Source: Polyangia bacterium (GTDB lineage Bacteria > Myxococcota_A > Polyangia > Palsa-1104 > SHYY01). Taken from it: a stretch of 64,000 nt of DNA. The stretch covers positions 4,611 through 68,610 of the forward strand of contig DATAGU010000153.1 of assembly GCA_036263495.1 (NCBI GenBank), written 5' to 3'. Position numbers and translations under genes: made by a program. Of this stretch, positions 1-64,000 are shown one piece after another. The notes under the pieces are model-generated. The model searched no databases. It was given only the letters and a program-made list of their open reading frames with translations, and was not told the DNA's origin. How positions within the stretch are numbered: the stretch's first letter is position 1; each line of letters opens with the position of its first letter.

Positions 1-740
1 CGTCGCCCCACTCGTTGGCGTAGCGCGAGGTGGTGTACGAGGGCGAGAAGGCGCCGAGGTAGTTGCCGTCGGGGCCGAGGTGGTTGTAGACGACGTCGAG
101 GAGGACGGCGAGGCCGAGGCCGTGGGCGCGGTCGACGAAGCGGCGCATGTCGTCGGGCGTGCCGTAGAGGTGGTAGGGGGCGTAGAGGTCGACGCCGTCG
201 TAGCCCCAGCCGAAGCGGCCGGGGAACTCGGCCACGGGCAAGACCTCGAGGGCGGTGACGCCGAGGTCCACGAGGTCGCCCAGGCGCTCGGTCGCCGCCT
301 GCCAGGTGCCCTCGGGGGTGAAGGTGCCGATGTGCAGCTCGTAGAACACCTGCCCGCGCAGCTCGGCGCCGCGCCAGGCCCGATCCGCGTCGCTCCATGG
401 ATAGCTGTACGGATCGACGACCTCCGAGGGGCCGTGCGGACCCTCGGGCTGGAAGCGGGAGGCCGGGTCGGGGTAGAGGGTGGGCTCGTTGTCGAGCCGG
501 AGGCGGTAGCGGGTGCCGGCGCGCAGGCTCGGGACGAGACCCGAGAAGTAGCCGCGCGCGCTCTGTTCGGGCTCGAGCCGGATCGGGCGTGGGGCGCCCT
601 CGATGACCATCTCCACGGTCGTGCGCCGGGGCGCCCACACCCGGATATGGGCCCCGCCCTCGGTGAGCGGCAGGGTTCGCGGGGGGATGAGCTCCACCCC
701 GATAGGCAGCCTCCTCTTCCAGATCGGCGCAGGGGATGTC
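1..740 (-). CDS. treZ: Malto-oligosyltrehalose trehalohydrolase (GH13), 5' two-thirds missing past the left edge; N-terminus at ~738-740
   Basis: Reverse-strand translation gives MTSPAPIWKRRLPIGVELIPPRTL...FYELHIGTFTPEGTW...LPVAEFPGRFGWGYDGVDLYAPYHLYGTPDDMRRFVDRAHGLGLAVLLDVVYNHLGPDGNYL, matching the TreZ N-terminal E-set domain and GH13 region I (VxNH). The ORF runs off position 1, which is why the ORF track does not list it. Confidence 0.8.
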
Positions 741-1054
741 ATGGACAGGCGTATAGGCTTGCACCCCGACCCCGCAAGCCACGCCCGCGGGAGGTGCCGA
801 GAACCATGGGACTGCGCGTCAGCCGGCCTGGCGCGCCACCCGCAGGGCTGCCCATGCGGAACCGAGGACGAGCAGACCGGCGGGGTGTATGTCCAACTCG
901 ATAGCCGGAGGAGGCGGCGCTACGGCCCGCGAGGTGTTAGGGGAGGCGCATGACGTCGAGGCGCTCATCGGCAGCTTCCCAAAAAACCGGCGTGGGAAAC
1001 CCTCTCCCACGCCGCCCGGCAGGACAGCGACCGATGCCGCTCGACGACAGCTGG

Positions 1055-1520
1055 TTATGGGTAGGCCGGGGTCTGTTCCCACAGGCGCGAGTTGAGCGCC
1101 TGGACGACCCACGCGAGGTGACGCTGCTCGTCGCCGTAGTTGCGCTGGATCACCTGCAGCACATCGGTCGGGAAGTCGAGGTTCGAGCGGTTGGCGTACT
1201 GCTTGTTGAGGACCTCTTCGTTGCTGCGCATGGCGCGCAGCGTGGCCTCGGTGCCGACCAGGCCGGCGACCTTGGTCATGGTCTTGCGCACGACGCCGCG
1301 CAGGCCCGGCATCTCCGGTGGGTCGCCGCCGAAGCGGCGCACCAGGGCCGAGAGGTCGGTGATGTGGCGCTCGTGGTCACCGCGGAAGGCGATGAGCTGC
1401 TGGCGGATGTGCGTCTCGGTGATGGCGTCGATGGCCTCGTTGTAGGCGCCGACGGCGTCGTAGTCGAAGCGGATGAGGTCGTTGCATTCGTCGATGATCT
1501 TGTCGGTGGACAGCGCCATG
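1055..1520 (-). CDS. PA2169-family four-helix-bundle (ferritin-like, DUF2383-type) protein
   Basis: Internal start MALSTDKIIDECNDLIRFDYDAVGAYNEAIDAITE... preceded by GGAGG at a 6-nt spacing. The long upstream extension of ORF 1055..2071 is low-complexity and probably not translated. Confidence 0.55.
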
Positions 1521-1699
1521 AAATGCCTCCGGGCTCGAGTCTGTGCGTTTTGCCCCCCCGGAGGCTTGATGTGCGCCGCGTGCGGGCGGGTGCAATCGTC
1601 GCTGGCGCGTTTTTCCTGAGGTGGTGGCTGGGGCCTGGGTGGGCATCGGCCGTGCACAGGGTCGATCGAGCCGTCTTCGGCGGCGAAAGGAGGCCCTGT

Positions 1700-2221
1700 A
1701 TGCGAGATCGCTCTACGTCCGCGGTGCGGCGCGCCGTGGTGCGCGCCGGCCTGGTCTTTGGCCTGGGGATCGGTGGTTTCCTCGACGGCATCGTCTTGCA
1801 CATGCTGCTCCAGTGGCATCACCTCCTCTGCTTCGCCTGTCGGCCGGAGGCCACGGCCGCCGAGGTGCGGCGCAACGTGTACTTCGACGGCTGGTTCCAC
1901 GTGGGCACGCTGGCCCTCACGCTCGCCGGCGTGGCGCTCCTGTGGCGGGCGCTGCGGGCCCAGTTGAACCCGCCGCCGGTGCGCGTCTTCCTCGGCGCCT
2001 CCGTGGCGGGCTGGGGCCTCTTCAACTTGGTCGAGGGGATCATCGACCACGAGCTGCTCGGCATCCATCACGTGCGGCCCGGGCCGTATTACGTGGCGTG
2101 GGACATCGGCTTCCTCGTCGTGTCGGTGGTGATCATGGGGATCGGCTGGGCGATCGTTCGCGAGCGGCGCACCACCACCGTGCGCTGGGGCGCGCCCCAG
2201 CCGGCCGGGGCCAGGATCTGA
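1700..2221 (+). CDS. DUF2243-like integral membrane protein
   Basis: AAAGGAGG sits 6 nt before ATG 1700. Product MRDRSTSAVRRAVVRAGLVFGLGIGGFLDGIVLHMLLQWHH... has about 4 predicted TM helices. It is the tail of ORF 950..2221, whose 5' part is antisense to the previous gene. Confidence 0.55.
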   Translation: MRDRSTSAVRRAVVRAGLVFGLGIGGFLDGIVLHMLLQWHHLLCFACRPEATAAEVRRNVYFDGWFHVGTLALTLAGVALLWRALRAQLNPPPVRVFLGASVAGWGLFNLVEGIIDHELLGIHHVRPGPYYVAWDIGFLVVSVVIMGIGWAIVRERRTTTVRWGAPQPAGARI

Positions 2222-2237
2222 TCCTCTCCACTATATA

Positions 2238-2270
2238 AAGAGGGCGCCCCCACCCGGAGGCGCCCTCCTT
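2238..2270. terminator. Bidirectional hairpin between convergent genes
   Basis: GAGGGCGCC(2240-2248)/GGCGCCCTC(2259-2267) is a 9-bp GC stem with a 10-nt loop, flanked by TATATAAA on one side and CTTGTTCC on the other. Confidence 0.45.
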
Positions 2271-2292
2271 GTTCCTGGGCTCCTATGTCCGA

Positions 2293-2952
2293 CTACCGGT
2301 TATTGCCCGTGTCGTTGCCGGTGCCCGACGTGCCGAGGTTGCCGCCACCCTGCACGTTGCGGTGCGCCTTCTTGTGGCGGCCCTGCCGCTTGATGCTGTG
2401 GCGGTGGTGACGCACGCTGCCCTGCGCGCCGAAGCGGCTACCGGTGTCGGAGCGGCCCTGCACGTTGCCCTGGCCCTGGGACCCCTGCATGTTGCCCTGG
2501 CCCTGGGACCCCTGCACGTTGCCCCGATCCTGAGAGCCACCGAGGGTGGATCCGGCGGTACCCTGCTGGCTGCCGGTATTTCCTCCCAGCGTGTCTTGTC
2601 CGGTGCCGGTGGTGCCGCGCTGCTCCGTGCCACCCAGGTTGCCCGGGGTGCCTTGGTTGCCCTGCGCACCGAGGTTGCCCTGCGTACCCTGGCTGCCCTG
2701 CGCGCCCTGATGGCCGGTGTCACCCGTGCGGGGACCGACGAGGGTGCCGCGGGGCTCGGTGCCGAAGCTCGACGAATCCTGGGTGGCCTGGCGGTCAGGG
2801 TTCCAGGGGCCTCCGGCCTTGCTGCCGGGCTGGGTGGGCATGGTGCCCTGGCCCGTGACGCCGGCGCCGGACTGCGCCAGCGCGCTCGCCGACCAGGTGA
2901 GGCTGGCGGCCAAGAGTCCCGTCTGGATAAGACGCCCGATCGTTCGCGTCAT
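2293..2952 (-). CDS. Secreted Gly/Gln/Thr-rich low-complexity repeat protein
   Basis: N-terminal signal peptide (MTRTIGRLIQTGLLAASLTWSASALAQS), then GxQG-type repeats (QGSQGQGNMQGSQGQGNVQG) and a basic His-rich C-terminus. Confidence 0.45.
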   Translation of the reverse strand: MTRTIGRLIQTGLLAASLTWSASALAQSGAGVTGQGTMPTQPGSKAGGPWNPDRQATQDSSSFGTEPRGTLVGPRTGDTGHQGAQGSQGTQGNLGAQGNQGTPGNLGGTEQRGTTGTGQDTLGGNTGSQQGTAGSTLGGSQDRGNVQGSQGQGNMQGSQGQGNVQGRSDTGSRFGAQGSVRHHRHSIKRQGRHKKAHRNVQGGGNLGTSGTGNDTGNNR

Positions 2953-3078
2953 GTTCTTCTCCTTGAAGATGGATCGCCCGTCTGCATGTCCCGGGCTGGT
3001 TATTCCCCCCGACGCCGGAACTCATTTGCATGGGCCATTCCAGCCGCAGCGAGCCGCGGGGTGAGGCGCGCGCCGTCG

Positions 3079-3534
3079 TCAGACGCGCTGCTCTGCGCCA
3101 CTCTCCTGCAGGAGCTGATCGAACCGCTCCTTGAGCTCCCTGCCGAGGTCGTCGAGCATGTCGTTGGTCCACAGGCTCTCGACCCGCGGCAGGAGCTCCT
3201 GCTCCTCGATGCCGACGTGCTCGAGCACGAGCTGCTCGACGCGGTCGAGGAGGTCGATGAGCGAGGGATCGCCAGGGTCCGCGGTCTCGACGTCGCGCAG
3301 CGCCAGCACCGCCTGCTGGTGCTGATCGAAGCTCGTCGAGATGAGGTCCTCGAAGCCCTCCTTGTGTTCGAACCGCGGATAGAAGAGCTCCTCCTCGATG
3401 GTGTTGTGGCTGCGCAGCATCTGGGCCAGCTGGTTGCAGAGCTGCCGCTGCTCGTCGCCCTCCGTGTCCCGGATCTGCTGGAACAGCGCCTTCACTTCGT
3501 TGTGTTGCCTGCGAAGTAGATCGGTGGCCTTCAT
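3079..3534 (-). CDS. Hemerythrin HHE cation-binding domain protein
   Basis: 151 aa; LRSHNTIEEELFYPRFEHKEG... with H/E spacing typical of hemerythrin-like domains. Confidence 0.75.
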   Translation of the reverse strand: MKATDLLRRQHNEVKALFQQIRDTEGDEQRQLCNQLAQMLRSHNTIEEELFYPRFEHKEGFEDLISTSFDQHQQAVLALRDVETADPGDPSLIDLLDRVEQLVLEHVGIEEQELLPRVESLWTNDMLDDLGRELKERFDQLLQESGAEQRV

Positions 3535-3769
3535 CCCGTCCTCCTCGGGGGCCTGCCCTGCCGGAACTGCTCCGGATCGCCCCCACGCTCGGGAGAAGCA
3601 AGGAGGATTCCATCAGGGAGAACGACCCGGAGCGAGGAGACGCGCCGGTCCCCGGGCCTCGATCGCCGGCCGGCACGGGCGCGGGGGCGGGCATCTTTTG
3701 GCGAGCCCCGAGGGCCCGTGTTATCCGTCAGTCCGGGTCCGGACGGACCGGACCAAGGAGGCTGCTCCG

Positions 3770-4906
3770 ATGAGCGCCCAAAGACCCGGAATGCCACCGC
3801 GGATGCCGCCGGTGGCCGCGGCCCGCATGGTGGAAGGGGCGGCCTCGGCGCTCGACGCCCTGAAGACGAGGCTCCTCCCGGCCCCCGCCATCATGGGCAC
3901 CGTCCTCTCGGGCGGGATGATCCTGGCGCGCTGCGTGTCCGCGGCGGCCGAGCTGCGCGTGGCCGATCACCTCGCCGAAGGCCCGCGCGACGTCGAGGAG
4001 CTCGCGCGCCTGTGCGACTGCAACGTGGACGCGCTCTATCGCTTCCTGCGGGCGCTCGCGGGCCACGGCATCTTCGAGGAGCTCGACGGGCGGCGCTTCC
4101 AGCTCAACCGGCTGAGCGAGTGTCTGCGCAGCGACGTGCCCATGTCGCTGCGTGGCTGGGCGCACTACGCCGGGGTGGAGTGGTACTGGCAGCTGTGGGG
4201 CTCGTTCGTGGGCACGCTGCGCAACGGCAAGACCGTGCACGAGAACCTGCACGAGCGGCGGTTCTTCGAATGGTACGAGGAGAACCCCGAGTACGCCGAG
4301 GTGTTCGACGAGGCGATGAGCAGCTTCTCGCGGGTCGCCAACCCGGCCATCGTGGCGGGCTACGACTTCGCGGCGCTCGAGACCCTGGTCGACGTGGGCG
4401 GCGGTCAGGGCAGCCTGCTCGGCACCATCCTGCACGCGTGTCCCCGGCTGCGCGGCACGCTGTTCGACCAGCCGCAGGTGATCGAAAAAGCGCGCCTGGC
4501 GGCCGACCTCGCGGATCCGGCGGTGGCGGAGCGCTGCGAGTTCGTGACCGGCTCGTTCTTCGACGAGCTGCCGCCCGGGCGCGACGCCTACCTGTTCAAG
4601 TGGATCCTGCACGACTGGACCGACGACGAGGTGCGGCGCATCCTGCGCAACTGCCGGCGGGCCATGGCGCAGGGCGGTCCGGGAGGGGGCCGGGGGCGGC
4701 GCCTCCTCGTGGTGGAGATGCTCATCGAGCCGGGCAACCGGCCGTCGCCGGCCAAGCTGCTCGATATCGCGATGTTGGCGCTCACCGGGGGGCGCGAGCG
4801 CACGGCCGCGGAGTTCCGCGCGCTCTTCGAGGAGACGGGCTTCCTCCTGCAGGGGATCCATCCCACGGTGTCGCCCTACAGCGTGATCGAGGCCATCGCG
4901 GTGTGA
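3770..4906 (+). CDS. Class I SAM-dependent O-methyltransferase (COMT-like, with N-terminal dimerisation domain)
   Basis: AAGGAGG sits 8 nt upstream of ATG 3770. LVDVGGGQGSLLG is the SAM glycine-rich motif, and the C-terminal LFKWILHDWTDDE block is typical of plant/bacterial OMT family 2. Confidence 0.85.
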   Translation: MSAQRPGMPPRMPPVAAARMVEGAASALDALKTRLLPAPAIMGTVLSGGMILARCVSAAAELRVADHLAEGPRDVEELARLCDCNVDALYRFLRALAGHGIFEELDGRRFQLNRLSECLRSDVPMSLRGWAHYAGVEWYWQLWGSFVGTLRNGKTVHENLHERRFFEWYEENPEYAEVFDEAMSSFSRVANPAIVAGYDFAALETLVDVGGGQGSLLGTILHACPRLRGTLFDQPQVIEKARLAADLADPAVAERCEFVTGSFFDELPPGRDAYLFKWILHDWTDDEVRRILRNCRRAMAQGGPGGGRGRRLLVVEMLIEPGNRPSPAKLLDIAMLALTGGRERTAAEFRALFEETGFLLQGIHPTVSPYSVIEAIAV

Positions 4907-4976
4907 CGCCGGGACGCGGCCGGGGGCGGCCAGGGCCAGGCCCGCCGCGGCGCGGCCCTGTGCTATCTTCCGCGCC

Positions 4977-5348
4977 ATGGCCAAGGAGTACAAATGTCCG
5001 GCGTGCAAGAACGACGTCGATCGTGGGGCGGTGATCTGTTCCAACCCTGAATGCCGTAAGTCGCTCGCCTTCTGTTCCTATTGTCGCGACGTCACCACCT
5101 ACGCGCTGGTGGAGAAGGCGTCGGGCGCGCTCGGGCGCGACAAGTTCCGTTGCGACCGCTGCCAGCAGCTCGGCGTGCGCTGCCTGACCTGGGCGGCGGG
5201 CGGCTACTGCAACGGCCTGGCGAGCGCCAACGAGCGCTCCCGCGCGCTGTGCGCCAACTGCAACGCGCGTCTCTCCGACTTCAGCCGCTCGGTGGCGAGC
5301 TGGACCCTCATCGGCGCGCTCGGCGGTCTCGTCCGGCGCAAGCACTGA
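4977..5348 (+). CDS. Cys-rich (14 Cys) zinc-ribbon-like hypothetical protein
   Basis: Multiple CxxC / CxxxxC pairs: CPACKN, CSNPEC, CSYC, CDRC, CANC. Confidence 0.45.
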   Translation: MAKEYKCPACKNDVDRGAVICSNPECRKSLAFCSYCRDVTTYALVEKASGALGRDKFRCDRCQQLGVRCLTWAAGGYCNGLASANERSRALCANCNARLSDFSRSVASWTLIGALGGLVRRKH

Positions 5349-5352
5349 TCTT

Positions 5353-6333
5353 GTGATCATGGCGATCAAGACCGAGCTCGACCTCGGGGCGCTCGGCCAC
5401 CTGCTCGCGCCGCTCGATCTGCGCCCGCGTCGCCTGCGAGGGCTCGAGGAGGGGACGGTCAATTCCAACTACCGCGTGGAGACCGACGGCGGGCCGGTGT
5501 TCGTGCGGATCAACGAGGGTAAGTCCGAGTCCGACGTGGGCTACGAGGCGGCGCTCCTCTGGCACCTCGGGGTGCGCCGGTTCCCGACGCCGCAGCCGCT
5601 GCGCCGCGTGGACGGCGTGCCGTTTCTCCTCTATCAGGGCAAGCCGGTGACGGTGTTCCCGTGGGTCCTGGGGCGGCACGTCGACGAGGCCCACATCACC
5701 CGCTCGCACACCATCCAGGTGGGCCAGGTGCTCGGCGAGCTGCACCGCGCCACGGCGAGCTTTCGCCGGCGGCGCGACGGGATCTACACGTTCGACCACA
5801 TCGTCAAGCGGGTGGAGGGGATGCGGGGGGAGCCGCGGGTCGCCGAGGTGCTGCCGATCCTGGACGAGGAGATCACATACCTCGAGCAGGCGCGCGCCAA
5901 GGGTCTGCCGGCGGGCACGATCCACGGCGACCTGTTCCCGGACAACGTGCTCTGGCGCCACGGTCGGGTGTCCGCGGTGCTCGACTTCGAGCAGGCGTCC
6001 TTTGGCAGCCTGGTCTACGACCTGGCGGTGACGATCCTCTCCTGGTGCTGGAATGGCGCGGACCTCGACGACGCGCGCGCGCAGGGGATGGTGCTCGGGT
6101 ACGAGCGGGCGCGGCCGCTCGAGCGGGTGGAGCGGGAGGCGCTGTTCGACGAGGCCCGCATGGCGGCGCTGCGGTTCACGGTGACCCGGCTGACGGATGT
6201 GTTCCTGCCCGCGCTGCCCGGCGCCGAGCGGCTCGGCAAAGACTACCGCGACTACCTCGCCCGGCTCGAACGGCTGCGCACGAGCCTGCCGGGCCGGGTG
6301 CACGCCTGGTTCGCGGCCTCGCCGCCCGGCTGA
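5353..6333 (+). CDS. Phosphotransferase of the homoserine kinase type II / APH family
   Basis: GTVNSNYRVETD nucleotide-binding brace, HGDLFPDNVLW catalytic motif and DFE metal site. Confidence 0.7.
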   Translation: MIMAIKTELDLGALGHLLAPLDLRPRRLRGLEEGTVNSNYRVETDGGPVFVRINEGKSESDVGYEAALLWHLGVRRFPTPQPLRRVDGVPFLLYQGKPVTVFPWVLGRHVDEAHITRSHTIQVGQVLGELHRATASFRRRRDGIYTFDHIVKRVEGMRGEPRVAEVLPILDEEITYLEQARAKGLPAGTIHGDLFPDNVLWRHGRVSAVLDFEQASFGSLVYDLAVTILSWCWNGADLDDARAQGMVLGYERARPLERVEREALFDEARMAALRFTVTRLTDVFLPALPGAERLGKDYRDYLARLERLRTSLPGRVHAWFAASPPG

Positions 6334-6405
6334 GGCCGGGCAGGTCGTGGTCTGCGGGAATAAGGGTGGGCGGTCGCGATTTTGATCCTGACTGGAGGTC
6401 CTAGG

Positions 6406-6882
6406 ATGAAGTTCCCCAAGCTCCTATCTTCCCTGCTGCTCTTCGTGGCCCTGCCGGCCTGTGGTCACATCCAGACGATCCCGGGCACCACGGTGCAGGA
6501 TAACCGGCTCAATCGGCATCTCATCGAGGTGATGGAGGAGTACCGGACGGCGCTCGAGTCGCGGGATCCGGTGCGGCTGCTCGCCCTGGCCCACCCGCAG
6601 TACTTCGAGGACTCGGGCACGGTCAAGACCGATGACGATTACGGCTACGATGGTCTCAAGCGGGTCTTGGAGACCCGCCTCGCGGCCGTGCGCACGCTCC
6701 ATTACAACATCGAGTACCGCCGCATCCAGGTGACGGGGACGCGCGCGCAGGTGGACATCCGCTACGACGCCACGCTCCAGATGGCCACCGCCCTCGGCGA
6801 CCGCTGGGAGCGCAAACAGAACGACAAGCGCATCGAGCTCGAGCGCGAGGGCGAGCGCTGGCTCATCATCTCCGGCATGTGA
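6406..6882 (+). CDS. Small lipoprotein of unknown function
   Basis: GGAGG precedes ATG 6406. MKFPKLLSSLLLFVALPACG has a lipobox (LPAC). Confidence 0.55.
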   Translation: MKFPKLLSSLLLFVALPACGHIQTIPGTTVQDNRLNRHLIEVMEEYRTALESRDPVRLLALAHPQYFEDSGTVKTDDDYGYDGLKRVLETRLAAVRTLHYNIEYRRIQVTGTRAQVDIRYDATLQMATALGDRWERKQNDKRIELEREGERWLIISGM

Positions 6883-6911
6883 GTCGCTAGACCCCCAGGG
6901 CTGGAGCGGAC

Positions 6912-7961
6912 ATGAGTGAGCCCATCTTTTCCGAACCGGGGGCCGAACCGGCCGAACCGGGGGCCGAACCGGCCGCCGATTCGGCCCCCGCGGCAGGGCC
7001 TCCTTCGCCGCCGCCGCCGCCCTTCGACAATCCCGCCTGGGAGGGCAAATACCATGAGGAGCTCGAGCTCCTCCTGAACCCGCGGCAGCTCGGGGACAAG
7101 ACCCTCCTCCTCCTCGTCACGCTCGCGCTCTTCGTGGCGTCGTCCTGGGTCTCCGACCTCGAGACCTCGATGCGCAAGCTGCTCCTCCTCGTCGGCGTGC
7201 TGTTCTTCCATGAGGCGGGGCATTGGATCGGCATGCGCGCGTTCGGCTATCGCGACGTGCGCATGTTCTTCATCCCCTTCTTCGGCGCCGCCGTGTCGGG
7301 CGCGCGGGCCGGCGCCGCGGGGTGGAAGGAGGCCGTGGTGCTGCTGCTCGGGCCGCTGCCCGGGATCTGCGTCGGCCTCGGGTTCGCGGTCCATCAGGTG
7401 GTGGGCGGCGATCTATCGTCCTGGATGCGGGAGCTCGCCCTGTACCTCCTCTTCGTCAACGGGCTGAACCTGCTCCCGCTCGCCCCGCTGGATGGGGGGC
7501 GGCTCTTCCAGCTGGTCTTGTTCTCACGGCAGCGGCACCTCGAGATCGCCTTCATGGCGCTCGGCGCGCTGGCCCTCCTGGTCGGCGGGCTCCTCACGTC
7601 GAGCTGGGTCCTGGCGATCTTCGGCTTCTTCCTCCTGCGCGGGCTGCCGCACATGTGGCGCCTCATCCGTGAGGCGGCGCGGCTGCGCGAGCGTTTTCCC
7701 GGGCTCCCGGCCGAGGCTCATCTCCTCGGTGACGAGGAGTGCCGCGCGCTCTTTTTAGCGGCGCGCGACGTCCTGCCCGAGCAGCTCCTGCCCCGGCGAG
7801 GGGCGATGGCGCCCACCATGGCCAACATCCTCGAGCGCACGTCGCAGCACCCGCCCGGGTGGTTGGCGTCGCTCGGGATCCTGCTCGTGTGGGGCGTGGC
7901 CTTGCTGGTGATGCTGGGGAGCGCGGCGATCATCGTCGCCCACTCGCCCGCCGCCGCGTAG
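6912..7961 (+). CDS. Site-2 protease family (peptidase M50) membrane metalloprotease
   Basis: HEAGHW (HExxH) and NLLPLAPLDGG (LDG) motifs, multiple TM segments, Pro/Ala-rich N-terminus. Confidence 0.8.
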   Translation: MSEPIFSEPGAEPAEPGAEPAADSAPAAGPPSPPPPPFDNPAWEGKYHEELELLLNPRQLGDKTLLLLVTLALFVASSWVSDLETSMRKLLLLVGVLFFHEAGHWIGMRAFGYRDVRMFFIPFFGAAVSGARAGAAGWKEAVVLLLGPLPGICVGLGFAVHQVVGGDLSSWMRELALYLLFVNGLNLLPLAPLDGGRLFQLVLFSRQRHLEIAFMALGALALLVGGLLTSSWVLAIFGFFLLRGLPHMWRLIREAARLRERFPGLPAEAHLLGDEECRALFLAARDVLPEQLLPRRGAMAPTMANILERTSQHPPGWLASLGILLVWGVALLVMLGSAAIIVAHSPAAA

Positions 7962-7972
7962 CGCTTGGCGTC

Positions 7973-8899
7973 TCAGGGTTTGAGGATCCACAGGCGCGGA
8001 CCCACCCGGATGCGGAGGTGTCGCGCGCGGAACAGCTCGCCATCGAGGACATAGGTCTCGGGCGTGGGGAACTCGACGTCGAGCTCGCGCACCAGGCGGT
8101 CGATGTGCGGCTGGCCGGCGAGCGGCTGCCCCTGCACGACGCGATGGATCTGGAGCGCCATCTCGGTCGTGGGCAGCGAAGAGGCGATGAGGTGGAAGCG
8201 GTTGGGCTGGAGGTTCGCCTGCCAGGTGACCTTCATGCCGATGCCGACGTCGGGGATGACCGAGGCGAGGAGCAGCCGCACCTCCTCGAGCGGTAGGCGC
8301 TCGCCGTCGGAGAGCATGGTGCAGCGGCGGGGGGCGAAGAGCGAGCGCGCGAAGGACCCCTGGATGAACGCCGAGCCGAGTGTGCGCAGGGCCAGGATCG
8401 AGGCCCAGGTCATGCCGGGCCGGGGGCCGCTGTAGTAGCTCTCGATGAAGCGCGCGCCCATGCCGGCCGCGAGGAGGAAGCCGTACTGATCGTTGACCTC
8501 GATGAGGTCCTGGCCGATCTCGATGGGCGGGTGCCCGTTGCGCAGGCGGCCGACGATGCGCTCGAGGATCTGGTCGGGCGAGCCGAGGATGCGCAGGTTC
8601 TTGGCCGTGGTGTTGATGGTGCCGCCGCGCAGGAAGGCAAAGCGCGGCATGTGCTCTTTGCCGTAGCGGCGCACCACCTCGGTGATGGTCAGCTGGTTCG
8701 TGCCGTCGCCGCCGCAGGTGGCGATGATGTCGCAGCCCTGCTCGCGGAAGCGCTCCACCGCGGTTCCGAGCTCACCCGGCTGACGGGTCTCGATGACCTG
8801 GCCGATGCCGTCGACGAGGACCCGCAGGCGCGCGGCCAGGGCGGGAGAGCGGGCGCCGGCGGCGTTGGGGTTCAAGATGACGCCGATCACGGGGCGCAC
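7973..8899 (-). CDS. Diacylglycerol/lipid kinase catalytic-domain protein (YegS/DgkA-like)
   Basis: The GGDGT motif sits inside ...IIATCGGDGTNQL. Confidence 0.8.
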   Translation of the reverse strand: MRPVIGVILNPNAAGARSPALAARLRVLVDGIGQVIETRQPGELGTAVERFREQGCDIIATCGGDGTNQLTITEVVRRYGKEHMPRFAFLRGGTINTTAKNLRILGSPDQILERIVGRLRNGHPPIEIGQDLIEVNDQYGFLLAAGMGARFIESYYSGPRPGMTWASILALRTLGSAFIQGSFARSLFAPRRCTMLSDGERLPLEEVRLLLASVIPDVGIGMKVTWQANLQPNRFHLIASSLPTTEMALQIHRVVQGQPLAGQPHIDRLVRELDVEFPTPETYVLDGELFRARHLRIRVGPRLWILKP

Positions 8900-8951
8900 G
8901 ATAGCACCGCCGACGGTGGAGTGTGAGGTTTCCGTGTGCTAGCGTGCGCCC

Positions 8952-9356
8952 GTGATCAAGATCTGTCCGCAGTGCCGCAGCACCTGGGCCGGCGGGAGCT
9001 TCTGTGAGGAGTGCCGCGCCCCGCTCGTAGACCCCTTCGGGCCCAAGGCGCACGAGCTGCCCGAGGACGTGTGGCGCTACATCCGTCTCCAGTACGGGGC
9101 GCGTCGCGGCATGCTGGTGCGGGTGATGGCCGCCCTGCTCGGGCCGGTGGTGGGCCTCGTGCTCCTGCGCCGCGCGGTGCTCTTGCCCATGCCGTGGATG
9201 GCGGCGGGGATGATCGGGGCCATCGGCGCGGGTGTCCTCGTGTGGTGGACGCTGTATTGGTTGGCGGGGAAGGCCGTGCGTCTGTGGGTGCTGCGGCGCG
9301 GGCAGGTGCGCCGGGCACGGCTCGCGCGCGCTCTCCTCAAACGCGCGGTGCGCTAG
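8952..9356 (+). CDS. Zinc-ribbon membrane protein
   Basis: CPQC...CEEC at the N-terminus followed by two hydrophobic helices. The start is probably GTG at 8952. Confidence 0.45.
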   Translation: MIKICPQCRSTWAGGSFCEECRAPLVDPFGPKAHELPEDVWRYIRLQYGARRGMLVRVMAALLGPVVGLVLLRRAVLLPMPWMAAGMIGAIGAGVLVWWTLYWLAGKAVRLWVLRRGQVRRARLARALLKRAVR

Positions 9357-9577
9357 GACGTCGCGCTCGCTCGCCGGGCGAGCTCTCGCCGAGCCAGCAG
9401 GGGCGAGCTCGGGGGCTTACTCGGTTGTCGACAGGGCCAGGGCATCTGGGCCATGTTGGAGAGATACCGCCGATCACACGCATCGATGGGACCAGATGCG
9501 GGCGAAGCCCGCGGTGAGCGAAGGCAGGAAGGCCTGAGCGGATCATGCGTGTGAGCGGCGTTTCTCAGGAGGAGCCC

Positions 9578-10135
9578 ATGCGCGAGACCTTGCTCGGGAT
9601 ATTGACGCTCGCCATCTGCGGGAGCTGGGGGTGCGGACCGGGAAGCTTCAAGGGCACCGTGGAGGGCCGCGGACTGAAGGTCGCGGACGCCGTGTTCTAC
9701 GTGTCCCAGGGCAGCGACACCGCCCCGCCCCACATCGAGATCATCATCTCGGACCGCCCCGATCTCTGTGACGACCTGAAGGCGGGACGGCTGCGCAAGA
9801 ACTCGGCCCTCCTCGACATCCTCCTCGTGCGCCGGATCAACGGCGAGTACATGGCGCCGGACAAGGGGCCCTATGCGATCTCGGGCGACGCGGGCCGCAT
9901 CGGCAGCGCCATCTTCGCGCCCTTCGACGAGAGCTGCACGATCTCGCTGGACTCGAGCCAGGGCAGAGCGGCCAGCGGCACGGTGGACGTCCGTCAGCTG
10001 CAGGGAGACTCGGGGGGACGGCTCGAAGGGTCCTTTTCGATGGCGATCGGACAGCAGGCGGATCAGATCTCGGGCACCGTCCTGGCCACGTGGTGTGACC
10101 TGAGCGTCCAGCCGGATTCGTTCAGCTGCGAATAG
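9578..10135 (+). CDS. Secreted hypothetical protein
   Basis: AGGAG precedes ATG 9578. MRETLLGILTLAICGSWGCGPG is a signal peptide. The opposite-strand ORF 9353..10336 is judged an artefact. Confidence 0.5.
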   Translation: MRETLLGILTLAICGSWGCGPGSFKGTVEGRGLKVADAVFYVSQGSDTAPPHIEIIISDRPDLCDDLKAGRLRKNSALLDILLVRRINGEYMAPDKGPYAISGDAGRIGSAIFAPFDESCTISLDSSQGRAASGTVDVRQLQGDSGGRLEGSFSMAIGQQADQISGTVLATWCDLSVQPDSFSCE

Positions 10136-10139
10136 GGCG

Positions 10140-10300
10140 GCGACTCCACGGTCACGCCCACGCTCACGCTCCCGCCGCTGCTTACGCTCCCGCCGCCGCT
10201 CCCGCTCCCGCCGCCGCTCCCGCGCTCGCCGTCGCTCACGTTCCCGCTTACGCCGCCGCTCACGCGCACGCTCCCGCTCACGGGGCGGGGCCGCAACCGC
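10140..10300. repeat. Degenerate GC-rich short tandem repeat (~12-18 bp units, CGCTCCCGCCGCCG-like)
   Basis: cacgctcccgcc / ttacgctcccgccgcc / gctcccgctcccgccgcc / gctcacgttcccgcttacgccgcc, and so on. It lies between the 9578 gene's stop and the TetR promoter. Confidence 0.5.
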
Positions 10301-10349
10301 GGTCCGACGCGCCCGTGACGTCTCCAAGACCGCCAAGCCCCTCGCAGGG

Positions 10350-10414
10350 CGCTTGACAGCGATCCGAGCGCATTGTATTTGACCAGAATAGTATTTTAGT
10401 CAAAGGTCAGGTTC
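10350..10414 (+). promoter_or_regulatory. Putative promoter with a palindromic operator upstream of the TetR gene
   Basis: TTGACA at ~10354, then TTGAC-N15-GTCAA (tttgaccagaatagtattttagtcaaa) overlapping the -10 region, immediately 5' of the TetR ATG 10415. Confidence 0.35.
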
Positions 10415-11095
10415 ATGCCGCGCCCGAAGCTTGGTGAAGACACACGCGACCGCATCCTGGATGCGCTCGACGACCTCCTCGCCCACTACGGCTACAAGAA
10501 GACCGCCATCGAGGACGTGGCGCGCGCGGCGGGGATCGGCAAGGGCACCGTCTACCTCTTCTTTCCCAGCAAGGAAGAGCTCGTGCTCTCTTCGATCGAC
10601 CGCATCTTCTTGCGGGTGCTGGCGCGGCTGCGCGGCATCGCCGAGAGCGAGGCCGCGGCGCCGCGGCGCATCGAGGAGATGCTGATCGGGCGCGTGCTCT
10701 TCCGGCACGAGGCCGCGGAGAAGCACGCACGCGCCATCGACGAGATCCTGGCGGCGCTGCGCCCCGCCTTCCTCGCGCTCCGCCGGCGGCACCGGGCGGC
10801 CGAGGCAGAGCTGCTCGGCGCGGTGCTGGCCGCGGGCGAGCGCGCGGGCGAGCTCACGCTGCCCGAGTCGCCGCTCGGCGTCGCGCACTCCCTGATCCTG
10901 GCCACGGATTCGCTCCTGCCCGCGGCGTTGCCCGTCGAGGAGCTGGCCGAGCGCTCGCGCATCGCCGAGCGGGCGCACCGCCTGGCCGAGCTGCTCCTCG
11001 TCGGCCTCGTTGGATCGTCCGGTCGCGAGCCGGCCGCCGCCCGATCCGCCCCGCGAGGCGAGGCGGACGCGGGGCGCAAGAAAAGACGTTCATGA
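10415..11095 (+). CDS. TetR/AcrR family transcriptional regulator
   Basis: N-terminal HTH: TAIEDVARAAGIGKGTVYLFFPSKEEL. Confidence 0.85.
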   Translation: MPRPKLGEDTRDRILDALDDLLAHYGYKKTAIEDVARAAGIGKGTVYLFFPSKEELVLSSIDRIFLRVLARLRGIAESEAAAPRRIEEMLIGRVLFRHEAAEKHARAIDEILAALRPAFLALRRRHRAAEAELLGAVLAAGERAGELTLPESPLGVAHSLILATDSLLPAALPVEELAERSRIAERAHRLAELLLVGLVGSSGREPAAARSAPRGEADAGRKKRRS

Positions 11096-11125
11096 ATCGG
11101 TCCTGATGGTGACCAAAGGAGGTCT

Positions 11126-12235
11126 GTGATGAAGCGCTCTTTTTATCGTCTCACGATGTATCTCTTGGCCACGGCCGCCGGCCTGAGTGGCAGCGCCGCC
11201 CGCGCCGCCGAGCCCCCGCCCATGCCCGACTTCCCGGTCGACGCCGCCACCCGCCTCCAGGTGATCGACGGCGTGCTGGCCCGGCTCAACGAGTCCTACG
11301 TGTTCCCGGACAAGGCCAAGGCCATGGAGAAGGCCGTGCGCGAGCGGCAGAAGAAGAAGGAATACGACACCATCGCCTCCGGCCCGGCGCTGTGCCAGAA
11401 GCTCACCGCCGATCTCCAGACCGTGAGCCACGACAAGCACCTGCGCGTCTTCTGCAGCGCCCAGCCACGCCAGGTCGACGACCAGCGCGGCGAGCCGAGC
11501 GAGGCCGAGCGCGAGCGGCAGCGCCAGTTCGCCCGCCAGACCAACCACGGCTTCGAGCGCGTGGAGCGGCTGCGCGGCAACATCGGCTACCTCGACCTGC
11601 GCTACTTCGGCGACCCCGAGCTGTCCGGGCCGACCTGCGCCGCGGCCATGAACTTCCTCAAGGACACCGACGCGCTCATCATCGACCTGCGCGAGAACCA
11701 CGGCGGCGAACCGGCCATGATCGCGCTCCTCACCACCTATCTCTTCGCCGGCGAGCCCGTGCACCTCAACGACATCTACTGGCGGCCCGACAACTCCACC
11801 CACCAGTGGTGGACCCTGCCCTACGTGCCGGGCGAGCGCCACGCGGGCAAGGACGTCTACGTGCTCACCAGCAAGACCACGTTCTCGGGCGGCGAGGAGT
11901 TCTCCTACAACCTCAAGAACCTGAAGCGGGCCACGCTGATCGGCGAGGTGACCGGCGGCGGTGCCCACCCGGTGCAGTTCCGCTCGGTGACGCCGCACTT
12001 CGCGGTGTCGGTGCCGGCGGGGCGGGCGATCAACCCCATCACCAAGACCAACTGGGAGGGGACGGGCGTCCAGCCCGACATCGTGATGCCCGCGGCCGAC
12101 GCGCTCCGCGCCGCGCACGTGATGGCGCTCGAGAAGGCGCGCGGCAAGACCACCGATCCCGAGCACAGGGAGCGGCTCAGCCGGGCCATCGAGGAGCTCA
12201 AGAATGCCTCGGCCGAGGTCCGGCCGCGGGGCTGA
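11126..12235 (+). CDS. Secreted S41-family peptidase (tail-specific protease / IRBP-like domain)
   Basis: Signal peptide; IIDLRENHGG and TSKTTFSGGEEF motifs. Confidence 0.75.
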   Translation: MMKRSFYRLTMYLLATAAGLSGSAARAAEPPPMPDFPVDAATRLQVIDGVLARLNESYVFPDKAKAMEKAVRERQKKKEYDTIASGPALCQKLTADLQTVSHDKHLRVFCSAQPRQVDDQRGEPSEAERERQRQFARQTNHGFERVERLRGNIGYLDLRYFGDPELSGPTCAAAMNFLKDTDALIIDLRENHGGEPAMIALLTTYLFAGEPVHLNDIYWRPDNSTHQWWTLPYVPGERHAGKDVYVLTSKTTFSGGEEFSYNLKNLKRATLIGEVTGGGAHPVQFRSVTPHFAVSVPAGRAINPITKTNWEGTGVQPDIVMPAADALRAAHVMALEKARGKTTDPEHRERLSRAIEELKNASAEVRPRG

Positions 12236-12266
12236 GGTCTAATGAGGGCAGGGGGGATGAAGCAGG

Positions 12267-12305
12267 GCCGGGCGCGGTAAAAGCCCCGAGGGGTTCGCGC
12301 CCGGC
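12267..12305. terminator. Bidirectional terminator hairpin between convergent genes
   Basis: GCCGGGCGCG(12267-12276) ...19-nt loop... CGCGCCCGGC(12296-12305). Confidence 0.45.
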
Positions 12306-12313
12306 AGCGGTCT

Positions 12314-13175
12314 CTACTGCGCGGCTTGCGCGGGCGAGCTCCCGGTCTGGGGCGCCTGCGCGGCCGCGAGCGCCGGAGCGGCGGCGCCGGGCGCATCCGT
12401 GGACGTGACGGCCGCCTGCGTCGGCGGCGTCGCGCCTCCCTGATCGTTCTCCGCGTCGCCCGCGGTCTGACCCGGGCGGCGGCGCGAGGGGCGCACGCGG
12501 TCGGCCAGCTCCCGCTCGCCCGCCAGGCGCAGGAAGCCCGCCACCACCATCGCCGCACCGGCGAAGAACGCGTCATAATCACTGATCGAGCGGTTCTTCT
12601 GGGTCTGGGTCACCTGGGCCTCGCGCACCTCGCGCGCCACCTCGTCGAGGTGTCTCTCGAGGTCGCGGGCGAGGCCGGGGAGCCGGCTCGTGATCTGCGC
12701 GACGTCGATGGTGGCGCCGGCCAGGCGCGGCGGCGGCAGGGGGATCTTGCCGAGCGCCTCCACCACCTGACGGCCGAGGCGCATGAGCTGCACCGGATCG
12801 TCGGGGGTATCGCCCTCGAGACCGAGGGCGCGCACGATGCCCGGGCCGTAGAGGGCGCGCGTGAGGTCGCGCAGGCTGATGATCTCGGCCGCGAGGGCGT
12901 CGCGCGCCTGGTCGCGGGCCTGGCGCGGGGCGTCGTCGTCGCTCAGCTCGAGCTCGTGCGTCTCGTCGGCGCTCATCATCACGTCGGCCGAGCCGCGCTG
13001 GGCGCGGCCGATGAGCTCCACGACGAGGGTGAAGTCGGGCAGCTGTTCGTCTGGACGGAGGTAGGGGGTAAAGAGGCTGGTGAGCGCCTGGCCGATGCGC
13101 TCTCCATAGGTATCGGCGGCGGCGGCAACGGCGGTGGCACTCTTCTGGCGGTCGGCAACGAGTTTGGAGGGCATG
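12314..13175 (-). CDS. Hypothetical protein with an Ala/Pro-rich C-terminus
   Basis: AGGAGA precedes ATG at ~13175 (MPSKLVADRQKS...). The longer extension to 13480 translates the palindromic repeat array and is probably not coding. Confidence 0.45.
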
Positions 13176-13295
13176 GCGTTCTCCTGTTGAGGAAGGGGTT
13201 GGGGAGCAGATGGCAGGAGGTCTAGCGCAAGAAATCTGGCGGGCAAGGCGAATGGACGAAAAATTTCACTTCGGGTGGACATGGACGGGGCTTTT

Positions 13296-13500
13296 GGTGT
13301 GCCAACCCACATTCCCGCGGCGGGGGAGGGGGTCGGCGAACGGAAAATGGCGTTCCCCGCAGCGGGGAACGCGATGAGCGAACGGCCAGGAGCGGATCCC
13401 GCAGCGGGAAACGCGATGGGCGAAAGGAAAGGGGCCGAAAACGCGGCGGGGGCAGGGATGATTCGTGTGCCAGCCCACATTCCCGCGGCGGGGCAGGGGA
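13296..13500. repeat. Array of five CCCGC-N(1-3)-GCGGG palindromes in ~42-bp repeating units
   Basis: TTCCCCGCAGCGGGGAA (perfect 17-nt palindrome, ~13350), ATCCCGCAGCGGGAAA (~13392), and CATTCCCGCGGCGGGG twice (13306 and 13475). Each is followed by aacgcgatg(a/g)gcgaa. Confidence 0.6.
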
Positions 13501-13987
13501 TTGGCGCAGGAAAGGAGGCGGAGGAGCCAGCGGGGAAGGGGATTGACGCCCGCGGTGCCCTGCCGATCCCCTTCAGAGTATGGGCTGGTAGGGCGCAGGG
13601 TCGAACCGGAGGCGAGCGGTCGCCGAGAGGAGAGCGTGGCCCCGCAGCGACGGGAGAGGTGCGCGCCGCCCCGGGAACGCGAGTGAGTTCGAGCGATCCT
13701 ATCGATAGATGTTTGAATACATCAGAGTGTTCTGATGCGTGTGTAATTTTGTATTTCGATAGAAGGCACCGAAAAAAATGCGCCGGATCGGAGGCTGCGG
13801 AGATCGATCAGAGGGGCACTTTTCCGTCGAGGAGCGTCTCTCGAAAATCCCTCGGTAAGGGAGCACACAGGAATAGAAGACAATATACAAATGCGACCTC
13901 ATCAATCGAAATAATCTTTACATCGGAACAACGAGCGTGTTATTCGATAGTCAACGGTCGAAACACAAAGAAGCACGGAGGCCCACC

Positions 13988-14143
13988 ATGAAGAAGCAGC
14001 CGAATCAGCCCCGGAAGAAGATGTCGCTCAGCAAGGAGACGCTGCGACTCATGACGGCGCTCGAGCTCAAGCAGGTGATCGGCGCTTCGATCGGCGGACC
14101 GACGGCCGAGTGCACCGGCACCTGCGGCGGTTCTGGTGGCTGA
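13988..14143 (+). CDS. Small peptide (51 aa) with a double-glycine-type leader (ELKQVIGA) and a Cys/Thr/Ser/Gly-rich C-terminal 18-mer; candidate RiPP/bacteriocin-like precursor
   Basis: GGAGG sits 8 nt before ATG 13988. Translation MKKQPNQPRKKMSLSKETLRLMTALELKQVIGA|SIGGPTAECTGTCGGSGG*. The gene lies at the edge of a 300-bp AT-rich island. Confidence 0.4.
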   Translation: MKKQPNQPRKKMSLSKETLRLMTALELKQVIGASIGGPTAECTGTCGGSGG

Positions 14144-14705
14144 ACCCGATACATCCCGCCTCCTATCCCCCGCAGGGTGCGGCACAATCCTTTCTTGTCG
14201 ATTGTCCTGCGCACATCCCGACTCCTTCTGAAACACCGCCCGCTCCTTCTTTCAAAAACCTTGAACTCCGAGGACTGCAGGCCGCGAAGACGCACTTCCT
14301 CGCGCTGGGGGACGCCAGCGCCCGACCTGCGCAGCAGAGATGCGAAATACCCCAGGGGCGACCTCCGTCCTCCGACACCCTGAGAATCCGCAGGAAATAT
14401 GCGCAGATCGCGGCGAAGGCAGGCTTTGCCGCAAGGCGTCATCGAGAGAGCCCGAGGGAGCGGCCCAGAAGAGGGATCGCAGGTAGTGATCTCTTGGGAG
14501 AGGGACGTGCGGCGTCAGCGACGCGAGGAGGTATCCTCAACTTGGCGCTCTCTATAGAGAGCAGGACTCCTCCCGATCGGGCTCCCGCAGGCCGCAACCC
14601 CTTGATCCTCGACACTTTTGCGAGCTTGCCAACGGCTCCCGCGAGATTTGTGGGGACCGTGACGATTCTTGTTGGTGCGCGGCCGAGATTGGGTATCCTG
14701 GACGC

Positions 14706-15410
<705 letters not shown>

Positions 15411-15583
15411 TCAATCGATCCACCTGATCATGATCGTTCATGCCCCGTGTGCGCGATCCCTGAGCGTCAGGGGCCGCGGCGCGACTCCGCGGGCGTGTAA
15501 CCCGAAAACCCAGTTGCCTGCCTGCTGCGGCGCCGCCAGCGACGGCATTCACTGTGGTCTTCGGGCGTAAGGGCCGCGCCCCG

Positions 15584-17290
15584 TCAGCCGCGCCAGCCCT
15601 GGGCCACGGGGATGCGCCGGCCGGCGCCGAACGCCTTGGAGGTGAGCTTGAGTCCCGGAGCCGCCTGGCGGCGCTTGTACTCGTTCGCGCGCACCATGCG
15701 CGTCACCTCGCTCACGAGGCGAGGATCGTAGCCCTCGGCGCGCAGCGCCACCGCGTCCAGCCCCCGCTCCACGATGGCCTCGATGAGCCGGTCGAGCACG
15801 TCGTAGGGCGGCAGCGAGTCCTGGTCCTTCTGGTCCGGACGCAGCTCGGCCGAGGGCGGCTTGTCGATGGTGGCCTGGGGGATGATCTCGCGCTCGCGGT
15901 TCACCTCCGCGGCCAGGCGATAGACCATCGTCTTGGGCACATCGGCGATGACCGCCAGGCCGCCCACCATGTCGCCGTACAACGTGCAGTAGCCGACCGC
16001 GAGCTCGCTCTTGTTGCCGGTCGAGAGGACGAGGTGGCCATGCTTGTTGGACAGCGCCATCAGGATGGCGCCGCGGATGCGCGCCTGCAGGTTCTCCTCG
16101 GTGGTATCGGGCGCCTTGCCACGGAAGGCCGGGGTCAAGGTCTCGAGGAAGGCGGTGAACGGGCCCTCGATGGGGATCACCTCGTAATGGATGCCCAGGC
16201 GCTCGGCCAGGACGCGCGCGTCATCCAGCGAGCCGCGCGAGGAATAGCGCGAGGGCATGGAGATGCCCCAGACATGGGCCGGGCCGAGGGCGCGGGCGGC
16301 GACGGCGGCCACGAGCGCCGAATCGATGCCGCCCGAGAGTCCCACCACCGCGGTGGAGAAGCCGCAGCGCCGCGCATAGTCGCGCGTGCCGAGGGTGAGC
16401 GCGGCCAGCGCCGCCGCCTCGTCCGTGCCGTGGTCCCGCTCCGACGGCGGCGGCAGGACCGGATGCACCTCGCCCGTCGCCACGTCGATGTCGACGACGA
16501 GCAGGTCCTCGGCGAACTCGCGCGCCTCGGCCCGCACCTCGCCCGTGGCGTTGATGACCAGCGAGTGACCGTCGAACAGGAGCTCGTCCTGGCCGCCCAG
16601 CTGGTTCACGAACACGAGCGGCCGGTGATGCTTGCGCGCCTGCGCCGCGAGCATCCGCGGCCGGAGGTGCCGCTTGCCGAGATCGAACGGCGAGGCGGAG
16701 ATGTTGATGAGCACCTCCGCCCCCTGCCCGACCAGCTCGGCGATGGGATCGTGGGCGTAGAGCCGGTGCGGCCAGAAGTCGGGGTCGTTCCAGATGTCCT
16801 CGCAGATCGAGATGCCGAGCGTGCGGCCGCAGGCCCGCGCCACCGTCACCTGGTGCGCCGGCTCGAACCAGCGCCCCTCGTCGAAGACGTCATAGGTGGG
16901 GAGGAGCGCCTTGTGGTGCACCGAGACCACCTGGCCGTCGGCGATGACGGCGGCCGCGTTGCGCAGGCGGCGCCCCACGGCCGTGGGCTCGAGCGGGCGA
17001 TCGACGAACCCCACCACCGCGACCGCGCCGCGCAGCGTGGGCGCGAGCTGCGAGAGCGCGACCAGGTTGGCGCTCACGAAACCCTCGCGCTCGAGGAGGT
17101 CCTTGGGCGGGTACCCGGGGATCGTGAGCTCGGAGTAGACCACCAGCTCGGCCCCGGCCTCGCGGGCGCGGCCGAAGCTGTCCCGGATCATCTGCAAGTT
17201 GCCGTTGAAATCCCCGATGGTCGGGTTGAGCTGAACCAGGGCCACGCGCAGGCGCGGTTTCTCGGAGCTGGTTGTCGTCATGGGCTTCAT
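15584..17290 (-). CDS. nadE: Glutamine-dependent NAD+ synthetase
   Basis: N-terminal CN-hydrolase domain (RVALVQLNP...VVYSELTIPGY) and C-terminal NAD synthetase P-loop (VVGLSGGIDSALVA). Confidence 0.9.
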   Translation of the reverse strand: MKPMTTTSSEKPRLRVALVQLNPTIGDFNGNLQMIRDSFGRAREAGAELVVYSELTIPGYPPKDLLEREGFVSANLVALSQLAPTLRGAVAVVGFVDRPLEPTAVGRRLRNAAAVIADGQVVSVHHKALLPTYDVFDEGRWFEPAHQVTVARACGRTLGISICEDIWNDPDFWPHRLYAHDPIAELVGQGAEVLINISASPFDLGKRHLRPRMLAAQARKHHRPLVFVNQLGGQDELLFDGHSLVINATGEVRAEAREFAEDLLVVDIDVATGEVHPVLPPPSERDHGTDEAAALAALTLGTRDYARRCGFSTAVVGLSGGIDSALVAAVAARALGPAHVWGISMPSRYSSRGSLDDARVLAERLGIHYEVIPIEGPFTAFLETLTPAFRGKAPDTTEENLQARIRGAILMALSNKHGHLVLSTGNKSELAVGYCTLYGDMVGGLAVIADVPKTMVYRLAAEVNREREIIPQATIDKPPSAELRPDQKDQDSLPPYDVLDRLIEAIVERGLDAVALRAEGYDPRLVSEVTRMVRANEYKRRQAAPGLKLTSKAFGAGRRIPVAQGWRG

Positions 17291-19086
17291 CGGGCACCTG
17301 GGGTGAGAATGGGACGACCGACGACGCGGTAGCGGCCGAGCGGCAGCCCGCTCGGCAACTCCACGGTGAGATCGAAGCTGCCGTCGGGACGGAGCGGCGC
17401 GTCGCCGAGCGAGATGGGGAGCCCGCGCGGACGGACGAGCTCGATGGCCACCCGACCGGTCGTGCGCCGGGCCAGCTCGGGCGCCTCGGGCTCGGCGATC
17501 CGCCCGCGCACGCGCACGGTCTCGCCGCGGAAGGCCTCACGCTTCTCGAGATCGAGCGTGACCTTGGGCGCCGCGTTCCGCTGCGCGCCCGGATCCCCGG
17601 GGGCCTGCGGCGCATCGGCCGGCGAGGGGGGCGCGAAACCGAGGGACGAGGGATCGATGCTCTCGATGTCCGGAGAATCGACCCCCCCGAGGTACGAGCT
17701 GCGATCCCCCGCCGCGCCGGCCCCTCCACCGGTGCCGGTTCCCGGCGGACGCGGCGCGATCCCATTGTGATGCTGGTAGGCCTCGGGCTGGGGAAAGGGA
17801 TCGATCTCCTCGTTCTGATACGCCATTTTCCCCTCCATGTTGCGCGCCTCCTGGGCCACCGCCGCGCCGCCGAGATTGATGCGCCGCCAGCCCTGCCCGG
17901 GCAAGTAGATCTCCACGAAGACGTGCAGCTCGTTCTCGACGTAGCGGGTGGGGATGCCGAGGGACAGGGCGGTGATGGTGAAGGCGTACGACCGGTGGCG
18001 GCAGCTGCCCTTGCGGCTCAGCGCCAGGTCCAGGTAGGTCGAGGCCGAAGCGCCATCGAGCTCGCCTTGTTCGAAGCCGCGGAACCACTCCACCAGACGG
18101 TCGACGATGCGGCGGAGCGGCCAGGTGCGCTGGATCCCGAGCCGTCTCACGACCACCGCGGCGCGCAGCGCAACGGGCGCCGGCACCGGCACGGACAAGG
18201 GCGGCAGGCTCTCGAGGCCCAGATCCTCGGGCACCGCCCCCGCCACATAGCTGCGCGGGGCATCGACCAGCCATACCAGTCGGTGCGGCACGCCGGCGCC
18301 GCCCTCCTGGCCCGCCGCGCGCACGTAGAGATTGTCCGCGCCGTCGCGCGCGAACTCGAGCTCGGCCGCCGGATCACTCTCATAAGAGATGAGGCGCAGG
18401 TCCGCGGCCGGCGAGGGCAGGGGGATCCAGCGCCCGGGGACCAGGTTCAGCACCACCGAGCCCCAGAACGCGTCCCGCCGACCGCCCGCGGTGCGCGCCG
18501 CCGCCATCCCCTGGACCGGCCAGGGGCGCAGCTGGCGATCCGCCACCGTCAGCGTCTCGTCGGCCGCCACGGCGTCGAGCGCCGTCATCCGTTTGAAGGG
18601 GTAGACCGCGGGGTTGAAGACCTCGTGATAGACGTGCGTCCCGGGCGGCTCGCTGTCGGTCACCCGGTCCATGCGCACGCGATCGTGCCGCTCGGGCGGC
18701 GGATCGCCCACCGCCGGCGGGGACCCACCGCCCCCCACCACCGGTGTGAGCGGCTGCGGCTCGAAGACCGGTTCGTCGCGCTGGGGCGTGGGCGGCGCGA
18801 GCGGGCGGGACACCAGGCCCCCGGCCGTCTGGATCGCATCGGGCATCCCGGTCGCCGTCGCGTCGTCCTCCGGGTCACGACGGCAGTGACCGTCCTCGCA
18901 GCGCAGCGGCCCGAGCGGCAGATACTCGTGCAGGACCGGCCTCCCGCCCGCGCCCTTCACATCGGCGCGCACGGCGGCCTCGGGGACGAGCAGGCCGGCG
19001 CCGAACGCCATCGCCATGATCGTCACCGTCGCCCCGGTCGCCATGGGGCCGACACGCCAATGGAGCCGCAAGGGGGCCGGAGCCAT
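17287..19086 (-). CDS. Secreted transglutaminase-like (TGc) domain protein
   Basis: Signal peptide and the KGSCRHRSYAFTITALSLGIPTRYV...HVFVE Cys-His core. The start overlaps the nadE stop by 4 nt, so the two genes are probably an operon. Confidence 0.7.
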   Translation of the reverse strand: MAPAPLRLHWRVGPMATGATVTIMAMAFGAGLLVPEAAVRADVKGAGGRPVLHEYLPLGPLRCEDGHCRRDPEDDATATGMPDAIQTAGGLVSRPLAPPTPQRDEPVFEPQPLTPVVGGGGSPPAVGDPPPERHDRVRMDRVTDSEPPGTHVYHEVFNPAVYPFKRMTALDAVAADETLTVADRQLRPWPVQGMAAARTAGGRRDAFWGSVVLNLVPGRWIPLPSPAADLRLISYESDPAAELEFARDGADNLYVRAAGQEGGAGVPHRLVWLVDAPRSYVAGAVPEDLGLESLPPLSVPVPAPVALRAAVVVRRLGIQRTWPLRRIVDRLVEWFRGFEQGELDGASASTYLDLALSRKGSCRHRSYAFTITALSLGIPTRYVENELHVFVEIYLPGQGWRRINLGGAAVAQEARNMEGKMAYQNEEIDPFPQPEAYQHHNGIAPRPPGTGTGGGAGAAGDRSSYLGGVDSPDIESIDPSSLGFAPPSPADAPQAPGDPGAQRNAAPKVTLDLEKREAFRGETVRVRGRIAEPEAPELARRTTGRVAIELVRPRGLPISLGDAPLRPDGSFDLTVELPSGLPLGRYRVVGRPILTPGAR

Positions 19087-19201
19087 CGGGCAGAGTATAG
19101 CGCCGCCCGCCCGGCCTTTTGTTCTCTGCGTCAGTTGTTATGAAGGAAGGGGCGTGGCCCCGGGACCGGGGCCACGTGAACGCGGGCGAAGACGCCGGAA
19201 A

Positions 19202-21589
19202 CTACTTCGCGATGAAGACGGCGAGGCCGCGGGCGCAGAGGCCGTAGGTCGTGAACTCGCCACCGATGAAGGTCTCCGAGCCGGGCGACGCCACCTGGTT
19301 CGCGCCTTCGGCGAAGGGACAGGTGTCGGTCACGCGGTACCAGCTCTTGCCGTTGAAGGGCCACGGCAGCGTGAAGTTCACGTTGCCCGACCAGCCGTTG
19401 TAGGCGATGTAGATCGCCGCCGCCGTGTCACCGAACTCGGTGCCGTCGATGCGCCAGGCGATGGCGTGCTGGTTCGGGTCGTTGAAGAACGTGGAGTCGG
19501 CCACCGAGCCGTCGGCCTTGAACCAGCGCAGCTGCTCCATCACGTTGCCGTTGTTGTCGACGCCGCTGTAGAAGTTGACCGGGCGCAGCGCCGGGTGCGC
19601 CTTGCGGAAGGCGACGAGCCGCTGCGTGAAGGTCTTGAAGTTCGTCTGATCGGTGTTGAGCGAGTAGTTCAGCCAGTTGGCGCTCGAGTCGACGTTGTAG
19701 GGGTTGTTGTTGCAGTTGATCGAGCGCAGCATCTCGTCGCCGCCCGTGAACATGGGCGTGCCCGCGCTGAGCAGGAGGAACGAGAGGCCGTTGCGCGCCG
19801 CCTTGCGCTGGTCGGCGGCGATGCCGCCCTGATCCCAGCTGTAGTTGGTGTCGTTGCCGCCGTCCGAGGGGCCGTAGGGCCACGTCTGGTTGTTGTTCTT
19901 GCCGTTGCAGGAGTAGAGATCCTTCAGCGTGAAGCCATCGTGGGCCACCATGAAGTTGATGGAGTTCCACGGGCGGCGGCCGTCGTCGCCGTAGAGGTCC
20001 GAGGAGCCGGCGAACCGGTTGGCCAGCTCCCCCGGGGTCACGCTCACGGTGCCGAGCTGATTCTGATCCTCGCGCAGCGAGTCGCGGTAGGTCCCGTTCC
20101 ACTCCGACCAACCGGCCGGGAAGTTGCCCACCTGGAACGAGTTGCCACCGATGGCCCAGGGCTCGGCGATGAAGTCCGTGCCCGTGCCGCCGCCGGCCGG
20201 CCGCGCGGGGAGGTCCCGCACGATGCGGTTGAGCGCCGTGCCCGAGTCGAGCTTGTTGTAGTTGTAGCAGCCGACCGTGCAGGTGTTGCCGAGGACCGAC
20301 GCGAGGTCGAAGCGGAAGCCGTCGATGCCCAGGCTGTCCTGGAAGTAGGCCAGCGAGTGGACAATCATGTCCTGCGCCACCGGCTTGTAGGTGTTGTAGT
20401 TACCGCCGACGCCGGTGTTGTCGTAGTAGAACTGCTTGTCGCTCGTGAGCTCGTAGTAGGTCGGGTTGTCGAGGCCACGGAAGGACATCACGTTGGCCGT
20501 CGAGGAGTCGCTGCCGTTCCACAGGCCACCCTCGCCCGTGTGGTTGTAGACCGCGTCGATGAAGACCTTGATGCCATTGTCGTGGAAGGCCTTGACCATG
20601 GCCTTGAACTCACGCGTCGGGCCGCCGGCCGACTTGTCGGCGGCGTAGCGGCGGTCCGGGGAGAAGTAATTGAGCGTCGCGTAGCCCCAGTAGTTGTCGC
20701 CCGAGGTGCTGGTCGCGTTGACGTCGTTGGCGTCGTTATCGGCCTCCTGCACCGGGAGGAACTCGACGGCGGTGACGCCCAGGCTGGCGAGGGCCGGGGC
20801 CTTGAGCGCCGCGCCCTGGTAGGTGCCGCGGTAGGCCGCGGTGATGCTGCTGTCGTTCTCGGTCAGGCCGCGGACGTGCACCTCATAGATGATGTCGTCC
20901 TTGAGCGCGCGGGTCGGCTTGGTGCCGAAGCTGGTCGTGTCCGGGGCGAGCACGATGCCCTTGGGCGCGTACGTGCCGCTGTCGAGGTTGCGATAGCTCG
21001 GGCCGCTGGCGAAGAACGTGCCGTTGGTGTTGCTCGGGTTGTTGGGGTCGTGGCTGAGCTCGCGGGCGTAGGGATCGTAGAGCAGCTTGTTCGGGTTGAA
21101 GCGGTTGCCGTTCGCGTCCACGTCGGAGATGAAGCCGGTGCCCGTGCCCTTGGTCCAGCTCGACGAGTAGGGCCAGTTCGGGCCCCAGGCGCGGTAGCCG
21201 TAGTAGACCGCGCCCGTGATGCCGTAGGTGTTCTGCAGCGTGGCGACCGAGACCGTGGTGCTCCACACGTTGGTGGTGGTGTTCTTGGTCAGGACGTACT
21301 TGGCCGCCTCCTGGGCGCCAAACGCGGTCTTGTAAAGCCACACCTCGATCCGGGTGGCCGCCGAAGAATAGACATTGAACGTGATGTTGCTCTTGGTGGC
21401 GTCATAGTTGGCGCCGAGGGTCCAGGTGACCGCCGACTGCGGCGCCTGGTCCACGGCCTCCACGGCCTCGGGCAGCGGGCCGCAGCTGCTCGCGAGGAGG
21501 ATTCCGGCGAGCGCGCCGCAGCGCACGCCGAGCCAGCGTCTGGTCTGACCGCTGAGCCAGGGGAAGAGGGCTTTGTCTTCACGGTTCAT
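19202..21589 (-). CDS. Secreted isoamylase-type glycogen/amylopectin debranching enzyme (GH13_11)
   Basis: 795 aa. Signal peptide, an N-terminal CBM48-like domain, and GH13 regions VFIDAVYNHTGEG, GIDGFRFDLASV, AEPW and MVAHDG. Confidence 0.85.
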   Translation of the reverse strand: MNREDKALFPWLSGQTRRWLGVRCGALAGILLASSCGPLPEAVEAVDQAPQSAVTWTLGANYDATKSNITFNVYSSAATRIEVWLYKTAFGAQEAAKYVLTKNTTTNVWSTTVSVATLQNTYGITGAVYYGYRAWGPNWPYSSSWTKGTGTGFISDVDANGNRFNPNKLLYDPYARELSHDPNNPSNTNGTFFASGPSYRNLDSGTYAPKGIVLAPDTTSFGTKPTRALKDDIIYEVHVRGLTENDSSITAAYRGTYQGAALKAPALASLGVTAVEFLPVQEADNDANDVNATSTSGDNYWGYATLNYFSPDRRYAADKSAGGPTREFKAMVKAFHDNGIKVFIDAVYNHTGEGGLWNGSDSSTANVMSFRGLDNPTYYELTSDKQFYYDNTGVGGNYNTYKPVAQDMIVHSLAYFQDSLGIDGFRFDLASVLGNTCTVGCYNYNKLDSGTALNRIVRDLPARPAGGGTGTDFIAEPWAIGGNSFQVGNFPAGWSEWNGTYRDSLREDQNQLGTVSVTPGELANRFAGSSDLYGDDGRRPWNSINFMVAHDGFTLKDLYSCNGKNNNQTWPYGPSDGGNDTNYSWDQGGIAADQRKAARNGLSFLLLSAGTPMFTGGDEMLRSINCNNNPYNVDSSANWLNYSLNTDQTNFKTFTQRLVAFRKAHPALRPVNFYSGVDNNGNVMEQLRWFKADGSVADSTFFNDPNQHAIAWRIDGTEFGDTAAAIYIAYNGWSGNVNFTLPWPFNGKSWYRVTDTCPFAEGANQVASPGSETFIGGEFTTYGLCARGLAVFIAK

Positions 21590-21711
21590 GTTGAACTCCT
21601 GGGAGGTGAAAGGATGACGAGGCGGGAGACCGCCGGATCCCTGTTGTGCGTCGGCCGTGCACTATACCGATCTCAAATCGGGAGCAAGTATTTCATGCAT
21701 GCACCCCAATC

Positions 21712-21752
21712 GTAAGTGCAGTATCGCTCCTCAGCCAATGTAAGTGCAGTAT
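21712..21752. promoter_or_regulatory. 13-bp direct repeat GTAAGTGCAGTAT x2 in the divergent isoamylase / alpha-amylase promoter region
   Basis: Copies at 21712-21724 and 21740-21752. A CATGCATG palindrome lies at ~21695. The intergenic region is relatively AT-rich. Confidence 0.3.
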
Positions 21753-22062
21753 GGCCACTCACGAATAATGCTACTCATCCGCGGCAAAGCATTCCGCCGC
21801 CGACCTCCTCCCCACCGGGATTCGATGTCCGCTGAACAATTCCAGCGAGGACCGCTACCAGCGCGGATGAAATGAGCCGTTTTCGCGCAGACTCATAGAA
21901 GCCTCCCCACACAACACGCATTCCGACGAACGCGCGCTCTGTAAGAAGGCCAAACCTCATCTTTCGCTACACGGAGGCAAGAGTTTGTTGCGCTCAGCGG
22001 GAACGCCATGTTAACGGCCTCCGCTACGCCTCGGGTCCTCACAAAGAAGAGGCCGGACCCTC

Positions 22063-23757
22063 ATGTCCTCTGTATTGCAAGTGGAAAGGAATCAGATGAA
22101 CATCACGGCTTATTGTTACAATTGTGTTACGCGCCTCTCATCAGCCCTCCCGGCCCTGTTCTGGCTATGCCTGGCGAGCGCCGGCTGCGCCGACCCCAGC
22201 AGCCCGACCCGCCTGACCCCCTCCCGCGAGGCCCAGGCCACCCAGCAGAACCAGGCCAGCAGCGCCATCCTCCTCCAGGGCTTCCACTGGAACTCCTGGA
22301 GCTACAGCGGCCCGAACTGGTACGTCCGCCTCCAGAACAACGCCGCCGACATCGCCTCCCTCGGCTTCACCCACGTGTGGTTCCCGCCCCCCAGCAACTC
22401 GGCGGCCCGCGAAGGGTACCTCCCGCGCGAGCTCAACCTCCTCGACTCCTCTTACGGCAGCGAGACCGATCTGCGCGCCGCCATCTCCGCCCTCTCGTCC
22501 CGGGGCGTCAAGTCCGTCGCCGACATCGTCGTCAACCACCGCGTCGGCGACACCGGCTACTACGACTTCCAGAACCCCGCCTGGGGCACGAGCGCCATCG
22601 TCAGCAACGACGAGTGCAACTGCGGCACCGGCGCCGCCGACAGCGGCTACGGCTACGGCTCCGCGCGCGACCTCGACCACAGCCAGTCCATCGTGCAGAC
22701 CGGCATCACCTCCTGGCTCAACAACCGCCTCAAGGCCGTCGGCTTCACCGGCCTCCGCTTCGACATCGCCAACGGCTACGCCCCGAGCTACGCCAAGACC
22801 TACCACGACGCCTTCGCCCCCGACTTCTGCGTCGGCGAGGTGTGGCCCACCCTCGATCTCAACAACGTCGACGCCAACCGCCAGGCCATCATCAACTGGG
22901 TCGACGGCACCCAGGGCACCTGCGGCGCCTTCGACTTCACCACCAAGGGCCTCCTCAACCAGGCCCTCGCCTACGGCGAATACGGGCGCCTGCGCGACGC
23001 CACCGGCAAACCCGCCGGCACCATTGGGTGGTGGGCGCAAAAGAGCGTCACCTTCGTCGACAACCACGACACCGGCCCGAACGAGACCTGCAACAGCGGC
23101 CAGCGCCTCTGGCCCGTGCCCTGCGACAAGGTGATGCAGGGCTACGCCTACGTCCTCACCCACCCCGGCATCCCGTCCGTCTACTACCCGCACCTCTACG
23201 ACTGGGGCCTCAAGACCGCCATCAAGGCCCTCATCGACGTGCGCCGCGCGCAGGGCATCACCTCCACCTCGACCATCTCCATCCAGAGCGCCCAGCAGGG
23301 CCTCTACGCCGCCATCATCAACGACAACACCGCCGTCAAGATCGGCCCCAACGCCTGGACCCCCGGCGCCGGCTGGACCCTCGCCGCCTCGGGCACCGAC
23401 TACGCCGTATGGACCAAGAGCACGACCCCCTGCACCGTGCCCATCACCTTCACCATCGCCAACGCCAACACCAGCCTGGGCCAGAGCCTCTACGTCGTCG
23501 GCAACCAGACCGCGCTCGGCAACTGGACCCCGGCCCAGGGCTTCAAGCTCACCATCCAGGGCAGCGGCGCCAACGTCCCCTGGAGCGGCACCGTGCAGCT
23601 GCCCGCCGCCACCGCCATCCAGTACAAGTACGTGAAGTACAACGGCTCGACGGCCGTGTGGGAGTCGAACGCGCCCACGACGAGCGGCAACCGCGAGCTC
23701 ACCACCGCCGCGTGCGGCGGCTCGAACACCCAGAACGACGGCAACTTCCGCTTCTGA
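22063..23757 (+). CDS. Alpha-amylase (GH13, plant/archaeal-like subfamily) with a C-terminal CBM20 starch-binding domain; probable lipoprotein
   Basis: LLQGFHWNSW, DIVVNHR, GLRFDIANGY, GEVW and FVDNHD motifs. The C-terminal ~100 aa resemble CBM20 (LGNW...YKYV). An alternative start is MNITAY at 22096 (signal LCLASAGC). Confidence 0.88.
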   Translation: MSSVLQVERNQMNITAYCYNCVTRLSSALPALFWLCLASAGCADPSSPTRLTPSREAQATQQNQASSAILLQGFHWNSWSYSGPNWYVRLQNNAADIASLGFTHVWFPPPSNSAAREGYLPRELNLLDSSYGSETDLRAAISALSSRGVKSVADIVVNHRVGDTGYYDFQNPAWGTSAIVSNDECNCGTGAADSGYGYGSARDLDHSQSIVQTGITSWLNNRLKAVGFTGLRFDIANGYAPSYAKTYHDAFAPDFCVGEVWPTLDLNNVDANRQAIINWVDGTQGTCGAFDFTTKGLLNQALAYGEYGRLRDATGKPAGTIGWWAQKSVTFVDNHDTGPNETCNSGQRLWPVPCDKVMQGYAYVLTHPGIPSVYYPHLYDWGLKTAIKALIDVRRAQGITSTSTISIQSAQQGLYAAIINDNTAVKIGPNAWTPGAGWTLAASGTDYAVWTKSTTPCTVPITFTIANANTSLGQSLYVVGNQTALGNWTPAQGFKLTIQGSGANVPWSGTVQLPAATAIQYKYVKYNGSTAVWESNAPTTSGNRELTTAACGGSNTQNDGNFRF

Positions 23758-23763
23758 TGCGGA

Positions 23764-26121
23764 TCACCTCGCGTCGTTGAGGAGCACCGTCACGCCGGCC
23801 TCATACGTCGCCACGGCCAGATCCGGCTTCCGGTCGCCGTTGAAGTCTGCCACCGCCACGCCGAAGGCCCCGGGCCCAGCGACGAAGAGACCCGGCGGCG
23901 GCCGAAACGCGCCCCTCCCGTCCCCGCGGAGGATCACCACGTCGTTGTTCCACGCCCGACTCGCGACCAGGTCCACCTGGCCATCCCCGTCGAAATCCCC
24001 GGCCGCCAGCGAGACCGGCAGCGCCCCGCCGGGATAGCCCACCGACGCCCGGAACGTCCCGTCCCCGACGCCGAGGAGCACCTGCACCGTGAAGTCGGTG
24101 TTGGCGAAGAACACGAACGACGTGCTGTGATCGGCCACGGCGAGGTCGTCCTTGCCGTCGCCGTTGAAGTCCCCCACCACCAGCGACGCCGGATGCACGC
24201 CCGCGGCATAGGAGACCGCCTCCTGAAATAGCCCACCCCCCATGCCGAGGCGCACGCTCACGTCGTGACCATCGTAGTTGGCGACGGCCAGATCGAGCCG
24301 CCGGTCGCCATTGAAGTCGCCCACGGCCACGGCCTTCGGCCCCAGGCCGGCGGGATGATGAACCGCCGCCTGGAACGCGCCGCCCCCGGCGCCGAGGAGC
24401 ACGCTCACGTCGTTCCCATCCGAGTTGGCGACGACGAGATCGACCCTGCCGTCGCCGTCGAGATCCCCGAGCGCCACCGAAGACGGACGCATCCCCGTGG
24501 CATAGGCCCGGGCGGCCGCGAAGCCGCCGCCCCCCGTGCCGAGGAGCACGCTCACGTCGTCACTGGCCCCGTTGGTCACCGCGAGATCCGCCGCCCCGTC
24601 GCCGTTCACGTCCCCCACGGCCACGAACGACGGCTCGCGGCCGGCGGCATGGCTCACCGCGGGCCGGAACGAGCCGTCCCCTGCGCCGACCAGCACGCTC
24701 ACGTCGTCGCTCCCGGCGTTGGCCACGACCACATCGGCCTGGCCGTCGCCGTCGAGGTCCCCCGCCGCCACGGACGACGGCTTCAGGCCCGCGGCATGGT
24801 TCACGTCCCTCGGGAAGGATCCGCCCCCCGTGCCGAGGAACACGCTCACGCTGTTGCTGCTGCTGTTGGCGACGGCGAGGTCGGCCCGGCCATCGCGATT
24901 GACGTCGCCGATCACCACCGCGTACGGGACCAGGCCGGCCGTGTAATGGACCGCCGGCGCGAACGAGCCGGTCCCGCCGTTCATCAGCACGCTCACGTCG
25001 CCGCCACCGACGTTGGCGACCGCGAGATCGTCCTTGCCGTCGCCATCCAGATCCCCCGCCGCCACGAACTGCGGGCGGGCGCCGGCCGCATATTCGGCGG
25101 CGGGGTCGAACCGACCGCTCCCCGTGCCGAGCAGCACCTTCACCCCGCTCCCCTGGTCGGCGAAGAGGTCGGCGTAGGCGACCGCGATGTCGTCATGGCC
25201 GTCGCCATTGAAGTCCCCCACCGCCACCGAGATCGGCTTCGGGCCCGCCGGGTAGTGGCTGGCGTCCTCGAAGGCGCCGTGCCCCGTGCCGAGGAGCACG
25301 GCCACCCCGTCGCCGGTCTCCACGCCATCCTCGTAGGCCACGGCGAGGTCGGCCTTGCCGTCGCCATTGAAGTCCCCCACCGCCGCCGCCACCGGGTTGA
25401 CGCCGGCGGGGTAGGGGACCGCGGCCAGGAGAGACCCGTCCCCGGCGCCGAGCCGCACGCTCACGGCCGGCGGACCGGCGGCGACGAGATCGTCCTTGCC
25501 ATCGCCGTTGAAGTCCGCCACCGCCAGGGCGTAGGGCACGGTGCCGCCGGGGTAGTCGACAGGCGCCCGGAAGGATCCGTCCCCCGTGCCGAGCAGGACG
25601 CTCACGCCGTCGCCCCCCACGGCGAGGTCGGCCTTGCCGTCGCCGTTGAAGTCCGCCACCGCCAGGGAGCGCGCGCCGAAGCTCACGTCGTGATGGACGG
25701 GGAGCAGGAACGCTCCGCTCCCCGTGCCGAGGAGCACGCTCACGTCGTGGCTCCCGTAGTTCGCGGTGACGAGGTCGATGTGGCCGTCGCTATTGAAGTC
25801 GCCGAGGGCGATGGCCCGGGGGGTCACGCCGGCCGGATAGTTCCGGCCCACCGGGCCGAAGCTTAGAGGCGTCGTCTGGGCGACGCACTGGCGCAGCGTC
25901 GTCCCTGCCATCTGCGCGGCGGGCGCACACACGCCGCTCTCGCAGTCGGCGCTTGTACGGCAACTGTGGCCTTCGCCACAGCGCGAGCAAGGGCCGCCAC
26001 AATCTACGTCGATCTCGTCGCCGTCGAGGAGGCCGTTGCGGCACGAGTCCTTCTTCGAAGAGCAGCCGAGCATCCCGGCGCACACCCCGACCAGGACAAC
26101 GGCGATACGGAATGTCTTCAC
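23764..26121 (-). CDS. FG-GAP/VCBS repeat lipoprotein (beta-propeller) with an N-terminal Cys-rich module
   Basis: MKTFRIAVVLVGVCAGMLGCSS lipobox; more than 12 repeats of GDFNGDGKADLAV...VSVLLG. Confidence 0.8.
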   Translation of the reverse strand: MKTFRIAVVLVGVCAGMLGCSSKKDSCRNGLLDGDEIDVDCGGPCSRCGEGHSCRTSADCESGVCAPAAQMAGTTLRQCVAQTTPLSFGPVGRNYPAGVTPRAIALGDFNSDGHIDLVTANYGSHDVSVLLGTGSGAFLLPVHHDVSFGARSLAVADFNGDGKADLAVGGDGVSVLLGTGDGSFRAPVDYPGGTVPYALAVADFNGDGKDDLVAAGPPAVSVRLGAGDGSLLAAVPYPAGVNPVAAAVGDFNGDGKADLAVAYEDGVETGDGVAVLLGTGHGAFEDASHYPAGPKPISVAVGDFNGDGHDDIAVAYADLFADQGSGVKVLLGTGSGRFDPAAEYAAGARPQFVAAGDLDGDGKDDLAVANVGGGDVSVLMNGGTGSFAPAVHYTAGLVPYAVVIGDVNRDGRADLAVANSSSNSVSVFLGTGGGSFPRDVNHAAGLKPSSVAAGDLDGDGQADVVVANAGSDDVSVLVGAGDGSFRPAVSHAAGREPSFVAVGDVNGDGAADLAVTNGASDDVSVLLGTGGGGFAAARAYATGMRPSSVALGDLDGDGRVDLVVANSDGNDVSVLLGAGGGAFQAAVHHPAGLGPKAVAVGDFNGDRRLDLAVANYDGHDVSVRLGMGGGLFQEAVSYAAGVHPASLVVGDFNGDGKDDLAVADHSTSFVFFANTDFTVQVLLGVGDGTFRASVGYPGGALPVSLAAGDFDGDGQVDLVASRAWNNDVVILRGDGRGAFRPPPGLFVAGPGAFGVAVADFNGDRKPDLAVATYEAGVTVLLNDAR

Positions 26122-26482
26122 CGTGAGACCCCTTCACCCGAGCAGCGGTAGGTCGCTGCTTCTATGCTCAAGCAGCATCGATGCCAGTCACCGCGCGGCC
26201 TCTGATGTGCAGGGTCGCTCCGCGCTCTGGGGTCCTCGGCCCACGCTGATGTCGCTGGGCCGAGCGGTGCTCCAGTTGCCTGCGGAGTCGCGCTCCGGAC
26301 CCTGCACATCAGAGGCCTCGCACACGCTCGGCAGGATCGTACGGGGAGCCGTATCTGCGACGGCGATTCAGGACGTCGCGCGCGGTGCGTGCGGGACGGG
26401 GGCAGCGGCTGGAGCGGGCGTTGTGCTTTTTTGAAGGGCCTCAGGGGGGGCGAGGCCTGCCGCGTCCGACGGCGGAGTGGTT

Positions 26483-26950
26483 CTATCCCTTTTCCATGGG
26501 GTCCCCGTGTTCGGCGCCGGGATAGATGTATACGACGGACAATTCTTCGTCCCGACGCGCGCCGGTCTTTGCGTACAGCGCCTGTGCCGCCAGGTTCCCT
26601 GCGCCCGTGAGGACGAACGCTTCATGCAGCCCTTCGGCCGCGACGATCTCACGCACATGCGTCATCAGACGCATGCCGACGCCGCATCGACGTGCATCGG
26701 CTGCCACATCCACCTCATACACGAACAATTGGGCCGGACGCTGGTCGATCCGTTCCAGGCGGTAGGCCCAGACAAAGCCGAGCAACCGTCCCGCCGATTC
26801 GGCGACGAGCAGATAGTGCGCGGGGTTCGCGAGCAGCTGGGCCGCGTACTCGATCGAGACCTGCGCCGATTTGTGAGCGGCGGCCACGGCCACGAGCAAG
26901 CGCTCGTCGCCAGGCGCCAGTCTGCGAGTGCAAACTTGCATGAGCTTCAT
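26483..26950 (-). CDS. GNAT family N-acetyltransferase
   Basis: RRCGVGMRLMTHV (Q/RxxGxG/A acetyl-CoA motif). Confidence 0.7.
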   Translation of the reverse strand: MKLMQVCTRRLAPGDERLLVAVAAAHKSAQVSIEYAAQLLANPAHYLLVAESAGRLLGFVWAYRLERIDQRPAQLFVYEVDVAADARRCGVGMRLMTHVREIVAAEGLHEAFVLTGAGNLAAQALYAKTGARRDEELSVVYIYPGAEHGDPMEKG

Positions 26951-27065
26951 GTGCCACGATCCGCGTCTTCAGAGAAGCGCGGCTCCGCCCACGTCGCCAG
27001 GCCATGCCCCACCGCCATGCGATGGTCAGGAGAGTGAGAGTCTAACGAGCTGGCAGAAAGGCATG
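26951..27065 (-). pseudogene. Duplicated toxin leader plus the first ~18 toxin codons, fused directly upstream of the GNAT gene
   Basis: 27006-27060 matches 29062-29120 and 61932-61975 (..catgcgatggtcaggagagYgagagtct..). It encodes MAWRRGRSRASLKTRIVAH (compare MALRRWRTLSCIRQHSL of the intact toxin), then shifts frame into GNAT. Confidence 0.5.
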
Positions 27066-27094
27066 TTTCGCGGGAGCGGGCGTGAGTGCGGGCG

Positions 27095-27673
27095 TTACTC
27101 GCCGACCGGCTTGAAGTAGGCGCCGACCAGGCCCTTGTCTTCGACCAGCGCCTTGAACTCGGCGGAGACCAGGTCGTGAAGCAGGCACTGCTTGCATTTG
27201 AAGAGATGGTGGCCGTCGGTGCTGCCGGGTTTGAAAGCATACTCTTCGACGATCATGATTTCCCCATCGGAATACCGCCGGACCTTCGAGCGCTCTTCAT
27301 CTAGGCAATCGACGATGTCGAGTATGTTCACAACCTGGAAGCGCCCAGGCCCATCGTGGGCGAGTGGTAAGAGTTCAATCCCGTCGCCGATAAGGGGTGC
27401 CAAGACCTCTGCCGCGCGATTTGAGAGAGCCAGACCATGACCCATGAGACCGATGAAGTCGACGGGCTTGCCGCGATTCTGCCGCACTGTGGCCCGCGTC
27501 CACTCCATGGGCACGGGTTCCCACCAGTCTGCACAGCGTACGCCCTCTGACAGCCTCCCGAAGATTGGAGACCATCCGCCAGGCCGGGATCCTAGAACGG
27601 TCAGCAGGTCATCGTGCTTATCTGGATTTGGATCCAGACGAAAAATCTTCGGCGGTGGAGAACTTTGGATCAT
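27095..27673 (-). CDS. Putative immunity protein for the adjacent AHH-nuclease toxin
   Basis: The ATG overlaps the toxin's TGA as ATGA (27670-27673). 192 aa, no signal peptide. Homologous 3' fragments recur at 59398-59652. Confidence 0.5.
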   Translation of the reverse strand: MIQSSPPPKIFRLDPNPDKHDDLLTVLGSRPGGWSPIFGRLSEGVRCADWWEPVPMEWTRATVRQNRGKPVDFIGLMGHGLALSNRAAEVLAPLIGDGIELLPLAHDGPGRFQVVNILDIVDCLDEERSKVRRYSDGEIMIVEEYAFKPGSTDGHHLFKCKQCLLHDLVSAEFKALVEDKGLVGAYFKPVGE

Positions 27674-29061
27674 GGAGGAAATGCTCCGTTCTGTATCTGT
27701 TGTGCAATGTCCCGCAACGCCTCGATCATCTTGGCACGCTGACCACTCCTCTCGGCCCGCAGGAGGCGAAAAAAAACTTCTCGAATCGCCGCCTTCATAT
27801 GGAGCCCGCGCCCCACATGCTGGCTCTGTGTCAGCACGACACCATTGTCCACGCTGTTGACGTCGATGCCGAACCGATCGAGGATTTCGCGTGCATCCTC
27901 CGCCTCGCGGTGCGTGCTTGGGACGATATGGTGTACTGCCTCGCTGGAGGCCAATTTCCTCCCGAGTTTCTTCTCGAGTGCTGCGCGTAGTCGGTCGGCA
28001 TTGGCGGATGTATCCCACTGCTGCGTCGAGGTGAAGCCGGGCGGCCGGCTACCACCGCCGCCAACCGAGTTGGTGCCGCGCAATCCCTGGGCGCGTGCCG
28101 TCTGCGCCGGCGTGAGTTCGCGTAGCGCGACATGAAGCATGGCCGCCGCCTGACCCATCCGGCGAGCTTCCACGAGCGCCCAGACCTCGACTTCGCTGAG
28201 CGCCAACGTCCTCGCCGTGGCTCCCGTGCCGATGACGAGCGCCAACGGGCCGCCGCCCGCACTGGTGGCGGTGACGGCCCAATACGCTTGCCCCATGCCC
28301 GGCCCTTGGGATGCCCCACGCCGCAGGAAGTCCACCAGCCGCCCGAGCCCCGACAGGTTCCCGAGTTCCTTGAGGAGCTCCGGGCCATGACCCACCAGCC
28401 GGGCGGCCGTCCACGCGGTACTGACCAGCGCCGCGGCCTGGATGCCGGCGTTGCCGGTCGCGATGCCCTTGATGGTGTCGACGAGGCTCTCCGTCTTGCG
28501 CCAGGCATCGGCGTGCAGCCTCCGCGCCTCGTCCGGCGCACGGTCCATCCAGAAGGGATCCTGTCTGAGTTCGCGGAAGCCGCGCCAGGTGAGGTCGAGC
28601 GCGCCGGTGTCGTAGTCGTTGCTGAGGTTGATTTTGACCGGCGGTGAACCGGCGCCAGGGCTGCGCTCGCACAAGAGGACCGAGAGGTTGAAGGAGGCGA
28701 AATCTCGGCCGTAGGCGATGGCCCGCCGGAGAGCGGCCTGGGCCTCGGGTCCAGCATCGGGCACATCGCCGAGCAGGGAGGCCAGATACTCAAGATGCTG
28801 ATCGAGGGTCTCGTAGTGGGTCTTCCAGGAACCAGTGAAGTAGGGCGCGACCTCCTGAAGCATGAGCGACATGCCGAGGAGATCCCGCCCGAGGTCTTCC
28901 AAGGGCGGTGGGACGCTGCCATCCGAGAAGGCGAGACTGGGCGGCGGCTCGGCCAAGGCGGGCCTGCTCGCAGCAAGGCATCCGAGGACCATGAGCCAGC
29001 GCCAGCCAACAAGAGAATGCTGGCGTATGCAGGAAAGGGTTCGCCAACGTCGCAAGGCCAT
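27670..29061 (-). CDS. Secreted polymorphic-toxin-like protein with a C-terminal AHH (HNH/EndoVII-fold) nuclease domain
   Basis: Sec signal MALRRWRTLSCIRQHSLVGWRWLMVLGCLAASRPALA|EPP, and a C-terminal AHHIVPSTHREAEDAREILDRFGIDVNSVDNGVVLTQSQHVGRGLHMKA motif. Confidence 0.65.
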   Translation of the reverse strand: MALRRWRTLSCIRQHSLVGWRWLMVLGCLAASRPALAEPPPSLAFSDGSVPPPLEDLGRDLLGMSLMLQEVAPYFTGSWKTHYETLDQHLEYLASLLGDVPDAGPEAQAALRRAIAYGRDFASFNLSVLLCERSPGAGSPPVKINLSNDYDTGALDLTWRGFRELRQDPFWMDRAPDEARRLHADAWRKTESLVDTIKGIATGNAGIQAAALVSTAWTAARLVGHGPELLKELGNLSGLGRLVDFLRRGASQGPGMGQAYWAVTATSAGGGPLALVIGTGATARTLALSEVEVWALVEARRMGQAAAMLHVALRELTPAQTARAQGLRGTNSVGGGGSRPPGFTSTQQWDTSANADRLRAALEKKLGRKLASSEAVHHIVPSTHREAEDAREILDRFGIDVNSVDNGVVLTQSQHVGRGLHMKAAIREVFFRLLRAERSGQRAKMIEALRDIAQQIQNGAFPP

Positions 29062-29135
29062 GCTTCACCTCGATGCGATGATCGGGAGAGCGAGAGTCTA
29101 GCGAGCTGGCACCAAGGCATGTTTCGCGGTGCAGC
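29062..29135 (-). promoter_or_regulatory. Conserved 5' leader of the toxin gene (three copies in the window)
   Basis: The ~75 nt upstream of the toxin ATG are near-identical to 27006-27065 and 61932-61985. Confidence 0.4.
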
Positions 29136-29171
29136 CTCGGCGGCGAGGGCATCTCGGCGCAAGGCTGCCTG

Positions 29172-29470
29172 ATGGTGGATCGACCATGTCGACATGATCG
29201 CAGGATATGTCGACATGGTGGATCGACCATGTCGACATGGTCGCGGGATATGTCGACATGGTCACGGGATATGTCGACATGGTCGGGGGATATGTCGACA
29301 TGGTCGGGGGATATGTCGACATAGTCGCGGGATATGTCGACATAGTCGCGGGATATGTCGACATAGTCGCGGGATATGTCGACATGGTCGCGGGATATGT
29401 CGACATGGTGGGTCGACTATGTCGACATGGTCGCGGGATATGTCGACATGGTGGATCAACCATGTTCACA
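29172..29470. repeat. 21-bp tandem repeat array (~14 units, consensus ATGTCGACATGGTCGCGGGAT) containing the palindrome ATGTCGACAT
   Basis: Direct reading shows a near-perfect 21-nt periodicity. All six frames are open (heptapeptide artefact ORFs MSTYPAT and YVDMVAG). Confidence 0.9.
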
Positions 29471-29523
29471 TGGTGTGGTTACAGGTGCGATATAGGGTTT
29501 ATTATCCTATAATCATAAAATTC

Positions 29524-29552
29524 TTGACCTGCGGCATGGATCCTCTTTTAAT
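29524..29552 (+). promoter_or_regulatory. Sigma70-like promoter TTGACC-N17-TTTAAT in an AT-rich stretch
   Basis: TTGACC 29524-29529, 17-nt spacer, TTTAAT 29547-29552, located 38 nt upstream of ATG 29590. Confidence 0.4.
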
Positions 29553-29589
29553 GATCCTGTTTTATTTTACATCGGGTGAGGGGAATACC

Positions 29590-30219
29590 ATGACGAAGAA
29601 AACGGCATCCTCTGCAGAGGCTCCTTCGGCGGCGGAGTCGCTGGAGCCAGCGGCTCCGCCCGTCGATGGGGGGGTCGAGAAGGGCACGGTGGCGGATACT
29701 CGCCGCAGCCCGATGGCTCCTCTGGCCAATCTCTATAAGCCACCGGCCACGTATCGTGAGCTCGATGGCGACACGATCCGTGGCTTGAGCAAGATCTCCG
29801 ACTCGCAGAAGGCCGAGCTGCAGCTGGCCGCCCAGCAGGCCATCAGCCAACAGTCGACGATGCAGGCCCGCTTCGGTGAGATCGCGCCGGATACGTCGGC
29901 GTTGAGCGGTCTCTGGCAGCGCTATCAGGACGCCGAGGCGGCGCGACAAACCGCCCTGGCCCAGGTGGCCTATTTTGGTGACATCGCGGCCGTCGCCCTG
30001 CACGACGTTCTTCAGATCCTCTATCTCGTGGACGAGACGGTCCGCGCGCCGGCGGGTCGCAATACGCAGATCGCGAGCGACTTCTCGGCGGTCCTCAGGA
30101 TCTCCGACCAGCGCAGCCAGGCGATCCGCGAGGGGCGGGCGCGCGCTCGCGCGGAGAAGAAGCAGAGCGGCGGCGATGGCAGCCCGGCCGAGCCCCCGAA
30201 GAACGACGAGTCGAAGTAA
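29590..30219 (+). CDS. Hypothetical protein (Ala/Gln-rich, predicted helical)
   Basis: GGGGAATACC precedes ATG 29590. The longer listed ORF 29194..30219 would translate the tandem array and is rejected. Confidence 0.5.
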   Translation: MTKKTASSAEAPSAAESLEPAAPPVDGGVEKGTVADTRRSPMAPLANLYKPPATYRELDGDTIRGLSKISDSQKAELQLAAQQAISQQSTMQARFGEIAPDTSALSGLWQRYQDAEAARQTALAQVAYFGDIAAVALHDVLQILYLVDETVRAPAGRNTQIASDFSAVLRISDQRSQAIREGRARARAEKKQSGGDGSPAEPPKNDESK

Positions 30220-30394
30220 CACCAGCGGACGCTGGCGAGTTCGATATCCTCTGCCGGTTCCATGGTCCTGGATCCCCGCTCGGGTTCAAGCCCATGGGGG
30301 CGCCGAGATGTTCCCCTGTGGGACGGTGGCGTCTTCCCTTGCAGTAGGGAATGGATCTGCTTATTTTCAATGAAAAATTTGCGGGGATCAGAAG

Positions 30395-30820
30395 ATGGCT
30401 GAGTCGACGGCTGGGTCCAGCGGCGGTGGCAAGGCGTTCATCGCGGACAAGAGTCAGTGGCCTTTCGTGACGCTGCTCACGCCCAAGGGCGAGATCGACG
30501 TGGGGAGCTTCTTCTCCATCATCGACTCCTGCCTCGAGCGGCAATCCACGTTCGTCGTGCTGCACGACATTCGCGGGATGGGGTCCCTCTCGCCGCTGCA
30601 ACGAAAGCAGTTCTCGGAGTACATCAAGAGCCGGGAAATGTCCCTGAAGCAGTACATCGCGGCGCACGCGGTGGTGGTCAGCTCGGCGATCGAGCGCGGG
30701 ATCGTGACGGCGGTGTTGTGGGTGAGCCCGCCGCCGTTCCCGGTGCGCGTCTTCACCTCGCCGACCGACGCCGAGACCTGGGTCCGGGGGGAGCTGAAGA
30801 CGCGCTTGATGCGAAAGTAG
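30395..30820 (+). CDS. Hypothetical 141-aa protein
   Basis: Clean ORF with codon usage like its neighbours; no motif recognised. Confidence 0.45.
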   Translation: MAESTAGSSGGGKAFIADKSQWPFVTLLTPKGEIDVGSFFSIIDSCLERQSTFVVLHDIRGMGSLSPLQRKQFSEYIKSREMSLKQYIAAHAVVVSSAIERGIVTAVLWVSPPPFPVRVFTSPTDAETWVRGELKTRLMRK

Positions 30821-31225
30821 TTCCTCGAGCACGCCGGGTCTCCGGTGTGTCGCTCTCTGTGATCCCGATCCTCGGGTGATCTCTACGGGCCTCTTCAGGC
30901 CCGGATATCTCGCGGACAAGGTGCGTATATGTGTGAGCTGGTGCTCGTCGAGCACGACGCCAGCCATTTGTCCCGCGATCCCCTACAGAGCGCCTAAGAC
31001 CCTATAATTCCACATCAATTCCTACATTGAAGGTGTCTCTGCGCCTGGCAGGTTCTCCGCGGCATTTCCGCTCCGATAAAACACAAGCAATATTGAATCT
31101 TTGTGGGATTCTTCTCCCTCTTTTTTGATCACGACTACAAAATCTCGTATTGCTGATCACGGTTTTTCGTTGCGGTGAACGACCGGCGAAGAGCGCAACT
31201 TGCATCAATAGAGATGGGAGGCGCC

Positions 31226-32848
31226 ATGACACTTGCCCACATTTCCGTCCCTGCCTCGGCATTCTCCAGGTCCTCATCGCGATTGATCTCGACCAGGGAC
31301 ACACGCCATCAGGAGCTCCTGGGGGCTCTTCAGCAAGCGGACGTCACGTCTCTGCCGCTGCAAGGGGGCTCGGCGGGCAGCCGTGCGCTGCTGCAGTTCA
31401 TCGAGCAGGAGCTCGAGGAGCCTTATCGCTCGTCGGCGCTGCGGCTCATCGACGGCAAGCCCTGCTTCGAGGCGGAGCCCGCGCGCTTCGACAAGCTGCT
31501 CGCGAGCCTGCGGCAGTATCGCCGGCTGATGTTCGACCGGTTCCTGATGGCGCCGCGGCCCTTCGACGAGTGGCGCGCGCTCCTCGGCAGTACGCTCTAC
31601 GGGGTGGTGAAGTACTCGGTGCGGCTCTATTCGTGGCAGGACGATCCGCACCTGTTCCCGGCGCAGCGGGCGTTGCTGGCGGAGGAGGCGGTGCTGCCGA
31701 TGGTGCTGCTCATCGCGGAGCGCTTCCCGGAGGAGCCGCTGGTGGCGGAGCCGGGGGATCGGTTGACGATGCTGTCGCAGGACTTCACGGCGCTCACCCA
31801 CAAGATGGCGCTCGCGGGGCAGCTCAAGAAGGTGCGCGGGGAGGTGGTGCTGAAGTGGTGCCACGCGAACATCACGAATACGACGCAGCGCTACTGCGAC
31901 GCGCACGGGCGGCCGTGTCTGTCGGCGAAGCTGCAGTCGGCGCTGGCGAGCGTGAAGGTGAAGCTGGTCATCTTCAACATCCTGCTCGACGAGCTGGCGG
32001 ATGACGTGCAGAGCCCGGAGCTGTTCGAGCTCTGTGCGCGGATCCCGTATGCCGGGGAGGGGGTGATCGGGCCGGTGTCACAGGAGCGGCTCGAGGCGCT
32101 CTTGGCCGAGGTGCCGCGGGCCTGGAGGGAGTATTTCGAGCTGGCGGCGCGGGTGTGGAATGCGGCGCTCCGGACGCTCTGTCTGCTGGTCGGGGAGGAG
32201 GCGTTCGTCAAGCACGGGCGGCAGCTCCACTGGGACTATGACCAGATCGTCGAGAGCATGCGCTTTGCGCTGAAGGCGAACCGGATGGCCCCGGACGAGA
32301 TGTTCGAGGACCAGGACGTGGGGATGCTGCTCGCGCACAACATGAACATGATGGCGTTCGAGACGATCGACCGGATGGCGATCGAGCGCGCGGCGCCGGC
32401 GGTGGCGGCGGTGCTGGATCGGGATTTGGCGCTGTATGAGGCGATCCGCGAGATCAATCTCTATCTCCAGTACAACGGCCAGCTCGGCAACTCGATCGCG
32501 ACGCTCGACGCCGAGATCGACGAGAACTGCGTGGCCAATGAGATCGTGCTGTTCGCGCGCAAGCACCGGGCGGGTCGCTGGCTCTTGCAGTGTTTCGCCG
32601 AGCGCCGGGCGGCGCTCGATGATGGGGACGTCGAGGCGTGCGACGCGATCGGGGCGCAGATCCGACAGATCATCGGGCAGACGCAGGCGCGCCGGCGCTA
32701 TCTGGCGCAGTGGGAGGAGATGCGCTGGCGCATCCTCGACGTGATGGATCGGCACCCGGCGATCTGGAAGGTGCTCGACGTGCTGGCGATGATGAAGGCC
32801 AATGACCAGCTCATGATCATGAGCTGGGTGTATCGCGGCGAGATCTGA
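31226..32848 (+). CDS. Large hypothetical alpha-helical protein (about 540 aa)
   Basis: Follows a ~390-bp AT-rich intergenic region. GGGAGG sits just before ATG 31226 (alternative ATG at 31214). No canonical DDxxD/NSE terpene synthase motifs were found. Confidence 0.5.
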
Positions 32849-32934
32849 GCCGAACACCACAGCTGGCGGCGCCGAAACGGGCCGTCAACTGTGGTGTCGG
32901 GGCTGAGCGGGAGAGGGCCCTGGGGGGGGCTGGA

Positions 32935-36369
<3,435 letters not shown>

Positions 36370-36688
36370 GGGGCCTCCTAATCGGGATGCCTTGAATACA
36401 AAAGGATGGGGGGCGAGTCAGACTAACGAACCTGTGCGGGCGCTCGCAAGCCCTTGGCGCTCATCGCCATGGCAGGCCCAGGACCGGGCGCGCCCTGTGA
36501 GCAGACCAGGCTTGACGCTTCTCCATCGAGACGGCTAGCGTAGCGGCCATGTGGGTGCGTACCATCGGCCTGTACTCCGAGGAGGCCGATCGCGCCGCCG
36601 CGAAGCAGGGGTCCACCCTCATCGCCAAGGAGTCTCGCCACATGTGCTCTCAACTCACAGGCTGGGCGACCGCGTCGCCGTCAATCCG

Positions 36689-38116
36689 ATGAAGCAGCGC
36701 CGCCATCTCGCGTCCTGGTGCTCATTCCTCCTTGTGTTGCTCTGCGCTCCGCTCGCCGCCCTGGGCGACGATGACAAGCCGCTCCCCCGTCAGATCGGCA
36801 GCCCACCACCGCCCGAGGTGACCGGGACCGGGTTCTCGTTCGGCAGTTATGGTCGCGTGGGCATCGGCATCGATGGCCGCGGCCACTCGGGCTATGACGT
36901 CAACGTCGTCTCCCACGGGTCGCGCCTCGAGTTGCCCCCGTACCTCGAGCTCGACCTTTATTATGGCGGTCAGATCGGGAACACCGACGCGCGCTGGCGC
37001 GTGATCCTGGCCACGGCCTTCGACGGTCAGATCTTCCATTACACCGGGACGTTCGCCTCGCGCTTCGGCGTGCGCAACGCCTACGTCGAGACCGATGGGC
37101 TGGGTGTGAAGGGCCTGAACATCTGGGCCGGCTCGCGGCAGCTGCGCGGGGACGACATCTATCTCCTCAATTACTGGCCGCTCGACAATCTGAATACGGT
37201 CGGCGCAGGGGCCAGCCTGTACCGGGAGCGGCTGTACCTCCAGATCCACGGCGGGGCGAACCGCCTCGATGACGCGACGCAGTTCGATACGGTCACGCTG
37301 CCGGCGCGCGGTCTCGGTCCGCCGGTGCAGGCGGTGGTGACGGACCGGCCGCGCTCGATCGGCAGCTTCAAGGCGACCTATTTCCTCGGGCCCAAGAACG
37401 TCCAGTGGGGGGCCAAGGTGTCGGTGTATGGCGAGTTCCACTTCCTGCCGACGGGACAGCGGGTGTACCTCCCGCAGCAGCGGACCGAGAAGCTGCCGGC
37501 CGATACGGGCTGGGTCGCGGGCCTGCAGCTCGGTGGCTGGCTCCGGCCCTTCACCTTCGTCAATCTCTGGTTCCGCTCGGCCGGCGGGCTCGGGGCCCTC
37601 GGCGAGCTGACGCCACAGCGCGGGGTCGATCTCACCCGCCGCACGGCCGCCACGCGGGAGTACCTCGGGGCGTTGTCGCTCAATTACGAGACGCAGTGGA
37701 TCGGCGTCCAGGGGGCGGCGTTCGTTCGCCGCTACAAGGACGCGTCGCCGGGCTCGTACCAGCGGGACAACTACCTCGAGGGCATCCTCATCGTCCGGCC
37801 GCACATCTATCTGTCGAAGTACTTCCAGGTGGCGAACGAGTACTCGTTCCAGCAGCGCCAGTACGGGGGCTTCGACCCGGAGGCCAACCGCCGCCTGACG
37901 CCGCGGGTCTTCCGGGCCAGCATCTTCCCGATCGTGGCGCCGTTCGGGCGCGGCACGTACAGCCGCCCGATCATCTATGGCGTCTTCACGTACTCGCGGC
38001 TGTCCGAGGACGCGCGCACCCAGCTCTTCGACCCGAACGACGTGCGGTACACGTCGAAGAACGTGCTCTATCTCGGTCTTGGCGCCGAGTGGTGGTTCAA
38101 CAGCTCGTATCGGTGA
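36689..38116 (+). CDS. Predicted outer-membrane beta-barrel protein (candidate maltodextrin/glycan porin)
   Basis: Signal peptide MKQRRHLASWCSFLLVLLCAPLAALG, alternating amphipathic beta-strand pattern rich in Y/G/R, aromatic C-terminus (...GLGAEWWFNSSYR). It sits between the pullulanase and three amylase genes. Confidence 0.45.
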   Translation: MKQRRHLASWCSFLLVLLCAPLAALGDDDKPLPRQIGSPPPPEVTGTGFSFGSYGRVGIGIDGRGHSGYDVNVVSHGSRLELPPYLELDLYYGGQIGNTDARWRVILATAFDGQIFHYTGTFASRFGVRNAYVETDGLGVKGLNIWAGSRQLRGDDIYLLNYWPLDNLNTVGAGASLYRERLYLQIHGGANRLDDATQFDTVTLPARGLGPPVQAVVTDRPRSIGSFKATYFLGPKNVQWGAKVSVYGEFHFLPTGQRVYLPQQRTEKLPADTGWVAGLQLGGWLRPFTFVNLWFRSAGGLGALGELTPQRGVDLTRRTAATREYLGALSLNYETQWIGVQGAAFVRRYKDASPGSYQRDNYLEGILIVRPHIYLSKYFQVANEYSFQQRQYGGFDPEANRRLTPRVFRASIFPIVAPFGRGTYSRPIIYGVFTYSRLSEDARTQLFDPNDVRYTSKNVLYLGLGAEWWFNSSYR

Positions 38117-38126
38117 GGACAGGGAT

Positions 38127-40016
38127 ATGGATATGGACAGGAGTTCTTGGATGAGCTGTCGTTCCCTCCGGGCCCTGGCGGCGTTCGCCCTGGTGCCTGC
38201 GCTCGGCGCCTGCCTCGACGTGAACCCGGTGCAGGACGATTTCAAGATCACGTCCAACGTGGTCGACTGGCGGGACGAGGTGATCTACCAGCTGCTGGTC
38301 GACCGGTTTGGCAACGGCGACTACAACAATGATCAGGGCGTGGACCCGAGCGGTCTGGCGCGCTATCAGGGCGGCGACTGGCAGGGGGTGATCGATCACC
38401 TCGACTATCTCGAGGCGCTCGGCGTGACGGCGCTCTGGATCTCGCCCGTGATCCGCAACGTGGACACCGACGCCAACGTCGATGGCTACCACGGCTACTG
38501 GGCGCAGGACTTCACGCTGACCAACCCGCACATGGGCGACCTCGCCAAGCTGCGCGAGCTCGTGAACACGGCGCACGCGCGGGGCTTCAAGGTGATCCTC
38601 GACATCGTCGCCAACCACGTCGGCCAGCTGTTCTACTACGACATCAACGGCAACGGCTTCCCCGACGAGACGCTGTATGGCTCGGGCGGCGACTCGACGG
38701 AGGTGCAGCGGGTCACGGAGTATGACCCGGACTTCAACCGGAACGGCCGGATCCAGGCGCGCACGTCGCTCGGCGAGTCGGGCGACGCCCAGATCCGCTT
38801 CATCTATCTGCCCGAGATCCATCGCATGCCGCCCATGCCGATCGAGTTCCAGAACCCGAACTGGTACTACCGGCGGGGCCGCACGGTGCACTTCGACCCG
38901 TACGTGGATCCGTTCAACCCGGCGCGCAGCTGCGACGCGCAGTGCGCGCTCGCGCAGACGCTGTATGGCGACTTTCCGGGGGGGCTCAAGGACGTGAACA
39001 CGGACCGCCCGGACGTGCAGCGGGCGTTCGTGGACGTCTACATGCGCTGGGTGGAGCTGGCCGACTTCGATGCCTTCCGCATCGATACGCTCAAGCACGT
39101 GGACCACCCGTTCTGGGAGTACTTCGCGCCCCAGATCCGCGCCCGCACCAAGGCGCTCGGCAAGAAGAACTTCTTCATGTTCGGCGAGGCGTTCGACGGC
39201 CGGGACGACCTCGTGGGGAGCTTCACGACCGGGACCAAGCAGGTGGATTCGGCCTTCTTCTTCCCGCAGAAGTTCGCGGTCATCGACCGGGTCATCAAGT
39301 ACGGCCAGGAGGGCACGACGTCGATCGAGAACCAGTTCCGGGCGCGGCTCAACTTCTACGGCCGTCAGCCCAAGGACAACGGGCCCGTGGCCGCCGACGG
39401 AACGCCGCTCACCACGCAGCAGCTCATGGTGAACTTCCTCGACAATCACGACATCGCCCGCTTCCTCTATCAGTACAAGGGGGCGGACGCGATCCCGGCG
39501 CTGCACCAGGCGCTGACGTTCCTCTTCACCGAGGACGGCATCCCCTGCGTGTATTACGGCACGGAGCAGCAGTTCAGTGGCGGCAACGACCCGGCCAACC
39601 GCGAGCGCCTGTGGGACTCGGGCTACAACACCACGGGCGAGACGTTCCGCTGGATCCGGACGCTGTCGGACATGCGCAAGAAGTTCCGCCCGCTGCGCCG
39701 CGGCAACCTGGACATCCGCTGGTCGACCCCGCGCATCGGTGACGAGAGCGACGCCGGCATCTTCGCCTTCGAGCGCAACGACGGCGGCAAGCGGGTGCTG
39801 GTGGTGATGAACGTCAACACCCGGCACGCGTCGTCGACGCAGGCGCCCGATGGCTCGCGCATGACCCTCAGCTTCCCGCCCGGGACGGTGCTGGTGAACG
39901 TGCTCGGCGACAACGACATCGCGCAGACGGGCTTCGATGGTTCGGCGGTGATCACCGTGCCGCCGCGCACGACCCGGGTCTATGTGGCGCAGGAGGATCG
40001 GGACGGGATTCCGTAG
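38127..40016 (+). CDS. Alpha-amylase family (GH13) lipoprotein
   Basis: Lipobox VPALGAC; DIVANHV, AFRIDTLKHV, FGEAFDG and LDNHD motifs. Confidence 0.85.
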   Translation: MDMDRSSWMSCRSLRALAAFALVPALGACLDVNPVQDDFKITSNVVDWRDEVIYQLLVDRFGNGDYNNDQGVDPSGLARYQGGDWQGVIDHLDYLEALGVTALWISPVIRNVDTDANVDGYHGYWAQDFTLTNPHMGDLAKLRELVNTAHARGFKVILDIVANHVGQLFYYDINGNGFPDETLYGSGGDSTEVQRVTEYDPDFNRNGRIQARTSLGESGDAQIRFIYLPEIHRMPPMPIEFQNPNWYYRRGRTVHFDPYVDPFNPARSCDAQCALAQTLYGDFPGGLKDVNTDRPDVQRAFVDVYMRWVELADFDAFRIDTLKHVDHPFWEYFAPQIRARTKALGKKNFFMFGEAFDGRDDLVGSFTTGTKQVDSAFFFPQKFAVIDRVIKYGQEGTTSIENQFRARLNFYGRQPKDNGPVAADGTPLTTQQLMVNFLDNHDIARFLYQYKGADAIPALHQALTFLFTEDGIPCVYYGTEQQFSGGNDPANRERLWDSGYNTTGETFRWIRTLSDMRKKFRPLRRGNLDIRWSTPRIGDESDAGIFAFERNDGGKRVLVVMNVNTRHASSTQAPDGSRMTLSFPPGTVLVNVLGDNDIAQTGFDGSAVITVPPRTTRVYVAQEDRDGIP

Positions 40017-40039
40017 TGAGTCTTTCCGGGGTGTGATGT

Positions 40040-42331
40040 ATGCGGCGAGTGTTGCTTGTCCTGGCCGCCTCCCTCGTGGGGGGCGGCTGTACCGAGGCGC
40101 CCCCACCTGAGAAGGTGCCTCGGGTGTGCAGGTTGGAGGCGTGGTACAGACCGGCGCGGGCCGAGGCCAACCCGAACCTCGATCTGACGGCGCAGGAGGC
40201 GCGGCGGCCGGAGCTCCTCGGGAGCTGGAACGGATGGAAGCGCCCGGGGCTCTTGCGCTGGGAGAAGCGCGTGACGCGCGATGGGACGGAGTGGCGCCGC
40301 GCGGTGATGAACCTGCCGCCCGGGACGTATGAGTACGGGATCCGTCTCGGCCAGCACTTCGTCCTCGACGAGACCAATCCGCAATCGACCTTCGTCACGG
40401 ATCCCCTGGCGTCGCCGGAGAGCGAACCGGTGACCTATGGGGTGGAGGTCTCGCGGATCGAGGTCGAGGATTGTTCCAAGCCGGTGCTGTACGTCGACGC
40501 GCTGCAGACGGTCGGGAGCGGGCTCGAGCTGCGCGCCGGGCTCCAGCCGGGGCGTGAGGGGGGGGCGCTGGATCCCGCCTCGTTGCAGTGGGAGTTGCGG
40601 CGCGGCCGCGAGCAGTTGCCGGCGGGGAGCCTGCAGCTCACGACCGAGGGCGACCTCATCACGCTGCGGGCCGCGGGCCTGGCGCCGGGCAAGTACACCC
40701 TCGCGCTCGAGGGGGCGGACCGGGAGGGGCGGCGCGCGGCACGCACCACGGTCAGCGCCTTTGTCGAGGCGGACGGGGGCGAGGGGGTGCGGCCGCTCGG
40801 CGATGGCCTCGTTTATCAGCTCATCGTCGATCGGTTCAGGAACGAGAACGGGGCGCTCGCGCCGCCCGACCTGCCGGGGGACCGCGCGGGCGGCGACCTG
40901 GCGGGTGTGCAGGCGGCGATCGAAGCGGGGTACTTCGAGCGGATGGGGGTGACCACGCTGTGGCTCTCGCCCCTGTACCAGAACCCGGCGGGGCGGCGGC
41001 TCGGGCGGGATGGTCGGCTGTACGAGGCGTACCACGGGTACTGGCCGAGCGAGCCGCGGTCGGTGGAGACGCGCTTCGGCGGCGAGGCGGCGCTCGACTC
41101 GCTGATCGCGGCGGCCCATGCGCGCGGCGTGCGCATCGTGGCCGACGCGGTGCCGAATCATGTTTACGAGTCGCATCCTTATTATCTCGCGCACTCGCGC
41201 CTGGCGAGCGACGTGTCCGCGAGCCCGGACCCCACGGCGGCGAGCTGGTTCAACGACGGCCCGAGCAAGTGCATCTGCGGTTACTCGCCGTGCGGCTGGG
41301 ACCAGACCTGCTGGTTCGACCGGTACCTGCCGGACTTCAACTGGCAGAACCCCGCGCTCGAGGACATCGGGGCCGAGGACCTCGTCTGGTGGACGAATCG
41401 CTTCGATCTGGATGGCCTGCGCATCGACGCGGTGCCGCTCATGCCGCGCGCGGCGACGCGGCTCATCAACCGCCGGGTGCGCCAGTCGGTGCGGCGGTTC
41501 GGGCTCGATGGGCTCCTCATCGGCGAGACCTACACCGGGCCCGGGGACCTCGGGCGCTCCGAGATCCGCGCCTACCTCGGCCTCAACTTCGATGGGCTCG
41601 ACAGCCAGTTCGACTTCCCGCTCATGTGGGCGACGCGCTCGGCGTTCGCCTTCGATCAGCTCGGGCTCGACGATCTGGAAGGGGAGGTGGAGGCGGGGGA
41701 CCGCGCGTGGGCCGGGTCGGGGGCGACGATCGCGCACATCATCGGCAACCACGACACGACGCGTTTCATCTCCGAGGCGGCCGGGGACGCGAACGTCGAT
41801 CCCTGGCTCGAGCCGCCCCCCCAGCCGACCGTGGACGGGCCCTACCTGCGGCACTTCCTGGCGATGACGTTCATGCTCACCCTGCCCGGGCTGCCGGTGA
41901 TATATCAGGGCGATGAAGTGGCCCTGGCCGGAGCGGGCGATCCGGATTGTCGGCGCGTGATGCCGGATGTCCTCGGGACCCTGCCGCCACGCCAGGCGGC
42001 GATGCTCGACAACGTATCGCGCCTCGGGCGGCTGCGCCGCTGTCTGCCGGCGCTGCGCCGCGGCACGAGGCAGGTCCTCTACAAGGATCGCGACCACTTG
42101 ATCGCGCTCCTTCAGCCCCCGGCGGGCGCTTCCGGGGGGCCGGCGCTGGTCGTGCTGGCCCATGGTCGTGCCCAGGGGGCCATCCCCATCCCGGGGATCC
42201 CTGCCGGGCGCTATCGCGACGCGTTGTCGGACACGCGCATCGAAGCGTCATCTACGACTTCGACTGTATTGAATGTAGCCCCCTGGACGGCTGCGGTCTT
42301 TCTGGAGGAAACCAGCCCATGCCACGAATGA
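40040..42331 (+). CDS. Alpha-amylase family (GH13) lipoprotein with an N-terminal E-set/CBM48-like domain
   Basis: LVGGGC lipobox; DAVPNHV, GLRIDAVPLM, IGETY and IGNHD motifs. Confidence 0.85.
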   Translation: MRRVLLVLAASLVGGGCTEAPPPEKVPRVCRLEAWYRPARAEANPNLDLTAQEARRPELLGSWNGWKRPGLLRWEKRVTRDGTEWRRAVMNLPPGTYEYGIRLGQHFVLDETNPQSTFVTDPLASPESEPVTYGVEVSRIEVEDCSKPVLYVDALQTVGSGLELRAGLQPGREGGALDPASLQWELRRGREQLPAGSLQLTTEGDLITLRAAGLAPGKYTLALEGADREGRRAARTTVSAFVEADGGEGVRPLGDGLVYQLIVDRFRNENGALAPPDLPGDRAGGDLAGVQAAIEAGYFERMGVTTLWLSPLYQNPAGRRLGRDGRLYEAYHGYWPSEPRSVETRFGGEAALDSLIAAAHARGVRIVADAVPNHVYESHPYYLAHSRLASDVSASPDPTAASWFNDGPSKCICGYSPCGWDQTCWFDRYLPDFNWQNPALEDIGAEDLVWWTNRFDLDGLRIDAVPLMPRAATRLINRRVRQSVRRFGLDGLLIGETYTGPGDLGRSEIRAYLGLNFDGLDSQFDFPLMWATRSAFAFDQLGLDDLEGEVEAGDRAWAGSGATIAHIIGNHDTTRFISEAAGDANVDPWLEPPPQPTVDGPYLRHFLAMTFMLTLPGLPVIYQGDEVALAGAGDPDCRRVMPDVLGTLPPRQAAMLDNVSRLGRLRRCLPALRRGTRQVLYKDRDHLIALLQPPAGASGGPALVVLAHGRAQGAIPIPGIPAGRYRDALSDTRIEASSTTSTVLNVAPWTAAVFLEETSPCHE

Positions 42332-42873
42332 AGACGTATTGGCTCGGTCTTGCAGCCGTGATGATGATCGGGTGCGGGTTCGGTTCCACGGGATCGATAG
42401 GGCCGGACTTTGGTTTCGAGCCGGATCCCGTGCCGGGAGGAGGGGGCAGTGGCAGTGGCAGCGGTGGCTACTACGGCGATGGCGGCTTCGGCGGTCGGCT
42501 GGACCAGGGTTTCGGCTCGCCGGACGCCGGGGTGCAGGCGAACAGCTGCCCCGAGACGGAGCGGCGCTGTGCCTGGGAGTTCGTCTATTCCGGCGTCGGG
42601 AACGAGAGCACGGTGGAGGTGCTCGGCGACTATCGGCCCAATGGCTTCGTGGTCGGGGACCCGCTGGTCTTCACCGGGCAGAGCTGGCGCACGGCCGTGA
42701 CCATCCCGTGGAATACCCAGGTCCTCTATAAGTTCCACATCGTCTATCAGGACCAGACCCAGCAGACCATCCCGGACCCGCTCAATCCGAGGAAGGTGGA
42801 TGACGGCTCGGGTGGGTTCAATTCGGTCATTCCCGGCATCACCTGCGCGCAGTGGATTTGCCCTGGGGGATAG
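42319..42873 (+). CDS. Lipoprotein with a glycogen/starch-binding (AMPK-beta/CBM48-like) E-set domain
   Basis: GGAGGA sits 9 nt before ATG 42319 (which overlaps the previous stop). MIGCG lipobox, Gly/Ser linker, then WEFVYSG...VEVLGDY...W..V.IPWNTQVLYKFHIV. Confidence 0.5.
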   Translation: MPRMKTYWLGLAAVMMIGCGFGSTGSIGPDFGFEPDPVPGGGGSGSGSGGYYGDGGFGGRLDQGFGSPDAGVQANSCPETERRCAWEFVYSGVGNESTVEVLGDYRPNGFVVGDPLVFTGQSWRTAVTIPWNTQVLYKFHIVYQDQTQQTIPDPLNPRKVDDGSGGFNSVIPGITCAQWICPGG

Positions 42874-42957
42874 CCACGAGGTCCTATGTGACAGGTAGGC
42901 AAATCTAAGAGCGGGTACGCTTTCCTAGTTGCAATCCAGGCAGAAAAATGATTTGAA

Positions 42958-42978
42958 CAGCGACGTTCCCTGCGTCGC
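42958..42978 (+). terminator. Possible hairpin after the CBM48-like gene
   Basis: AGCGACG ttccctg CGTCGCT is a 7-bp stem with a 7-nt loop. Confidence 0.25.
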
Positions 42979-43095
42979 TTGATCGGTGCTGCGGCCGCGG
43001 GCCGTGGGTAGTCCTTCATGAAGGTTTTCCGGCGGTGCGGCCCTATCGCGCGGCCGGCTCCGTCCAAGCTGGAACCTAGGACATCAGGAGGTCGT

Positions 43096-45624
43096 ATGAA
43101 TCGGTATGTTCGTTATCTGATGGTAGCGTCCCTGGTCGGTGTGCTGCCGCTCGGCTGTAAGGCGGGAAATGGCGGAGGCCAGGACGGAGGAGCGGACCTT
43201 GGGGGGGGCAACCCAGACCAGGCCAGCAGCGCGACGTTCGTGCGCCTCCATTACAGCCTGGGGAACAACCCGGGCCAACTGAGCGACTGGGGCGTCTACT
43301 GGTTTGGCGCCGGCTCCACCTCGCCCGACTTCAACAACTCGCCCAAGTTCAGCCAGGTCGATAACTTCGGTGTCTACCGCGACATCGAAGTCACCGACAC
43401 CAACGCCTTCCTGGGCCTCATCCCGATCATCTGCAACAACGGCAGCTGCAGCCGCAGGGACGTCCAGACCGAGGTGCGCTACGCCGACCTGCCGGCGGTC
43501 CAGGGGTCGGCCAACATCCATGAGGCGTGGATCGTTCAGGGCCGCGCCGTGTCGATCACCCGGCCCGACCTCACCCTGCCGCAGTATCGGATCTTCCGGC
43601 CGAGCGAGTTCATCGATCTCGGCAACGGCTCGGTCCGCCTGACGTTCCGCGTGGCCCCGGGCTCGACGGGCACGGTGTCGTACGGCACCTCGCAGACCAC
43701 GCTCAATCAGACGGCCACCTGGACCGCGGCGAACGACATCAACAAGAACGGCCTGGTCATCAGCGGCCTCACGCCGGGCACGACGTACTACTACCGGATC
43801 AACACGTCGCTGGTCTCAGGGACCCAGACCTACACGGATCAGAGCCCGGTGCAGAGCCTGACGCCCATCTCCTTCTCGACCGTGAGCGACGCGGCCGATT
43901 GGGCCGGGTGGGGCAACAGCTCGCTCATGTACCAGATCTTCGTGCGCACCTTCGCCGACGGCGGGAGCACGAAGGCGGTGACCGACAGCCGCACGCAGAG
44001 CGGTATCGACCCGGCCACGCGGGACGGCGTCGGTGACCTGGTCGGGCTGCGGAACACCCTGCCGTATCTCAAGGATCTCGGCGTGGACGCGATCTGGATG
44101 ACGCCGGTGTTCAAGGCCCGGAGCTACCACGGCTACGATACGACCGACTTCTACGACATCGATCCGTCGGTCGGCACGATCCGGGACTTCGTCGACCTCA
44201 CCGAGGCGGCCCACGGGCTCGGCATCCGCATCATCGTCGACTTCGTCATCAACCACGTGGCCGACGTGAACCCCTGGTTCACCGCCGCCCTGAACCCGAG
44301 CGATCCCGAGTACGCCACCTATCGCGACTGGTTCGTCTACTCGGACGACTACGAGAACATCCTGACCGACCCGCACCCCTTCGACTCGTCGGCGGTCATC
44401 TGGGCGTGCCGCAACTACCGCTGCTACCACCAGATCTTCGGCTCGTCGATCCCGGAGCTCAACTTCCATAACCCGGTCGTGCGCGCCAAGATGAAGGACA
44501 TCGCCAAGACCTGGCTCGAGCGCGGCGCCGACGGCTTCCGTCTCGACGCCTCGAAGCACATCGACCAGTTCGACGAGAACAACGGCATCGCGTACGCGCA
44601 GCACGGCACGCACGTCTGGTGGAAGGAGTTCAACTACTACGTGAAGAAGCAGGTGACGACGCGTCCGGCGAGCGCCGCCAACCTGGGACAGGTGATCCTG
44701 GCGGGTGAGAACCGGTACGACGCCTTGAATCAGTATCAGTTCATGATTCCTTATGCCGGCGACATGGACTCGCAGTTCGACTTCCCGTTCCGTACCGCCC
44801 TCAGCAACCTCCTGAACGGTCAGACCGGGACCGGCTCGGACTTCATCGCCTACATCAACCAGGTCCAGATCGACTCGGGTCTGCCGACGAACAATGGCAA
44901 CACGAACCACTTCTATCAGCGGTTCCTGTCGAACCATGACCTCGATCGGCCGGCCAGCCAGTTCGCCTCGCTCGGCGGGGCGCAGCTCACCGGTCTCCTG
45001 AGGCTGGCCGCGAGCGCCGTGTTCACGGTGCCCGGCATGCCGGTCATCTACTACGGTGAGGAGTTCGGCAAGCAGGGCCAGCGCGACATGTTCAACGGCA
45101 TCGGCGGCTATCCGCGCGATGAGTTCATCCGCGAGCCGATGAGCTGGTTCCAGAATCTGACCTTCACCGGCAACCAGCAGACTTCGTACGACATCGACTT
45201 CAACGCGACGAACACCGCCAACGCCACGCTGCGGCAGGGAGACCCGCTGAATGGGGCGGGTGTCACCTCGGCGCCGAACCCCGACTACCGCTTCATCAAG
45301 TTCATGCAGGCGAACGACCCGAACTCCTGGGCGGCGCAGCGGAATGACCCGAACAGCCTGTACAGCTACTACAAGAAGCTGGTCCAGGTGCGGAAGGCGA
45401 CCCCGCTCCTCACCGACCCGACCGCCACCAGGGCGACGGTGACCAACTCCACCTCCCTGTACGAGTTCCGGGTGACCAAGGCCACGCAGTCGCTGTCGGT
45501 GGTGATGAACCGCACCAGCAACCCGCAGACCGTGACCCGGCCGACCACGTCCACGGACCTGCTCACGAACACGACGAACACTTCGTTCACCGTGCCGCCC
45601 TACGGCACGCTGATCCTGCAGTAG
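43096..45624 (+). CDS. Large alpha-amylase family (GH13) lipoprotein with N-terminal carbohydrate-binding / Fn3-like domains
   Basis: AGGAGG precedes ATG 43096. LPLGC lipobox; FVINHVAD, GFRLDASKHI, LAGE and LSNHD motifs. Confidence 0.85.
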   Translation: MNRYVRYLMVASLVGVLPLGCKAGNGGGQDGGADLGGGNPDQASSATFVRLHYSLGNNPGQLSDWGVYWFGAGSTSPDFNNSPKFSQVDNFGVYRDIEVTDTNAFLGLIPIICNNGSCSRRDVQTEVRYADLPAVQGSANIHEAWIVQGRAVSITRPDLTLPQYRIFRPSEFIDLGNGSVRLTFRVAPGSTGTVSYGTSQTTLNQTATWTAANDINKNGLVISGLTPGTTYYYRINTSLVSGTQTYTDQSPVQSLTPISFSTVSDAADWAGWGNSSLMYQIFVRTFADGGSTKAVTDSRTQSGIDPATRDGVGDLVGLRNTLPYLKDLGVDAIWMTPVFKARSYHGYDTTDFYDIDPSVGTIRDFVDLTEAAHGLGIRIIVDFVINHVADVNPWFTAALNPSDPEYATYRDWFVYSDDYENILTDPHPFDSSAVIWACRNYRCYHQIFGSSIPELNFHNPVVRAKMKDIAKTWLERGADGFRLDASKHIDQFDENNGIAYAQHGTHVWWKEFNYYVKKQVTTRPASAANLGQVILAGENRYDALNQYQFMIPYAGDMDSQFDFPFRTALSNLLNGQTGTGSDFIAYINQVQIDSGLPTNNGNTNHFYQRFLSNHDLDRPASQFASLGGAQLTGLLRLAASAVFTVPGMPVIYYGEEFGKQGQRDMFNGIGGYPRDEFIREPMSWFQNLTFTGNQQTSYDIDFNATNTANATLRQGDPLNGAGVTSAPNPDYRFIKFMQANDPNSWAAQRNDPNSLYSYYKKLVQVRKATPLLTDPTATRATVTNSTSLYEFRVTKATQSLSVVMNRTSNPQTVTRPTTSTDLLTNTTNTSFTVPPYGTLILQ

Positions 45625-45631
45625 CCTCGTC

Positions 45632-45653
45632 GCGGGGGAGTCTCTTCACCCCG
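45632..45653 (+). terminator. Possible hairpin after the amylase gene
   Basis: GCGGGG-gagtctcttca-CCCCGC; no U-tract follows. Confidence 0.25.
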
Positions 45654-45839
45654 CCCGCCTGACGTTCCCCACGACCCAATGACCGGATACACCGCCGGCG
45701 GTTTCGGCCGCCGGCGGTGACTCTTTCGCAGGACGGTGCCGCGCGTCGGCGCTCAGGCTCTCATCTTCACAGGCCATGACGTCCGCTTGACAGATGAAGG
45801 GCGGTGCCGTCCGATCACCAGAACCACGTTCTCTGGAGA

Positions 45840-46475
45840 ATGACCATGTCGATGCCCCACGTATCCTCTCGCCCGTCGCGGTTGCGCCATGCCTGGGTGA
45901 TGGCCCTGATGGCGCTCGCCGCCTTGCCCGGTACGGCCTGCCACCGCTATGTCGTCGTCAACACGGCGGATCCCCTGTACGGGGCGCGCAACTTCATCAT
46001 CGAGCCGCTCGCCTTCAACAATCTCTCGGTCGGACGCCTGCCGGAGGAGGTGTACCTGTCCCGCAAGGATGCGCAGCAGCAACAGAGCTGGCAGATCGAC
46101 AAGGGCGAGACGGCGCAGACCTACTTCGCGCAGGTCACGCAGGCCGCCGGTGCCTTCGGCCTCCAGATCCAGCCGCCCCCTCCGCCAGGGCCGGGCTATT
46201 TCATCGTGCGGCCGTCGGTGTCGCAGTTCGAGCCGGGGAACTTCAACTACTTCGTCAACATCCCGACCCAGATGAGCATCGTGCTCGAGATCTTCACGCC
46301 CGATGGGCGACGGGTGGGTCTGGAGGCGATGTCGACGCGCGTGCCGGCCACGCTGGCCAACCCGTCGAGCGGCGGCCGGATGCGCCAGGCGGGGGGGCAG
46401 CTGGGCTATGAGACGGCGGTCTACCTCGCTCGCCGCGCGGGTGTGCGCCGTCCCAACGGGGCGCTGGTGCGGTAA
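45840..46475 (+). CDS. Hypothetical lipoprotein
   Basis: GGAGA precedes ATG 45840. MTMSMPHVSSRPSRLRHAWVMALMALAALPGTAC lipobox. Confidence 0.5.
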   Translation: MTMSMPHVSSRPSRLRHAWVMALMALAALPGTACHRYVVVNTADPLYGARNFIIEPLAFNNLSVGRLPEEVYLSRKDAQQQQSWQIDKGETAQTYFAQVTQAAGAFGLQIQPPPPPGPGYFIVRPSVSQFEPGNFNYFVNIPTQMSIVLEIFTPDGRRVGLEAMSTRVPATLANPSSGGRMRQAGGQLGYETAVYLARRAGVRRPNGALVR

Positions 46476-46482
46476 GGGGGTG

Positions 46483-47190
46483 TCAGGCGCCCCGCCGCCG
46501 GAAACGGAGGAAGGCGGCCCGGCTGGGGAAGACGGTGGTGAGCAGCATGGCGACGAGGAGGCCGCCCACGAATCCTCCGAGGTGTGCTTCGTGGGCGACC
46601 CCGGTGGGGGCGCCGCCGCTCCCGGCCAGGAAGAAGAGGTCCGTGCCGGCCGCGAGGACGGCGGCGGCCGCCGCTTGCAGCGGGGAGATGGGGTAGGCGA
46701 GGGGCCAGGCGTAGGCGTCCGGGACGTCCCAGCGGAAGGCGAGGAGGCAGTAGGCGCCGGCCACGCCGCTGATGGCCCCGGAGGCGCCGATCATCGGGAG
46801 CCCTTCGGGATTTTGCAGGGCATAGGCGAGGGACGCCGTCGCCGCGGTGATGACGAAGGTGATGAGGAGCCAGCCGTCGCCGGCCGCGCGCGCGAGCAGG
46901 CTGCCGAAGAACCAGAAGAAGATGACGTTGTGCAAGAGGTGCTTGGCGTCGGCGTGCGCGAAGACCGGGGTCCACAGGTGGGCGAGCCCGAGCCAGCCGG
47001 AGACGTCCGAGGGCGCGTGGCGCAGGACCTTCCAGGAGGCGAAGAACTCGTCGGGCTGGAGGGCGAGCGCCTGGCTCCAGCCGAGGTTCCCGAGTGTCTC
47101 CACGGCGAAGGCGAGGACGAACGACGCCGTGAGGAGGACGACAGACCACGTCTCCCATGATCGTGACGGGCGAGACCGGCGGCGGGTCAT
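46483..47190 (-). CDS. Rhomboid family intramembrane serine protease
   Basis: GASGAISGV (GxSG) and HLGGF (catalytic His) motifs within 6 TM helices. Confidence 0.8.
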   Translation of the reverse strand: MTRRRSRPSRSWETWSVVLLTASFVLAFAVETLGNLGWSQALALQPDEFFASWKVLRHAPSDVSGWLGLAHLWTPVFAHADAKHLLHNVIFFWFFGSLLARAAGDGWLLITFVITAATASLAYALQNPEGLPMIGASGAISGVAGAYCLLAFRWDVPDAYAWPLAYPISPLQAAAAAVLAAGTDLFFLAGSGGAPTGVAHEAHLGGFVGGLLVAMLLTTVFPSRAAFLRFRRRGA

Positions 47191-47264
47191 GTAGACAAAT
47201 CTAGTGCAGGAACCGAGAAGTCCTGCCGGGAATCCGTCGACGTGTGTGCCTGCGCATCAGCGTG

Positions 47265-47603
47265 AGAGACGTGGCCACGGGGCCATTCGACATCGCCATG
47301 AGGCCATTCGACGTGGCCACGGGGCCATTCGACGTCGCCATGAGGCCATTCGACGTGGCCACGGGGCCATTCGACGTCGCCAAGAGGCCATTCGACATCG
47401 CCAAGGAGCCATTCGACATCGCCACAGAGCCATTCGACATCGCCACGGGGCCATTCGACGTCGCCATGAGGCCATTCGACGTGGCCACGGGGCCATTCGA
47501 CATCGCCAAGAGGCCATTCGACATCGCCAAGGAGCCATTCGACGTCGCCACAGGGCCATTCGACATCGCCAAGAGGCCATTCGACGTCGCTACCAGGCCG
47601 GAC
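47265..47603. repeat. 21-bp tandem repeat array (~16 units, consensus GCCATTCGACRTSGCCAYGRG), related to the 29.2-kb array
   Basis: Perfect 21-nt periodicity, GACGTC/TCGAC cores, 13/21 positional identity with the array A unit. It is intergenic between NUDIX (stop 47632) and rhomboid (start 47190). All frames are open, giving artefact ORFs PFDVATG and DVEWPLG. Confidence 0.9.
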
Positions 47604-47631
47604 CTCGCGGCGACGGCCGGACAGGGCCGGG

Positions 47632-48120
47632 TCAATGGGGGGTGTGGCCGCCGGGCGGAAGGGCGGGCAGGGGATCGCCTTCGCTGGCGAGGAGTGTGAG
47701 CGGATAGATGGGGGCGCCGGCGGCGACATGGCGGAAGAACGCCTCGACCTCGGGGCTGCGTAGACGCAAGGTCGCGAGCTCCTCCAGGGTCACCCAGGCG
47801 GCGCCGAGGGATTCGGCATCGGGGGTCTGTTTGGGAGGGGTGTCATCGGCGGGGCGGGCGAGGAACACGGCGCGTACGCGAGCACTGTGGGGCCGAGGGC
47901 TATGCTCGATGCGGACGAGGCCCTCGATCACGATGGGGATGCCGGCCTCCTCGAGGGTCTCGCGCCGCGCCGCGGTGAGCAGGTCCTCGCCTGGTTCGAC
48001 CCGTCCGGCGGGCAGATACCAGGGCTGTCCGCGCTCGCGCTCCTGCACCACGAGGAACCGGTCGCCGCGCCGGACCACCACGAGGACGACGAACCAGGTG
48101 GGTATGGGTTCGCGTGCCAT
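47632..48120 (-). CDS. NUDIX hydrolase
   Basis: GRVEPGEDLLTAARRETLEEAGI is the Nudix box (GX5EX7REUXEEXGU). Confidence 0.75.
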   Translation of the reverse strand: MAREPIPTWFVVLVVVRRGDRFLVVQERERGQPWYLPAGRVEPGEDLLTAARRETLEEAGIPIVIEGLVRIEHSPRPHSARVRAVFLARPADDTPPKQTPDAESLGAAWVTLEELATLRLRSPEVEAFFRHVAAGAPIYPLTLLASEGDPLPALPPGGHTPH

Positions 48121-48176
48121 GTCGGGCACCAGTTTACTACGCCGGTCCTCGGTGGAGTGTGAGGTGTGGGGCGGGA

Positions 48177-48527
48177 TCAGCGAGTGCGCCAGGCGGCGAT
48201 GAGGGCGAGCAGGCCGCCGAGCACCATGAGGAGGAAGCTGGCGGCGCCGGCGTAGAACCAGGGCATGACGGCGCGCCGCTCGGATTCGTGGAGGCGCTCG
48301 TGCAGGGGGACCGGCGAGAGCCACCACCGTGGCGGCAGGGCGCGGCGGGCGAGGAGGCGGCGGCGAAGCTGGACGTGATAGAGGATGCTCGCCGGGATGC
48401 CCGCGCTCGCACCGAGGGCCAGCAGCGCGAGGCCGGTGAAGAACTGCAGGTCCCAGGGCAGCCCGAACACGAACGCGGTCGTGCCCAGGCCGAGCAGGAT
48501 GGCCAGCACGATGGCGAGCTCGCCCAT
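48177..48527 (-). CDS. Small membrane protein (about 3 TM helices)
   Basis: MGELAIVLAILLGLGTTAFVFGLPW...; divergent from the HD-GYP gene. The start is uncertain (alternative Met at 48608). Confidence 0.35.
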   Translation of the reverse strand: MGELAIVLAILLGLGTTAFVFGLPWDLQFFTGLALLALGASAGIPASILYHVQLRRRLLARRALPPRWWLSPVPLHERLHESERRAVMPWFYAGAASFLLMVLGGLLALIAAWRTR

Positions 48528-48606
48528 GGGGCGAGAGGTAGCGCGGTGCAGGGGAAGGAGCAAGCCTGGCCTCATCAGGCGATGAGACGAGGATATAATC
48601 GCGTCC

Positions 48607-50235
48607 ATGTCGCTCTTCCTTCGTGTCCCCCAGCCGAGCGGCCCGAGCCGGGTCTTCGAAGTCGCCCCCGGCGCCACTTCGATGGTCGGCCGGGGTCCCC
48701 AGTGCCAGATCCAGCTCGCCGACGAGAGCCTGTCCCGCACCCACTGCCTGTTCGGCTGGGAGGGCGACGAGCCCTACGTCGAGGACCTCGGCTCGACCAA
48801 TGGCACGGTGGTCAACGGGCTGGCGGTCAAGCGCCAGCGCCTGACGAGCGGCGACGTGGTGCGGCTCGGTCCGACGGTGTGCATCACGGTGTCGCGCAGC
48901 GATGTGCCGCAGGCGGCCGGCGGCCGGCCGCAGGGCCTGGTGGCGGCGCCGGTGCGTCCCGCCGAGCCCATCGACACCTCCGCCGTGCGGCTCAAGCGCC
49001 GGGTCGACATGAGCAAGACGGCCATGTTCACCGCGGTCGTCCCCGCGGCGCCGCCGGAGCTCACGCGCCTGCAGCGCGATCTCGCGACCATCTACCGCGT
49101 GGTCGACCTCTTCACCACCGAGCACGATCTGAGCCGCCTCTTCCGCGTGGCCATCGACACCATCATGGAGGTCACGGGCGCGGACCGCGGCGCCATCGTG
49201 ATGCGCGAGGACGAGGACGGGCCGCTCGCCACCGTGGCCTCGTGCAACCGCTTGTTCGACGGCCCCGGCGCCACGGTGACGGTGTCGCGCGCCATCCTCG
49301 AGGAGGGGCTCAAGGGGCTCTCGCTCATCACCGACAGCGCCTTCCGCGACGAGCGCTTCCGCGCGCGCGCCTCGGTGATGCTGCAGAACATCCACGCCGC
49401 GATGTGCGTGCCCCTCGAGAGCCACGACAAGGTCCTCGGCGTGATCTACGTGGACAGCCTGGCCAGCGACCGGCGCTTCCTCGAGACGGACCTCGAGCTG
49501 CTCACGGCCATCGGCCGTCAGGCCGGCATCGCCATCCAGCGCGCCGTCTACCTGCGGCAGACGCGCGACCTCTTCTACAGCACGATCAAGACCCTGGCCA
49601 TGGCCATCGAGGCCAAGGATCGCTATACCCGTGGCCACTCGGAGCGCGTCACCCAGCTGAGCGTGGCCATCGCCGAGGCCATGGAGCTCGACGCCGAGGT
49701 GGTGGACACGGTGCGGCTCGCGGCGCTGCTCCACGACGTGGGCAAGATCGGGGTGGCCGAGGCGGTGCTGAACAAGCCGGGCGGGCTCACCGACGAGGAG
49801 TACGCCGCCATCCAGGCCCACCCCACGATCGGGGCCCAGATCGTCCAGCACGTGCCCAAGATCGGCCGCGTGCTCGAGGGCGTCAAACACCACCACGAGA
49901 AGTGGAACGGCAAGGGCTATCCGGATCGCCTGAGCGGCGAGGACATCCCGCTGACCGCCCGGATCATCGCCGTGGCCGACGCCTATGACGCGATGTCGTC
50001 CCACCGCGTGTACCGCAAGGGGCTCAACGAGGAGGTGGTGTTCGAGGAGATCCGACGCAACGCCGGGATCCAGTTCGATCCCACGTGCGTCGACGCCTTC
50101 TTCCGCGCGGTGGAGAGCGGGCGCATCGCGCGGCCCCTGCAGCTCCTCGCCGAGCAGGCCTCCTTCAAGGATCTGCTCAAGCCGCCCGAGAACTCCGATG
50201 TCCAGGGGGTCAAGCCGCCCCGGGACATGGGGTAG
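48607..50235 (+). CDS. FHA-GAF-HD-GYP domain protein (probable c-di-GMP phosphodiesterase/signalling protein)
   Basis: FHA domain (GRGPQCQIQLADESLSRTHC...GSTNGTVVNG), a central GAF domain, and HD-GYP (HDVGK...HHEKWNGKGYP). Confidence 0.85.
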   Translation: MSLFLRVPQPSGPSRVFEVAPGATSMVGRGPQCQIQLADESLSRTHCLFGWEGDEPYVEDLGSTNGTVVNGLAVKRQRLTSGDVVRLGPTVCITVSRSDVPQAAGGRPQGLVAAPVRPAEPIDTSAVRLKRRVDMSKTAMFTAVVPAAPPELTRLQRDLATIYRVVDLFTTEHDLSRLFRVAIDTIMEVTGADRGAIVMREDEDGPLATVASCNRLFDGPGATVTVSRAILEEGLKGLSLITDSAFRDERFRARASVMLQNIHAAMCVPLESHDKVLGVIYVDSLASDRRFLETDLELLTAIGRQAGIAIQRAVYLRQTRDLFYSTIKTLAMAIEAKDRYTRGHSERVTQLSVAIAEAMELDAEVVDTVRLAALLHDVGKIGVAEAVLNKPGGLTDEEYAAIQAHPTIGAQIVQHVPKIGRVLEGVKHHHEKWNGKGYPDRLSGEDIPLTARIIAVADAYDAMSSHRVYRKGLNEEVVFEEIRRNAGIQFDPTCVDAFFRAVESGRIARPLQLLAEQASFKDLLKPPENSDVQGVKPPRDMG

Positions 50236-50252
50236 AGGGGCCCCGAGGTCCT

Positions 50253-50840
50253 GTGCCGAAGAGCGGCGCGAGCGAGCGCGAGCAGGTCATCGACATCCTG
50301 GCGTCGTCCTTCGAGACGAACCCGAGCACGCTCTGGGTCGTGGGTCCGGGGCCGGAGCGGGCGCGCCGGATCCGGCACCTGATGGACTACGCCTACCGCT
50401 GCGGCGAGGCGCAGGGGCGGATCTGGTGCGCCCCGCCTGAAGAAGGGCTCGCCGCTGCCATCGTCACGCTCCCGCGTCGACCCGCGGCGCTCCTGGGGGC
50501 GCTCTCGCGGAACCTCTTCTTCATCGGGAAGGTGACGGGCCTCGGGCGACTCGGGGCCGTGCTGCGGCGCGAGCGCTACATCCGGAGGCAACACCCGGCG
50601 ACCGATTTCGCGTACCTCTGGTTCATCGGCGTGCGGCCCGAGCATCAGTCGCGCGGGCACGGGCGGCGCCTGCTCCACAGCGTGCTCGCCTGGGCCAGGG
50701 AGCGCTCGCTGCCGCTCTATCTCGAGACGTCGGTGGCCCGGAACCTCGCCTTCTATCGCGCGGCCGGGCTCGAGATCTATCACCAGTGGGACAGCGAGCT
50801 GTGCGGCTTCCCGTTGTGGTTCCTGCGGAGCCCTGCCTAG
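50253..50840 (+). CDS. GNAT family acetyltransferase
   Basis: GTG start at 50253. RGHGRRLLHSVLAWARERSLPLYLET motif. Confidence 0.65.
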   Translation: MPKSGASEREQVIDILASSFETNPSTLWVVGPGPERARRIRHLMDYAYRCGEAQGRIWCAPPEEGLAAAIVTLPRRPAALLGALSRNLFFIGKVTGLGRLGAVLRRERYIRRQHPATDFAYLWFIGVRPEHQSRGHGRRLLHSVLAWARERSLPLYLETSVARNLAFYRAAGLEIYHQWDSELCGFPLWFLRSPA

Positions 50841-50846
50841 CGGGCA

Positions 50847-53800
50847 TGGACGCCTCGCCTTCCGTTGGCCGGCGCTACCGGCTCCTCGAGCCGCTCGGCC
50901 GGGGTGGCATGGGGGTGGTCTTCAAGGCGCTCGATCGACTGACGGGGCAGCGGGTGGCCCTCAAGCGCATTCGCATTTCGCCGGCGACGGGGAGCCCGGG
51001 GCGTGGGGCGGAGCCTCTGTCCCGCCGGGTGAGCCACTTCGCGAGCGAGAGCACGCTGACGCCGCGCCCGAGGCCCGACGCGGCTTCGGGAACGGAGGGG
51101 GGCGGGGCGAAGACGGAGCCCACCGTGCCCGAGTCCCTCCGCCTGGCGCTCGCCCAGGAGTTCCGGACCCTGGCGTCGCTGCGTCATCCCCACATCATCA
51201 GCGTCCTCGACTACGGCTTCGACGACGAGCGGCAGCCGTATTTCACGATGGAGCTGCTCGAGGGGGCCGTGCGCCTCGCCTCCGGACCCGAAGGCCCCGA
51301 GGGAACGGGAGGCGAGGGGATCCCCGAGCCCTTGCCGGCGCGCATCGGGCTCCTTCTTCAGGTGTTGCAGGCGCTCACGTACCTGCATCGCCGGGGGGTG
51401 CTGCACCGTGACCTCAAGCCGGCCAACATCCTGGTGGTGCAGTCGGCCGCCGGGCCCCAGGTGAAGTTGCTCGACTTCGGGCTGGCGTTGCCGCGGCGCA
51501 AGGAGGGCGACGCCCGGGGGCAGGTCCTCGGGACGGTGGGGTACATCGCGCCCGAGGTGGTGCGGGGCGAGCCGGTGAGCGAGGCCGCGGATCTCTTCTC
51601 GCTCGGGGTGGTGGCCTACGAGCTCCTCACCCGCCGCCATCCGCTCCTGCCCCGTCCGAGCAGCACGCTCCCGGTGGGGGAGGCGTGCCTGGAGTTCGAC
51701 TTCGACGGGCTCGATCTGCCGTTGCCCGTGGTGGCGGTGCTGCGCCGGCTCCTCGCCCGCGCCCCGGCCGAGCGCTACGCGAGCGCAGAGCAGGCGGCGG
51801 TGGCCCTGGCCAGCGCCGGTCGGGTGCCGCTGCCGGAGGAGAGCGCGACGGTCCGGGAGAGTTTCCTCCAGGCCGCGGACTTCGTCGGCCGCGAGGCGGA
51901 GTTCGAGGCCTTGCGCCAGGCGTTGACCAGGGCCTCCGCGGGCCGCGGGAGCGCCTGGCTCGTGGGCGGCGAGAGCGGGGTGGGGAAGTCGCGTCTCCTC
52001 GACGAGCTGCGGACCTGGGCGCTGGTGGAGGGGGCCTGTGTCCTGCGCGGGCAGGCCACGAGCGATGGGGGGGCGGGTCTCGGGCTCTTCGTGGACGCGC
52101 TCCGGACGCGGTGCCTCATGGGACCTGCCGCCGGCACGGACCCGCTCGACCCGCTCGCGGCCGGTGTGCTCAAGGGGCTCGTGCCCGATCTGCCGCAGCT
52201 CATCGAGGAGGACGTGCCGGATCCGCCGGAGCTCGACGCGCAGGCGGCGCGGCTACGCCTGATGAGCACGGTGGAGCAGCTCCTGAGCGACACGCCGGGG
52301 CTGACGCTGCTCCTGCTCGAGGATCTGCAGTGGCTCGCGGCCGACGCGCTCGAGCTCCTGCAGCGGATGGTGCCGCGGCTCGGCGAGCGGCCGCTGCTCG
52401 TGGTCGGGACCTACCGCAACGACGAGCGGCCGGATCTGCCGCGGCTCCTGCCCGAGGCGTATGCGCTCCTGCTGCACCGGCTGGATCGGGCGGCGATCGT
52501 GGAGCTGAGCGCCTCGATGCTCGGCCGGGCCGGGGCGTCTCCCGGGCTGGTCGAGTTCATCGAGCGCGAGACCGAGGGCAACACGTACTTCATCGTGGAG
52601 GTGGTGCGCGCGCTCGCGGAGGAGGCGGGCTCGCTCGCGGCGGTGGCGCAGGGCCCGCTGCCGCGGGAGGTGTTCGCCGGGGGGCTGCAGTCGATGGTGC
52701 AGCGGCGGCTGCAGCGCATCCCCGCCGGGGCCCGGCCGTTGCTCGCGGTGGCCGCGGTCGCGGGGCGGCAGCTCGACCTGCGTGTCCTGGCGGAGTTCGA
52801 ACCGGAGCTCGACGCCTGGCTGCAGGGCTGCGCGGAGGCGGCGGTGCTGGAGGTCAGCGAGGCCTCGTGGCGTTTCGCCCACGACAAGCTGCGCGAGGGG
52901 CTGCTGGCGGAGCTCAGCGCGGAGACGCGGCAGGGGATCCATCGCCGCCTCGCCGAGGCCCTCGAGCGGGTCTACGGGGAGGCGCTCGAGCATGCGGCGG
53001 CGCTCGCGTATCACTTCGATGAGGCCCGGGTGCCGGGTCGGGCCGCGCGGTATGCCGCTCGCGCGGGCGCCTGGGCGGCTCGGCGCGGCGCGCTCGGCGA
53101 GGCGGTGACGCTGCTCGAGCGGGCGGTCGAGTTGTATGAGGGGCTCGGGCGCCGTGGGCTCGAGCTGGCCGAGGTGCTCTTGAATCTGGCGCGGGCGCTC
53201 CGCGGGCTCGGGCGGATCGAGGAGTGTATCGCCGTGGCCGCCCGGGTCATGGTGCTCGCCGAGCAGCCGCTGCCGGAGACGCCGCTCGAGCGACACCTGC
53301 GGCTCGTCCAGGGCCTGGTGCGCGAATTGATGGAGCGGGTGGGCGTGCCGCGACGTCTGCTCGCGCCCCGGGGGCGCCCGGGCGACCGCATCCTGCTCGA
53401 GCTCCTGTCCTCGGTGGGCGACGCGTTCTTCGTGGCCCCGGGACGGAGCGAAGAGGCGCTGCTCCTCGGGCTCCGCAACCTCCGCCTGGCCGAGGCGCTC
53501 GGCAGCGTGCCGGATCAGGTGGTGATGCTGAGCGGGCTCGGCGGGATCCTCTTCCTCGCGGGCGCGCACCGGCTGGGCAAGCTCTACCTCCGGCGCGCCC
53601 TGGCGCTGGCCGAGGGGGTGGAGGCGCCGCTCGCGCGGGCGACGTGCTACCGCCTCTGGGGCTTCATCCGCAGCATCGAGGGGGACTGGGCGGCGGCGAT
53701 CGAGGATCTGACCCGCTTTGGCAGGCTGTGTCACGAGGTGGGCGATGCGCATCAGGAGGCGGTGGCGTGGATCTGCACCGGGCAGGTGTTGCTCCTGACC

Positions 53801-54553
53801 GGGCGCTGGAGCGAGGCGGAGGTGGATGTCCGGGAAGGGCTCCTGCTGGCGCAGCGTGCGGGGGCCCCGCAGTACCAGGCGATCGGTCTCGGCATGGCGG
53901 GGCTCCTGGAGATGCGGCGGGGTCGGCTCGCACCGGCCCAGGGGCTGCTCGAGAGGGCGTGGGAGCACGTGGAGCGCAGCAGCAACGAGATGTACCGCAT
54001 GTGCGTCCTCGCGTTCCGGGCGCAGCACGCGCTCTGGGCCGGCGAGATGGAAGCGGCCTTGCGCCTGGCGGCTCTGGCCATGGACCCGATGGCCCGCATG
54101 CGCTTGGCGACGCCCATGATCCTGGAGGGCTACCATGCGCTGCTGTCGGTCTGGGAGCACGGGGGGCTCGCTTCTCCGGGAGAGGCCCTCGGCCCGGAGC
54201 ACACCTATTTCGAGGAGGGGCTGCGTCGCCTGCGCCGCCTGACGTCGATCTTCGTCATCGCCCAGCCGCGGGCGCTCTTATGGGAGGGGCGGTGGCAGAT
54301 GCTGCGCGGGCATCGGGACGCGGCGCGGTCGCGGTTCGAGGCCGGTCTGGCGCGGGCCCGGCAGCTCGGGATGCCGTATGACGTGGGGCTCGGGCACCTA
54401 TGGCTCGGTCGGGCCCTGCTCGACCTCCGGGGTCCGGCGGAGCAGGTGCCGCGAGACGCCCGCGCGCACCTGGCCGAAGCGGTGGCTATCTTCGGCTCGC
54501 TCGGTGCGTCCAGAGAGCTCGGGCAGGCGGAGACGTTGCTCGAGTTTGTCTGA
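50847..54553 (+). CDS. Ser/Thr protein kinase fused to an AAA/NB-ARC-like ATPase and TPR repeats (STAND-type signal-transduction protein)
   Basis: Kinase subdomains (LGRGGMGVVFKA, HRDLKPANIL, DFG), P-loop GESGVGKS after the kinase domain, and a long helical TPR-like C-terminus. ~1235 aa. Confidence 0.85.
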
Positions 54554-54582
54554 TCTTCTGTGCGGCTGAGCTGAGACGCGCC

Positions 54583-57402
54583 CTACAGGCGCCCCAGGCG
54601 TTCGAGCGAGGCCTTGAGCTTGGCGATGCGGTCCTGCGACTCCGCGAGCCGCCGCCGCTCCTCCTCCACCACCGCGGGCGGGGCCCGCTCGACAAAGGAG
54701 GGTTTTTCCAGCTTGGCCTGCGACTGCGCCAGATCCTTCTCGGTCTTGGCCAGGTCCTTGGCGATGCGCACCCGCTCGGCGGCGACGTCGATCTGCCCCT
54801 CCAGGTTCACCGCCACGTCGATGTCCATGCCCGCCGAGGCGGCGTCGCCGCCGATCACGCTCACCACGGTGCCGTGCGGCGGCTCGCCGCGCGGCGCCAC
54901 CTGGAGCTCGCGCACGCGCCCGAGCCCCTGGATGAGCTCGGCGTGCGCCTCCACCTCGGCGCGCGTGGCCGCGTCGGCCGACATCACCGTCACGTCGAGC
55001 GGCACGCCCGGGCCCACGTGGTACTCGGAGCGCAGGTTGCGCACCGCGGTCACCACCTGCTGCACGAGCGCCATGCTGCGCTCGGCCGCGGCGTCGATGA
55101 GCGTGTCATCCGCCACGGGGTACATCGTGATCATGATCGAGCCCGAGGAGCCCGAGGGCCGCGGCAGCTGCTGCCAGATCTCCTCGGTGACGAAGGGCAT
55201 GAACGGGTGGAGCAGCCGGCACGCGACCTCGAGCGTGCTCGACAGCACGCCCTGGGCCATGCGCCGCCGCGTCTCGGCCGCCGGCGTGCCCGACCCCTGC
55301 AGCGCAGGCTTGGCCAGCTCGATGTACCAGTCGCAGAACTCGGTCCAGAGGAAGCGATAGATCGCCTGCGCCGCCTCGTTGAACTTGAACGCCTCGAGCG
55401 CCTGATCCACCTCGGCCACGGTGCGCTGCAGCCGCGACAGGATCCAGCGGTCGCCGAGTCCGAGCCGCTCGCGCGCCTCGGACCCGAGCTCGTCGTGCCA
55501 GCGATCCGCGTCGTGGCCCTCGAGGTTCATGAGGGTGAAGCGCGCCGCGTTCCAGAGCTTGTTGGCGAAGTGCCGGTAGCCCTCGACGCGGCTGAGGGCC
55601 AGGCGGATGTTGCGCCCCTGCGCGGCCATGGCCGCGAGGGTGAAGCGCAGCGCGTCCGCCCCCGCCGCCGGGATCCCCTGCGGGAAGTTCTTCTTGATGT
55701 TCTCGAGCGCCTCCTTGGGGGCGCCGTCGCCCTGCGCCTTGGTGAGGAGCTGCTCGAGGGTCGCGCCGTGGATGACGTCCAGGGGATCGATGACGTTCCC
55801 CTTCACCTTCGACATCTTGTCGCCGTTCTCGTCGACCACCAGGGCGTGGAGGAAGACGGTCTGGAACGGCACGTCCTTCATGAAGTGGAGCCCCATCATC
55901 ATCATGCGGGCCACCCAGAAGAAGATGATGTCGTAGCCGGTCTCCATGACCGACGTGGGGTAGAAGGTCCGGAGATCCTTCGTGTCGTCGGGCCAGCCGA
56001 GCGTCGAGAACGGCCACAGCGCCGAGGAGAACCAGGTGTCGAGCACGTCGTCGTCCTGGCGCAGCTCCTTGTGACCGCAGCGCGCGCACGCGGCCGGCGT
56101 CTCGCGCGCCACCGTGGGCTCCTGGCAGGCGGCGCAGTACCAGGCCGGGATGCGATGACCCCACCACAGCTGGCGCGAGATGCACCAGTCCTTGATGTTG
56201 GTCATCCAGTGCATGTACGTCTTGGTCCAGTTCTCCGGCACGAAGCGCGTCTTGCCCTGCTCGACGGCCTCGATGGCCGGGCGGGCGAGCGGACCGGTCT
56301 TGACGAACCACTGCAAGGACAGCATCGGCTCGACCACGGTGCCGCAGCGCTCGCACTGCCCGAGCGACAGCTTGTGCGGCTCCTCGCCCTGGAGCAGGCC
56401 GGCCGCCTTCAGGTCGGCGAGCACGCGCTCGCGCGCCTCCTTCGTGGTGAGCCCGCGGTACGCCGCCGGTGCGTTCTCGTTGAGCTTCGCGTCGGCGTCG
56501 AACACCGAGATCATCTCGAGCCCGTGGCGCAGGCCGGTCTCGAAGTCATTGAAGTCGTGTCCGGGCGTCACCTTCACGGCGCCGGTGCCGAACTCGCGGT
56601 CGACCAGGACGGCGTCGCCGATGATGGGGATGGTGCGGCCGGTGAGCGGCAGCTCGGCGCGGCGGCCGATGAGGTGGCGGAAGCGCTCGTCCTCCGGGTG
56701 GACGGCCACCGCGGTGTCGCCGAGCAGGGTCTCGGGCCGCGTGGTGGCCACCACCAGGCGCTCGCCGCCCGAGGAGCCCTCCACCGGGTAGGCGATGTGC
56801 CACAGCTTGCCGTCGGTGTCCGTGTGCTCGACCTCGAGGTCCGAGAGCGCCGAGTGGCAGCGCGGGCACCAATTGATGAGGCGCCGGGCGCGGTAGATGA
56901 GCCCCTCCTCGTAGAGCCGCACGAAGGCCTCGCGCACCGCGCGGGACAGCCCCTCGTCCATCGTGAAACGCTCGCGCGGCCAGTCGCACGAGGCGCCCAG
57001 CACCTTGAGCTGCTCGAGGATGCGTCCCCCCGAGCGCTGCTTCCACTGCCACACGCGTTCGAGGAACGCCTCGCGGCCGAGGTCCTGGCGCGTCTTCTGC
57101 TCCTCGCGCCACAGGCGCCGCTCGACCACCAGCTGGGTGGCGATGCCGGCGTGATCCGTGCCCGGCAGCCACAGGGCGTTGTAGCCCTGCATGCGCCGCC
57201 AGCGGGTGAGGATGTCCTGCAACGTGGCGAACAGGGCGTGCCCGATGTGGAGCGAGCCCGTCACGTTGGGCGGGGGGATGACGATCGTGTAGGGCGCCTT
57301 GGGCGTGTTGGCGTCGGCGTGGAAGACGTTCTGCTCGATCCACTCGCGATACCAGCGCCCCTCGACCTGGGCAGGGTCGTAGACCTTGGGAAGCTCGTTC
57401 AT
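54583..57402 (-). CDS. valS: Valyl-tRNA synthetase
   Basis: HIGH-type motif PNVTGSLHIGHA, KMSKS (DKMSKVKGN), and a C-terminal coiled-coil tail. Confidence 0.95.
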   Translation of the reverse strand: MNELPKVYDPAQVEGRWYREWIEQNVFHADANTPKAPYTIVIPPPNVTGSLHIGHALFATLQDILTRWRRMQGYNALWLPGTDHAGIATQLVVERRLWREEQKTRQDLGREAFLERVWQWKQRSGGRILEQLKVLGASCDWPRERFTMDEGLSRAVREAFVRLYEEGLIYRARRLINWCPRCHSALSDLEVEHTDTDGKLWHIAYPVEGSSGGERLVVATTRPETLLGDTAVAVHPEDERFRHLIGRRAELPLTGRTIPIIGDAVLVDREFGTGAVKVTPGHDFNDFETGLRHGLEMISVFDADAKLNENAPAAYRGLTTKEARERVLADLKAAGLLQGEEPHKLSLGQCERCGTVVEPMLSLQWFVKTGPLARPAIEAVEQGKTRFVPENWTKTYMHWMTNIKDWCISRQLWWGHRIPAWYCAACQEPTVARETPAACARCGHKELRQDDDVLDTWFSSALWPFSTLGWPDDTKDLRTFYPTSVMETGYDIIFFWVARMMMMGLHFMKDVPFQTVFLHALVVDENGDKMSKVKGNVIDPLDVIHGATLEQLLTKAQGDGAPKEALENIKKNFPQGIPAAGADALRFTLAAMAAQGRNIRLALSRVEGYRHFANKLWNAARFTLMNLEGHDADRWHDELGSEARERLGLGDRWILSRLQRTVAEVDQALEAFKFNEAAQAIYRFLWTEFCDWYIELAKPALQGSGTPAAETRRRMAQGVLSSTLEVACRLLHPFMPFVTEEIWQQLPRPSGSSGSIMITMYPVADDTLIDAAAERSMALVQQVVTAVRNLRSEYHVGPGVPLDVTVMSADAATRAEVEAHAELIQGLGRVRELQVAPRGEPPHGTVVSVIGGDAASAGMDIDVAVNLEGQIDVAAERVRIAKDLAKTEKDLAQSQAKLEKPSFVERAPPAVVEEERRRLAESQDRIAKLKASLERLGRL

Positions 57403-57469
57403 GGGATCCCTCGACGAGAGGCTAGAAGTAGGAAGGCGGACGGCGGTGCCAGCAGGGTCCGTCGAACCG

Positions 57470-59191
57470 TCAGGTGCGCGAGTTGCGCTCCCGCAGATGA
57501 CGCTCGACCTCGCTCCGCAAGATGATCTCGGCCAGCTCGGGGACGACTTCCCACGCGATCTGCTCGATGACCTCGCGGCTCAGCTTGGCGAGCGCCTCGT
57601 ACTCGGGCCCGCGCGCGGCGATGCGGTTCACCGCGTCGGCCACCACGCCCGACACGGCACCTGCGGCCGGCATGACGGGCGTCCCCATCGGGGTCGCCGA
57701 GCGCGGGCGCGGCGGGGCGCTCGGCGCGTTGGGGATCAGGGAAGGCCGCGGCATCTGCGGTACGGCGCCGGGGATCCCCCGCACGGAATGCGGACCCGAG
57801 GGCGATACCGGCACGGGCGCCGAGGGCGCCGCCGACATCGGTGCGGCGGACGCCGCCGACATCGGTGCGACGGGGGCCGCCGCCGTGGGCGCAGGGGCCG
57901 CCGCCATGGGCGGCAGGGTCCGCGACGGGCCGCGCCCCGCGGGCTCGACCGCCGGGGCAGGGGGCGATGGCGCATGCGGCGCTTCCTCGACCTCGGGTCC
58001 CGGCGTCGCCATGCTGGGCGCGCTGACCGGAGCGCTCGGCGTCGCAGGCGCCGCGGCCGCCGGGGCCTCGGCCGAACGCGCCGTCGCCGCGACGGCGGCG
58101 GGCGTGGGCTGCCGGGTCGGAGGCGCAGGCACGGCCGGAGCCGCGTGGCCCTGCGTGCCATCCATGCTGTCGCCCACCCGCGGGCGGCGCAGCGCAGGAC
58201 CCGGCGGCGCGGCCGGAGGCGGCGGCGCGGCCGGAGGCTCGGCCGCAGGAGGCGGTGCGGTGCCCATCATGGGAGGCGGGATCGGCGCTACCACCGAGAC
58301 CTCCCGCGGGGTGATCGTGTTCGAAGGCGAGGCGACCGGCGGCGCGTGCTCGGCCGGTGGCGCGGGCTCACGCTTGGGCAGCGGCGCGACCGCCGAGACA
58401 CCGGTGCGGCCGGGCACGGCCGGCGGTTTGACCGCGGCCGGAGTCGGTGCCGGGGGCGTCGGCGTTCCCCCGACCGGCACACCCGCCGGCGTCATGGCCG
58501 GCATCCCGACGATGGTCTTGGCCGCACCGCGCGGGATGACCGGTCGCGAGGACTCGGGCCGGACCGGGGCCGGCACTCCCGGAGGCTTGGCGGCCGGGGC
58601 CGGCGGGGCCTCCGCGGGGGCGCGAGGGGCCTCCTTGGCAGGAGCGTCGGCCGCCTTGGCGGCCATGGCCGGCGGCGCATCGTGCGCCGGGGCCGCGGCA
58701 GGGGCAGCCGCAGGGGCCGGTGGTGCCGCCGGGGCCGCGGGTTTGAGCACGGCCGGCGAGGCGGCCGGTGTCGGCGTGGGCCGCGGCGGCGCGGCCGCCG
58801 GTCGTGCCGGTGCCGGTGCCCCCGAGCGCTGGGCGATGGCCTGGGCCACGCGATCGATGATGCCCTGGGTATCGAAGGGCTTGGGCACACCCCCATCGGC
58901 GCCCACGCTCTGACCCTTGACCTCATCATAAGGAGTGAAGTTGTTGGTCAGGAGGAGCACTGGGACGTCCTTCAGGCCCGCCTCCCGCAGCGCAGCGCAC
59001 ACCTCGTAGCCGTTCTTGCCCGGGAGCCCGGCGTCGATCAGCACCACATCCGGTCGCTCTTGCCGTGCCCGTGCCACCGCCTCATCGCCGCTCGTCACGG
59101 CGTTCACGACGTAGTCCTCGTGGGCGAACGTGATCTGCACCATCTTTGCGATGGTTGCGCTATCGTCCGCCAACAGGATCTGCTTGGGCAT
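57470..59191 (-). CDS. Response regulator with an N-terminal receiver domain, a ~330-aa Pro/Ala-rich linker and a conserved acidic C-terminal helical domain (RomR-like architecture)
   Basis: MPKQILLADDSATIAKMV...VVLIDAGLPGKNGYEV...LLLTNNF is a CheY-like REC domain. The longer listed ORF start at 59266 is less likely. Confidence 0.7.
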   Translation of the reverse strand: MPKQILLADDSATIAKMVQITFAHEDYVVNAVTSGDEAVARARQERPDVVLIDAGLPGKNGYEVCAALREAGLKDVPVLLLTNNFTPYDEVKGQSVGADGGVPKPFDTQGIIDRVAQAIAQRSGAPAPARPAAAPPRPTPTPAASPAVLKPAAPAAPPAPAAAPAAAPAHDAPPAMAAKAADAPAKEAPRAPAEAPPAPAAKPPGVPAPVRPESSRPVIPRGAAKTIVGMPAMTPAGVPVGGTPTPPAPTPAAVKPPAVPGRTGVSAVAPLPKREPAPPAEHAPPVASPSNTITPREVSVVAPIPPPMMGTAPPPAAEPPAAPPPPAAPPGPALRRPRVGDSMDGTQGHAAPAVPAPPTRQPTPAAVAATARSAEAPAAAAPATPSAPVSAPSMATPGPEVEEAPHAPSPPAPAVEPAGRGPSRTLPPMAAAPAPTAAAPVAPMSAASAAPMSAAPSAPVPVSPSGPHSVRGIPGAVPQMPRPSLIPNAPSAPPRPRSATPMGTPVMPAAGAVSGVVADAVNRIAARGPEYEALAKLSREVIEQIAWEVVPELAEIILRSEVERHLRERNSRT

Positions 59192-59464
59192 CGCTTGTCG
59201 TCCTCCGGCCTGGGCCTGCGGAGAGGGGTGGGTGATCAGCCTCGAATCTCGCCCATTCCATAACACGCAGGTGTGTGGCGGTTCAAGAAAACCGTTGTAA
59301 ATTCAGGGGGGCTCCGCCCCTCCGCCCCGGCGAGCGCGAGCCTCCGCAGCGCCCGCGCGCTCCCACTCCCTTCGTATCATTGTTATGGTGTTATGGTTCG
59401 CGGGGAGGGCGTGAGAGCGGGCGTCCATCGCCGACCGACTGGAAGTAGGCGCCGACCCCCGCCA

Positions 59465-59652
59465 TCGACCGGTGCTCCGACGGTGACATTTCGAGCGTCA
59501 AGAAGTACGCCTTCAAACCCGGCAGCACTGGCGGCCGCCACCTCTTCAAGTGCAAGCCGTGGGGGCTTCACGACCTGGTCTCCGCCGAGTTCAAGGCGCG
59601 GGTAGAAGAAAACGGCCTGATCGGCGCCTACTTCACCCCCGTCGGCGAGTAG
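59465..59652 (+). pseudogene. 3' fragment of an immunity gene homologous to 27095..27673 (orphan immunity remnant)
   Basis: Encodes ...SDGDISSVKKYAFKPGSTGGRHLFKCKPWGLHDLVSAEFKARVEENGLIGAYFTPVGE*, compared with ...SDGEIMIVEEYAFKPGSTDGHHLFKCKQCLLHDLVSAEFKALVEDKGLVGAYFKPVGE*. A second, minus-strand 3' stub (GVGAYFQSVG..., ~59398-59445) abuts it tail-to-tail. Confidence 0.5.
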
Positions 59653-59820
59653 CGTCCGCCGGACGGCGGCGTGGCGGGTGGCGCAGGGGTCGGAACTCCT
59701 GGCGGAGATGGGCAGGCCGTCGGGGCTCGGCCGCGAGCCCCGACGGTTTCCGGACGAAGAGGGGATCGACATCGGCTCGGCGTCGGCCGAGATGGTGGCG
59801 ACTTCAGGGCCGTCCTGCGA

Positions 59821-60171
59821 TTACGAAATCGAGAACTCGACTTCGATGAGGCTCATCTTTCCCGGGATATTGGTGCTCCACTGGCCGGTAAACCGTCCGC
59901 CGTAGCTGGCTGCGATCGTGGGACCGATCTTCTGCGCCTCGTCGTTATTCCAGAGGGGGCCGGCGGGCACCATGCATTTGAACTTCGTGGGACCCGTATT
60001 GGGATCGGCAGGCAACACCACGTCCACAGTGCTCATGACACTGGGAACGACGGTGCGCCATTGGCCGTTGAACGTGCCGCCGTGAGCGGCCGCCACGGCC
60101 TTGCCCTTGACTTGGGCATCTTCGTTGTTCCAGATCGGACCGGCGGGAATACTGATGGTGTAGGTCGACAT
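59821..60171 (-). CDS. Small tandem-repeat (2 x ~55 aa) lectin-like protein
   Basis: AAGGAGAGAG precedes ATG 60171. The two repeats PAGPIWNNEDAQ...GGTFNGQWRTVVP and PAGPLWNNDEAQ...GGRFTGQWSTNIP are clearly internal duplicates. No signal peptide. Confidence 0.5.
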   Translation of the reverse strand: MSTYTISIPAGPIWNNEDAQVKGKAVAAAHGGTFNGQWRTVVPSVMSTVDVVLPADPNTGPTKFKCMVPAGPLWNNDEAQKIGPTIAASYGGRFTGQWSTNIPGKMSLIEVEFSIS

Positions 60172-60556
60172 GGGGCTCTCTCCTTGTTGGGTGGGCCGCC
60201 TTCTATGAAGACGCGCCGGTGGCGAATTCCAACGGTCGCCCTTCAATAACGGTGGACCCCTACGGCCAACGCTCAGCGCAATCGACGCGATCGGCGCCAT
60301 CTTCGTCCGTACCGACCGAATCGTCGGACCCAGCATTGGTGACGACTGAATCCGAGCGCTCTCATTTCTGGAGAGACATCCATCTCGTCACCTATGCAGG
60401 AAGATCTGAAAGAAATCGCCACCACGCGGGCCAGGGCGTAGCCGGTGTGGACTCCCGCCGCCGGCATCGTGCGAAGAGTCGCGCATAAAGCGAGCCCTCC
60501 CTGTCTCTAGCCCTTGAGGGCTTGTTCCGCCTCTCTCAACACAGGAGAACCCCACC

Positions 60557-61474
60557 ATGACGATCACAATGAACGGTGCCTACTTCAATAATTTGGATCA
60601 AAAGTCTGGCCTCAAGACCGCGCTGGCCCAGATCCAGGGGAGCGTGACGACCGACTACATCCTGTTCAGCCTCAACGTGGCGAGCGGCACCAGCCCCGAC
60701 ATCAACTTCGGGCTCACCGGGCCTGTCCTGGCCACCAACGGACAGGTCGCGCCGGCGACCGGCGACTTGCTGTCGAGCGTCGTGAGCGCGGGCGTCGCCA
60801 AGGGCCACTGCCAGTGGGTCTGGCTCTCCATCGGCGGCTGGGGCTCCAACGCGTTCACGAACATCCAGAACATCCTCACCGCCGGCGGCGCGCCTCGGTC
60901 GACGCTGATCGCCAACTTCGGTGCCATCGTCCAAGCGCTCGGCAGCATCAAAGGCGTCGGGAGCATCGGCTTCGACATGGATTACGAGGAGCAGGGCAGC
61001 GACCTGGCCTCTCTCGTGGCGAGCGTGACCATCGCCCTGAATGACGCGTTCAAATGCCCGATCACCTTCTGTCCATATCAGCAGCTCCCCGTGCCGGATC
61101 CCACCCGCTCCCCGTGGATCCAGGCTCTCCAGCAGGTCTATTCCCAGCAGGGGACCCAGCCCGTCGTCGGCTTCAACCTGCAGACCTATGCCGGTGGTGC
61201 CCTAAACGACCCGAGGGCATGGACGGCGGCCATCGCGAATGCGTCGAACACCGGCGTCTCCGACCCTGCGGCCTTCGTCTGGCCGATCGTCTCTTGTGAC
61301 ACCAGCGCCTCGCCGGTCAGTCCGCCCAGCCAGGTGATTCAGAAGATGAAGGAGTGGGGCTCGCAGGGGGCCTCCCTCTGGGCCACGGCGTCCCTGCCCT
61401 ACGAGGGCAACCCTCTGGCGGCCTACGGCAACGCGATCACCGCCGGCATCACCCCCCCACCGACTCGTCGCTGA
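60557..61474 (+). CDS. GH18-like (chitinase-like / narbonin-like) protein without a signal peptide
   Basis: WLSIGGWG (SIGGW motif) and GFDMDYEE (DxDxE-like catalytic motif region). Confidence 0.55.
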   Translation: MTITMNGAYFNNLDQKSGLKTALAQIQGSVTTDYILFSLNVASGTSPDINFGLTGPVLATNGQVAPATGDLLSSVVSAGVAKGHCQWVWLSIGGWGSNAFTNIQNILTAGGAPRSTLIANFGAIVQALGSIKGVGSIGFDMDYEEQGSDLASLVASVTIALNDAFKCPITFCPYQQLPVPDPTRSPWIQALQQVYSQQGTQPVVGFNLQTYAGGALNDPRAWTAAIANASNTGVSDPAAFVWPIVSCDTSASPVSPPSQVIQKMKEWGSQGASLWATASLPYEGNPLAAYGNAITAGITPPPTRR

Positions 61475-61499
61475 CGGCCGGTGAGGGCATGAAACGCCC

Positions 61500-61931
61500 C
61501 GAGACGCCGTAGGCTCTCCTATCTTCTCCCAGGCGAACGCCCGAGTCGGGGTTCGTGAGCGCCTCGATCGGACCCGGGCGCCAAGGAGCGTCGGCCTCTA
61601 CGAGGAGCGGCAGCACCGGGATGCTGGCAGCACGGGCGGCATCCACCTCGAAAGGGATCCTGTCTGAGTTCGCGGAAACCACGCCAGGCGAGATCCAGCG
61701 CGCCAGTGCCGTGATCGTTGCTGATGTTCGGTTTGATCAGCGGCGAGCCGGCGCCCGGGCTGCGCTCGCACAAGAGGACCGAGAGGTTGAAGGAGGCGAG
61801 CCGGACGGCGGCTCGGCCAGGGCGGGCATGCTCGCAGCAAGGCATCTAAGGATCACGATCACGAGCCAGCGCCAGCCGAGAGGAGAACCGCCGCGTGCGC
61901 GGGAAAGGGTCCGCCAACGTCGCCAGGCCAT
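61500..61931 (-). pseudogene. Frameshifted and internally deleted N-terminal remnant of the AHH-toxin gene family, with its conserved leader
   Basis: ORF 61737..61931 gives MAWRRWRTLSRARGGSPLGWRWLVIVILRCLAASMPALAEPP (toxin signal peptide). The shifted frame 61519..61845 contains ASFNLSVLLCERSPGAGSPLIKPNISNDHGTGALDLAWRGFRELRQDPF, which matches toxin residues ~125-175. About 230 bp are missing relative to the 28.7-28.9 kb region. Confidence 0.6.
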
Positions 61932-61977
61932 GCTTCACCTCCATGCGATGGTCAGGAGAGCGAGAGTCTTCTCTGGA

Positions 61978-62859
61978 TCAATCCTGGCTGTCGTCCAGGG
62001 GGCGTCCCAGCGCCTGCGGTGCGGCGGCGGCCCGCGGGCGCAGGATGAGGGCGATGAGGGTGGCGATGTAGGGGATGGCCTGCACCGTGCCGGGCGCCAG
62101 AAGATGAAGCCCTCCGGCCGAGGACTGGAGCTGCAGCTCGATGGCCTCGGCGCCGGCAAACAGGAGGCAGCCCAGGGCGGCTCCGAACGGCCGCCAGCCG
62201 CCGAGGATCATGGCGGCCAGCGCCACGTAGCCTCGCCCGGCCGACATGCCGGCCACGAACTGGTGCTGATCAAAGGCCAGCCACACCCCGCCCAGGCCGG
62301 CCAGCGCGCCGGAGGCGAGCACGCCTTGCCAGCGCAGGGGCGCCACCGCGATCCCTTGCGCGCGGGCGGCCTCGGGGTGCTCGCCCGCGGTGCGCAGGCG
62401 CAGGCCGAGGCGCGTGTGATGGAGGAGCCCATGAACCAGGAGGAGCGCGACCAGGGCCGAGGCGCCGAGCGGGAGGCTCGACCCGAGCGCCGGGATGCGG
62501 GGCGAGTTCGACGCGGAGTGATAGATGAGCTTGAGGAAGAACCGCGTGAGCCCCGAGGCGAGCAGGGTGACGGCCACGCCGCAGACGATCTGATCGGCGC
62601 GCAGCCGGATCACCGCCATTCCATAGATCGCGGCCAACGCCACGCCGGCCGCCATCCCGCCGGCGATGCCAAAGAGCGCGCTCGTGCTCTCCCGCGCGAT
62701 CACCGCGCCCACGAACGCGCCGACCAGGAGCAGGCCTTCGAGCGCGATGTTGATGACGCCGGACCGCTCGCACAGGAGGCCCCCCAGGGCCGCGAGGAGG
62801 TAGGGCACGGAGATGCGCAGCGTCTGCACGAGCAGACCGGCGAGGAAGGCGACGCTCAT
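61978..62859 (-). CDS. ABC transporter permease (BPD_transp_2 / nucleoside-sugar-BMP type)
   Basis: 8-10 TM helices; the stop overlaps the upstream permease's start by 4 nt. Confidence 0.8.
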   Translation of the reverse strand: MSVAFLAGLLVQTLRISVPYLLAALGGLLCERSGVINIALEGLLLVGAFVGAVIARESTSALFGIAGGMAAGVALAAIYGMAVIRLRADQIVCGVAVTLLASGLTRFFLKLIYHSASNSPRIPALGSSLPLGASALVALLLVHGLLHHTRLGLRLRTAGEHPEAARAQGIAVAPLRWQGVLASGALAGLGGVWLAFDQHQFVAGMSAGRGYVALAAMILGGWRPFGAALGCLLFAGAEAIELQLQSSAGGLHLLAPGTVQAIPYIATLIALILRPRAAAAPQALGRPLDDSQD

Positions 62860-63950
62860 GGTCCGTTCCCCTGGGGATTCGAGCCGGTCCCGGTCGTGGC
62901 CAACACGCGCCGCAGCTCCCCCGAGGCCACCGCCGCGGCCGCGGCCACGGCGAGGATGATCACGCCCTCCAGCACGTCGACGATCTCCTTGGGCAGGACG
63001 GCGTTCACGGCCAGGCCCCCCTGCGACAACGTGCCGAACAAGAGCGCCGCCAGCACGATGCCCGCCGGATGGCTCCGCCCCACGAGCGCCACGGCGATGC
63101 CCATGAAGCCGATGCCGCCCGAGAACCCTTCCTCATAGTAGTGCTTGTAGCCGAGCACGGCGTTGGCCCCGACCAGGCCCGAGAGGCCCCCGGCCAGCCC
63201 GAGCGCCAGGATCATCTGCCGCCCCACGGGGATGCCGGCGGCCTCGGCGGCCGGGGCGCCCTGACCCACCGCGCGCAGGCGAAAGCCGGGCGCCGTGCGG
63301 GCCAGCAGCCACCAGAGGACGAGCGCGCTCCCGAGCGCCACCAGGAGCGCGCCGTTGAGCGCCGAGCCCCGCAGCGCCGCGGCACCGGCGAGAGGCAGAT
63401 CGCTCGCCCGGCCGAGCGCCGCCGCGGGCACGATCGGCGGCGTGTGCACCGATTCCCGCAGGTAGAACACCTTGCCCACGTCGGACAGCTTGGCGAGGAT
63501 GATGAAGTTGAGCATGATCGTGACGATCACCTCGTGCGCGCCGCGCCAGGCCTTGAGCGCGCCGGCCAGCGCGCCGGCCGCCGCGCCGCCGAGGAAGCCG
63601 GCCCCGAGGCAGCACGCGATCGCCAGCGGCCCCGGGGTCGCGGGCGGCAGGTAGGTCCCCACCAGGCCCATGGCGAACGCGCCCAGCGCGAGCTGCCCCT
63701 CGGCCCCCACGTTGAGCAGGCCGGCCTCGAGCGCCACGGCCACCGACAGGCCGGTCAGGATGAGCGGCGTGGCCTTGAACAGCACCTGCCCGATCCCGTA
63801 GGGGCTGGTCCAGGTGCCGGCCAGGAACAGCCGATAGACCTCGAGGGGCGAGCCGCCATAGGCCAGGATCAGGAGATCGGCGCACACGAGCGCCACGAGC
63901 AGCCCGGCGAGCGGCGGCAAGAGCCACCACAGAGCGCCGCTCACACGCAT
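62856..63950 (-). CDS. ABC transporter permease (partner subunit)
   Basis: Multi-TM protein. An upstream ATPase is expected beyond the window. Confidence 0.8.
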   Translation of the reverse strand: MRVSGALWWLLPPLAGLLVALVCADLLILAYGGSPLEVYRLFLAGTWTSPYGIGQVLFKATPLILTGLSVAVALEAGLLNVGAEGQLALGAFAMGLVGTYLPPATPGPLAIACCLGAGFLGGAAAGALAGALKAWRGAHEVIVTIMLNFIILAKLSDVGKVFYLRESVHTPPIVPAAALGRASDLPLAGAAALRGSALNGALLVALGSALVLWWLLARTAPGFRLRAVGQGAPAAEAAGIPVGRQMILALGLAGGLSGLVGANAVLGYKHYYEEGFSGGIGFMGIAVALVGRSHPAGIVLAALLFGTLSQGGLAVNAVLPKEIVDVLEGVIILAVAAAAAVASGELRRVLATTGTGSNPQGNGP

Positions 63951-64000
63951 TGATCCGCTCCGGTCCTTCGGCCCTCGCTCACCGCGGGCCTTGCCCGCAT

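Follow-up and report, generated by a model that had tools for sequence, protein, structure and literature searches.

A probable alpha-glucan utilisation region, in two modules around a LamB-type porin, in an uncultured Polyangia bacterium

A dense group of GH13 genes in an uncultured Polyangia bacterium raises the question of how its products would reach starch or glycogen, and how the released sugar would enter the cell. The initial annotation described these genes as a single locus for a cell-surface system, analogous to the Sus system of Bacteroidetes and built from unrelated parts. We examined the 64-kb stretch of DNA in which they lie (the window), with GC3-guided gene calls and with families assigned by Pfam/NCBIfam scans in 19202-45624 (Table 1). 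The interpretation that we consider probable is a composite region for the utilisation of alpha-glucans (starch/glycogen/pullulan to maltodextrin), centred on a LamB-type porin. Its modules span 19.2-23.8 kb and 32.9-45.7 kb and do not form a single operon. The exported complementary enzyme set, the CBM48 lipoprotein and the outer-membrane channel of the earlier description are retained, whereas the Sus likeness, the single locus and the link to treZ are not.

Table 1. Features of the region and of the left window edge (window positions)
Feature	Position	Strand	Basis
Partial treZ	2-919	-	TIGR02402, 282 bits on fragment
Isoamylase, 795 aa, secreted type	19202..21589	-	Pfam CBM_48 + Alpha-amylase + Isoamylase_C (3e-51)
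Divergent intergenic region, isoamylase/CBM20 amylase	21590..22062	.	GC 0.56
CBM20 alpha-amylase, 564 aa	22063..23757	+	Pfam Alpha-amylase + Alpha-amyl_C2 + AMT4_dom_C + CBM_20 (3e-22)
PulA/limit-dextrinase-type pullulanase, 1144 aa	32935..36369	-	TIGR02103, 1198 bits (cut-off 697.6)
LamB-family carbohydrate porin, 475 aa	36689..38116	+	Pfam LamB 6.4e-20, 72.9 bits (cut-off 25.1), profile 1-378/378
GH13 lipoprotein GH13(679), 629 aa from given start	38127..40016	+	Pfam Alpha-amylase 2e-49
GH13 lipoprotein GH13(763)	40040..42331	+	Pfam Alpha-amylase 1.5e-36; PDB 4E2O 4e-39
CBM48-fold lipoprotein, 184 aa	42319..42873	+	AF2 fold and homologues; overlaps preceding GH13 stop by 13 bp
GH13 lipoprotein GH13(868), 842 aa from given start (alternative start 43018)	43096..45624	+	Pfam Alpha-amylase 1.5e-73 + PUD
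GC-rich hairpin, 13-bp stem	45690..45719	+	ViennaRNA -29.7 kcal/mol; 3' of last GH13 gene

Six GH13 genes in two modules

Gene calling and Pfam/NCBIfam scans found exactly six GH13 genes in 19202-45624, in keeping with the earlier count of at least six in 26 kb. Conserved regions I-IV and the Asp/Glu/Asp triad are intact in all six when the sequences are read directly, with the motifs GFRFD/AEPW/AHD in the isoamylase, GLRFD/GEVW/NHD in the CBM20 amylase, GFRFD/GEGW/VHD in the pullulanase, and AFRID/GEAF/NHD, GLRID/GETY/NHD and GFRLD/GENR/NHD in the other three. The enzyme assignments, with predicted specificities, and the lipobox signal peptides agree with the complementary alpha-1,4/alpha-1,6 set of exported type that had been claimed. 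For an estimate of clustering, the GH13 count of Sandaracinus amylolyticus (15 genes, PMC5010890; ~15 per 10.3 Mb) was borrowed to stand in for that of the host genome; by our own arithmetic it gives an expectation of ~0.04 GH13 genes per 26 kb and a Poisson probability of ~4e-12 for six or more. On this count the clustering is far beyond chance.

The genes form two sub-clusters, 19.2-23.8 kb and 32.9-45.6 kb, and the 26 kb is not a single locus, since 23764-32848 holds unrelated genes. This ~9-kb spacer encodes an FG-GAP lipoprotein and one protein without a family, and it includes an island of lower GC that carries a toxin/immunity pair; a 557-aa ORF at 31175-32848 has no family match, signal peptide or homologue in any of the related loci fetched. 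Nine kilobases of unrelated, lower-GC genes would fit independent GH13 genes that arose by duplication or horizontal transfer, are separately regulated and form neighbouring modules by coincidence. The mostly solitary homologues of the CBM20 amylase, the four intergenic regions without a shared operator-like motif (only chance-level 9-mers were found) and the frequent GH13 horizontal transfer that Sharma et al. infer for a starch-degrading myxobacterium (PMC5010890) point the same way. We nevertheless hold such an accidental assembly to be highly improbable, given the Poisson estimate, the tight spacing of the right module and its synteny with a relative, and the recurrence in distant genomes of both sub-pairs, that of porin with GH13 and that of GH13(763) with the CBM48 lipoprotein. 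A sigma-70 scan gave zero matches.

In the left module, the isoamylase aligns over almost its full length with the P. amyloderamosa isoamylase (PDB 1BF2, 1040 bits), with the motifs DAVYNH, GFRFD, AEPW and VAHD intact. The amylase combines a C domain of plant type with a CBM20 starch-binding domain at the C-terminus, and its closest PDB entry is barley AMY2 (1AMY, 1.9e-99); the Pseudomonas maltotetraose-forming amylase 1GCY matches at 3e-60. Between the two genes, Tandem Repeats Finder and the sequence itself reveal a 28-bp direct repeat at 21706-21761, and a regulatory role for the intergenic region would be a guess. Among 28 related metagenome loci, one has an isoamylase alongside the amylase homologue and one a pullulanase. 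The isoamylase-amylase pair is therefore too weakly conserved for an argument from linkage, and the 9 kb between the modules, together with the mostly solitary amylase homologues, counts against assuming that both modules are co-regulated.

The right module is compact from lamB to the CBM48 lipoprotein gene, with a 10-bp gap, a 23-bp gap and then a 13-bp overlap. The stretch from the pullulanase to a rhomboid gene is syntenic with a relative at 70-89% amino-acid identity. In the relative L001, the pullulanase is conserved upstream of lamB but carries frameshifts, and an orthologue of GH13(868), 70% identical, occupies the same position. The hairpin after the last GH13 gene, overlooked by a simple terminator scan because its T tract is weak, is terminator-like and marks the end of the unit. 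A 209-aa lipoprotein (45846-46475) was a candidate component but is rejected, because its more distant homologues adjoin MbnB/HvfC genes, not GH13, and because this strong hairpin lies between its gene and the last GH13 gene. Also rejected as maltose-type were the ABC permeases at the right edge, which resemble B6-type ABC transporter permease models at scores well below the cut-offs.

No inner-membrane sugar transporter gene was found in the 64-kb window, in which MalK/MalEF/MalG of the relative L002 gave zero tblastn matches, and no regulator gene, MalT-type activators included, in 19-47 kb. At the left edge, the partial treZ gene of the initial annotation is real, but its proposed connection to the glucan region fails. 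It starts without a signal peptide, and 18 kb with over ten unrelated genes separate it from the glucan region, so that it is uninformative on the exported system; its product is predicted to be cytoplasmic and not linked to the exported glucan-degrading set.

The porin, its GH13 partners and the CBM48-fold lipoprotein

The outer-membrane barrel that had been predicted is a LamB-family porin, matching the full Pfam profile and carrying a signal of the signal-peptidase-I type (…APLAALG followed by DDD). Its homologues number 1436; those named by taxon belong to Myxococcota/Polyangia or to broader proteobacterial MAGs, and many carry the label maltoporin or carbohydrate porin. Among PDB profiles only maltoporins match, weakly (E 0.01-0.06). 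We infer a very distant LamB relative that would act as a passive carbohydrate channel; with PDB maltoporins matching only at E 0.01, its sugar specificity, presumably for maltodextrins, rests on gene context. In that context, 32 of the 66 related loci that were informative have a GH13(679) homologue no more than 10 kb from the porin gene, in 20 cases immediately downstream of it, and the pair is widespread in Myxococcota, being present in about half of the related loci. MalK/MalEF/MalG follow the pair in 10-19 related loci; this importer is absent from the present window. A literature search on maltoporin in myxobacteria or on CBM48 lipoproteins gave nothing relevant.

GH13(679), the conserved partner of the porin, has a long B domain behind its lipobox (ALGAC, followed by LD). 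Its PDB matches are the alpha-amylases 43wj/4E2O, fungal amylases and CGTases (1e-58 to 1e-44), and each of the 41 homologues inspected has the lipobox Cys (recognised by regex in 35 and by eye in 6). Since it scores ~100 bits against PRK09505 models with cut-offs of 749 or higher, it is judged, by profile score, not to be a MalS orthologue. GH13(763) (VGGGC, followed by TE) has a CBM48-like region at its N-terminus, where AMPK1_CBM matches weakly at residues 58-102, and an Ig-like region. Lipoprotein homologues of 39-41% identity adjoin CBM48 lipoproteins at L090 and L091; the pair is kept in two distant MAGs (Byssovorax and deltaproteobacterial). GH13(868) has the lipobox LPLGC, with Lys at +2, and after it a linker rich in Gly, a CBM41 (PUD) module, a domain resembling FN3, the GH13 domain and, at the C-terminus, a beta domain; the protein matches 1WZA (7.5e-50), 1LWH, alpha-glucosidases and SusG 3K8K (6e-42). 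The pullulanase runs from the lipobox AMTAC through a Gly/Thr/Asp-rich linker to two CBM41 (PUD) modules, N2, CBM48, GH13 and a C-terminal domain, and aligns with barley limit dextrinase 4J3S at 894 bits and with Klebsiella PulA 2FHF/2YOC at ~710 bits.

The small lipoprotein, 100% identical to 'hypothetical protein VH877_14315 [Polyangia bacterium]', consists of the lipobox MIGC, a Gly-rich linker of ~55 aa and a four-Cys beta-sandwich of ~105 aa. It has zero direct Pfam or NCBIfam matches. A phmmer search gave 133 cluster representatives; the family of stand-alone CBM48 lipoproteins comprises ~130 clusters (50% identity), every one of them labelled hypothetical. Nine of ten long homologues carry GH13, with the domain N-terminal to it, and Pfam AMPK1_CBM/CBM_48 overlaps the domain in six of these. 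The AF2 model from a 40-sequence alignment reaches a pLDDT of 95.1, and its best Foldseek matches are the AMPK beta2 CBM 4YEE (E 3e-5, TM 0.83, rmsd ~2 A) and 2F15, with further matches to the CBM48 of SEX4 (3NME) and that of a feruloyl esterase. The model thus points to a real CBM48 fold, and the stand-alone CBM48-like lipoprotein of the initial annotation is upheld by the model, the structural match and the Pfam overlap in homologues. The fold could be settled because the exhaustive phmmer search supplied the 40-sequence alignment. A model from 4 sequences had a pLDDT of 51 and non-significant Foldseek matches. BLASTP of the lipoprotein against the N-terminus of GH13(763) gave an E value of 0.41 only.

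Two Trp columns conserved in the family (37/40 and 33/40 sequences), which may correspond to the sugar-binding residues of AMPK, are Phe and Thr in the window's protein, so that it may bind glucans weakly or in an altered way. The family's YK(F) and Asn positions are kept. The lipobox Cys is found in 54 of 79 short proteins of the family, and many of the remainder are fragments.

Membrane face and route of the glucans

Lipoboxes, with the canonical pattern [LVI][ASTVI][GAS]C, were called by inspection and by regex. The earlier statement that nearly all enzymes carry them can be extended, as a prediction, to all six GH13 proteins (LLASSC, LASAGC, AMTAC, ALGAC, VGGGC and LPLGC), each with a charged n-region and a hydrophobic h-region. 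In the isoamylase, LLASSC belongs to the signal peptide …TRRWLGVRCGALAGILLASSC, followed by GPLPEA, and in the CBM20 amylase LASAGC is followed by ADP. Together with the CBM48 lipoprotein, this makes seven glucan-active proteins in which a Cys lies in a lipobox-like context, with several non-canonical positions (ASSC, PLGC, GGGC), the context in the isoamylase being the least canonical. The seven proteins are predicted to carry signal peptides of the signal-peptidase-II type and to be lipid-anchored, and they may be tethered at the surface.

A surface machine of the Sus type would have the seven lipoproteins flipped outward into a capture-and-degradation complex around the porin, with the CBM48 lipoprotein in the place of SusE/F. 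Long Gly-rich linkers after the anchor Cys of the pullulanase, GH13(868) and the CBM48 lipoprotein would suit such an arrangement, as would the polymer-binding modules CBM20, CBM41 and CBM48 on several proteins. Klebsiella PulA, a homologue of the pullulanase, reaches the cell surface as a lipoprotein through type II secretion (PMC7857515). Myxococcus xanthus exports lipoproteins to the matrix with Ala at +7 as the signal (PMC3222651), and the isoamylase has Ala at +7. Against this, Lys at +2, as in GH13(868), marks inner-membrane retention in M. xanthus (PMC3222651), and the M. xanthus sorting rules may not carry over to Polyangia. Scanned ORFs of the window gave no matches to type II secretion (Gsp/Pul family), TonB-dependent receptor/Plug or SusD/RagB families, and no SusC or Slam gene was found in the window. 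A passive porin, moreover, requires no partner at the surface, and the porin-adjacent GH13 of relatives lies inside a lamB-malK-malEF-malG operon, as a periplasmic enzyme would. We therefore regard the surface machine as rather unlikely.

The position of this GH13 between lamB and malK-malEF-malG fits a periplasmic, MalS-like role equally well. If all the enzymes were periplasmic through default Lol sorting, they would handle only maltodextrins, or glucans of lysed prey, that had already come through the porin. The inner leaflet of the outer membrane is the default location of proteobacterial lipoproteins, and the gene order in relatives parallels E. coli LamB/MalS/MalEFGK. However, the isoamylase, the pullulanase with tandem CBM41 and the raw-starch-type CBM20 amylase use branched polymers or granules, and these cannot pass a channel of LamB size. 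GH13(679) is, in addition, no MalS orthologue by score, and a purely periplasmic set appears improbable to us.

In the composite region that we favour, the isoamylase, the CBM20 amylase and the pullulanase would act beyond the outer membrane, lipid-tethered or released, and would debranch and cut starch or glycogen. The released maltooligosaccharides would diffuse through the LamB-like porin and be trimmed by GH13(679), encoded directly after it, probably with help from GH13(763) and GH13(868) and with assistance from the CBM48 lipoprotein. Trimming could take place on the periplasmic side or else at the cell surface. Inner-membrane crossing would use a transporter encoded elsewhere; in relatives, malK-malEF-malG stands directly after the porin-GH13 pair. 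As genes for an inner-membrane sugar transporter, a regulator or type II secretion were not found in the window, the uptake and export steps are assumed.

Known systems and biological meaning

The claim of a Sus analogue built from unrelated parts is not supported: SusC and SusD were not found among the scanned ORFs of the window, and the parts belong to ordinary GH13, CBM and LamB families. There are likenesses to SusCDEFG of Bacteroides thetaiotaomicron, namely GH13 proteins with predicted lipid anchors, among them GH13(868) with its alignment to SusG, and a non-catalytic lipoprotein of starch-binding type, which is a functional analogue and not a homologue of SusE/F. Instead of a SusC-like TonB-dependent transporter with SusD there is a passive porin of the LamB type, and the architecture is therefore nearer to a PulA lipoprotein with LamB.

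In Klebsiella oxytoca/pneumoniae, PulA is of the same pullulanase GH13 type (TIGR02103 above cut-off), and there too a low-complexity linker comes after a lipoprotein signal peptide; in the window the pullulanase gene adjoins the porin gene. The proposed common scheme is debranching outside the cell (PMC7857515 for the surface location of PulA) and maltodextrin import via a passive specific porin. Unlike Klebsiella, the window lacks malT, malEFGK and the pul genes for type II secretion, its pullulanase has Asn and not Asp at +2, its porin is no more than a distant relative of enterobacterial LamB, and it adds five further GH13 lipoproteins and the CBM48 lipoprotein. The E. coli LamB/MalS/MalEFGK2 system resembles related Myxococcota loci, which run porin, GH13, MalK, MalE-F fusion and MalG and provide the same functional set; the window differs in the absence of the ABC importer, in having a lipoprotein, GH13(679), in place of MalS, and in its extra debranching enzymes.

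Within the phylum, Corallococcus sp. EGB AmyM/CoMA, Myxococcus sp. V11 MIsA and Sandaracinus amylolyticus have the same enzyme families, as compared by description. Myxobacterial starch degradation and GH13 enzymes with CBM48, CBM20 and CBM41 modules are already documented (PMC5010890, PMC12093494 and PMC11544908); passages of two of these papers, PMC5010890 among them, catalogue or characterise single enzymes. The terms 'maltoporin' and 'lipoprotein' do not occur in the available text of PMC5010890. SusE/SusF and the Ruminococcus bromii Sas proteins (PMC9112005) are comparable to the CBM48 lipoprotein as small exported proteins, encoded beside amylases, in which a flexible linker joins an anchor to the fold of a starch-binding module; the CBM48 fold family, the anchoring and the phylum differ, and so do the two conserved Trp, which are Phe and Thr in the window copy.

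The region is a variation on well-known bacterial starch/maltodextrin systems, with real and coherent parts. Its enzymes, porin and lipoprotein pullulanase are textbook components that do not overturn current understanding, and its value lies in annotation and enzyme discovery, not in a new principle. A more tentative thought is that Myxococcota may possess a porin-coupled Sus counterpart, in which tethered, linker-extended GH13 proteins and stand-alone CBM48 lipoproteins feed a LamB-like channel; it has a low probability in our view. If true, starch or glycogen would be captured at the surface, a convergent solution without a TonB-dependent transporter, which would imply a route of lipoprotein surface export in Polyangia. 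The binding partner would then be a hitherto undescribed family of CBM48 lipoproteins, whose members recur in pairs with a lipoprotein of the GH13(763) type. The composite region that we consider probable highlights two conserved Myxococcota modules, porin with GH13 lipoprotein and GH13 with CBM48 lipoprotein, the latter bringing in a family that has had no annotation so far. It would provide a concrete gene set for the use of starch and glycogen, including the glycogen of lysed prey, by uncultured soil Polyangia.

The GH13 enzymes and their export signals

The G+C content of the window is ~70%, with many spurious overlapping ORFs, and genes were therefore called from third-position GC bias. 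Within the region, two small proteins have exact counterparts (100% identity) in a TPA metagenome-assembled genome (MAG), where they are annotated as 'hypothetical protein VH877_14315 / VH877_14325 [Polyangia bacterium]'. The flanking genes are compatible with Myxococcota; they encode a Ser/Thr kinase carrying AAA_16 and TPR domains, an FHA-GAF-HD protein and an FG-GAP protein. One close relative was found, the metagenome contig L001 (70-89% amino-acid identity).

Exactly six GH13 genes lie within 19202-45624 (see table), in agreement with the initial annotation, which had counted at least six in 26 kb. In all six proteins the conserved regions I-IV are intact, as is the catalytic Asp/Glu/Asp triad. 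At the 15 GH13 genes per 10.3 Mb given for a starch-degrading myxobacterium (PMC5010890), ~0.04 genes would be expected per 26 kb, so that the six observed (Poisson ~4e-12) are not due to chance. The isoamylase matches the Pseudomonas amyloderamosa isoamylase 1BF2 over near full length (1040 bits). It is transcribed divergently from the CBM20 alpha-amylase, which is nearest to barley AMY2 (2e-99) and to the Pseudomonas maltotetraose-forming amylase. The pullulanase scores 1198 bits against TIGR02103 (cut-off 697.6) and aligns with barley limit dextrinase as well as with Klebsiella PulA. The isoamylase/amylase intergenic region holds a 28-bp direct repeat to which a regulator might bind; the other three promoter regions showed no motif resembling it.

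Features of the alpha-glucan region and its surroundings (coordinates within the window)
Feature	Position	Strand	Remarks
TreZ fragment	2-919		genuine N-terminus
Isoamylase	19202-21589	minus	CBM_48, Alpha-amylase, Isoamylase_C
Isoamylase signal peptide	21500-21589	minus	twin-arginine-like Q-T-R-R-W-L-G
28-bp direct repeat	21706-21761		two copies, core AAGTGCAGTAT
Alpha-amylase	22063-23757	plus	plant-type C domain, C-terminal CBM20
FG-GAP/VCBS repeat lipoprotein	23764-26121	minus	785 aa, 13-14 repeats
147/294-bp DNA repeats	24133-25066		within the FG-GAP lipoprotein gene
Lower-GC stretch	26100-31150		G+C ~0.63
GNAT acetyltransferase	26483-26950	minus	
Imm11 immunity gene	~27095-27673	minus	overlaps the toxin's stop
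AHH-family HNH/EndoVII nuclease toxin	27670-29061	minus	secreted
21-bp tandem repeat ATGTCGACATGGTCGCGGGAT	29186-29452		12.6 copies, 88% matches
DUF7793/SpoIIAA-like gene	30395-30820	plus	
Pullulanase	32935-36369	minus	two PUD/CBM41, N2 domain, CBM48, C-terminal domain
LamB-family porin	36689-38116	plus	Pfam LamB across whole profile, 72.9 bits (cut-off 25.1)
GH13(679)	38127-40016	plus	
GH13(763)	40040-42331	plus	
CBM48 lipoprotein	42319-42873	plus	184 aa, CBM48 domain at residues ~70-184
GH13(868)	43096-45624	plus	CBM41 and FN3-like domain N-terminal to catalytic domain
209-aa lipoprotein	45846-46475	plus	

All glucan-active proteins begin with a short charged n-region and a hydrophobic stretch followed by a lipobox-like cysteine (LLASSC, LASAGC, AMTAC, ALGAC, VGGGC, MIGC and LPLGC in the six GH13 proteins and the CBM48 lipoprotein). 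They are predicted lipoproteins on this pattern-level evidence, some of the contexts being non-canonical. The proposal that nearly all the enzymes carry lipoboxes thus extends to all six. The pattern is reinforced by the GH13(679) family, in which a cysteine occupies the equivalent place in all 41 homologues (35 by strict regular expression, 6 by eye). The mature N-terminus in these 41 loci is very often C-x-D (CVD, CTD, CYD, CLD, CMD), and this may serve as a lipoprotein sorting signal specific to the lineage. Long Gly-rich linkers lie C-terminal to the cysteine in the pullulanase, GH13(868) and the CBM48 lipoprotein. The twin-arginine-like sequence of the isoamylase stands N-terminal to its lipobox and raises the possibility of a lipoprotein exported by the Tat route; 1BF2, the nearest relative of solved structure, is secreted. 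In Myxococcus xanthus, Lys at +2 directs lipoproteins to the inner membrane and Ala at +7 to the matrix (PMC3222651). Under the assumption that these rules transfer to Polyangia, GH13(868) (C-K) would be retained at the inner membrane and the isoamylase (+7 Ala) would be placed outside.

Two sub-clusters separated by unrelated genes

The whole of 19202-45624 had been regarded as one locus. This view is not upheld, as unrelated genes separate the amylase from the pullulanase. Next to the amylase is an FG-GAP/VCBS repeat lipoprotein, for which no link to starch was found; its repeats are visible at the DNA level and it has a Cys-rich N-terminal module. The lower-GC stretch that follows splits the two starch modules and, with its toxin and immunity genes, looks like an inserted polymorphic-toxin island. 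The 21-bp tandem repeat in this island can be translated into heptad peptide repeats in ORFs that overlap on both strands. A 557-aa protein between the stretch and the pullulanase has no family match. Most homologues of the CBM20 amylase stand alone, an isoamylase partner and a pullulanase each being found in 1 of 28 related loci.

The pullulanase sub-cluster is compact. A 320-bp intergenic region separates the divergent pullulanase and lamB genes; downstream of lamB, GH13(679) follows after 10 bp and GH13(763) after a further 23 bp, the latter overlapping the CBM48 lipoprotein gene by 13 bp. GH13(868) lies 222 bp further on and is followed by a hairpin (-29.7 kcal/mol). The entire module, from the pullulanase through a rhomboid gene, is retained in L001. 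The 209-aa lipoprotein past the hairpin is syntenic in L001 as well and belongs to an uncharacterised family with only 14 homologues. It was rejected as a component of the system because its more distant homologues (L085-L089) adjoin MbnB/DUF692 and HvfC_N genes, not GH13 genes.

The partial treZ at the window edge had been taken to indicate trehalose synthesis nearby. The fragment is genuine, but the linkage does not hold: no signal peptide is present at its start, and genes for a methyltransferase, a kinase, proteases, regulators, NAD synthetase and a transglutaminase-like protein lie between it and the starch region. TreZ belongs to cytoplasmic glycogen-to-trehalose metabolism and is uninformative on the exported system.

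The LamB-family porin and the CBM48 lipoprotein

The predicted outer-membrane beta-barrel can now be identified, by its full-profile Pfam match, as a LamB-type passive carbohydrate porin with a signal-peptidase-I type signal. Its identity to the best species-representative genome is only 56%, and the best matches are all Myxococcota/Polyangia MAGs. Many of its 1436 homologues are annotated as maltoporin or carbohydrate porin, those with a taxon name being Myxococcota/Polyangia or broader proteobacterial MAGs. When a 32-sequence profile was compared to the PDB, maltoporins were the only matches (E 0.01-0.06). By sequence, the protein is a distant LamB-family member. Among the 66 related loci with enough sequence downstream of the porin, 32 encode a GH13(679) relative no more than 10 kb away, and in 20 it lies directly downstream. 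In 10-19 loci malK, a malE-malF fusion and malG come next after the pair, and this gene context gives the strongest indication that maltodextrins would be handled by the porin. No malK, malE-malF or malG importer genes were found within the window; the ABC permeases at its right edge were rejected as maltose-type, since their resemblance is to B6-type ABC transporter permease models, at scores far under the cut-offs. In the maltose operons of related Myxococcota, a substrate-binding protein (SBP_bac_1) and a permease (BPD_transp_1) are fused in one ~706-aa gene (L002, 14261-16381), a fusion kept in 11 loci, including homologues in L007-L013, L034, L043, L054 and L070. A ~286-aa protein without a Pfam family is encoded directly upstream of the porin in 14 related loci (L002, 9144-10004) and has no counterpart in the window.

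The stand-alone CBM48-like lipoprotein has no match in Pfam or NCBIfam and only three word-index homologues, and AF2 modelling on four sequences gave a poor structure (pLDDT 51). When 1.8 billion cluster representatives were searched exhaustively with phmmer, 133 relatives were recovered. In 9 of 10 long relatives the domain directly precedes a GH13 catalytic domain, and in 6 of these 9 Pfam AMPK1_CBM, CBM_48 or CBM_20 overlies it. A model from a 40-sequence alignment reaches pLDDT 95, with the AMPK beta2 carbohydrate-binding module (4YEE, 2F15; TM 0.83, rmsd ~2 Å) as best PDB matches, followed by the CBM48 of the starch phosphatase SEX4 and further CBM48s. The Pfam overlap and the model together confirm the CBM48 fold. 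Complete short relatives are mostly lipoproteins with a Gly/Pro-rich linker, and the named ones are 'hypothetical protein' entries of Byssovorax and of delta/pseudomonadota MAGs. Where the family conserves Trp in two columns (37/40 and 33/40), the window copy has Phe and Thr (domain residues 38 and 78), so the binding strength is uncertain. The same replacements mark the window's clade, with a four-residue insertion ahead of the second position, and suggest altered ligand binding relative to the family. The GH13(763)-CBM48 lipoprotein pair recurs in one Byssovorax MAG and one deltaproteobacterial MAG, each with a GH13 lipoprotein 39-41% identical to GH13(763).

Comparison with known alpha-glucan systems

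Going beyond the enzyme families, intact active sites, predicted export signals, LamB-family porin and CBM48 fold, we infer a mechanism in which the isoamylase, the CBM20 amylase and the CBM41-rich pullulanase, tethered or released, would act outside the outer membrane, their polymer substrates being too large for a LamB-size channel. Maltooligosaccharide products would pass inward via the porin and be trimmed by the porin-linked GH13 lipoproteins, and the trimmed sugars would be taken up by an importer encoded elsewhere.

The nearest precedent is the combination of Klebsiella PulA with LamB, the maltoporin belonging to the maltose regulon. For LamB/MalS/MalEFGK of E. coli, the related MAGs have a counterpart gene set. 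PulA, a pullulanase and a lipoprotein, is exported through type II secretion (PMC7857515). The initial annotation had proposed a Sus-like system. Its observation is confirmed and its interpretation is supported in part: predicted lipid-anchored GH13 enzymes accompanied by a non-catalytic, binding-type lipoprotein resemble Sus by analogy, whereas neither of the Sus-defining components, a SusC-like transporter and SusD, was found in the region, which has a LamB-type channel instead.

Myxobacterial starch degradation and GH13/CBM repertoires have been described (PMC5010890, PMC12093494, PMC11544908); porin linkage and lipid anchoring are not discussed in the available parts of these papers, and a literature search for maltoporin in myxobacteria returned nothing relevant. 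Taken as a whole, this is a porin-based region for alpha-glucan utilisation in an uncultured Polyangia bacterium, rich in content but ordinary in kind. Modestly new are the enzyme set, whose members are all predicted lipoproteins, the porin-GH13 lipoprotein module conserved among Myxococcota, and the stand-alone CBM48 lipoproteins, a family that so far lacks annotation.

Follow-up and report, generated by a model that had tools for sequence, protein, structure and literature searches.

The stretch of DNA analysed here (64,000 nt from a Polyangia bacterium; hereafter the window) raises the question of why a gene for a GNAT acetyltransferase stands directly behind a short copy of the 5′-end of a toxin gene, and whether this copy serves the acetyltransferase gene, belongs to a device that exchanges genes behind a common leader, or is the remnant of a toxin gene that has been lost. 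All the genes concerned lie on the minus strand.

A repeat of ~90 nt, reaching from −68 to +22 around the toxin ATG, occurs on this strand in three copies in the 64-kb window. Copy A (29040–29129) covers −68 to +22 relative to the ATG at 29061 of the intact toxin gene, and carries two conserved blocks, GCGAAACATGCCT and CGCTAGACT, and then the SD sequence GAGGTG 5 nt before the ATG. Copy B (26984–27073; hereafter stub B) would correspond to a lost toxin gene from −68 to +22, with its ATG at 27005, and copy C (61907–61969) is truncated at −38, with both upstream blocks missing; only 8 nt lie between it and the stop of a gene for an ABC permease. Formal alignment of the copies, which had been proposed as a check, placed their similarity above chance: local alignment of A with B gave 86% identity over 88 nt (E 4e-24), and B aligned with C at 90% identity over 63 nt (E 1e-18). 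Moreover, the 24-mer CTCTCNCTCTCCNGANCATCGCAT matched the window exactly three times against 0 matches expected from shuffles, a 25-mer across the SD sequence and the ATG matched copies A, B and C only, and neither of these two window searches found a solo leader. The original prediction that the leader and first toxin codons recur in three places, far above chance, is thus borne out for the threefold repeat, but not for the lengths of the copies. In copy C, which had been drawn at 61932–61985, the shared sequence upstream of the ATG is no longer than 38 nt, and positions 61970–61985 overlap the stop codon of the ABC permease gene and bear no relation to the leader. Likewise, the ~10–18 toxin codons said to be shared come down to seven (MAWRRGR) in copy B, where similarity ends at ~+22. 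Beyond this point the identity of stub B to nine intact or pseudogene toxin copies is 0.49, compared with 0.71 among the intact genes themselves and 0.51 for shuffles. An extension of the toxin similarity to ~+45 was considered and dropped, as the comparison with intact genes puts the end at ~+22.

The intact toxin gene A (27670–29061, minus strand) was defined from its translation and Pfam matches and encodes 463 aa, consisting of an N-terminal signal peptide (..PALA|EPPP), an N-terminal region of ~340 aa and a C-terminal AHH nuclease. Residues 372–456 belong to the AHH family (PF14412, 38.6 bits against the Pfam cut-off of 22.3), and the motif ..EAVHHIVPSTH.. is present in toxin A and invariant in 11 relatives. 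The protein is 100% identical to the NCBI entry 'MAG TPA: AHH domain-containing protein [Polyangia bacterium]'; a contig index has no entry for the exact protein, probably owing to a later start in the public annotation. NCBIfam had no model for any part of the toxin and Pfam none for the ~340-aa N-terminal region, Pfam found no Rhs, filamentous haemagglutinin or PAAR domain in the toxin, and no PAAR/VgrG/Rhs or T6SS context was seen around it. A cysteine that could belong to a lipobox follows ..LG in toxin A, P0003, L002 and copy C, and the same position is F, L, Y and L in P0002, P0004, P0005 and P0006, respectively, while the signal-peptidase-I site ALA|EPPP is conserved among relatives. 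As orthologues that are 76–81% identical do not all keep the putative lipobox cysteine, the toxin is probably exported by Sec rather than being an obligate lipoprotein. The start of the next gene (27095–27673, minus strand) overlaps the toxin stop (ATGA), and this gene encodes an immunity protein of 192 aa which belongs to Imm11 (PF07791, 36.5 bits against the Pfam cut-off of 22.1) and lies directly downstream of the AHH toxin. A 21-nt spacer, CGCCCGCACTCACGCCCGCTC (27074–27094, minus strand), leads from the Imm11 stop to leader B, and the same tail follows Imm11 in the related locus L004 and at 59.4 kb of the window. The GC3 of the toxin, Imm11 and GNAT genes is 0.68–0.77 compared with ~0.90 in neighbouring genes, which marks them as acquired DNA, or an island.

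The GNAT gene itself (26483–26950, minus strand, annotated ATG at 26950; Acetyltransf_1) is complete and encodes 152–155 aa, and its product belongs to PF00583 (49.2 bits against the Pfam cut-off of 20.7). Eight homologues, 39–52% identical, all start at a methionine that corresponds to the ATG at 26941, three codons inside the annotated start, and the native start is therefore probably the ATG at 26941. The nearest homologues are only 54% identical. Membership of the AAC(3)-I family (NCBIfam NF033083) was rejected, as the score of 62.8 bits falls far short of the equivalog cut-off of 200, and the enzyme is AAC(3)-I-like only. The original prediction had the toxin reading frame shift into the start of the acetyltransferase; we found instead that the ATG at 27005 opens an ORF of 96 codons, which stays out of frame with the GNAT gene and crosses its start, and that GNAT is a separate gene. 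The GC3 of this ORF is 0.47 and that of GNAT 0.76; hence the 27005 ORF is non-coding. The suggestion that GNAT is a displaced effector fares no better, as a complete AAC(3)-I-like enzyme in which no signal peptide was found and whose N-terminus is collinear with those of its homologues does not fit such a role. GNAT is neither fused to stub B nor an effector.

Between the end of stub B and the start of GNAT lie 34–43 nt (at most ~45) of non-leader DNA, and a terminator scan predicted no terminator-like site between Imm11 and GNAT. The SD sequence of stub B is weakened (GGCGGTG), and both upstream blocks match the family consensus at all positions. Because the blocks are intact, the gap is short and no terminator-like site is predicted, GNAT is probably transcribed from upstream, either by read-through or from the stub, and stub B may supply it with a promoter. 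The stub is nearer in sequence to the leader of L002 (94%), to copy C (90%) and to the leader of L003 (90%) than to copy A (86%), and this closeness to the leaders of other loci suggests that the unit lost at B was a diverged paralogue and not a fresh duplicate of A. The join of Imm11, stub and GNAT is also present in L001, a separately assembled JGI contig that is 99.75% identical to the window over 2.8 kb, and GNAT is found in this position only in the window and in the near-identical L001. Of the seven positions at which the two differ, five lie inside 27008–27077, in the stub, and two of these are beside the −35-like block; gene conversion among leader copies, relaxed constraint and mixed-read assembly at a repeat are all possible sources.

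What the leader may do can be approached from its conservation. Eight full copies share the blocks GCGrAACATGCCT (−68 to −56) and CGyTAGrCT (−41 to −33), which are separated by a variable stretch of 11–12 nt and followed by a CT-rich untranslated stretch of ~30 nt, by GGAGGTG five nt before the ATG and by the nearly invariant toxin start ATGGCCTGGCGACGTTGGCGG (ATG GCC TGG CGA CGT TGG CGG). Among intact copies, leader identity is 0.82–0.94 compared with 0.74–0.82 at third codon positions, L009 being an exception, and −68 to +22 is the best conserved DNA of the unit, with 0.89 at +1 to +22 against 0.71 just after. To judge by this pattern of conservation, the leader would combine a putative promoter in the two blocks with a short 5′ UTR, a ribosome-binding site and the first, positively charged residues of the signal peptide. 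In all eight full leaders the two blocks contain G(A/G)AAC-N17-CG(T/C), and the AAC-N17-CGT spacing recalls promoters of ECF sigma factors; the sigma factor is a guess, because the bare motif occurs in the window at chance frequency (13 against 11.5 expected) and no sigma-70-type site is predicted. Scans for sigma-70 promoters and terminators on the minus strand near the leaders found nothing, and an Rfam scan of 26000–30500 at a permissive threshold returned only sub-threshold noise of the eukaryotic-miRNA type. Secondary structure of leader and tail in a single-sequence fold was no better than in shuffles (z −0.5). A consensus fold proposed a hairpin in which UCGCUCUCC pairs with the ribosome-binding site and would mask it; this hairpin, 94% paired with one compensatory pair, may form, but is not backed statistically, as 58 of 500 shuffles reached its covariation score.

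The exact 24-mer pattern of the leader had 0 matches in 185,579 representative genomes, and a protein profile of the toxin family found 0 relatives in the same set. In metagenomes, by contrast, the proposed search for the leader in other genomes did find it. All 16 toxin relatives come from Polyangia MAGs and metagenomes, a metagenome scan with the leader added one further leader (L002), and the DNA of ten related loci was recovered from metagenomes. The toxin–Imm11 unit of ~2.05 kb occurs in unrelated genomic contexts. In L003, L007, L008 and L009 homology to the window runs from about −80/−150 to 3–15 nt past the Imm11 stop, with unrelated flanks on either side (xanthine-dehydrogenase-like genes, TrkA and others). 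Because homology is limited to the unit and the flanks are unrelated, the toxin–Imm11 pair is a discrete unit of ~2.05 kb that is found in different places.

A full or partial leader follows the Imm11 stop directly in five independent units, namely at window B, in L005, L006 and L011, and in L009 as seen from the upstream side. The junction that recurs in independent loci consists of the Imm11 stop, ~20 nt and a leader, which is truncated to a variable extent and then gives way to unrelated DNA. The L005 stub extends from −68 to +17 and contains in-frame stops (ATGGCCTAGCGACGTTAG), and that of L006 from −31 to +24; since the next gene lies on the opposite strand in both loci, the adjacency of GNAT to a leader in the window is incidental. 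L011 has a full leader after Imm11, up to the contig end, whereas L004 and the relic at 59.4 kb keep no more than the spacer and ~10 nt from the beginning of the leader, and L003, L007 and L008 have no 3′ leader stub. Viewed from the other side, the intact toxin of L009 is preceded by a flank of the after-Imm11 type (..CACGCCCC..CCCGCG..) and not of the solo type (..GAGGCTGCC..), and the contig starts there; in L004 a fragment of Imm11 (aa 109–129) is joined to a leader at −30, followed by toxin aa 192–463 and an Imm11 gene of its own. The stubs of L005, L006 and L011, together with this reverse view in L009 and L004, indicate that units stood head to tail and that the downstream one was often cut to ~90 nt.

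The points at which the copies break off fall at +12 to +24 after the toxin ATG. Stubs end at +17 in L005 (~7875), at +22 in the window (26984) and at +24 in L006 (~3175), an internal deletion starts at +12 in L004 (~2302), and the DNA downstream of these break points is mutually unrelated. A shared sequence after the stubs (GAAGAC...) or a copy of the upstream region was rejected for window B and L006 by alignments against shuffles; a repeat after the stub is present in L005 only, where it matches L005's own flank. This is a 62-nt direct repeat (5646–5708 and 7874–7935, 80% identical) that brackets the toxin–Imm11 unit and its 3′ stub, with a few nt of microhomology at the junction (CGTAG / CGTTAG). 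In the Logan contig L011, positions 1–27 are the same as 2050–2076 (GGTGAAGCATGGCCTGGCGACGTTGGC, leader), making a unit of 2049 nt, and these identical ends fit units in tandem, a circle, or an assembly that broke off at a repeat. Toxins with internal deletions were also seen: L004 (2213–3132) is without aa 5–191 and L006 (1359–2534) without aa 158–227, and in both the AHH domain is kept and an intact Imm11 gene comes next.

We consider it likely that copy B is the scar of a head-to-tail toxin–immunity array, in which the promoter-and-start segment was duplicated with each unit and the next unit was lost. Toxin–Imm11 units would have been duplicated in the Polyangia lineage, placed head to tail, carried to new sites and later eroded; copy B would be the rest of a unit that once stood behind toxin A and Imm11 and was lost from about codon 8 onward, and copy C and two Imm11 fragments at 59.4–59.7 kb would be further wrecks of the same family. 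The former presence of a full second unit at B is inferred from the sequence. Two complete units side by side were found in none of the recovered loci, L009 starting and L011 ending in the repeat. Because B is only 86% identical to A, the array would have been composed of already diverged units, or B came by recombination. The original proposal of a recombination scar or cassette module therefore survives as far as the scar is concerned, since the junction recurs in independent loci, but not as a cassette that places successive genes behind the leader. Such cassette exchange finds no support, given the opposite orientation of the next gene in L005 and L006, the mere ~10 nt of leader in L004 and at 59.4 kb, the stub-less L003, L007 and L008, and the restriction of GNAT to the window and L001. 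One set of observations tells against simple decay of an array: three stubs end within 7 nt of each other, and random deletions in a gene of 1.4 kb are not expected to cluster in this way. The 62-nt direct repeat of L005 is likewise outside the reach of a simple array-decay model.

The break-point clustering is what a mobile cassette would account for, in which −68 to +22 would be a cis-acting recombination site or landing pad and units would move as leader–toxin–Imm11–leader′, for example as circular intermediates entering a resident leader, the 3′ copy then being a product of transfer and not of decay. Break points at +12 to +24 in four independent loci, the same 27 nt at both ends of the 2049-nt unit of L011 (compatible with a circle or a tandem), the 62-nt direct repeat flanking the L005 unit and stub, the superior conservation of −68 to +22 over all other DNA of the unit and the unrelated genomic contexts of the units all agree with this explanation. 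However, we regard it as improbable, as Pfam and NCBIfam searches showed no recombinase among the ORFs scanned within ~4 kb of the toxin locus in the window, and the same holds for the precomputed Pfam labels on genes called in the related loci; moreover, no 3′ copy is present in L003, L007 and L008, the 5′ limit differs from copy to copy (−150, −104, −82, −38, −30 and −12), the stop codons and deletions in the stubs resemble decaying DNA, and the window contains no solo leader and no significant leader secondary structure (z −0.5).

A different role for stub B would be that of a captured promoter, the stub having been kept as promoter and 5′ UTR of GNAT after GNAT's own upstream region was lost at the junction. 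The blocks of B are fully consensus, while in the stubs of L005, L006 and L011, behind which no same-strand gene is seen, the block at −68 to −56 is absent or mutated; only 34–43 nt without a terminator-like site separate the stub from GNAT, and the independent L001 has the same layout. Nevertheless we think promoter capture unlikely, because the stub takes up five of the seven sites that distinguish the window from L001, which looks like relaxed constraint or gene conversion and not like purifying selection, because the out-of-frame 96-codon ORF of the stub over the GNAT start would interfere with GNAT translation, and because the ribosome-binding site of the stub is degraded (GGCGGTG); read-through from the toxin–Imm11 operon would explain GNAT expression equally well. 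The join could also be a chance similarity or an assembly artefact, in which reads of leader copies were collapsed or became chimeric beside GNAT. Repeats are error-prone in a metagenome-assembled genome and the L001 differences cluster in the stub, but the E values of 1e-18 to 4e-24 with 0 matches expected, the presence of the join in the separate JGI contig L001 and analogous joins in other samples make this very improbable indeed.

The array-scar reading that we favour has parallels in known systems. AHH–Imm11 pairs, greatly expanded in myxobacteria, are a major class of toxin–immunity genes with many duplicates in Myxococcus xanthus, where some are linked to T6SS and some belong to SitA lipoprotein families (PMC12077181, PMC8546572), and M. 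xanthus DK1622 has 14 ahh loci and 20 imm11 genes (PMC12077181); an association of Imm11 with Tox-AHH has also been listed (PMC3482391). The M. xanthus pairs resemble the present one in that a PF14412 toxin is directly followed by an overlapping PF07791 immunity gene (PMC12077181; PMC8546572; PMC3482391), and they too have many paralogues in each genome, surplus or orphan immunity genes, and features that point to horizontal acquisition. They differ in that no model covers the N-terminal ~340 aa of the window toxin and that its lipobox cysteine is not conserved. SitA toxins carry a lipoprotein signal with a conserved lipobox cysteine and are delivered by outer membrane exchange (PMC5562445, PMC8546572), and the class is further set apart by an N-terminal escort domain of ~375 aa (SitA1/2 to SitA7) and by TraA/TraB-dependent transfer. 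Membership of the SitA lipoproteins was dropped for the window toxin, because the lipobox cysteine is missing from four close orthologues and the ALA|E site is conserved.

The short conserved pieces in front of downstream units are reminiscent of cdiA/rhs arrays. Behind cdiA and rhs genes, orphan modules form arrays of toxin–immunity units, each with a short piece of conserved pre-variable sequence; the retained pieces provide homology for recombination, and truncated relics are left. In such orphans the piece comes from within the coding sequence for a very large delivery protein, and promoter and start are lacking, whereas here the unit is a whole small gene and the piece consists of the promoter region, the ribosome-binding site and the first seven codons. 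We thus rejected membership of the CDI/Rhs orphan arrays, given a repeat made of non-coding leader and 7 codons and a toxin without an Rhs, haemagglutinin or PAAR domain. Solo-LTR-like or Campbell-type scars are similar insofar as a ~90-nt direct repeat brackets a unit of ~2 kb (from A to B, and in L005, L006 and L011), but neither an integrase or transposase nor a solo copy was seen, and what repeats here is simply the 5′ end of the gene itself. An integron gene cassette was also rejected, with no integrase in the scanned neighbouring ORFs and no attC-like structure (z −0.5).

Other relics of the family lie further along the window. Behind copy C is a toxin pseudogene (61642–61931, minus strand), in which only aa 1–38 and 121–170 can be recognised and which has an internal deletion. 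At 59393–59457 (minus strand) an Imm11 remnant holds the last 11 codons, the tail and the initial ~10 nt of a leader (CCCCGCGAAC), followed by unrelated DNA, and it abuts a remnant on the plus strand (59470–59659) with the last 62 codons of another Imm11 gene. The window thus contains one live AHH/Imm11 pair and four wrecks of the same family. The two opposed Imm11 3′ ends that abut at 59393–59659 are a scar of the inverted-duplication type. Between the Imm11 relics and the toxin pseudogene lies an ORF for an MVL mannan-binding lectin with two repeats (59821–60174, minus strand; PF12151, E 1.8e-16), the GC3 of which, 0.78, is below that of its surroundings.

Several features of the neighbouring sequence were also recorded. 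Upstream of leader A, a tandem array of 12.6 copies of the 21-nt unit ATGTCGACATGGTCGCGGGAT (29186–29452) takes up the whole space between the toxin A gene and a divergently oriented ORF of 209 aa without a family match, and each unit holds the 10-bp palindrome ATGTCGACAT. L006 and L002 carry a similar motif in single copy, TTGACATGGTCGC, ~130 nt upstream of the toxin ATG; from this likeness the array looks like an amplified piece of the far-upstream region of the toxin, and its period of two helical turns suggests a protein-binding array. A second intergenic array with a 21-nt period, 15.4 copies of GACGTCGCCACGGGGCCATTC at 47268–47590, is unrelated to it in sequence. Directly downstream of GNAT is a gene for an FG-GAP repeat protein of 785 aa (23764–26121, minus strand) with tandem repeats of ~147 nt (49 aa), and the intergenic region between the two holds a 24-nt inverted repeat (26193–26216 and 26298–26321, 23 of 24 positions matching), which may be the edge of the low-GC3 island.

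Stub B is most likely an ordinary product of toxin–immunity gene turnover in a little-studied lineage. The main gain is for annotation, in that the 27005 ORF is not a gene and GNAT is neither a fusion nor an effector; besides, the conserved 5′ control region can be used to find further members of the family. Nothing but the crowding of break points directly behind the start codon has the potential for something new. There is a slim chance that −68 to +22 is a recombination substrate by which whole toxin–immunity genes are stacked or exchanged, maybe via circles of ~2.05 kb; if true, this would explain the stub ends at +17 to +24 and the contig closing within the leader, and would amount to a cassette system of Polyangia for small secreted toxins that is anchored on a promoter and works without a recombinase. 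On the array-scar reading, uncultured Polyangia would undergo the same turnover of toxin–immunity genes, by gain, tandem stacking and erosion, as shapes the kin-discrimination repertoires of Myxococcus.

Follow-up and report, generated by a model that had tools for sequence, protein, structure and literature searches.

How a toxin that carries no recognised delivery domain might leave its producer and reach a competitor is the question raised by a two-gene locus in the 64-kb stretch of DNA analysed here (hereafter the window), which comes from a Polyangia MAG. The upstream gene (27670..29061, minus strand), identified from the ORF list and by its match to the Pfam AHH family, encodes a 463-aa protein that appears at NCBI as 'AHH domain-containing protein [Polyangia bacterium]', with its start at the TTG of codon 36. 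The downstream gene (27095..27673, minus strand), identified as an ORF with a Pfam Imm11 match, encodes a predicted cytoplasmic protein of 192 aa. An earlier note on this DNA had read the locus as an AHH-type (HNH/EndoVII-fold) toxin gene coupled to an immunity gene, with orphan fragments nearby, and this core reading is upheld by the curated profile scores and the conserved gene order. By these marks, the pair is a genuine set of AHH toxin and Imm11 immunity genes in a soil myxobacterium.

The pair itself is ordinary, since AHH-Imm11 pairs have already been characterised experimentally in Myxococcus. M. xanthus possesses 14 ahh loci, and in this genus the AHH-Imm11 pairs are delivered by the T6SS or as SitA5 lipoproteins. 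Among them, MXAN_0050 is a DNase and MXAN_0049 is the immunity protein that binds and neutralises it, as is also the case for three paralogous pairs. The M. xanthus pairs act in kin discrimination, and their divergent alleles show graded cross-immunity. The less ordinary part of the window pair is the toxin N-terminus, which to judge from its sequence combines a Sec-type signal with a module shared with injection-system toxins.

The AHH nuclease core, its variable tail and the Imm11 gene

From the N- to the C-terminus, the toxin is composed of a signal peptide, a helical module, a linker, an AHH nuclease core and a variable tail. Residues 372-456 match the Pfam AHH family (PF14412) over profile positions 15-111 of 111 with 38.6 bits (cut-off 22.3, E=1.2e-9), confirming the family assigned to the C-terminus in the earlier note, and three relatives (P0015, P0018 and P0021) score 35-52 bits against the same profile. 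The literal string AHHIVPS that had been quoted there is absent; the actual sequence reads EAVHHIVPS...QHVGRGLH, with the motif V-H-H. The nuclease core itself (aa 372-422; 27796..27948, minus strand), delimited by the Pfam match and by conserved residues, contains the predicted catalytic or structural residues H377, H378, N406, H415 and H421, which are invariant or nearly so in our alignments A1 and A6 and are conserved in close as well as distant relatives. The window toxin fits the Tox-AHH signature ([AG]HH, N, H, H, Y) of Zhang et al. 2012 with two deviations. The residue before HH, expected to be A or G, is V in the close family (it is A in P0018 and in the relatives L005, L008, L009 and L010 from other phyla), and the final Y is F430 in the window allele and Y, F, V, L or I in its relatives. 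The same catalogue includes Tox-AHH proteins with T2SS-type (Sec-only) trafficking and lists Imm11 among the immunity families of delta-proteobacteria; unlike the proteins described there, the window toxin has a module that the catalogue does not describe and belongs to a close family without tip swapping. From these conserved residues, the window toxin would be expected to act as a nuclease. The AlphaFold2 model of the full-length toxin (14 sequences) is poor, with a pLDDT of 41.7, and did not confirm the predicted nuclease fold; Foldseek gave no significant match for this model in the PDB, and no sequence relative of the toxin was found among solved structures.

On either side of the core, the alignments reveal two segments of different character. 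The Gly-rich linker and pre-toxin segment (aa 317-371; 27949..28113, minus strand) has a pairwise identity of 0.82-0.91 among four loci, and its PPGF.STQQW motif is kept only in relatives that carry AHH. The C-terminal tail (aa 423-463; 27673..27795, minus strand) is hypervariable, as seen from the drop in mean pairwise identity to 0.57 vs 0.80 elsewhere in the toxin (0.44-0.61 among the four loci). Two helices are predicted for this tail, whose pLDDT of 75-89 is the highest in the full-length model. The third-position GC content (GC3) falls to 0.51 past codon 425, and this trough coincides with the tail and reaches into the start of the immunity gene. The tail is probably a candidate surface for immunity specificity, as its sequence variation suggests. 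A comparison of the divergence of toxin tails with that of Imm11 proteins gave no clear trend of covariation among six pairs, which are not independent of one another.

The 192-aa protein scores 36.5 bits against Pfam Imm11 (PF07791, formerly DUF1629; cut-off 22.1), and the matching region, aa 111-191 against profile positions 106-193 of 194, is confined to the C-terminal half. Its N-terminus, as read from the sequence, is hydrophilic and has no signal peptide. Both properties agree with the earlier description of a putative immunity gene whose product is not exported. At the junction of the two genes (CCTCCATGATCC), the TGA of the toxin and the ATG of the immunity gene share four bases (ATGA); the stop/start coupling that had been proposed for the window therefore stands, and the same 4-base overlap is present in contigs L001, L003 and L004. 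An Imm11 gene lies directly downstream of the AHH toxin gene in the window, in these three contigs and in loci of four other phyla, in line with the literature, where Imm11 is encoded just downstream of AHH, HNH or SHH toxin genes. Given this family and position, the 192-aa Imm11 protein would be expected to neutralise the toxin.

Signal peptide and predicted export

The first 37 residues of the toxin (28951..29061, minus strand) show the features of a Sec/SPase I signal peptide in alignment A1, namely a positively charged n-region, the hydrophobic core WLMVLGCLAA and an A-x-A|EPPP cleavage-type site conserved in eight sequences, and they substantiate the Sec-type signal predicted for this protein in the earlier note. 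The Kyte-Doolittle maximum of the signal peptide is 1.02. A transmembrane reading of Gly/Ala-rich stretches of the toxin was also considered and rejected, the Kyte-Doolittle maximum being 1.24 and thus below ~1.6. With such an N-terminus, the toxin is presumably secreted.

The NCBI start at TTG codon 36 removes this signal peptide. Were the true start located there, the signal peptide would not be real and the toxin might be a cytoplasmic cargo of a contractile injection system or a T6SS encoded elsewhere. The upstream region argues against this start: its 37 codons are in frame and stop-free in the eight sequences, retain the n-h-c pattern of a signal peptide and encode residues with ~59% amino-acid identity (0.59 vs 0.80 for the mature protein), and the ATG is preceded at 5 nt by a strong ribosome-binding site, GGAGGTG, conserved in the aligned leader copies. 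This site forms the end of a conserved 5' leader of the cassette (~80 nt; 29062..29142, minus strand), delimited by the alignment of leader copies, in which a promoter is presumed to lie. The coding strand of the leader has no match to a sigma-70-like consensus, and a sigma-54-like TGG..GC motif noticed by eye was discarded, as it is not conserved between leader copies.

Delivery of AHH toxins by the T6SS in M. xanthus also speaks for a cytoplasmic cargo, and the window pair resembles the M. xanthus T6SS pairs in the combination of PF14412 with PF07791 and in the immunity gene placed immediately downstream. It differs from them in the Sec signal of its toxin, in the absence of a PAAR or T6SS gene nearby and in its 270-aa module, which has not been reported for the M. 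xanthus T6SS AHH toxins. Each of the latter is encoded at a locus that carries a PAAR gene, whereas no PAAR, VgrG, MIX or eCIS_core domain was detected here in the toxin, in the adjacent genes or in the other scanned ORFs of the window.

A different exit route was suggested by the 'LGC' at aa 26-28, which is shared by the window allele and P0003 and fits a permissive lipobox pattern. According to this alternative, the toxin would be a SitA-type outer-membrane lipoprotein (SitA5-like), anchored through C28, that kin cells acquire through TraAB-mediated outer membrane exchange. In M. xanthus, the SitA5 loci are themselves ahh-imm11 pairs, and, matched by description, SitA5/SitI5 and the window pair closely share an N-terminal region of ~370-375 aa, a C-terminal nuclease tip and an operon that also contains the immunity gene. 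Experiments with SitA chimeras have demonstrated that the N-terminal ~375 aa (the 'escort domain') can dictate the entry pathway of the nuclease tip. SitA loci occur in many copies and remnants per genome and are often mobile, and in several of the families, as in the window family, the tip is fixed and the variation allelic. However, all SitA orthologues have been reported with lipoboxes, whereas the lipobox cysteine is not conserved in the window family: across the eight sequences position 28 is C/F/C/Y/L/L/F/L, so that two of the eight have C and the other six F, Y or L, while the A-x-A|EPPP site is retained. Because C28 is not conserved, the toxin does not appear to be a SitA-type lipoprotein, and we rejected this reading. 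Several further observations count against it. The toxin has no NCBIfam match, although NCBIfam includes at least a SitA6 model; a profile search that exhaustively covered 1.84 billion representatives recovered only 24 matches to the module and no large Myxococcus family; and neither sitB nor traAB is found among the annotated ORFs of the window. Within Pfam, NCBIfam and the 24 proteins of the profile search, no homology to Sit families was detected, and no Myxococcus loci were among those obtained when genome contigs were scanned with the alignment of the C-terminal domain. It should be noted that the SitA work was carried out in Myxococcus and that the host here is a Polyangia MAG. Taken together, we regard a SitA-type lipoprotein as very improbable.

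A helical module shared with injection-system toxins

Between the signal peptide and the linker lies a conserved helical module of ~270 aa (aa ~47-316; 28114..28923, minus strand), delimited by the profile search and the alignments and marked by an invariant DP.W motif. The AlphaFold2 model of the module has a pTM of 0.58 and is confident for aa ~47-197. The module has no Pfam, NCBIfam or PDB match. A Pfam scan of the whole toxin at E<=0.1 returned nothing except AHH, and the module scanned alone gave no hit at E<=1; in particular, the toxin has no filamentous haemagglutinin repeats, RHS/YD repeats or MafB N-terminal domain in Pfam. The statement in the earlier note that the N-terminal region lacks a recognised delivery domain thus holds for the curated libraries. 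Alignment A4, a divergent alignment of the module, returned no matches when used in a word-indexed search of proteins, probably through swamping by low-complexity words. Among metagenome contigs, no match was obtained with alignment A7 and one short locus with alignment A2.

In its relatives, the module also precedes other toxin tips, including WHH accompanied by a SUKH immunity gene, a SitA6-type DUF2380 tip and unassigned tips. In P0023, P0024 and P0026, the homologous region is found between eCIS_core (DUF4157) and the toxin tip, and the respective genes are located in or beside contractile-injection operons. The suggestion of an undescribed scaffold in a myxobacterial lineage is hence correct in one respect, the absence of any curated match, and has to be revised in another, as the module extends beyond myxobacteria and has homologues in the middle part of eCIS_core toxins. 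Long uncharacterised linkers in eCIS toxins have been noted in the literature.

The sharing of this middle module with eCIS toxins (DUF4157/eCIS_core, 'PVC-metallopeptidase'), distant relatives that are cargo-type proteins encoded in eCIS operons, is a further point in favour of a cytoplasmic cargo. The window toxin differs from these proteins in having a Sec signal in place of eCIS_core: it has no match to PF13699, and no eCIS sheath, tube or baseplate genes occur within the 64 kb. Sec export is incompatible with cytoplasmic loading into a tail tube. In view of the conserved signal peptide and ribosome-binding site described above, a start near codon 36 with injection from the cytoplasm seems improbable.

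The distribution of the module suggests that it may serve as a delivery scaffold, and its placement in front of several different tips would be consistent with a function in entry. One could go further and propose an undescribed, self-contained cell-entry domain that carries the nuclease tip across the target envelope whatever the export route. Such a domain would explain why one module is found behind both the Sec signal of the Polyangia toxins and the eCIS_core marker of contractile-injection cargo. We put this forward tentatively, as a possible but doubtful explanation.

Nuclease colicins and S-type pyocins, such as colicins E7 and E9 with their immunity proteins Im7 and Im9, combine N-terminal uptake domains with a C-terminal His-Me-finger DNase and a linked immunity gene, and a variable surface adjacent to the active site determines colicin specificity. 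The window pair follows the same functional logic, and no sequence or fold relationship between colicins or pyocins and the toxin N-terminal region was detected. In contrast to the window toxin, colicins are made without signal peptides and leave the cell with the help of lysis proteins; the window locus has no lysis gene.

A mobile cassette and its proposed role in competition

The pair behaves as a discrete unit of 2.05 kb that is found in four unrelated neighbourhoods on independent contigs. Alignments with contigs L001, L004 and L012 show homology from ~29136-29142 onwards and unrelated sequence in the flanks. Host genes have a GC3 of 0.90-0.96, the cassette one of 0.67-0.83. No tRNA or Rfam elements that could act as integration sites were found in the window. 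Two candidate additions to the cassette were dismissed, namely a 21-nt tandem array, which is absent from all other loci, and a 304-aa gene that follows the pair in L001 and resembles no sequence in the window. More distant AHH relatives with 37-46% identity were found in cyanobacteria, Anaerolineales, Planctomycetes and Thermoanaerobaculia, where an Imm11-like gene is again next to the toxin gene and the N-termini are different.

Further pieces of the cassette are scattered across the window. About 20 nt past the immunity stop codon there is a second copy of the 5' leader, with the ribosome-binding site, ATG and about 6 codons (26981..27074, minus strand). It was recognised as a 93-nt direct repeat with 85% identity and is 94% identical to the leader of L012; an equivalent leader remnant follows the immunity gene in L004. 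This second copy is probably what remains of a neighbouring cassette. A decayed third cassette (61642..61969, minus strand), recovered by tblastn, blastn, the module HMM and ORF translations, consists of a leader, toxin codons 1-38, a deletion with a frameshift, codons ~121-170 and a truncation. Its toxin N-terminal remnants at 61931-61812 and 61800-61651 (minus strand) were detected by tblastn with E-values down to 5e-22, and the module HMM matches 61522-61845 with E=1.5e-18. In the opposite orientation to this toxin remnant, an orphan Imm11 C-terminal fragment (59464..59652, plus strand) encodes aa 131-192 and the stop codon (tblastn, 71% identity, E=1.5e-23; Imm11 profile, E=1e-24). The earlier note had mentioned orphan homologous fragments, and the Imm11 piece answers to that description; the toxin remnants are an addition to it.

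Decay in two of the three window copies, together with the internal deletions or frameshifts in homologues P0010, P0013 and P0014 and the atypical codon usage, could mean that even the intact-looking pair is an inactive relic with no current function. Both ORFs are, however, of full length with the predicted catalytic residues conserved, the ribosome-binding site and the ATGA coupling are intact, and full-length 463-aa forms are encoded on six contigs. Moreover, ~80% identity is maintained over the whole mature protein without disruptions, which points to purifying selection. We consider a relic extremely improbable.

Variation within the close family is confined to the end of the protein. Among 14 close homologues, the 13 with precomputed Pfam annotation all carry AHH, and the fourteenth is a 214-aa fragment. 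Only the last ~40 residues are hypervariable, and swapping of the tip occurs exclusively among the distant module relatives with WHH, DUF2380/SitA6-type or unassigned tips. The C-terminal polymorphism that had been anticipated is therefore present as variation of these last residues and does not extend to the tip domain, which is always AHH in the close homologues, a result that in part goes against the expectation set out in the earlier note. The presence of alternative tips at the level of the superfamily and of none within the close family describes a fixed fusion with allelic variation rather than the cassette swapping of classic polymorphic toxins, as the close homologues share one tip.

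Myxobacteria are predators that secrete hydrolases. The toxin could accordingly be imagined as a secreted nutritional or predatory nuclease kept in check inside the cell by an inhibitor, as barnase is by barstar and NucA by NuiA, with no entry into competitors. A Sec signal without any recognised translocation or receptor-binding domain would suit such an enzyme, as would the predatory lifestyle and the secreted polysaccharide hydrolases in which the window is otherwise rich. It is hard to explain on this basis why the 270-aa module is reused with three other tips and in injection cargo. Conflict systems are typically marked by features seen here, namely a hypervariable tail beside the immunity gene, an orphan immunity fragment, decayed copies and movement between unrelated loci, and in every case tested so far AHH-Imm11 pairs have a role in kin discrimination. 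A digestive role is thus, in our estimate, of low probability.

We propose instead that the pair forms a toxin-immunity cassette of ~2.05 kb, self-contained and horizontally mobile, for competition between bacteria, and we consider it likely that it works as follows. The toxin would be exported from the cytoplasm by means of its Sec signal peptide. Its C-terminal AHH domain, a predicted metal-dependent nuclease of the His-Me-finger type (HNH/EndoVII fold), would kill the target cell through degradation of nucleic acid in its cytoplasm. Imm11, translated from the same mRNA via the ATGA overlap and devoid of a signal peptide, would stay in the cytoplasm of the producer and bind the toxin C-terminal domain. 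Both the producer and its kin would thus be safe from toxin that either folds ahead of its export or returns from sibling cells. The last ~40 toxin residues would probably decide which immunity allele neutralises which toxin allele. As for the helical module, it would most likely act after release, as an escort or entry domain that moves the nuclease across the target envelope, a role that may be likened to those of SitA escort domains and colicin translocation domains. The route of the toxin beyond the periplasm is one that we infer; the ORFs of the window include no secretion machinery, receptor or lysis gene.

If the module were a mere spacer, the pair would simply add one more example to a toxin-immunity class that is very common. 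If it is an entry domain, the Polyangia family would record a switch of delivery mode between injected and secreted toxin, and at least one of the long 'linkers' of eCIS toxins would acquire a function. The shared module offers a concrete candidate for the role of the long middle regions in contractile-injection cargo toxins and a compact scaffold for chimeras. In Myxococcus, AHH-Imm11 pairs are major determinants of kin discrimination and are delivered only by the T6SS or as SitA lipoproteins. A version with a Sec signal that is not a lipoprotein suggests a third myxobacterial delivery route in Polyangia, secreted or vesicle-borne and bacteriocin-like, and would add this myxobacterial class, so far unstudied in this respect, to the known range of such self/non-self toxin repertoires.

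The AHH-Imm11 pair and its signal peptide

The window, with a G+C content of ~70%, contains a 463-aa toxin ORF on the reverse strand (27670..29061) followed on the same strand by a 192-aa ORF (27095..27673). The 3' end of the toxin gene reads ...TTTCCTCCATGATCC..., and its TGA stop overlaps the ATG of the next ORF as ATGA, an arrangement that the earlier note had already read correctly. The AHH-family C-terminus proposed there was borne out in Pfam, where residues 372-456 match AHH (PF14412) with 38.6 bits versus a gathering score of 22.3 (E = 1.2e-9); likewise, the putative immunity protein matches Imm11 (PF07791) at aa 111-191 with 36.5 bits versus 22.1. The motif had been quoted literally as AHHIVPS and has to be corrected to EAVHHIVPS...QHVGRGLH, in which a valine precedes both histidines. 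Across an alignment of the window toxin with 13 relatives, residues H377, H378, N406, H415 and H421 show little or no variation, and this conservation holds when more distant AHH relatives are included. The possibility that the pair is an inactive relic is disfavoured by these conserved predicted catalytic residues and by the intact ORFs. A Foldseek search with a poor full-length AlphaFold2 model of the window toxin (pLDDT 41.7) gave no match, and no sequence relative of the toxin was found among solved structures.

The toxin tip and the immunity gene form a known pair that is experimentally grounded in Myxococcus xanthus. The Tox-AHH signature was defined as [AG]HH, N, H, H, Y (Zhang et al. 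2012), its last Y being F430 in the window allele; the same study placed Imm11 among the Tox-AHH immunity families, noted the pairing in delta-proteobacteria and listed Sec-only ('T2SS') trafficking as one of the Tox-AHH delivery modes. The M. xanthus nuclease MXAN_0050 is bound by its immunity protein, MXAN_0049, which serves as the Imm11 family prototype. The DK1622 strain possesses 14 ahh loci, five of them T6SS-linked and eight in the SitA5 lipoprotein family, as well as 20 imm11 genes, and graded cross-immunity has been measured among M. xanthus AHH-Imm11 pairs. Prior work had established the tip, the immunity family, the coupling of the two and the part they play in myxobacteria, and the existing Myxococcus literature covers most of the biology of the window pair.

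The window toxin opens with 37 residues in which an n-region with positive charge is followed by the hydrophobic core WLMVLGCLAA and then by an A-L-A|EPPP site. Residues 26-28 (LGC) resemble a lipobox, as would be expected of a SitA-like lipoprotein. SitA toxins, which Myxococcus passes by outer membrane exchange, consist of a lipoprotein signal, an escort domain of ~375 aa and a nuclease tip, with an operonic immunity gene. Lipoboxes are reported in all SitA orthologues, whereas in the window family position 28 is variable (C, F, C, Y, L, L, F and L across the eight sequences that cover it) and the A-x-A|EPPP site is kept in the same alignment. A defining feature of SitA is therefore missing, and a SitA-like identity is disfavoured.

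In the NCBI annotation, the window toxin is 428 aa long and starts at TTG codon 36, with loss of the signal peptide (codons 1-36, 28954-29061), while six metagenomic homologues are annotated at 463 aa. We consider the 463-aa start to be the correct one, because the 37 upstream codons are in frame and keep the signal-peptide pattern in eight sequences, and because a GGAGGTG ribosome-binding site lies 5 nt before the ATG and is conserved across the aligned leader copies. The same conserved reading frame and ribosome-binding site argue against the alternative that the start is wrongly called and the toxin is cytoplasmic cargo of an injection system, an explanation that is also disfavoured by the absence of eCIS_core and PAAR domains.

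A helical module with exchangeable partners

The region between the signal peptide and the tip (aa 38-371), for which the earlier note had recognised no delivery domain, indeed matches nothing in Pfam or NCBIfam, and its profile matches nothing in the PDB. A word-indexed search of 5.8 billion proteins returned 14 relatives, found only in Polyangia MAGs or metagenomes, and every one of them that is long enough to judge bears AHH. When 1.84 billion cluster representatives were searched exhaustively with a HMMER profile, 24 proteins were found. Several of these look spurious, with multiple short matched stretches, and the one that was scanned, P0022, carries TPR, TIR and AAA domains. Among the full-length matches, P0015, P0018 and P0021 consist of the module and AHH. 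In three other proteins, P0023, P0024 and P0026, the module is preceded by eCIS_core (PF13699, formerly DUF4157) and followed by differing C-termini; the P0024 tip matches DUF2380, which TIGR02269 ('SitA6 family polymorphic toxin lipoprotein') has as its toxin end, and the P0023 and P0026 tips have no family assignment. The tip of P0031 is HH...N...H-like and without a Pfam match, and P0038, from a second search, combines the module with a WHH/colicin-DNase tip followed by a SUKH/SMI1_KNR4 immunity gene. The homologous core extends from about aa 47-55 to aa 316, where it ends in a conserved 'LT.AEV.AL...' helix, and the relatives diverge beyond this point.

At the N-terminus of a toxin, the eCIS_core domain is a documented sign of association with extracellular contractile injection systems, and long linkers of uncharacterised sequence often separate it from the tip. 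The genomic context of the module-bearing proteins includes such systems: the P0026 operon (locus L013) encodes an AAA ATPase, Pvc16, two sheath proteins and tube proteins, and P0024 is located after a baseplate gene, beside an eCIS_core and Imm49 pair. At L013, a neighbouring eCIS_core protein lacks the module and resembles P0026 in the eCIS_core part alone, and the module is therefore one of several alternative middle regions. These two adjacent proteins of 788 and 766 aa (L013 5618-11030, MAG GCA_036277095.1) have only their N-terminal ~210 residues in common, the module being carried by the second one within the contractile-injection operon; a 233-aa gene without family match comes after it and may encode its immunity protein.

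The tip was also found with other partners. A scan of one genome per species with the C-terminal-domain alignment identified seven loci in Oscillatoria, Anaerolineales, Planctomycetaceae and Thermoanaerobaculia, whose AHH domains show 37–46% identity to the window toxin. At nearly every one of them the next gene is Imm11-like and has the C-terminal signature of the window Imm11. The N-terminal regions of these toxins are unrelated to each other, and one protein of >1400 aa has an eCIS_core-like N-terminus with HExxH. Since the module and the tip each occur with other partners, both halves recombine as modules over long evolutionary distances. Judging from sequence comparison, the halves of the window toxin appear to follow the logic of polymorphic toxins. 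Within the Polyangia family, however, the module-AHH fusion is fixed. The uncurated ~270-aa module links the Polyangia family to eCIS cargo toxins with other tips, a relationship newly recognised here.

A mobile cassette, its remnants and its variable end

The rest of the window is ordinary chromosome with a starch/glycogen cluster (isoamylase, amylases, pullulanase and LamB porin), NAD synthase, ValRS, kinases and a response regulator, and no T6SS, PAAR, eCIS, two-partner secretion or Rhs genes were found in its 64 kb. A GNAT acetyltransferase gene lies downstream of the pair, and a 24-nt inverted repeat (26193-26216 and 26298-26321, 96% complementary, arms 81 nt apart) occupies the intergenic region between the GNAT gene and an FG-GAP repeat gene. 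Upstream of the pair there is a tandem array (29186-29452), followed by an ORF without family match. The array has about 12.6 copies of the 21-nt unit ATGTCGACATGGTCGCGGGAT, each holding the palindrome ATGTCGACAT; it directly abuts the 5' boundary of the cassette, yields spurious heptad-repeat ORFs on both strands, and was found neither elsewhere in the window nor in any of the 14 fetched loci. An unrelated second 21-nt array (47268-47590, 15.4 copies of GACGTCGCCACGGGGCCATTC) lies within or adjoining the ORF 47205-47699 (+), which has no Pfam match and stands beside a rhomboid protease gene. Two further long ORFs, 31175-32848 (+) and 12314-13807 (-), show a strong coding signal (GC3 0.78-0.90) and no Pfam match.

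On three independent metagenome contigs (L001, L003 and L004), the toxin and Imm11 genes occur with the identical 4-base overlap and unrelated neighbours, namely xanthine dehydrogenase, cytochrome oxidase and FecR, respectively. At the DNA level, L001 resembles the window only over 29142 to 27089, starting ~80 nt before the toxin ATG and stopping shortly after the end of the Imm11 gene; locus L012 shares its upstream flank with L001, and its similarity to the window begins at the same boundary. The pair is a discrete mobile unit of 2 kb. In the window, the unit has no associated integrase, transposase, tRNA or Rfam element.

The pair is flanked by a direct repeat on the reverse strand (26981-27073 versus 29037-29129; 93 nt, 85% identity), in which the 5' leader of the unit itself reappears ~20 nt past the stop codon of the Imm11 gene. 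A near-complete leader copy at L004 7788-7874, again after the Imm11 gene, mirrors the one at window 26981-27074. We read these repeats as the probable eroded start of an adjacent cassette; a recombination scar is also possible. A third copy near 61.6-62.0 kb is represented by toxin N-terminal remnants (61931-61812 and 61800-61651, reverse strand), absent from the earlier note, that keep the leader and codons 1-38, have lost codons ~39-120 and end after about codon 170. The earlier note's mention of orphan immunity fragments is substantiated by an Imm11 C-terminal fragment (59464-59652, forward strand; 71% identity over aa 131-192), located 2 kb from this remnant in the opposite orientation. 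Between the two lie a gene for a two-repeat MVL-type mannan-binding lectin (59821-60336 (-), PF12151, 58.7 bits, likely start near 60162) in a lower-GC stretch, and a 305-aa ORF (60557-61474 (+), GC3 0.87) that runs convergently to the decayed toxin copy and has good coding signal but no match in Pfam or NCBIfam. The MVL-type lectin family is best known from cyanobacteria.

Internal deletions and frameshifts are present in the homologues P0010, P0013 and P0014. L003 combines a truncated toxin with an intact immunity gene, an asymmetry expected of conflict systems. In this deletion variant (L003 2290-3713), toxin codon ~190 has been joined, in a different reading frame, to the leader and ATG, so that the product starts MEVKHGLA|SLVNTIK and lacks a signal peptide; an intact 194-aa Imm11 gene follows.

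The C-terminal polymorphism that the earlier note had raised holds for the tail and not for the AHH tip, which is fixed within the Polyangia family. A mean pairwise identity of ~0.80 in the module, linker and AHH core contrasts with 0.59 for the signal peptide and 0.57 for residues 423-463, the last 41 of the protein; for the four loci with both genes, identities are 0.44-0.61 in the tail, 0.75-0.82 in the core and 0.69-0.77 in Imm11. Host genes have a GC3 of 0.90-0.96, against 0.83 for the module and 0.67-0.68 for both the C-terminal domain and Imm11. Split into two segments by GC3, the toxin gene divides best after codon 425 (0.80 versus 0.51), and values are just as low over the first ~50 codons of Imm11. 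The resulting trough of ~0.5 at 27550-27795, covering the toxin's last ~40 codons and the first ~50 of Imm11, falls where both proteins are least conserved, so that the toxin tail and the immunity gene start form a diversification hot-spot. The tail is predicted to form two helices, the most confident part of the full-length model, and by analogy with the graded cross-immunity of the M. xanthus pairs it may contribute to immunity specificity; six non-independent toxin-Imm11 pairs gave no clear sign of covariation. A digestive secreted nuclease with its inhibitor is disfavoured as an explanation of the pair by the hypervariable tail, the remnants, the mobility and the reuse of the module.

A possible route from export to target cell

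In the proposed mechanism, the toxin would leave the cytoplasm by Sec, whereas Imm11, made in roughly equal amounts through translational coupling, would remain cytoplasmic and neutralise early-folding toxin or toxin returning from siblings. Candidate release routes are type II secretion, vesicles or surface exposure. Released toxin would enter related cells without a matching immunity allele, where the AHH domain would cut their nucleic acid. The module may act downstream of release, in receptor binding or membrane translocation in the target cell; this role is the more likely one because the module is common to a Sec-exported family and cytoplasmically loaded eCIS cargo. SitA chimeras have demonstrated that N-terminal escort domains can direct such entry. 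From its sequence features, the window family represents a new Sec-signal, non-lipoprotein scaffold for AHH-Imm11 in Polyangia.

Follow-up and report, generated by a model that had tools for sequence, protein, structure and literature searches.

The sequence analysed here, referred to as the window, is a stretch of 64 kb with a G+C content of 68.8%. Its feature of interest is a tandem array of 21-bp units, called array B, that lies between the genes for a NUDIX hydrolase and a rhomboid-family intramembrane protease. Read along the minus strand, the order is the NUDIX stop codon, 34 nt, array B, 64 nt, the hexamer TAGATT, 7 nt and the ATG of the rhomboid gene. The other neighbours are an FHA-GAF-HD gene, an acetyltransferase gene and several alpha-amylase genes, and the GC content around the locus stays at 0.68–0.72. 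The closest relatives of the rhomboid protein are 78–81% identical to it, and a protein from a Sandaracinaceae MAG is 47% identical. Together with the alpha-amylases, this places the source as an uncultured member of the Polyangia close to Sandaracinaceae. The coordinates are collected in Table 1.

The hexamer TAGATT is part of the motif CTAGATTTGTnTnCATGAC (47188–47206, minus strand), which is found directly before the rhomboid ATG and is kept in the window and in four other contigs (L160, L161, L162 and L163; at ca 5001, 1085 and 930 in the first three). As read from the sequence, TAGATT in this motif suggests a putative −10-like element of a leaderless rhomboid transcript. Scans of the locus for sigma-70 consensus promoters and for terminators found none.

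Table 1. Features of the array B locus, of array A and its surroundings, and similar arrays on other contigs (positions in the window unless a contig is named).
Feature	Position	Strand	Basis or remark
Array B, 21-bp minisatellite	47268..47597	.	TRF, register listing, column counts; identical in L001
Two 126-bp (6-unit) higher-order blocks, 47325-47450 and 47451-47576	47325..47576	.	self-identity
NUDIX hydrolase gene	47632..48120	-	Pfam PF00293; C-terminus and stop conserved in relatives (protein alignment)
Spacer from NUDIX stop to array B	47598..47631	-	partly alignable with relatives L160, L161 (GCCGC..GAGGTC..CCTG)
Unique 64-nt spacer, array B to -10-like hexamer	47204..47267	-	no counterpart in relatives
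-10-like TAGATT, within CTAGATTTGTnTnCATGAC	47198..47203	-	conserved in relatives
Rhomboid-family intramembrane protease gene, downstream of array B	46483..47190	-	PF01694
133-aa ORF with PFD[IV]Axx heptads, JGI gene call	47298..47699	+	codon score, NUDIX antisense overlap; judged most likely spurious
Candidate ORF PFD[IV]A[TKM][GRE]	47244/47298-47699	+	called by JGI
Candidate ORF ATSNGPV	47201-47635	-	open frame
Candidate ORF DVEWPxG	47187-47729	-	TGA overlaps rhomboid ATG as ATGA
Array A, 21/22-bp units ATGTCGACATGGTCGCGGGAT	29186..29452	.	TRF; possible distant relative of B
Dispersed element, ~70-110 nt, three copies 86-93% identical	26986-27073, 29032-29130, 61902-61969	read on -	
Polymorphic-toxin module: 463-aa protein with C-terminal AHH (HNH/EndoVII) nuclease, then Imm11	27095-29061	-	
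Intergenic 21-bp array, L150	2615-2765		CC[AG]TTCGACAT- or TCGACATCGC-type core
Intergenic 21-bp array, L136	4520-4657		CC[AG]TTCGACAT- or TCGACATCGC-type core
Intergenic 21-bp array, L167	~1430-1690		CC[AG]TTCGACAT- or TCGACATCGC-type core
Intergenic 21-bp array, L166	4000-4360		CC[AG]TTCGACAT- or TCGACATCGC-type core
Intergenic 21-bp array, L007	966-1077		CC[AG]TTCGACAT- or TCGACATCGC-type core
Intergenic 21-bp array, L050	6021-6153		CC[AG]TTCGACAT- or TCGACATCGC-type core

The initial annotation had placed a 21-bp tandem array between these two genes, and this is borne out by the closer inspection. TRF calls a repeat at 47268–47590 with a period of 21, 15.4 copies, 85% matches and 0% indels, and a listing in register gives 15 full units at 47283–47597, ahead of which stands a partial unit, GACGTGGCCACGGGG, starting at 47268. 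The unit reads CCATTCGAC[A/G]T[C/G]GC[C/t]A[C/T/A][G/A/c][G/A][G/A]G. According to the column counts, 14 of the 21 positions are invariant, and the variation is confined to positions 10 (A/G), 12 (C/G), 15 (one T) and 17–20. A 16-nt core of the unit has 15 matches within the array and 2 outside, the chance expectation being 3.1 per window. The annotation had also listed GACGTC and TCGACA as palindromic cores. The former is present, together with CGACGTCG, in the G-variant units, while TCGACA is not a palindrome. A 10-bp palindrome, CGTGGCCACG, is found in four units and nowhere else in the window.

Shifting the array against itself by 21, 42 and 126 positions gives identities of 84.5%, 88% and 91%, respectively, and the longest stretch repeated exactly within it, at 47316 and 47442, measures 60 nt. 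A higher-order periodicity, here of 42 and 126 bp, is a typical sign of block duplication, and the rise of the self-identity at these two shifts thus indicates that the array has also grown by blocks of two and six units.

It has to be considered whether array B could be an artefact of the assembly or a chimera, or whether its copy number could be misassembled, given that tandem repeats longer than a read are the classic cause of collapsed or expanded assemblies and that JGI short-read metagenomes make up two of the three assemblies that support the array. However, the independent assemblies agree with each other in sequence or spacing. The JGI contig Ga0400235_0001395 (L001, sample 3300037473) corresponds to positions 39967–51080 of the window with 7 mismatches, none of them inside array B, and no indel. 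On a 1955-bp contig from another JGI sample (3300045391), the genes have identical coordinates, and NUDIX and rhomboid are likewise 441 bp apart. The array called from the window is hence present base for base in a second assembly, and a third has equal gene spacing. In addition, the unit variants limit the longest exact repeat to only 60 nt, which short reads of 150 nt are judged able to bridge. Array B is not an assembly artefact, and an error of this kind, also in the copy number, is extremely unlikely. The array length is equal across the three assemblies, which are three only and represent near-identical populations.

Coding and RNA signals

We have considered whether array B encodes a heptad-repeat protein, either on the plus strand (PFD[IV]A[TKM][GRE]) or in one of the two minus-strand ORFs (ATSNGPV or DVEWPxG). 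There are several observations in favour of this. Of the six frames of the array, five are open and two have a GC3 of 0.83, and the plus-strand ORF has been predicted by the gene caller in two JGI samples, 3300037473 and 3300045391. The DVEWPxG ORF ends in an ATGA overlap with the start of the rhomboid gene, and bona fide proteins with similar heptads exist, such as the CHAT-domain proteins P0127 and P0054 with their SRPFDVP inserts. As to the ATGA overlap, it could be due to chance.

The claim that every frame is open did not hold for plus-strand frame 2, which has a TGA in each ATGAGG unit. More importantly, in arrays made from random 21-mers of the window, at least five frames are open in 90% of the cases, and a phase with at least 6/7 G+C is found in 83–87%. 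Both the open frames and the GC-rich phase are thus expected by chance and are uninformative on coding. In a codon model derived from 26 long ORFs of the window with high GC3, the best frames score 0.02 bits/codon (PFDIATG, plus strand) and 0.27 bits/codon (ATSNGPV, its antisense shadow). As real frames have a mean of 0.57 and a 5th percentile of −0.03, and off-frames a 95th percentile of 0.03 and a 99th of 0.24, the two scores are at the boundary between real frames and off-frames, which makes the codon evidence ambiguous.

Other properties of the array speak against translation. The changes from unit to unit hit the first, second and third codon positions alike, and five wobble positions never vary; in the best frame, the 14 invariant positions take in all but one of the would-be wobble sites. 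Direct reading of the sequence gave no Shine-Dalgarno element before any of the candidate starts, no counterpart of the ORFs is found in the relatives L160 and L161, and the plus-strand ORF runs for 67 nt antisense into the conserved C-terminus of NUDIX. Furthermore, the closest relative at the DNA level, an array on contig L150, has a TGA in the PFD frame.

The plus-strand ORF was also compared with protein collections. A word-indexed search of 5.8 billion proteins yielded no match, and the ORF is absent from the protein cluster collection by exact look-up. A phmmer search against 1.84 billion representatives, on the other hand, gave 998 matches. These are heterogeneous, with only 3–4 residues per heptad in common and no common architecture, and comprise CHAT-domain proteins carrying SRPFDVP or SRPIDxA inserts, RNA methyltransferases with RKPFDRE tails, low-complexity ORFs of eukaryote-like character and clearly spurious ORFs over other 21-bp arrays. 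Matching of repeat against repeat inflates the E-values, and the matches are therefore not taken as homology; with their differing heptads and architectures, we rejected them as a protein family.

The TPR-CHAT proteins P0127 and P0054 have 9–15 tandem heptads (SRPFDVP, SRPIDxA) in the linker that precedes the CHAT domain. Minisatellites of 21 bp with this type of sequence thus also expand in frame within real genes. Gene calls that are spurious are found over unrelated arrays as well (P0061 on L167 and P0083 on L166).

Taken together, neither codon usage, start and RBS context, conservation, synonymous bias nor a coherent protein family marks array B as protein-coding. The earlier view that no RBS or start context supports translation is thereby strengthened, as the array also is without a protein family and without synonymous bias and is absent at orthologous loci. 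A heptad-repeat protein is accordingly very unlikely, and the 133-aa JGI hypothetical protein is most likely a spurious gene call.

At the RNA level, the folding of array B is not unusual compared to shuffled controls (z = −1.44 and −1.12 for the two strands), and Rfam gives 0 matches at E≤1; neither a covariance match nor folding beyond the controls thus points to a structured RNA. Searches of plasmid and phage records and of viral contigs gave no match to the array. We found no terminal inverted repeats or target duplications flanking it, and its flanks are unique within the window and have nothing in common with those of array A.

Absence from related loci

Two related contigs, one from ENA (L160) and one from Logan (L161), contain the FHA-GAF-HD gene, a gene for 116 aa, NUDIX, rhomboid, a gene for 209 aa and the amylase in the same order as the window. 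Their rhomboid proteins are 78–81% and their NUDIX proteins 80–83% identical to those of the window. The spacers between NUDIX and rhomboid are 81 and 77 bp, respectively, and contain no repeat, compared to 441 bp in the window. The first ca 30 nt past the NUDIX stop can still be aligned with the relatives, while array B and the following 64 nt have no counterpart there. TRF detects no array similar to B on the contigs of the relatives. As the syntenic spacers lack the array, array B is a lineage-specific gain, and it is most likely a recent expansion that the close relatives lack.

We also considered a 21-bp repeat of two copies, which L162 and L163 have at the corresponding position, as a possible proto-repeat of array B. 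It was rejected, because it lies inside an upstream gene that is not NUDIX and its match of 13/21 positions is at chance level.

Array A and other 21-bp arrays

Array A, with a 21-bp period and 12.6 copies according to TRF, is situated some 18 kb from array B in a divergent intergenic low-GC island, between an AHH toxin/Imm11 module and a hypothetical gene. The toxin module and array A are in a stretch of lower GC content (0.59–0.66). The array starts ca 50 nt upstream of a conserved leader, which recurs twice more in the window without an array; it is the middle one of these three copies (29032–29130) that array A adjoins. On the minus strand, this dispersed element reads TAGACTCTCGCTCTCC...GGAGGTGAAGCATGGCC and comprises a −10-like hexamer, a Shine-Dalgarno element and an ATG that opens the N-terminus MA(L/W)RRWR. 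Paralogous toxin genes, whose products are possibly secreted, apparently have this leader and N-terminus in common.

The initial annotation had counted 13 of 21 positions in common between arrays A and B, which is correct with the A variant of the unit (the majority consensus gives 12), and had concluded that the two belong to a dispersed repeat family rather than being two accidents. The latter is only weakly supported. When random 21-mers of the window are compared with the B consensus in the best rotation and on either strand, 6.5% reach at least 13 matches and 22% at least 12. The plus/plus comparison (p ~0.07) is thus weak as a link. The dissimilar flanks speak against a family, the equal period adds some weight to it, and the comparison of A(+) with B(−) is the better one. 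The latter, with a single 1-nt gap, has 16 matches, CG.G.CCAT(G)TCGACAT, a number that is reached by 1% of random 21-mers (p ~0.01). Oriented in this way, the two arrays are each directed towards the gene next to them downstream, at 77 and 138 nt from its ATG. Outside the arrays, no single unit of array A or array B is present in the 64-kb window.

The window contains other repeats as well. At 13336–13450, a purine-rich 42-bp repeat (GCGAACGGAAAAGAGCGGACCCCGCAGCGGGAAACGCGATGA) in 2.2–2.3 copies has low GC (0.61) and a high GC skew. Tandem repeats of 147/294 bp and 159 bp (3.2–6.4 copies) at 24133–25459, inside a large minus-strand ORF (23764–26133), are probably protein-domain repeats.

A scan of genome contigs with a permissive pattern, TCGACRT three times at 21-bp spacing, returned at least 120 loci spread over many phyla, some of them repeats within coding sequence or of 7-mers. 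Among the matches listed, the intergenic 21-bp arrays of L007 (a Polyangiaceae MAG) and L050 (a Kofleriaceae MAG) have TCGACATCGC like array B, and the first unit of L007 agrees with B at 16 of 21 positions. A metagenome scan for two occurrences of TTCGACRTSGCC gave 38 loci, mostly two-copy coding coincidences. The arrays of L150, L136 and L124 have CC[AG]TTCGACRT[CG]GCC, which extends three bases beyond what the search required. Together with two phmmer matches that were traced back to the DNA, the metagenome scan yielded intergenic 21-bp arrays with CC[AG]TT[CT]GA[CT][AG]T cores (L150, L136, L167 and L166). The L150 array follows radA in an actinobacterium, while that of L007 is between convergent genes. 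On L166, two unit types alternate over 17 units among small HTH genes.

The arrays in the other MAGs (L007, L050, L150, L136, L167 and L166) resemble array B in having the same period and 10–16 of the unit positions, and in being mostly intergenic, but the hosts and neighbouring genes are unrelated and the rest of the unit differs. It should be kept in mind that the searches behind them were conditioned on core and period, or on a similar translation, so that the resemblance is largely built in. Given this selection and the unrelated contexts, these finds show that such arrays are common, without establishing one functional family.

In an alternative explanation, array B, array A and the similar arrays of other Polyangia would be a functional family of phased binding-site arrays upstream of promoters. 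A putative protein recognising the CCAT(G)TCGACAT core would occupy one helix face at intervals of two turns, and the arrays would act like iterons, upstream activator sites or nucleation sites of nucleoid proteins. Consistent with this are the common period of A and B and their 16 matches in the A(+)/B(−) comparison, the location of both next to promoter-like regions with the downstream gene ahead, the TCGACATCGC element in L007 and L050 with the 16/21 agreement of L007 noted above for the matches listed, the three additional core bases in L150, L136 and L124, and the fact that the core is invariant while positions 17–20 vary. However, the likeness of the external arrays stems largely from the search patterns, their contexts (radA in an actinobacterium, convergent genes in L007) are unrelated, the array is absent at the orthologous loci, and the paralogous promoters near array A are without one. 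The remainder of the window contains no single sites, and no candidate DNA-binding gene is common to the neighbourhoods. We therefore regard such a family as unlikely.

More doubtful still is a wider form of the idea, namely that Polyangia, and perhaps other GC-rich bacteria, have two-turn arrays with a CCAT(G)TCGACAT core upstream of promoters, which would tune the downstream gene as curved scaffolds or binding arrays, with A and B as diverged members kept uniform by concerted evolution.

Curvature, interpretation and comparison with known systems

The curvature of array B was calculated with two dinucleotide wedge models (Trifonov and De Santis). As a control of the implementation, phased A-tracts gave an end-to-end/contour ratio of 0.29 and unphased ones 0.996. 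The twist is predicted to be 718–725 degrees per unit by the two models, that is, two turns. As the period equals two helical turns, all units face the same way on the helix, and small bends accumulate. The calculated end-to-end/contour ratio of array B is 0.24 with the Trifonov model and 0.63 with the De Santis model, as compared to 0.95–0.98 for random segments of the window; the two models thus disagree on the size of the curvature, and GC-rich DNA is where wedge models are least reliable. When the unit is altered to 20 or 22 bp, the calculated ratio becomes 0.86–0.93, that is, near-straight. A curvature as strong as that of array B is predicted for only 2–5% of a set of 109 other 21-bp units and for 3% of units after shuffling. 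For array A, the models do not give a consistent curvature.

On the basis of the structure of array B, its absence in the relatives and its lack of coding and RNA signals, we consider it likely that array B is a non-coding, lineage-specific minisatellite that is probably neutral or nearly so. We infer that slippage during replication, or unequal recombination, multiplied a 21-bp unit within the short NUDIX–rhomboid spacer in one lineage, with additional amplification in blocks of two and six units, and that the spacer would in this way have grown from ca 80 bp to 441 bp. The array would be neither translated nor a structured RNA. Any effect it may have would most likely be architectural, either as intrinsically curved, phased DNA or as a scaffold carrying a protein on one face, and might consist in modulating the transcription of the rhomboid gene or in separating this gene from NUDIX read-through; the array ends ca 64 bp upstream of the conserved, putative −10-like hexamer. 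With the predicted in-phase curvature, curved one-faced DNA just upstream of the putative rhomboid promoter is what one would expect if the array acts at all.

Some points go against the neutral interpretation. The copy number is the same in the three assemblies, which are near-identical and three only. The invariant 12-nt block and the GCCA of the unit could reflect sequence-specific selection instead of youth. Finally, array A, with a core similarity of p ~0.01, likewise adjoins promoters on their upstream side, a hint that more than neutral chance is involved.

As a neutral or nearly neutral minisatellite, array B is a clean example of a young intergenic array of this kind in an uncultured myxobacterium related to Sandaracinaceae. 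It illustrates how a gene caller can turn a minisatellite into a hypothetical heptad-repeat protein, and it could serve as a marker for strain typing. Should it be true that arrays with a TCGACAT core form a promoter-associated family, or that the curvature affects rhomboid expression, array B would be of real interest.

A literature search on 21-bp or myxobacterial intergenic tandem repeats found nothing relevant. Array B can be compared with known classes of repeats. The units abut directly with no spacers between them, which sets the array apart from CRISPRs. Iterons and centromere-like arrays (R6K, RK2, F sopC and R1 parC) consist of direct repeats of ca 20 bp with two-turn spacing. Array B shares the two-turn direct repeats, and a bound protein would likewise sit on one face of the helix. 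Unlike them, it lacks a rep or par gene, an AT-rich unwinding element and a mobile context such as that of a plasmid or phage; the setting is that of chromosomal housekeeping genes, and the 15 uninterrupted copies exceed the typical number of iterons. Phased A-tracts upstream of promoters are similar as regards the comparable predicted in-phase bend and the promoter-like element adjoining the array, but array B has no A-tracts, and its curvature is a model prediction for GC-rich DNA. MIRUs are 46–101 bp long and form a defined family of ca 40 loci per genome, with short ORFs coupled to the flanking genes, whereas here there are two loosely similar arrays in 64 kb.

The closest likeness is to the VNTR loci of bacteria, such as the ETR and MIRU-VNTR loci of Mycobacterium tuberculosis and those of Yersinia pestis and Bacillus anthracis. 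These have in common with array B the head-to-tail intergenic units, the point variants among the units, the higher-order blocks, the presence limited to a lineage and the lack of a gene product. The difference is that the copy number of array B is so far constant, in three near-identical assemblies, while presence or absence between related genomes, as expected of a VNTR, is what the spacers of 77–81 bp versus 441 bp display. With uninterrupted head-to-tail units in the range of 10–100 bp, array B is most likely one more case of the well-known bacterial intergenic minisatellite rather than a new kind of element.
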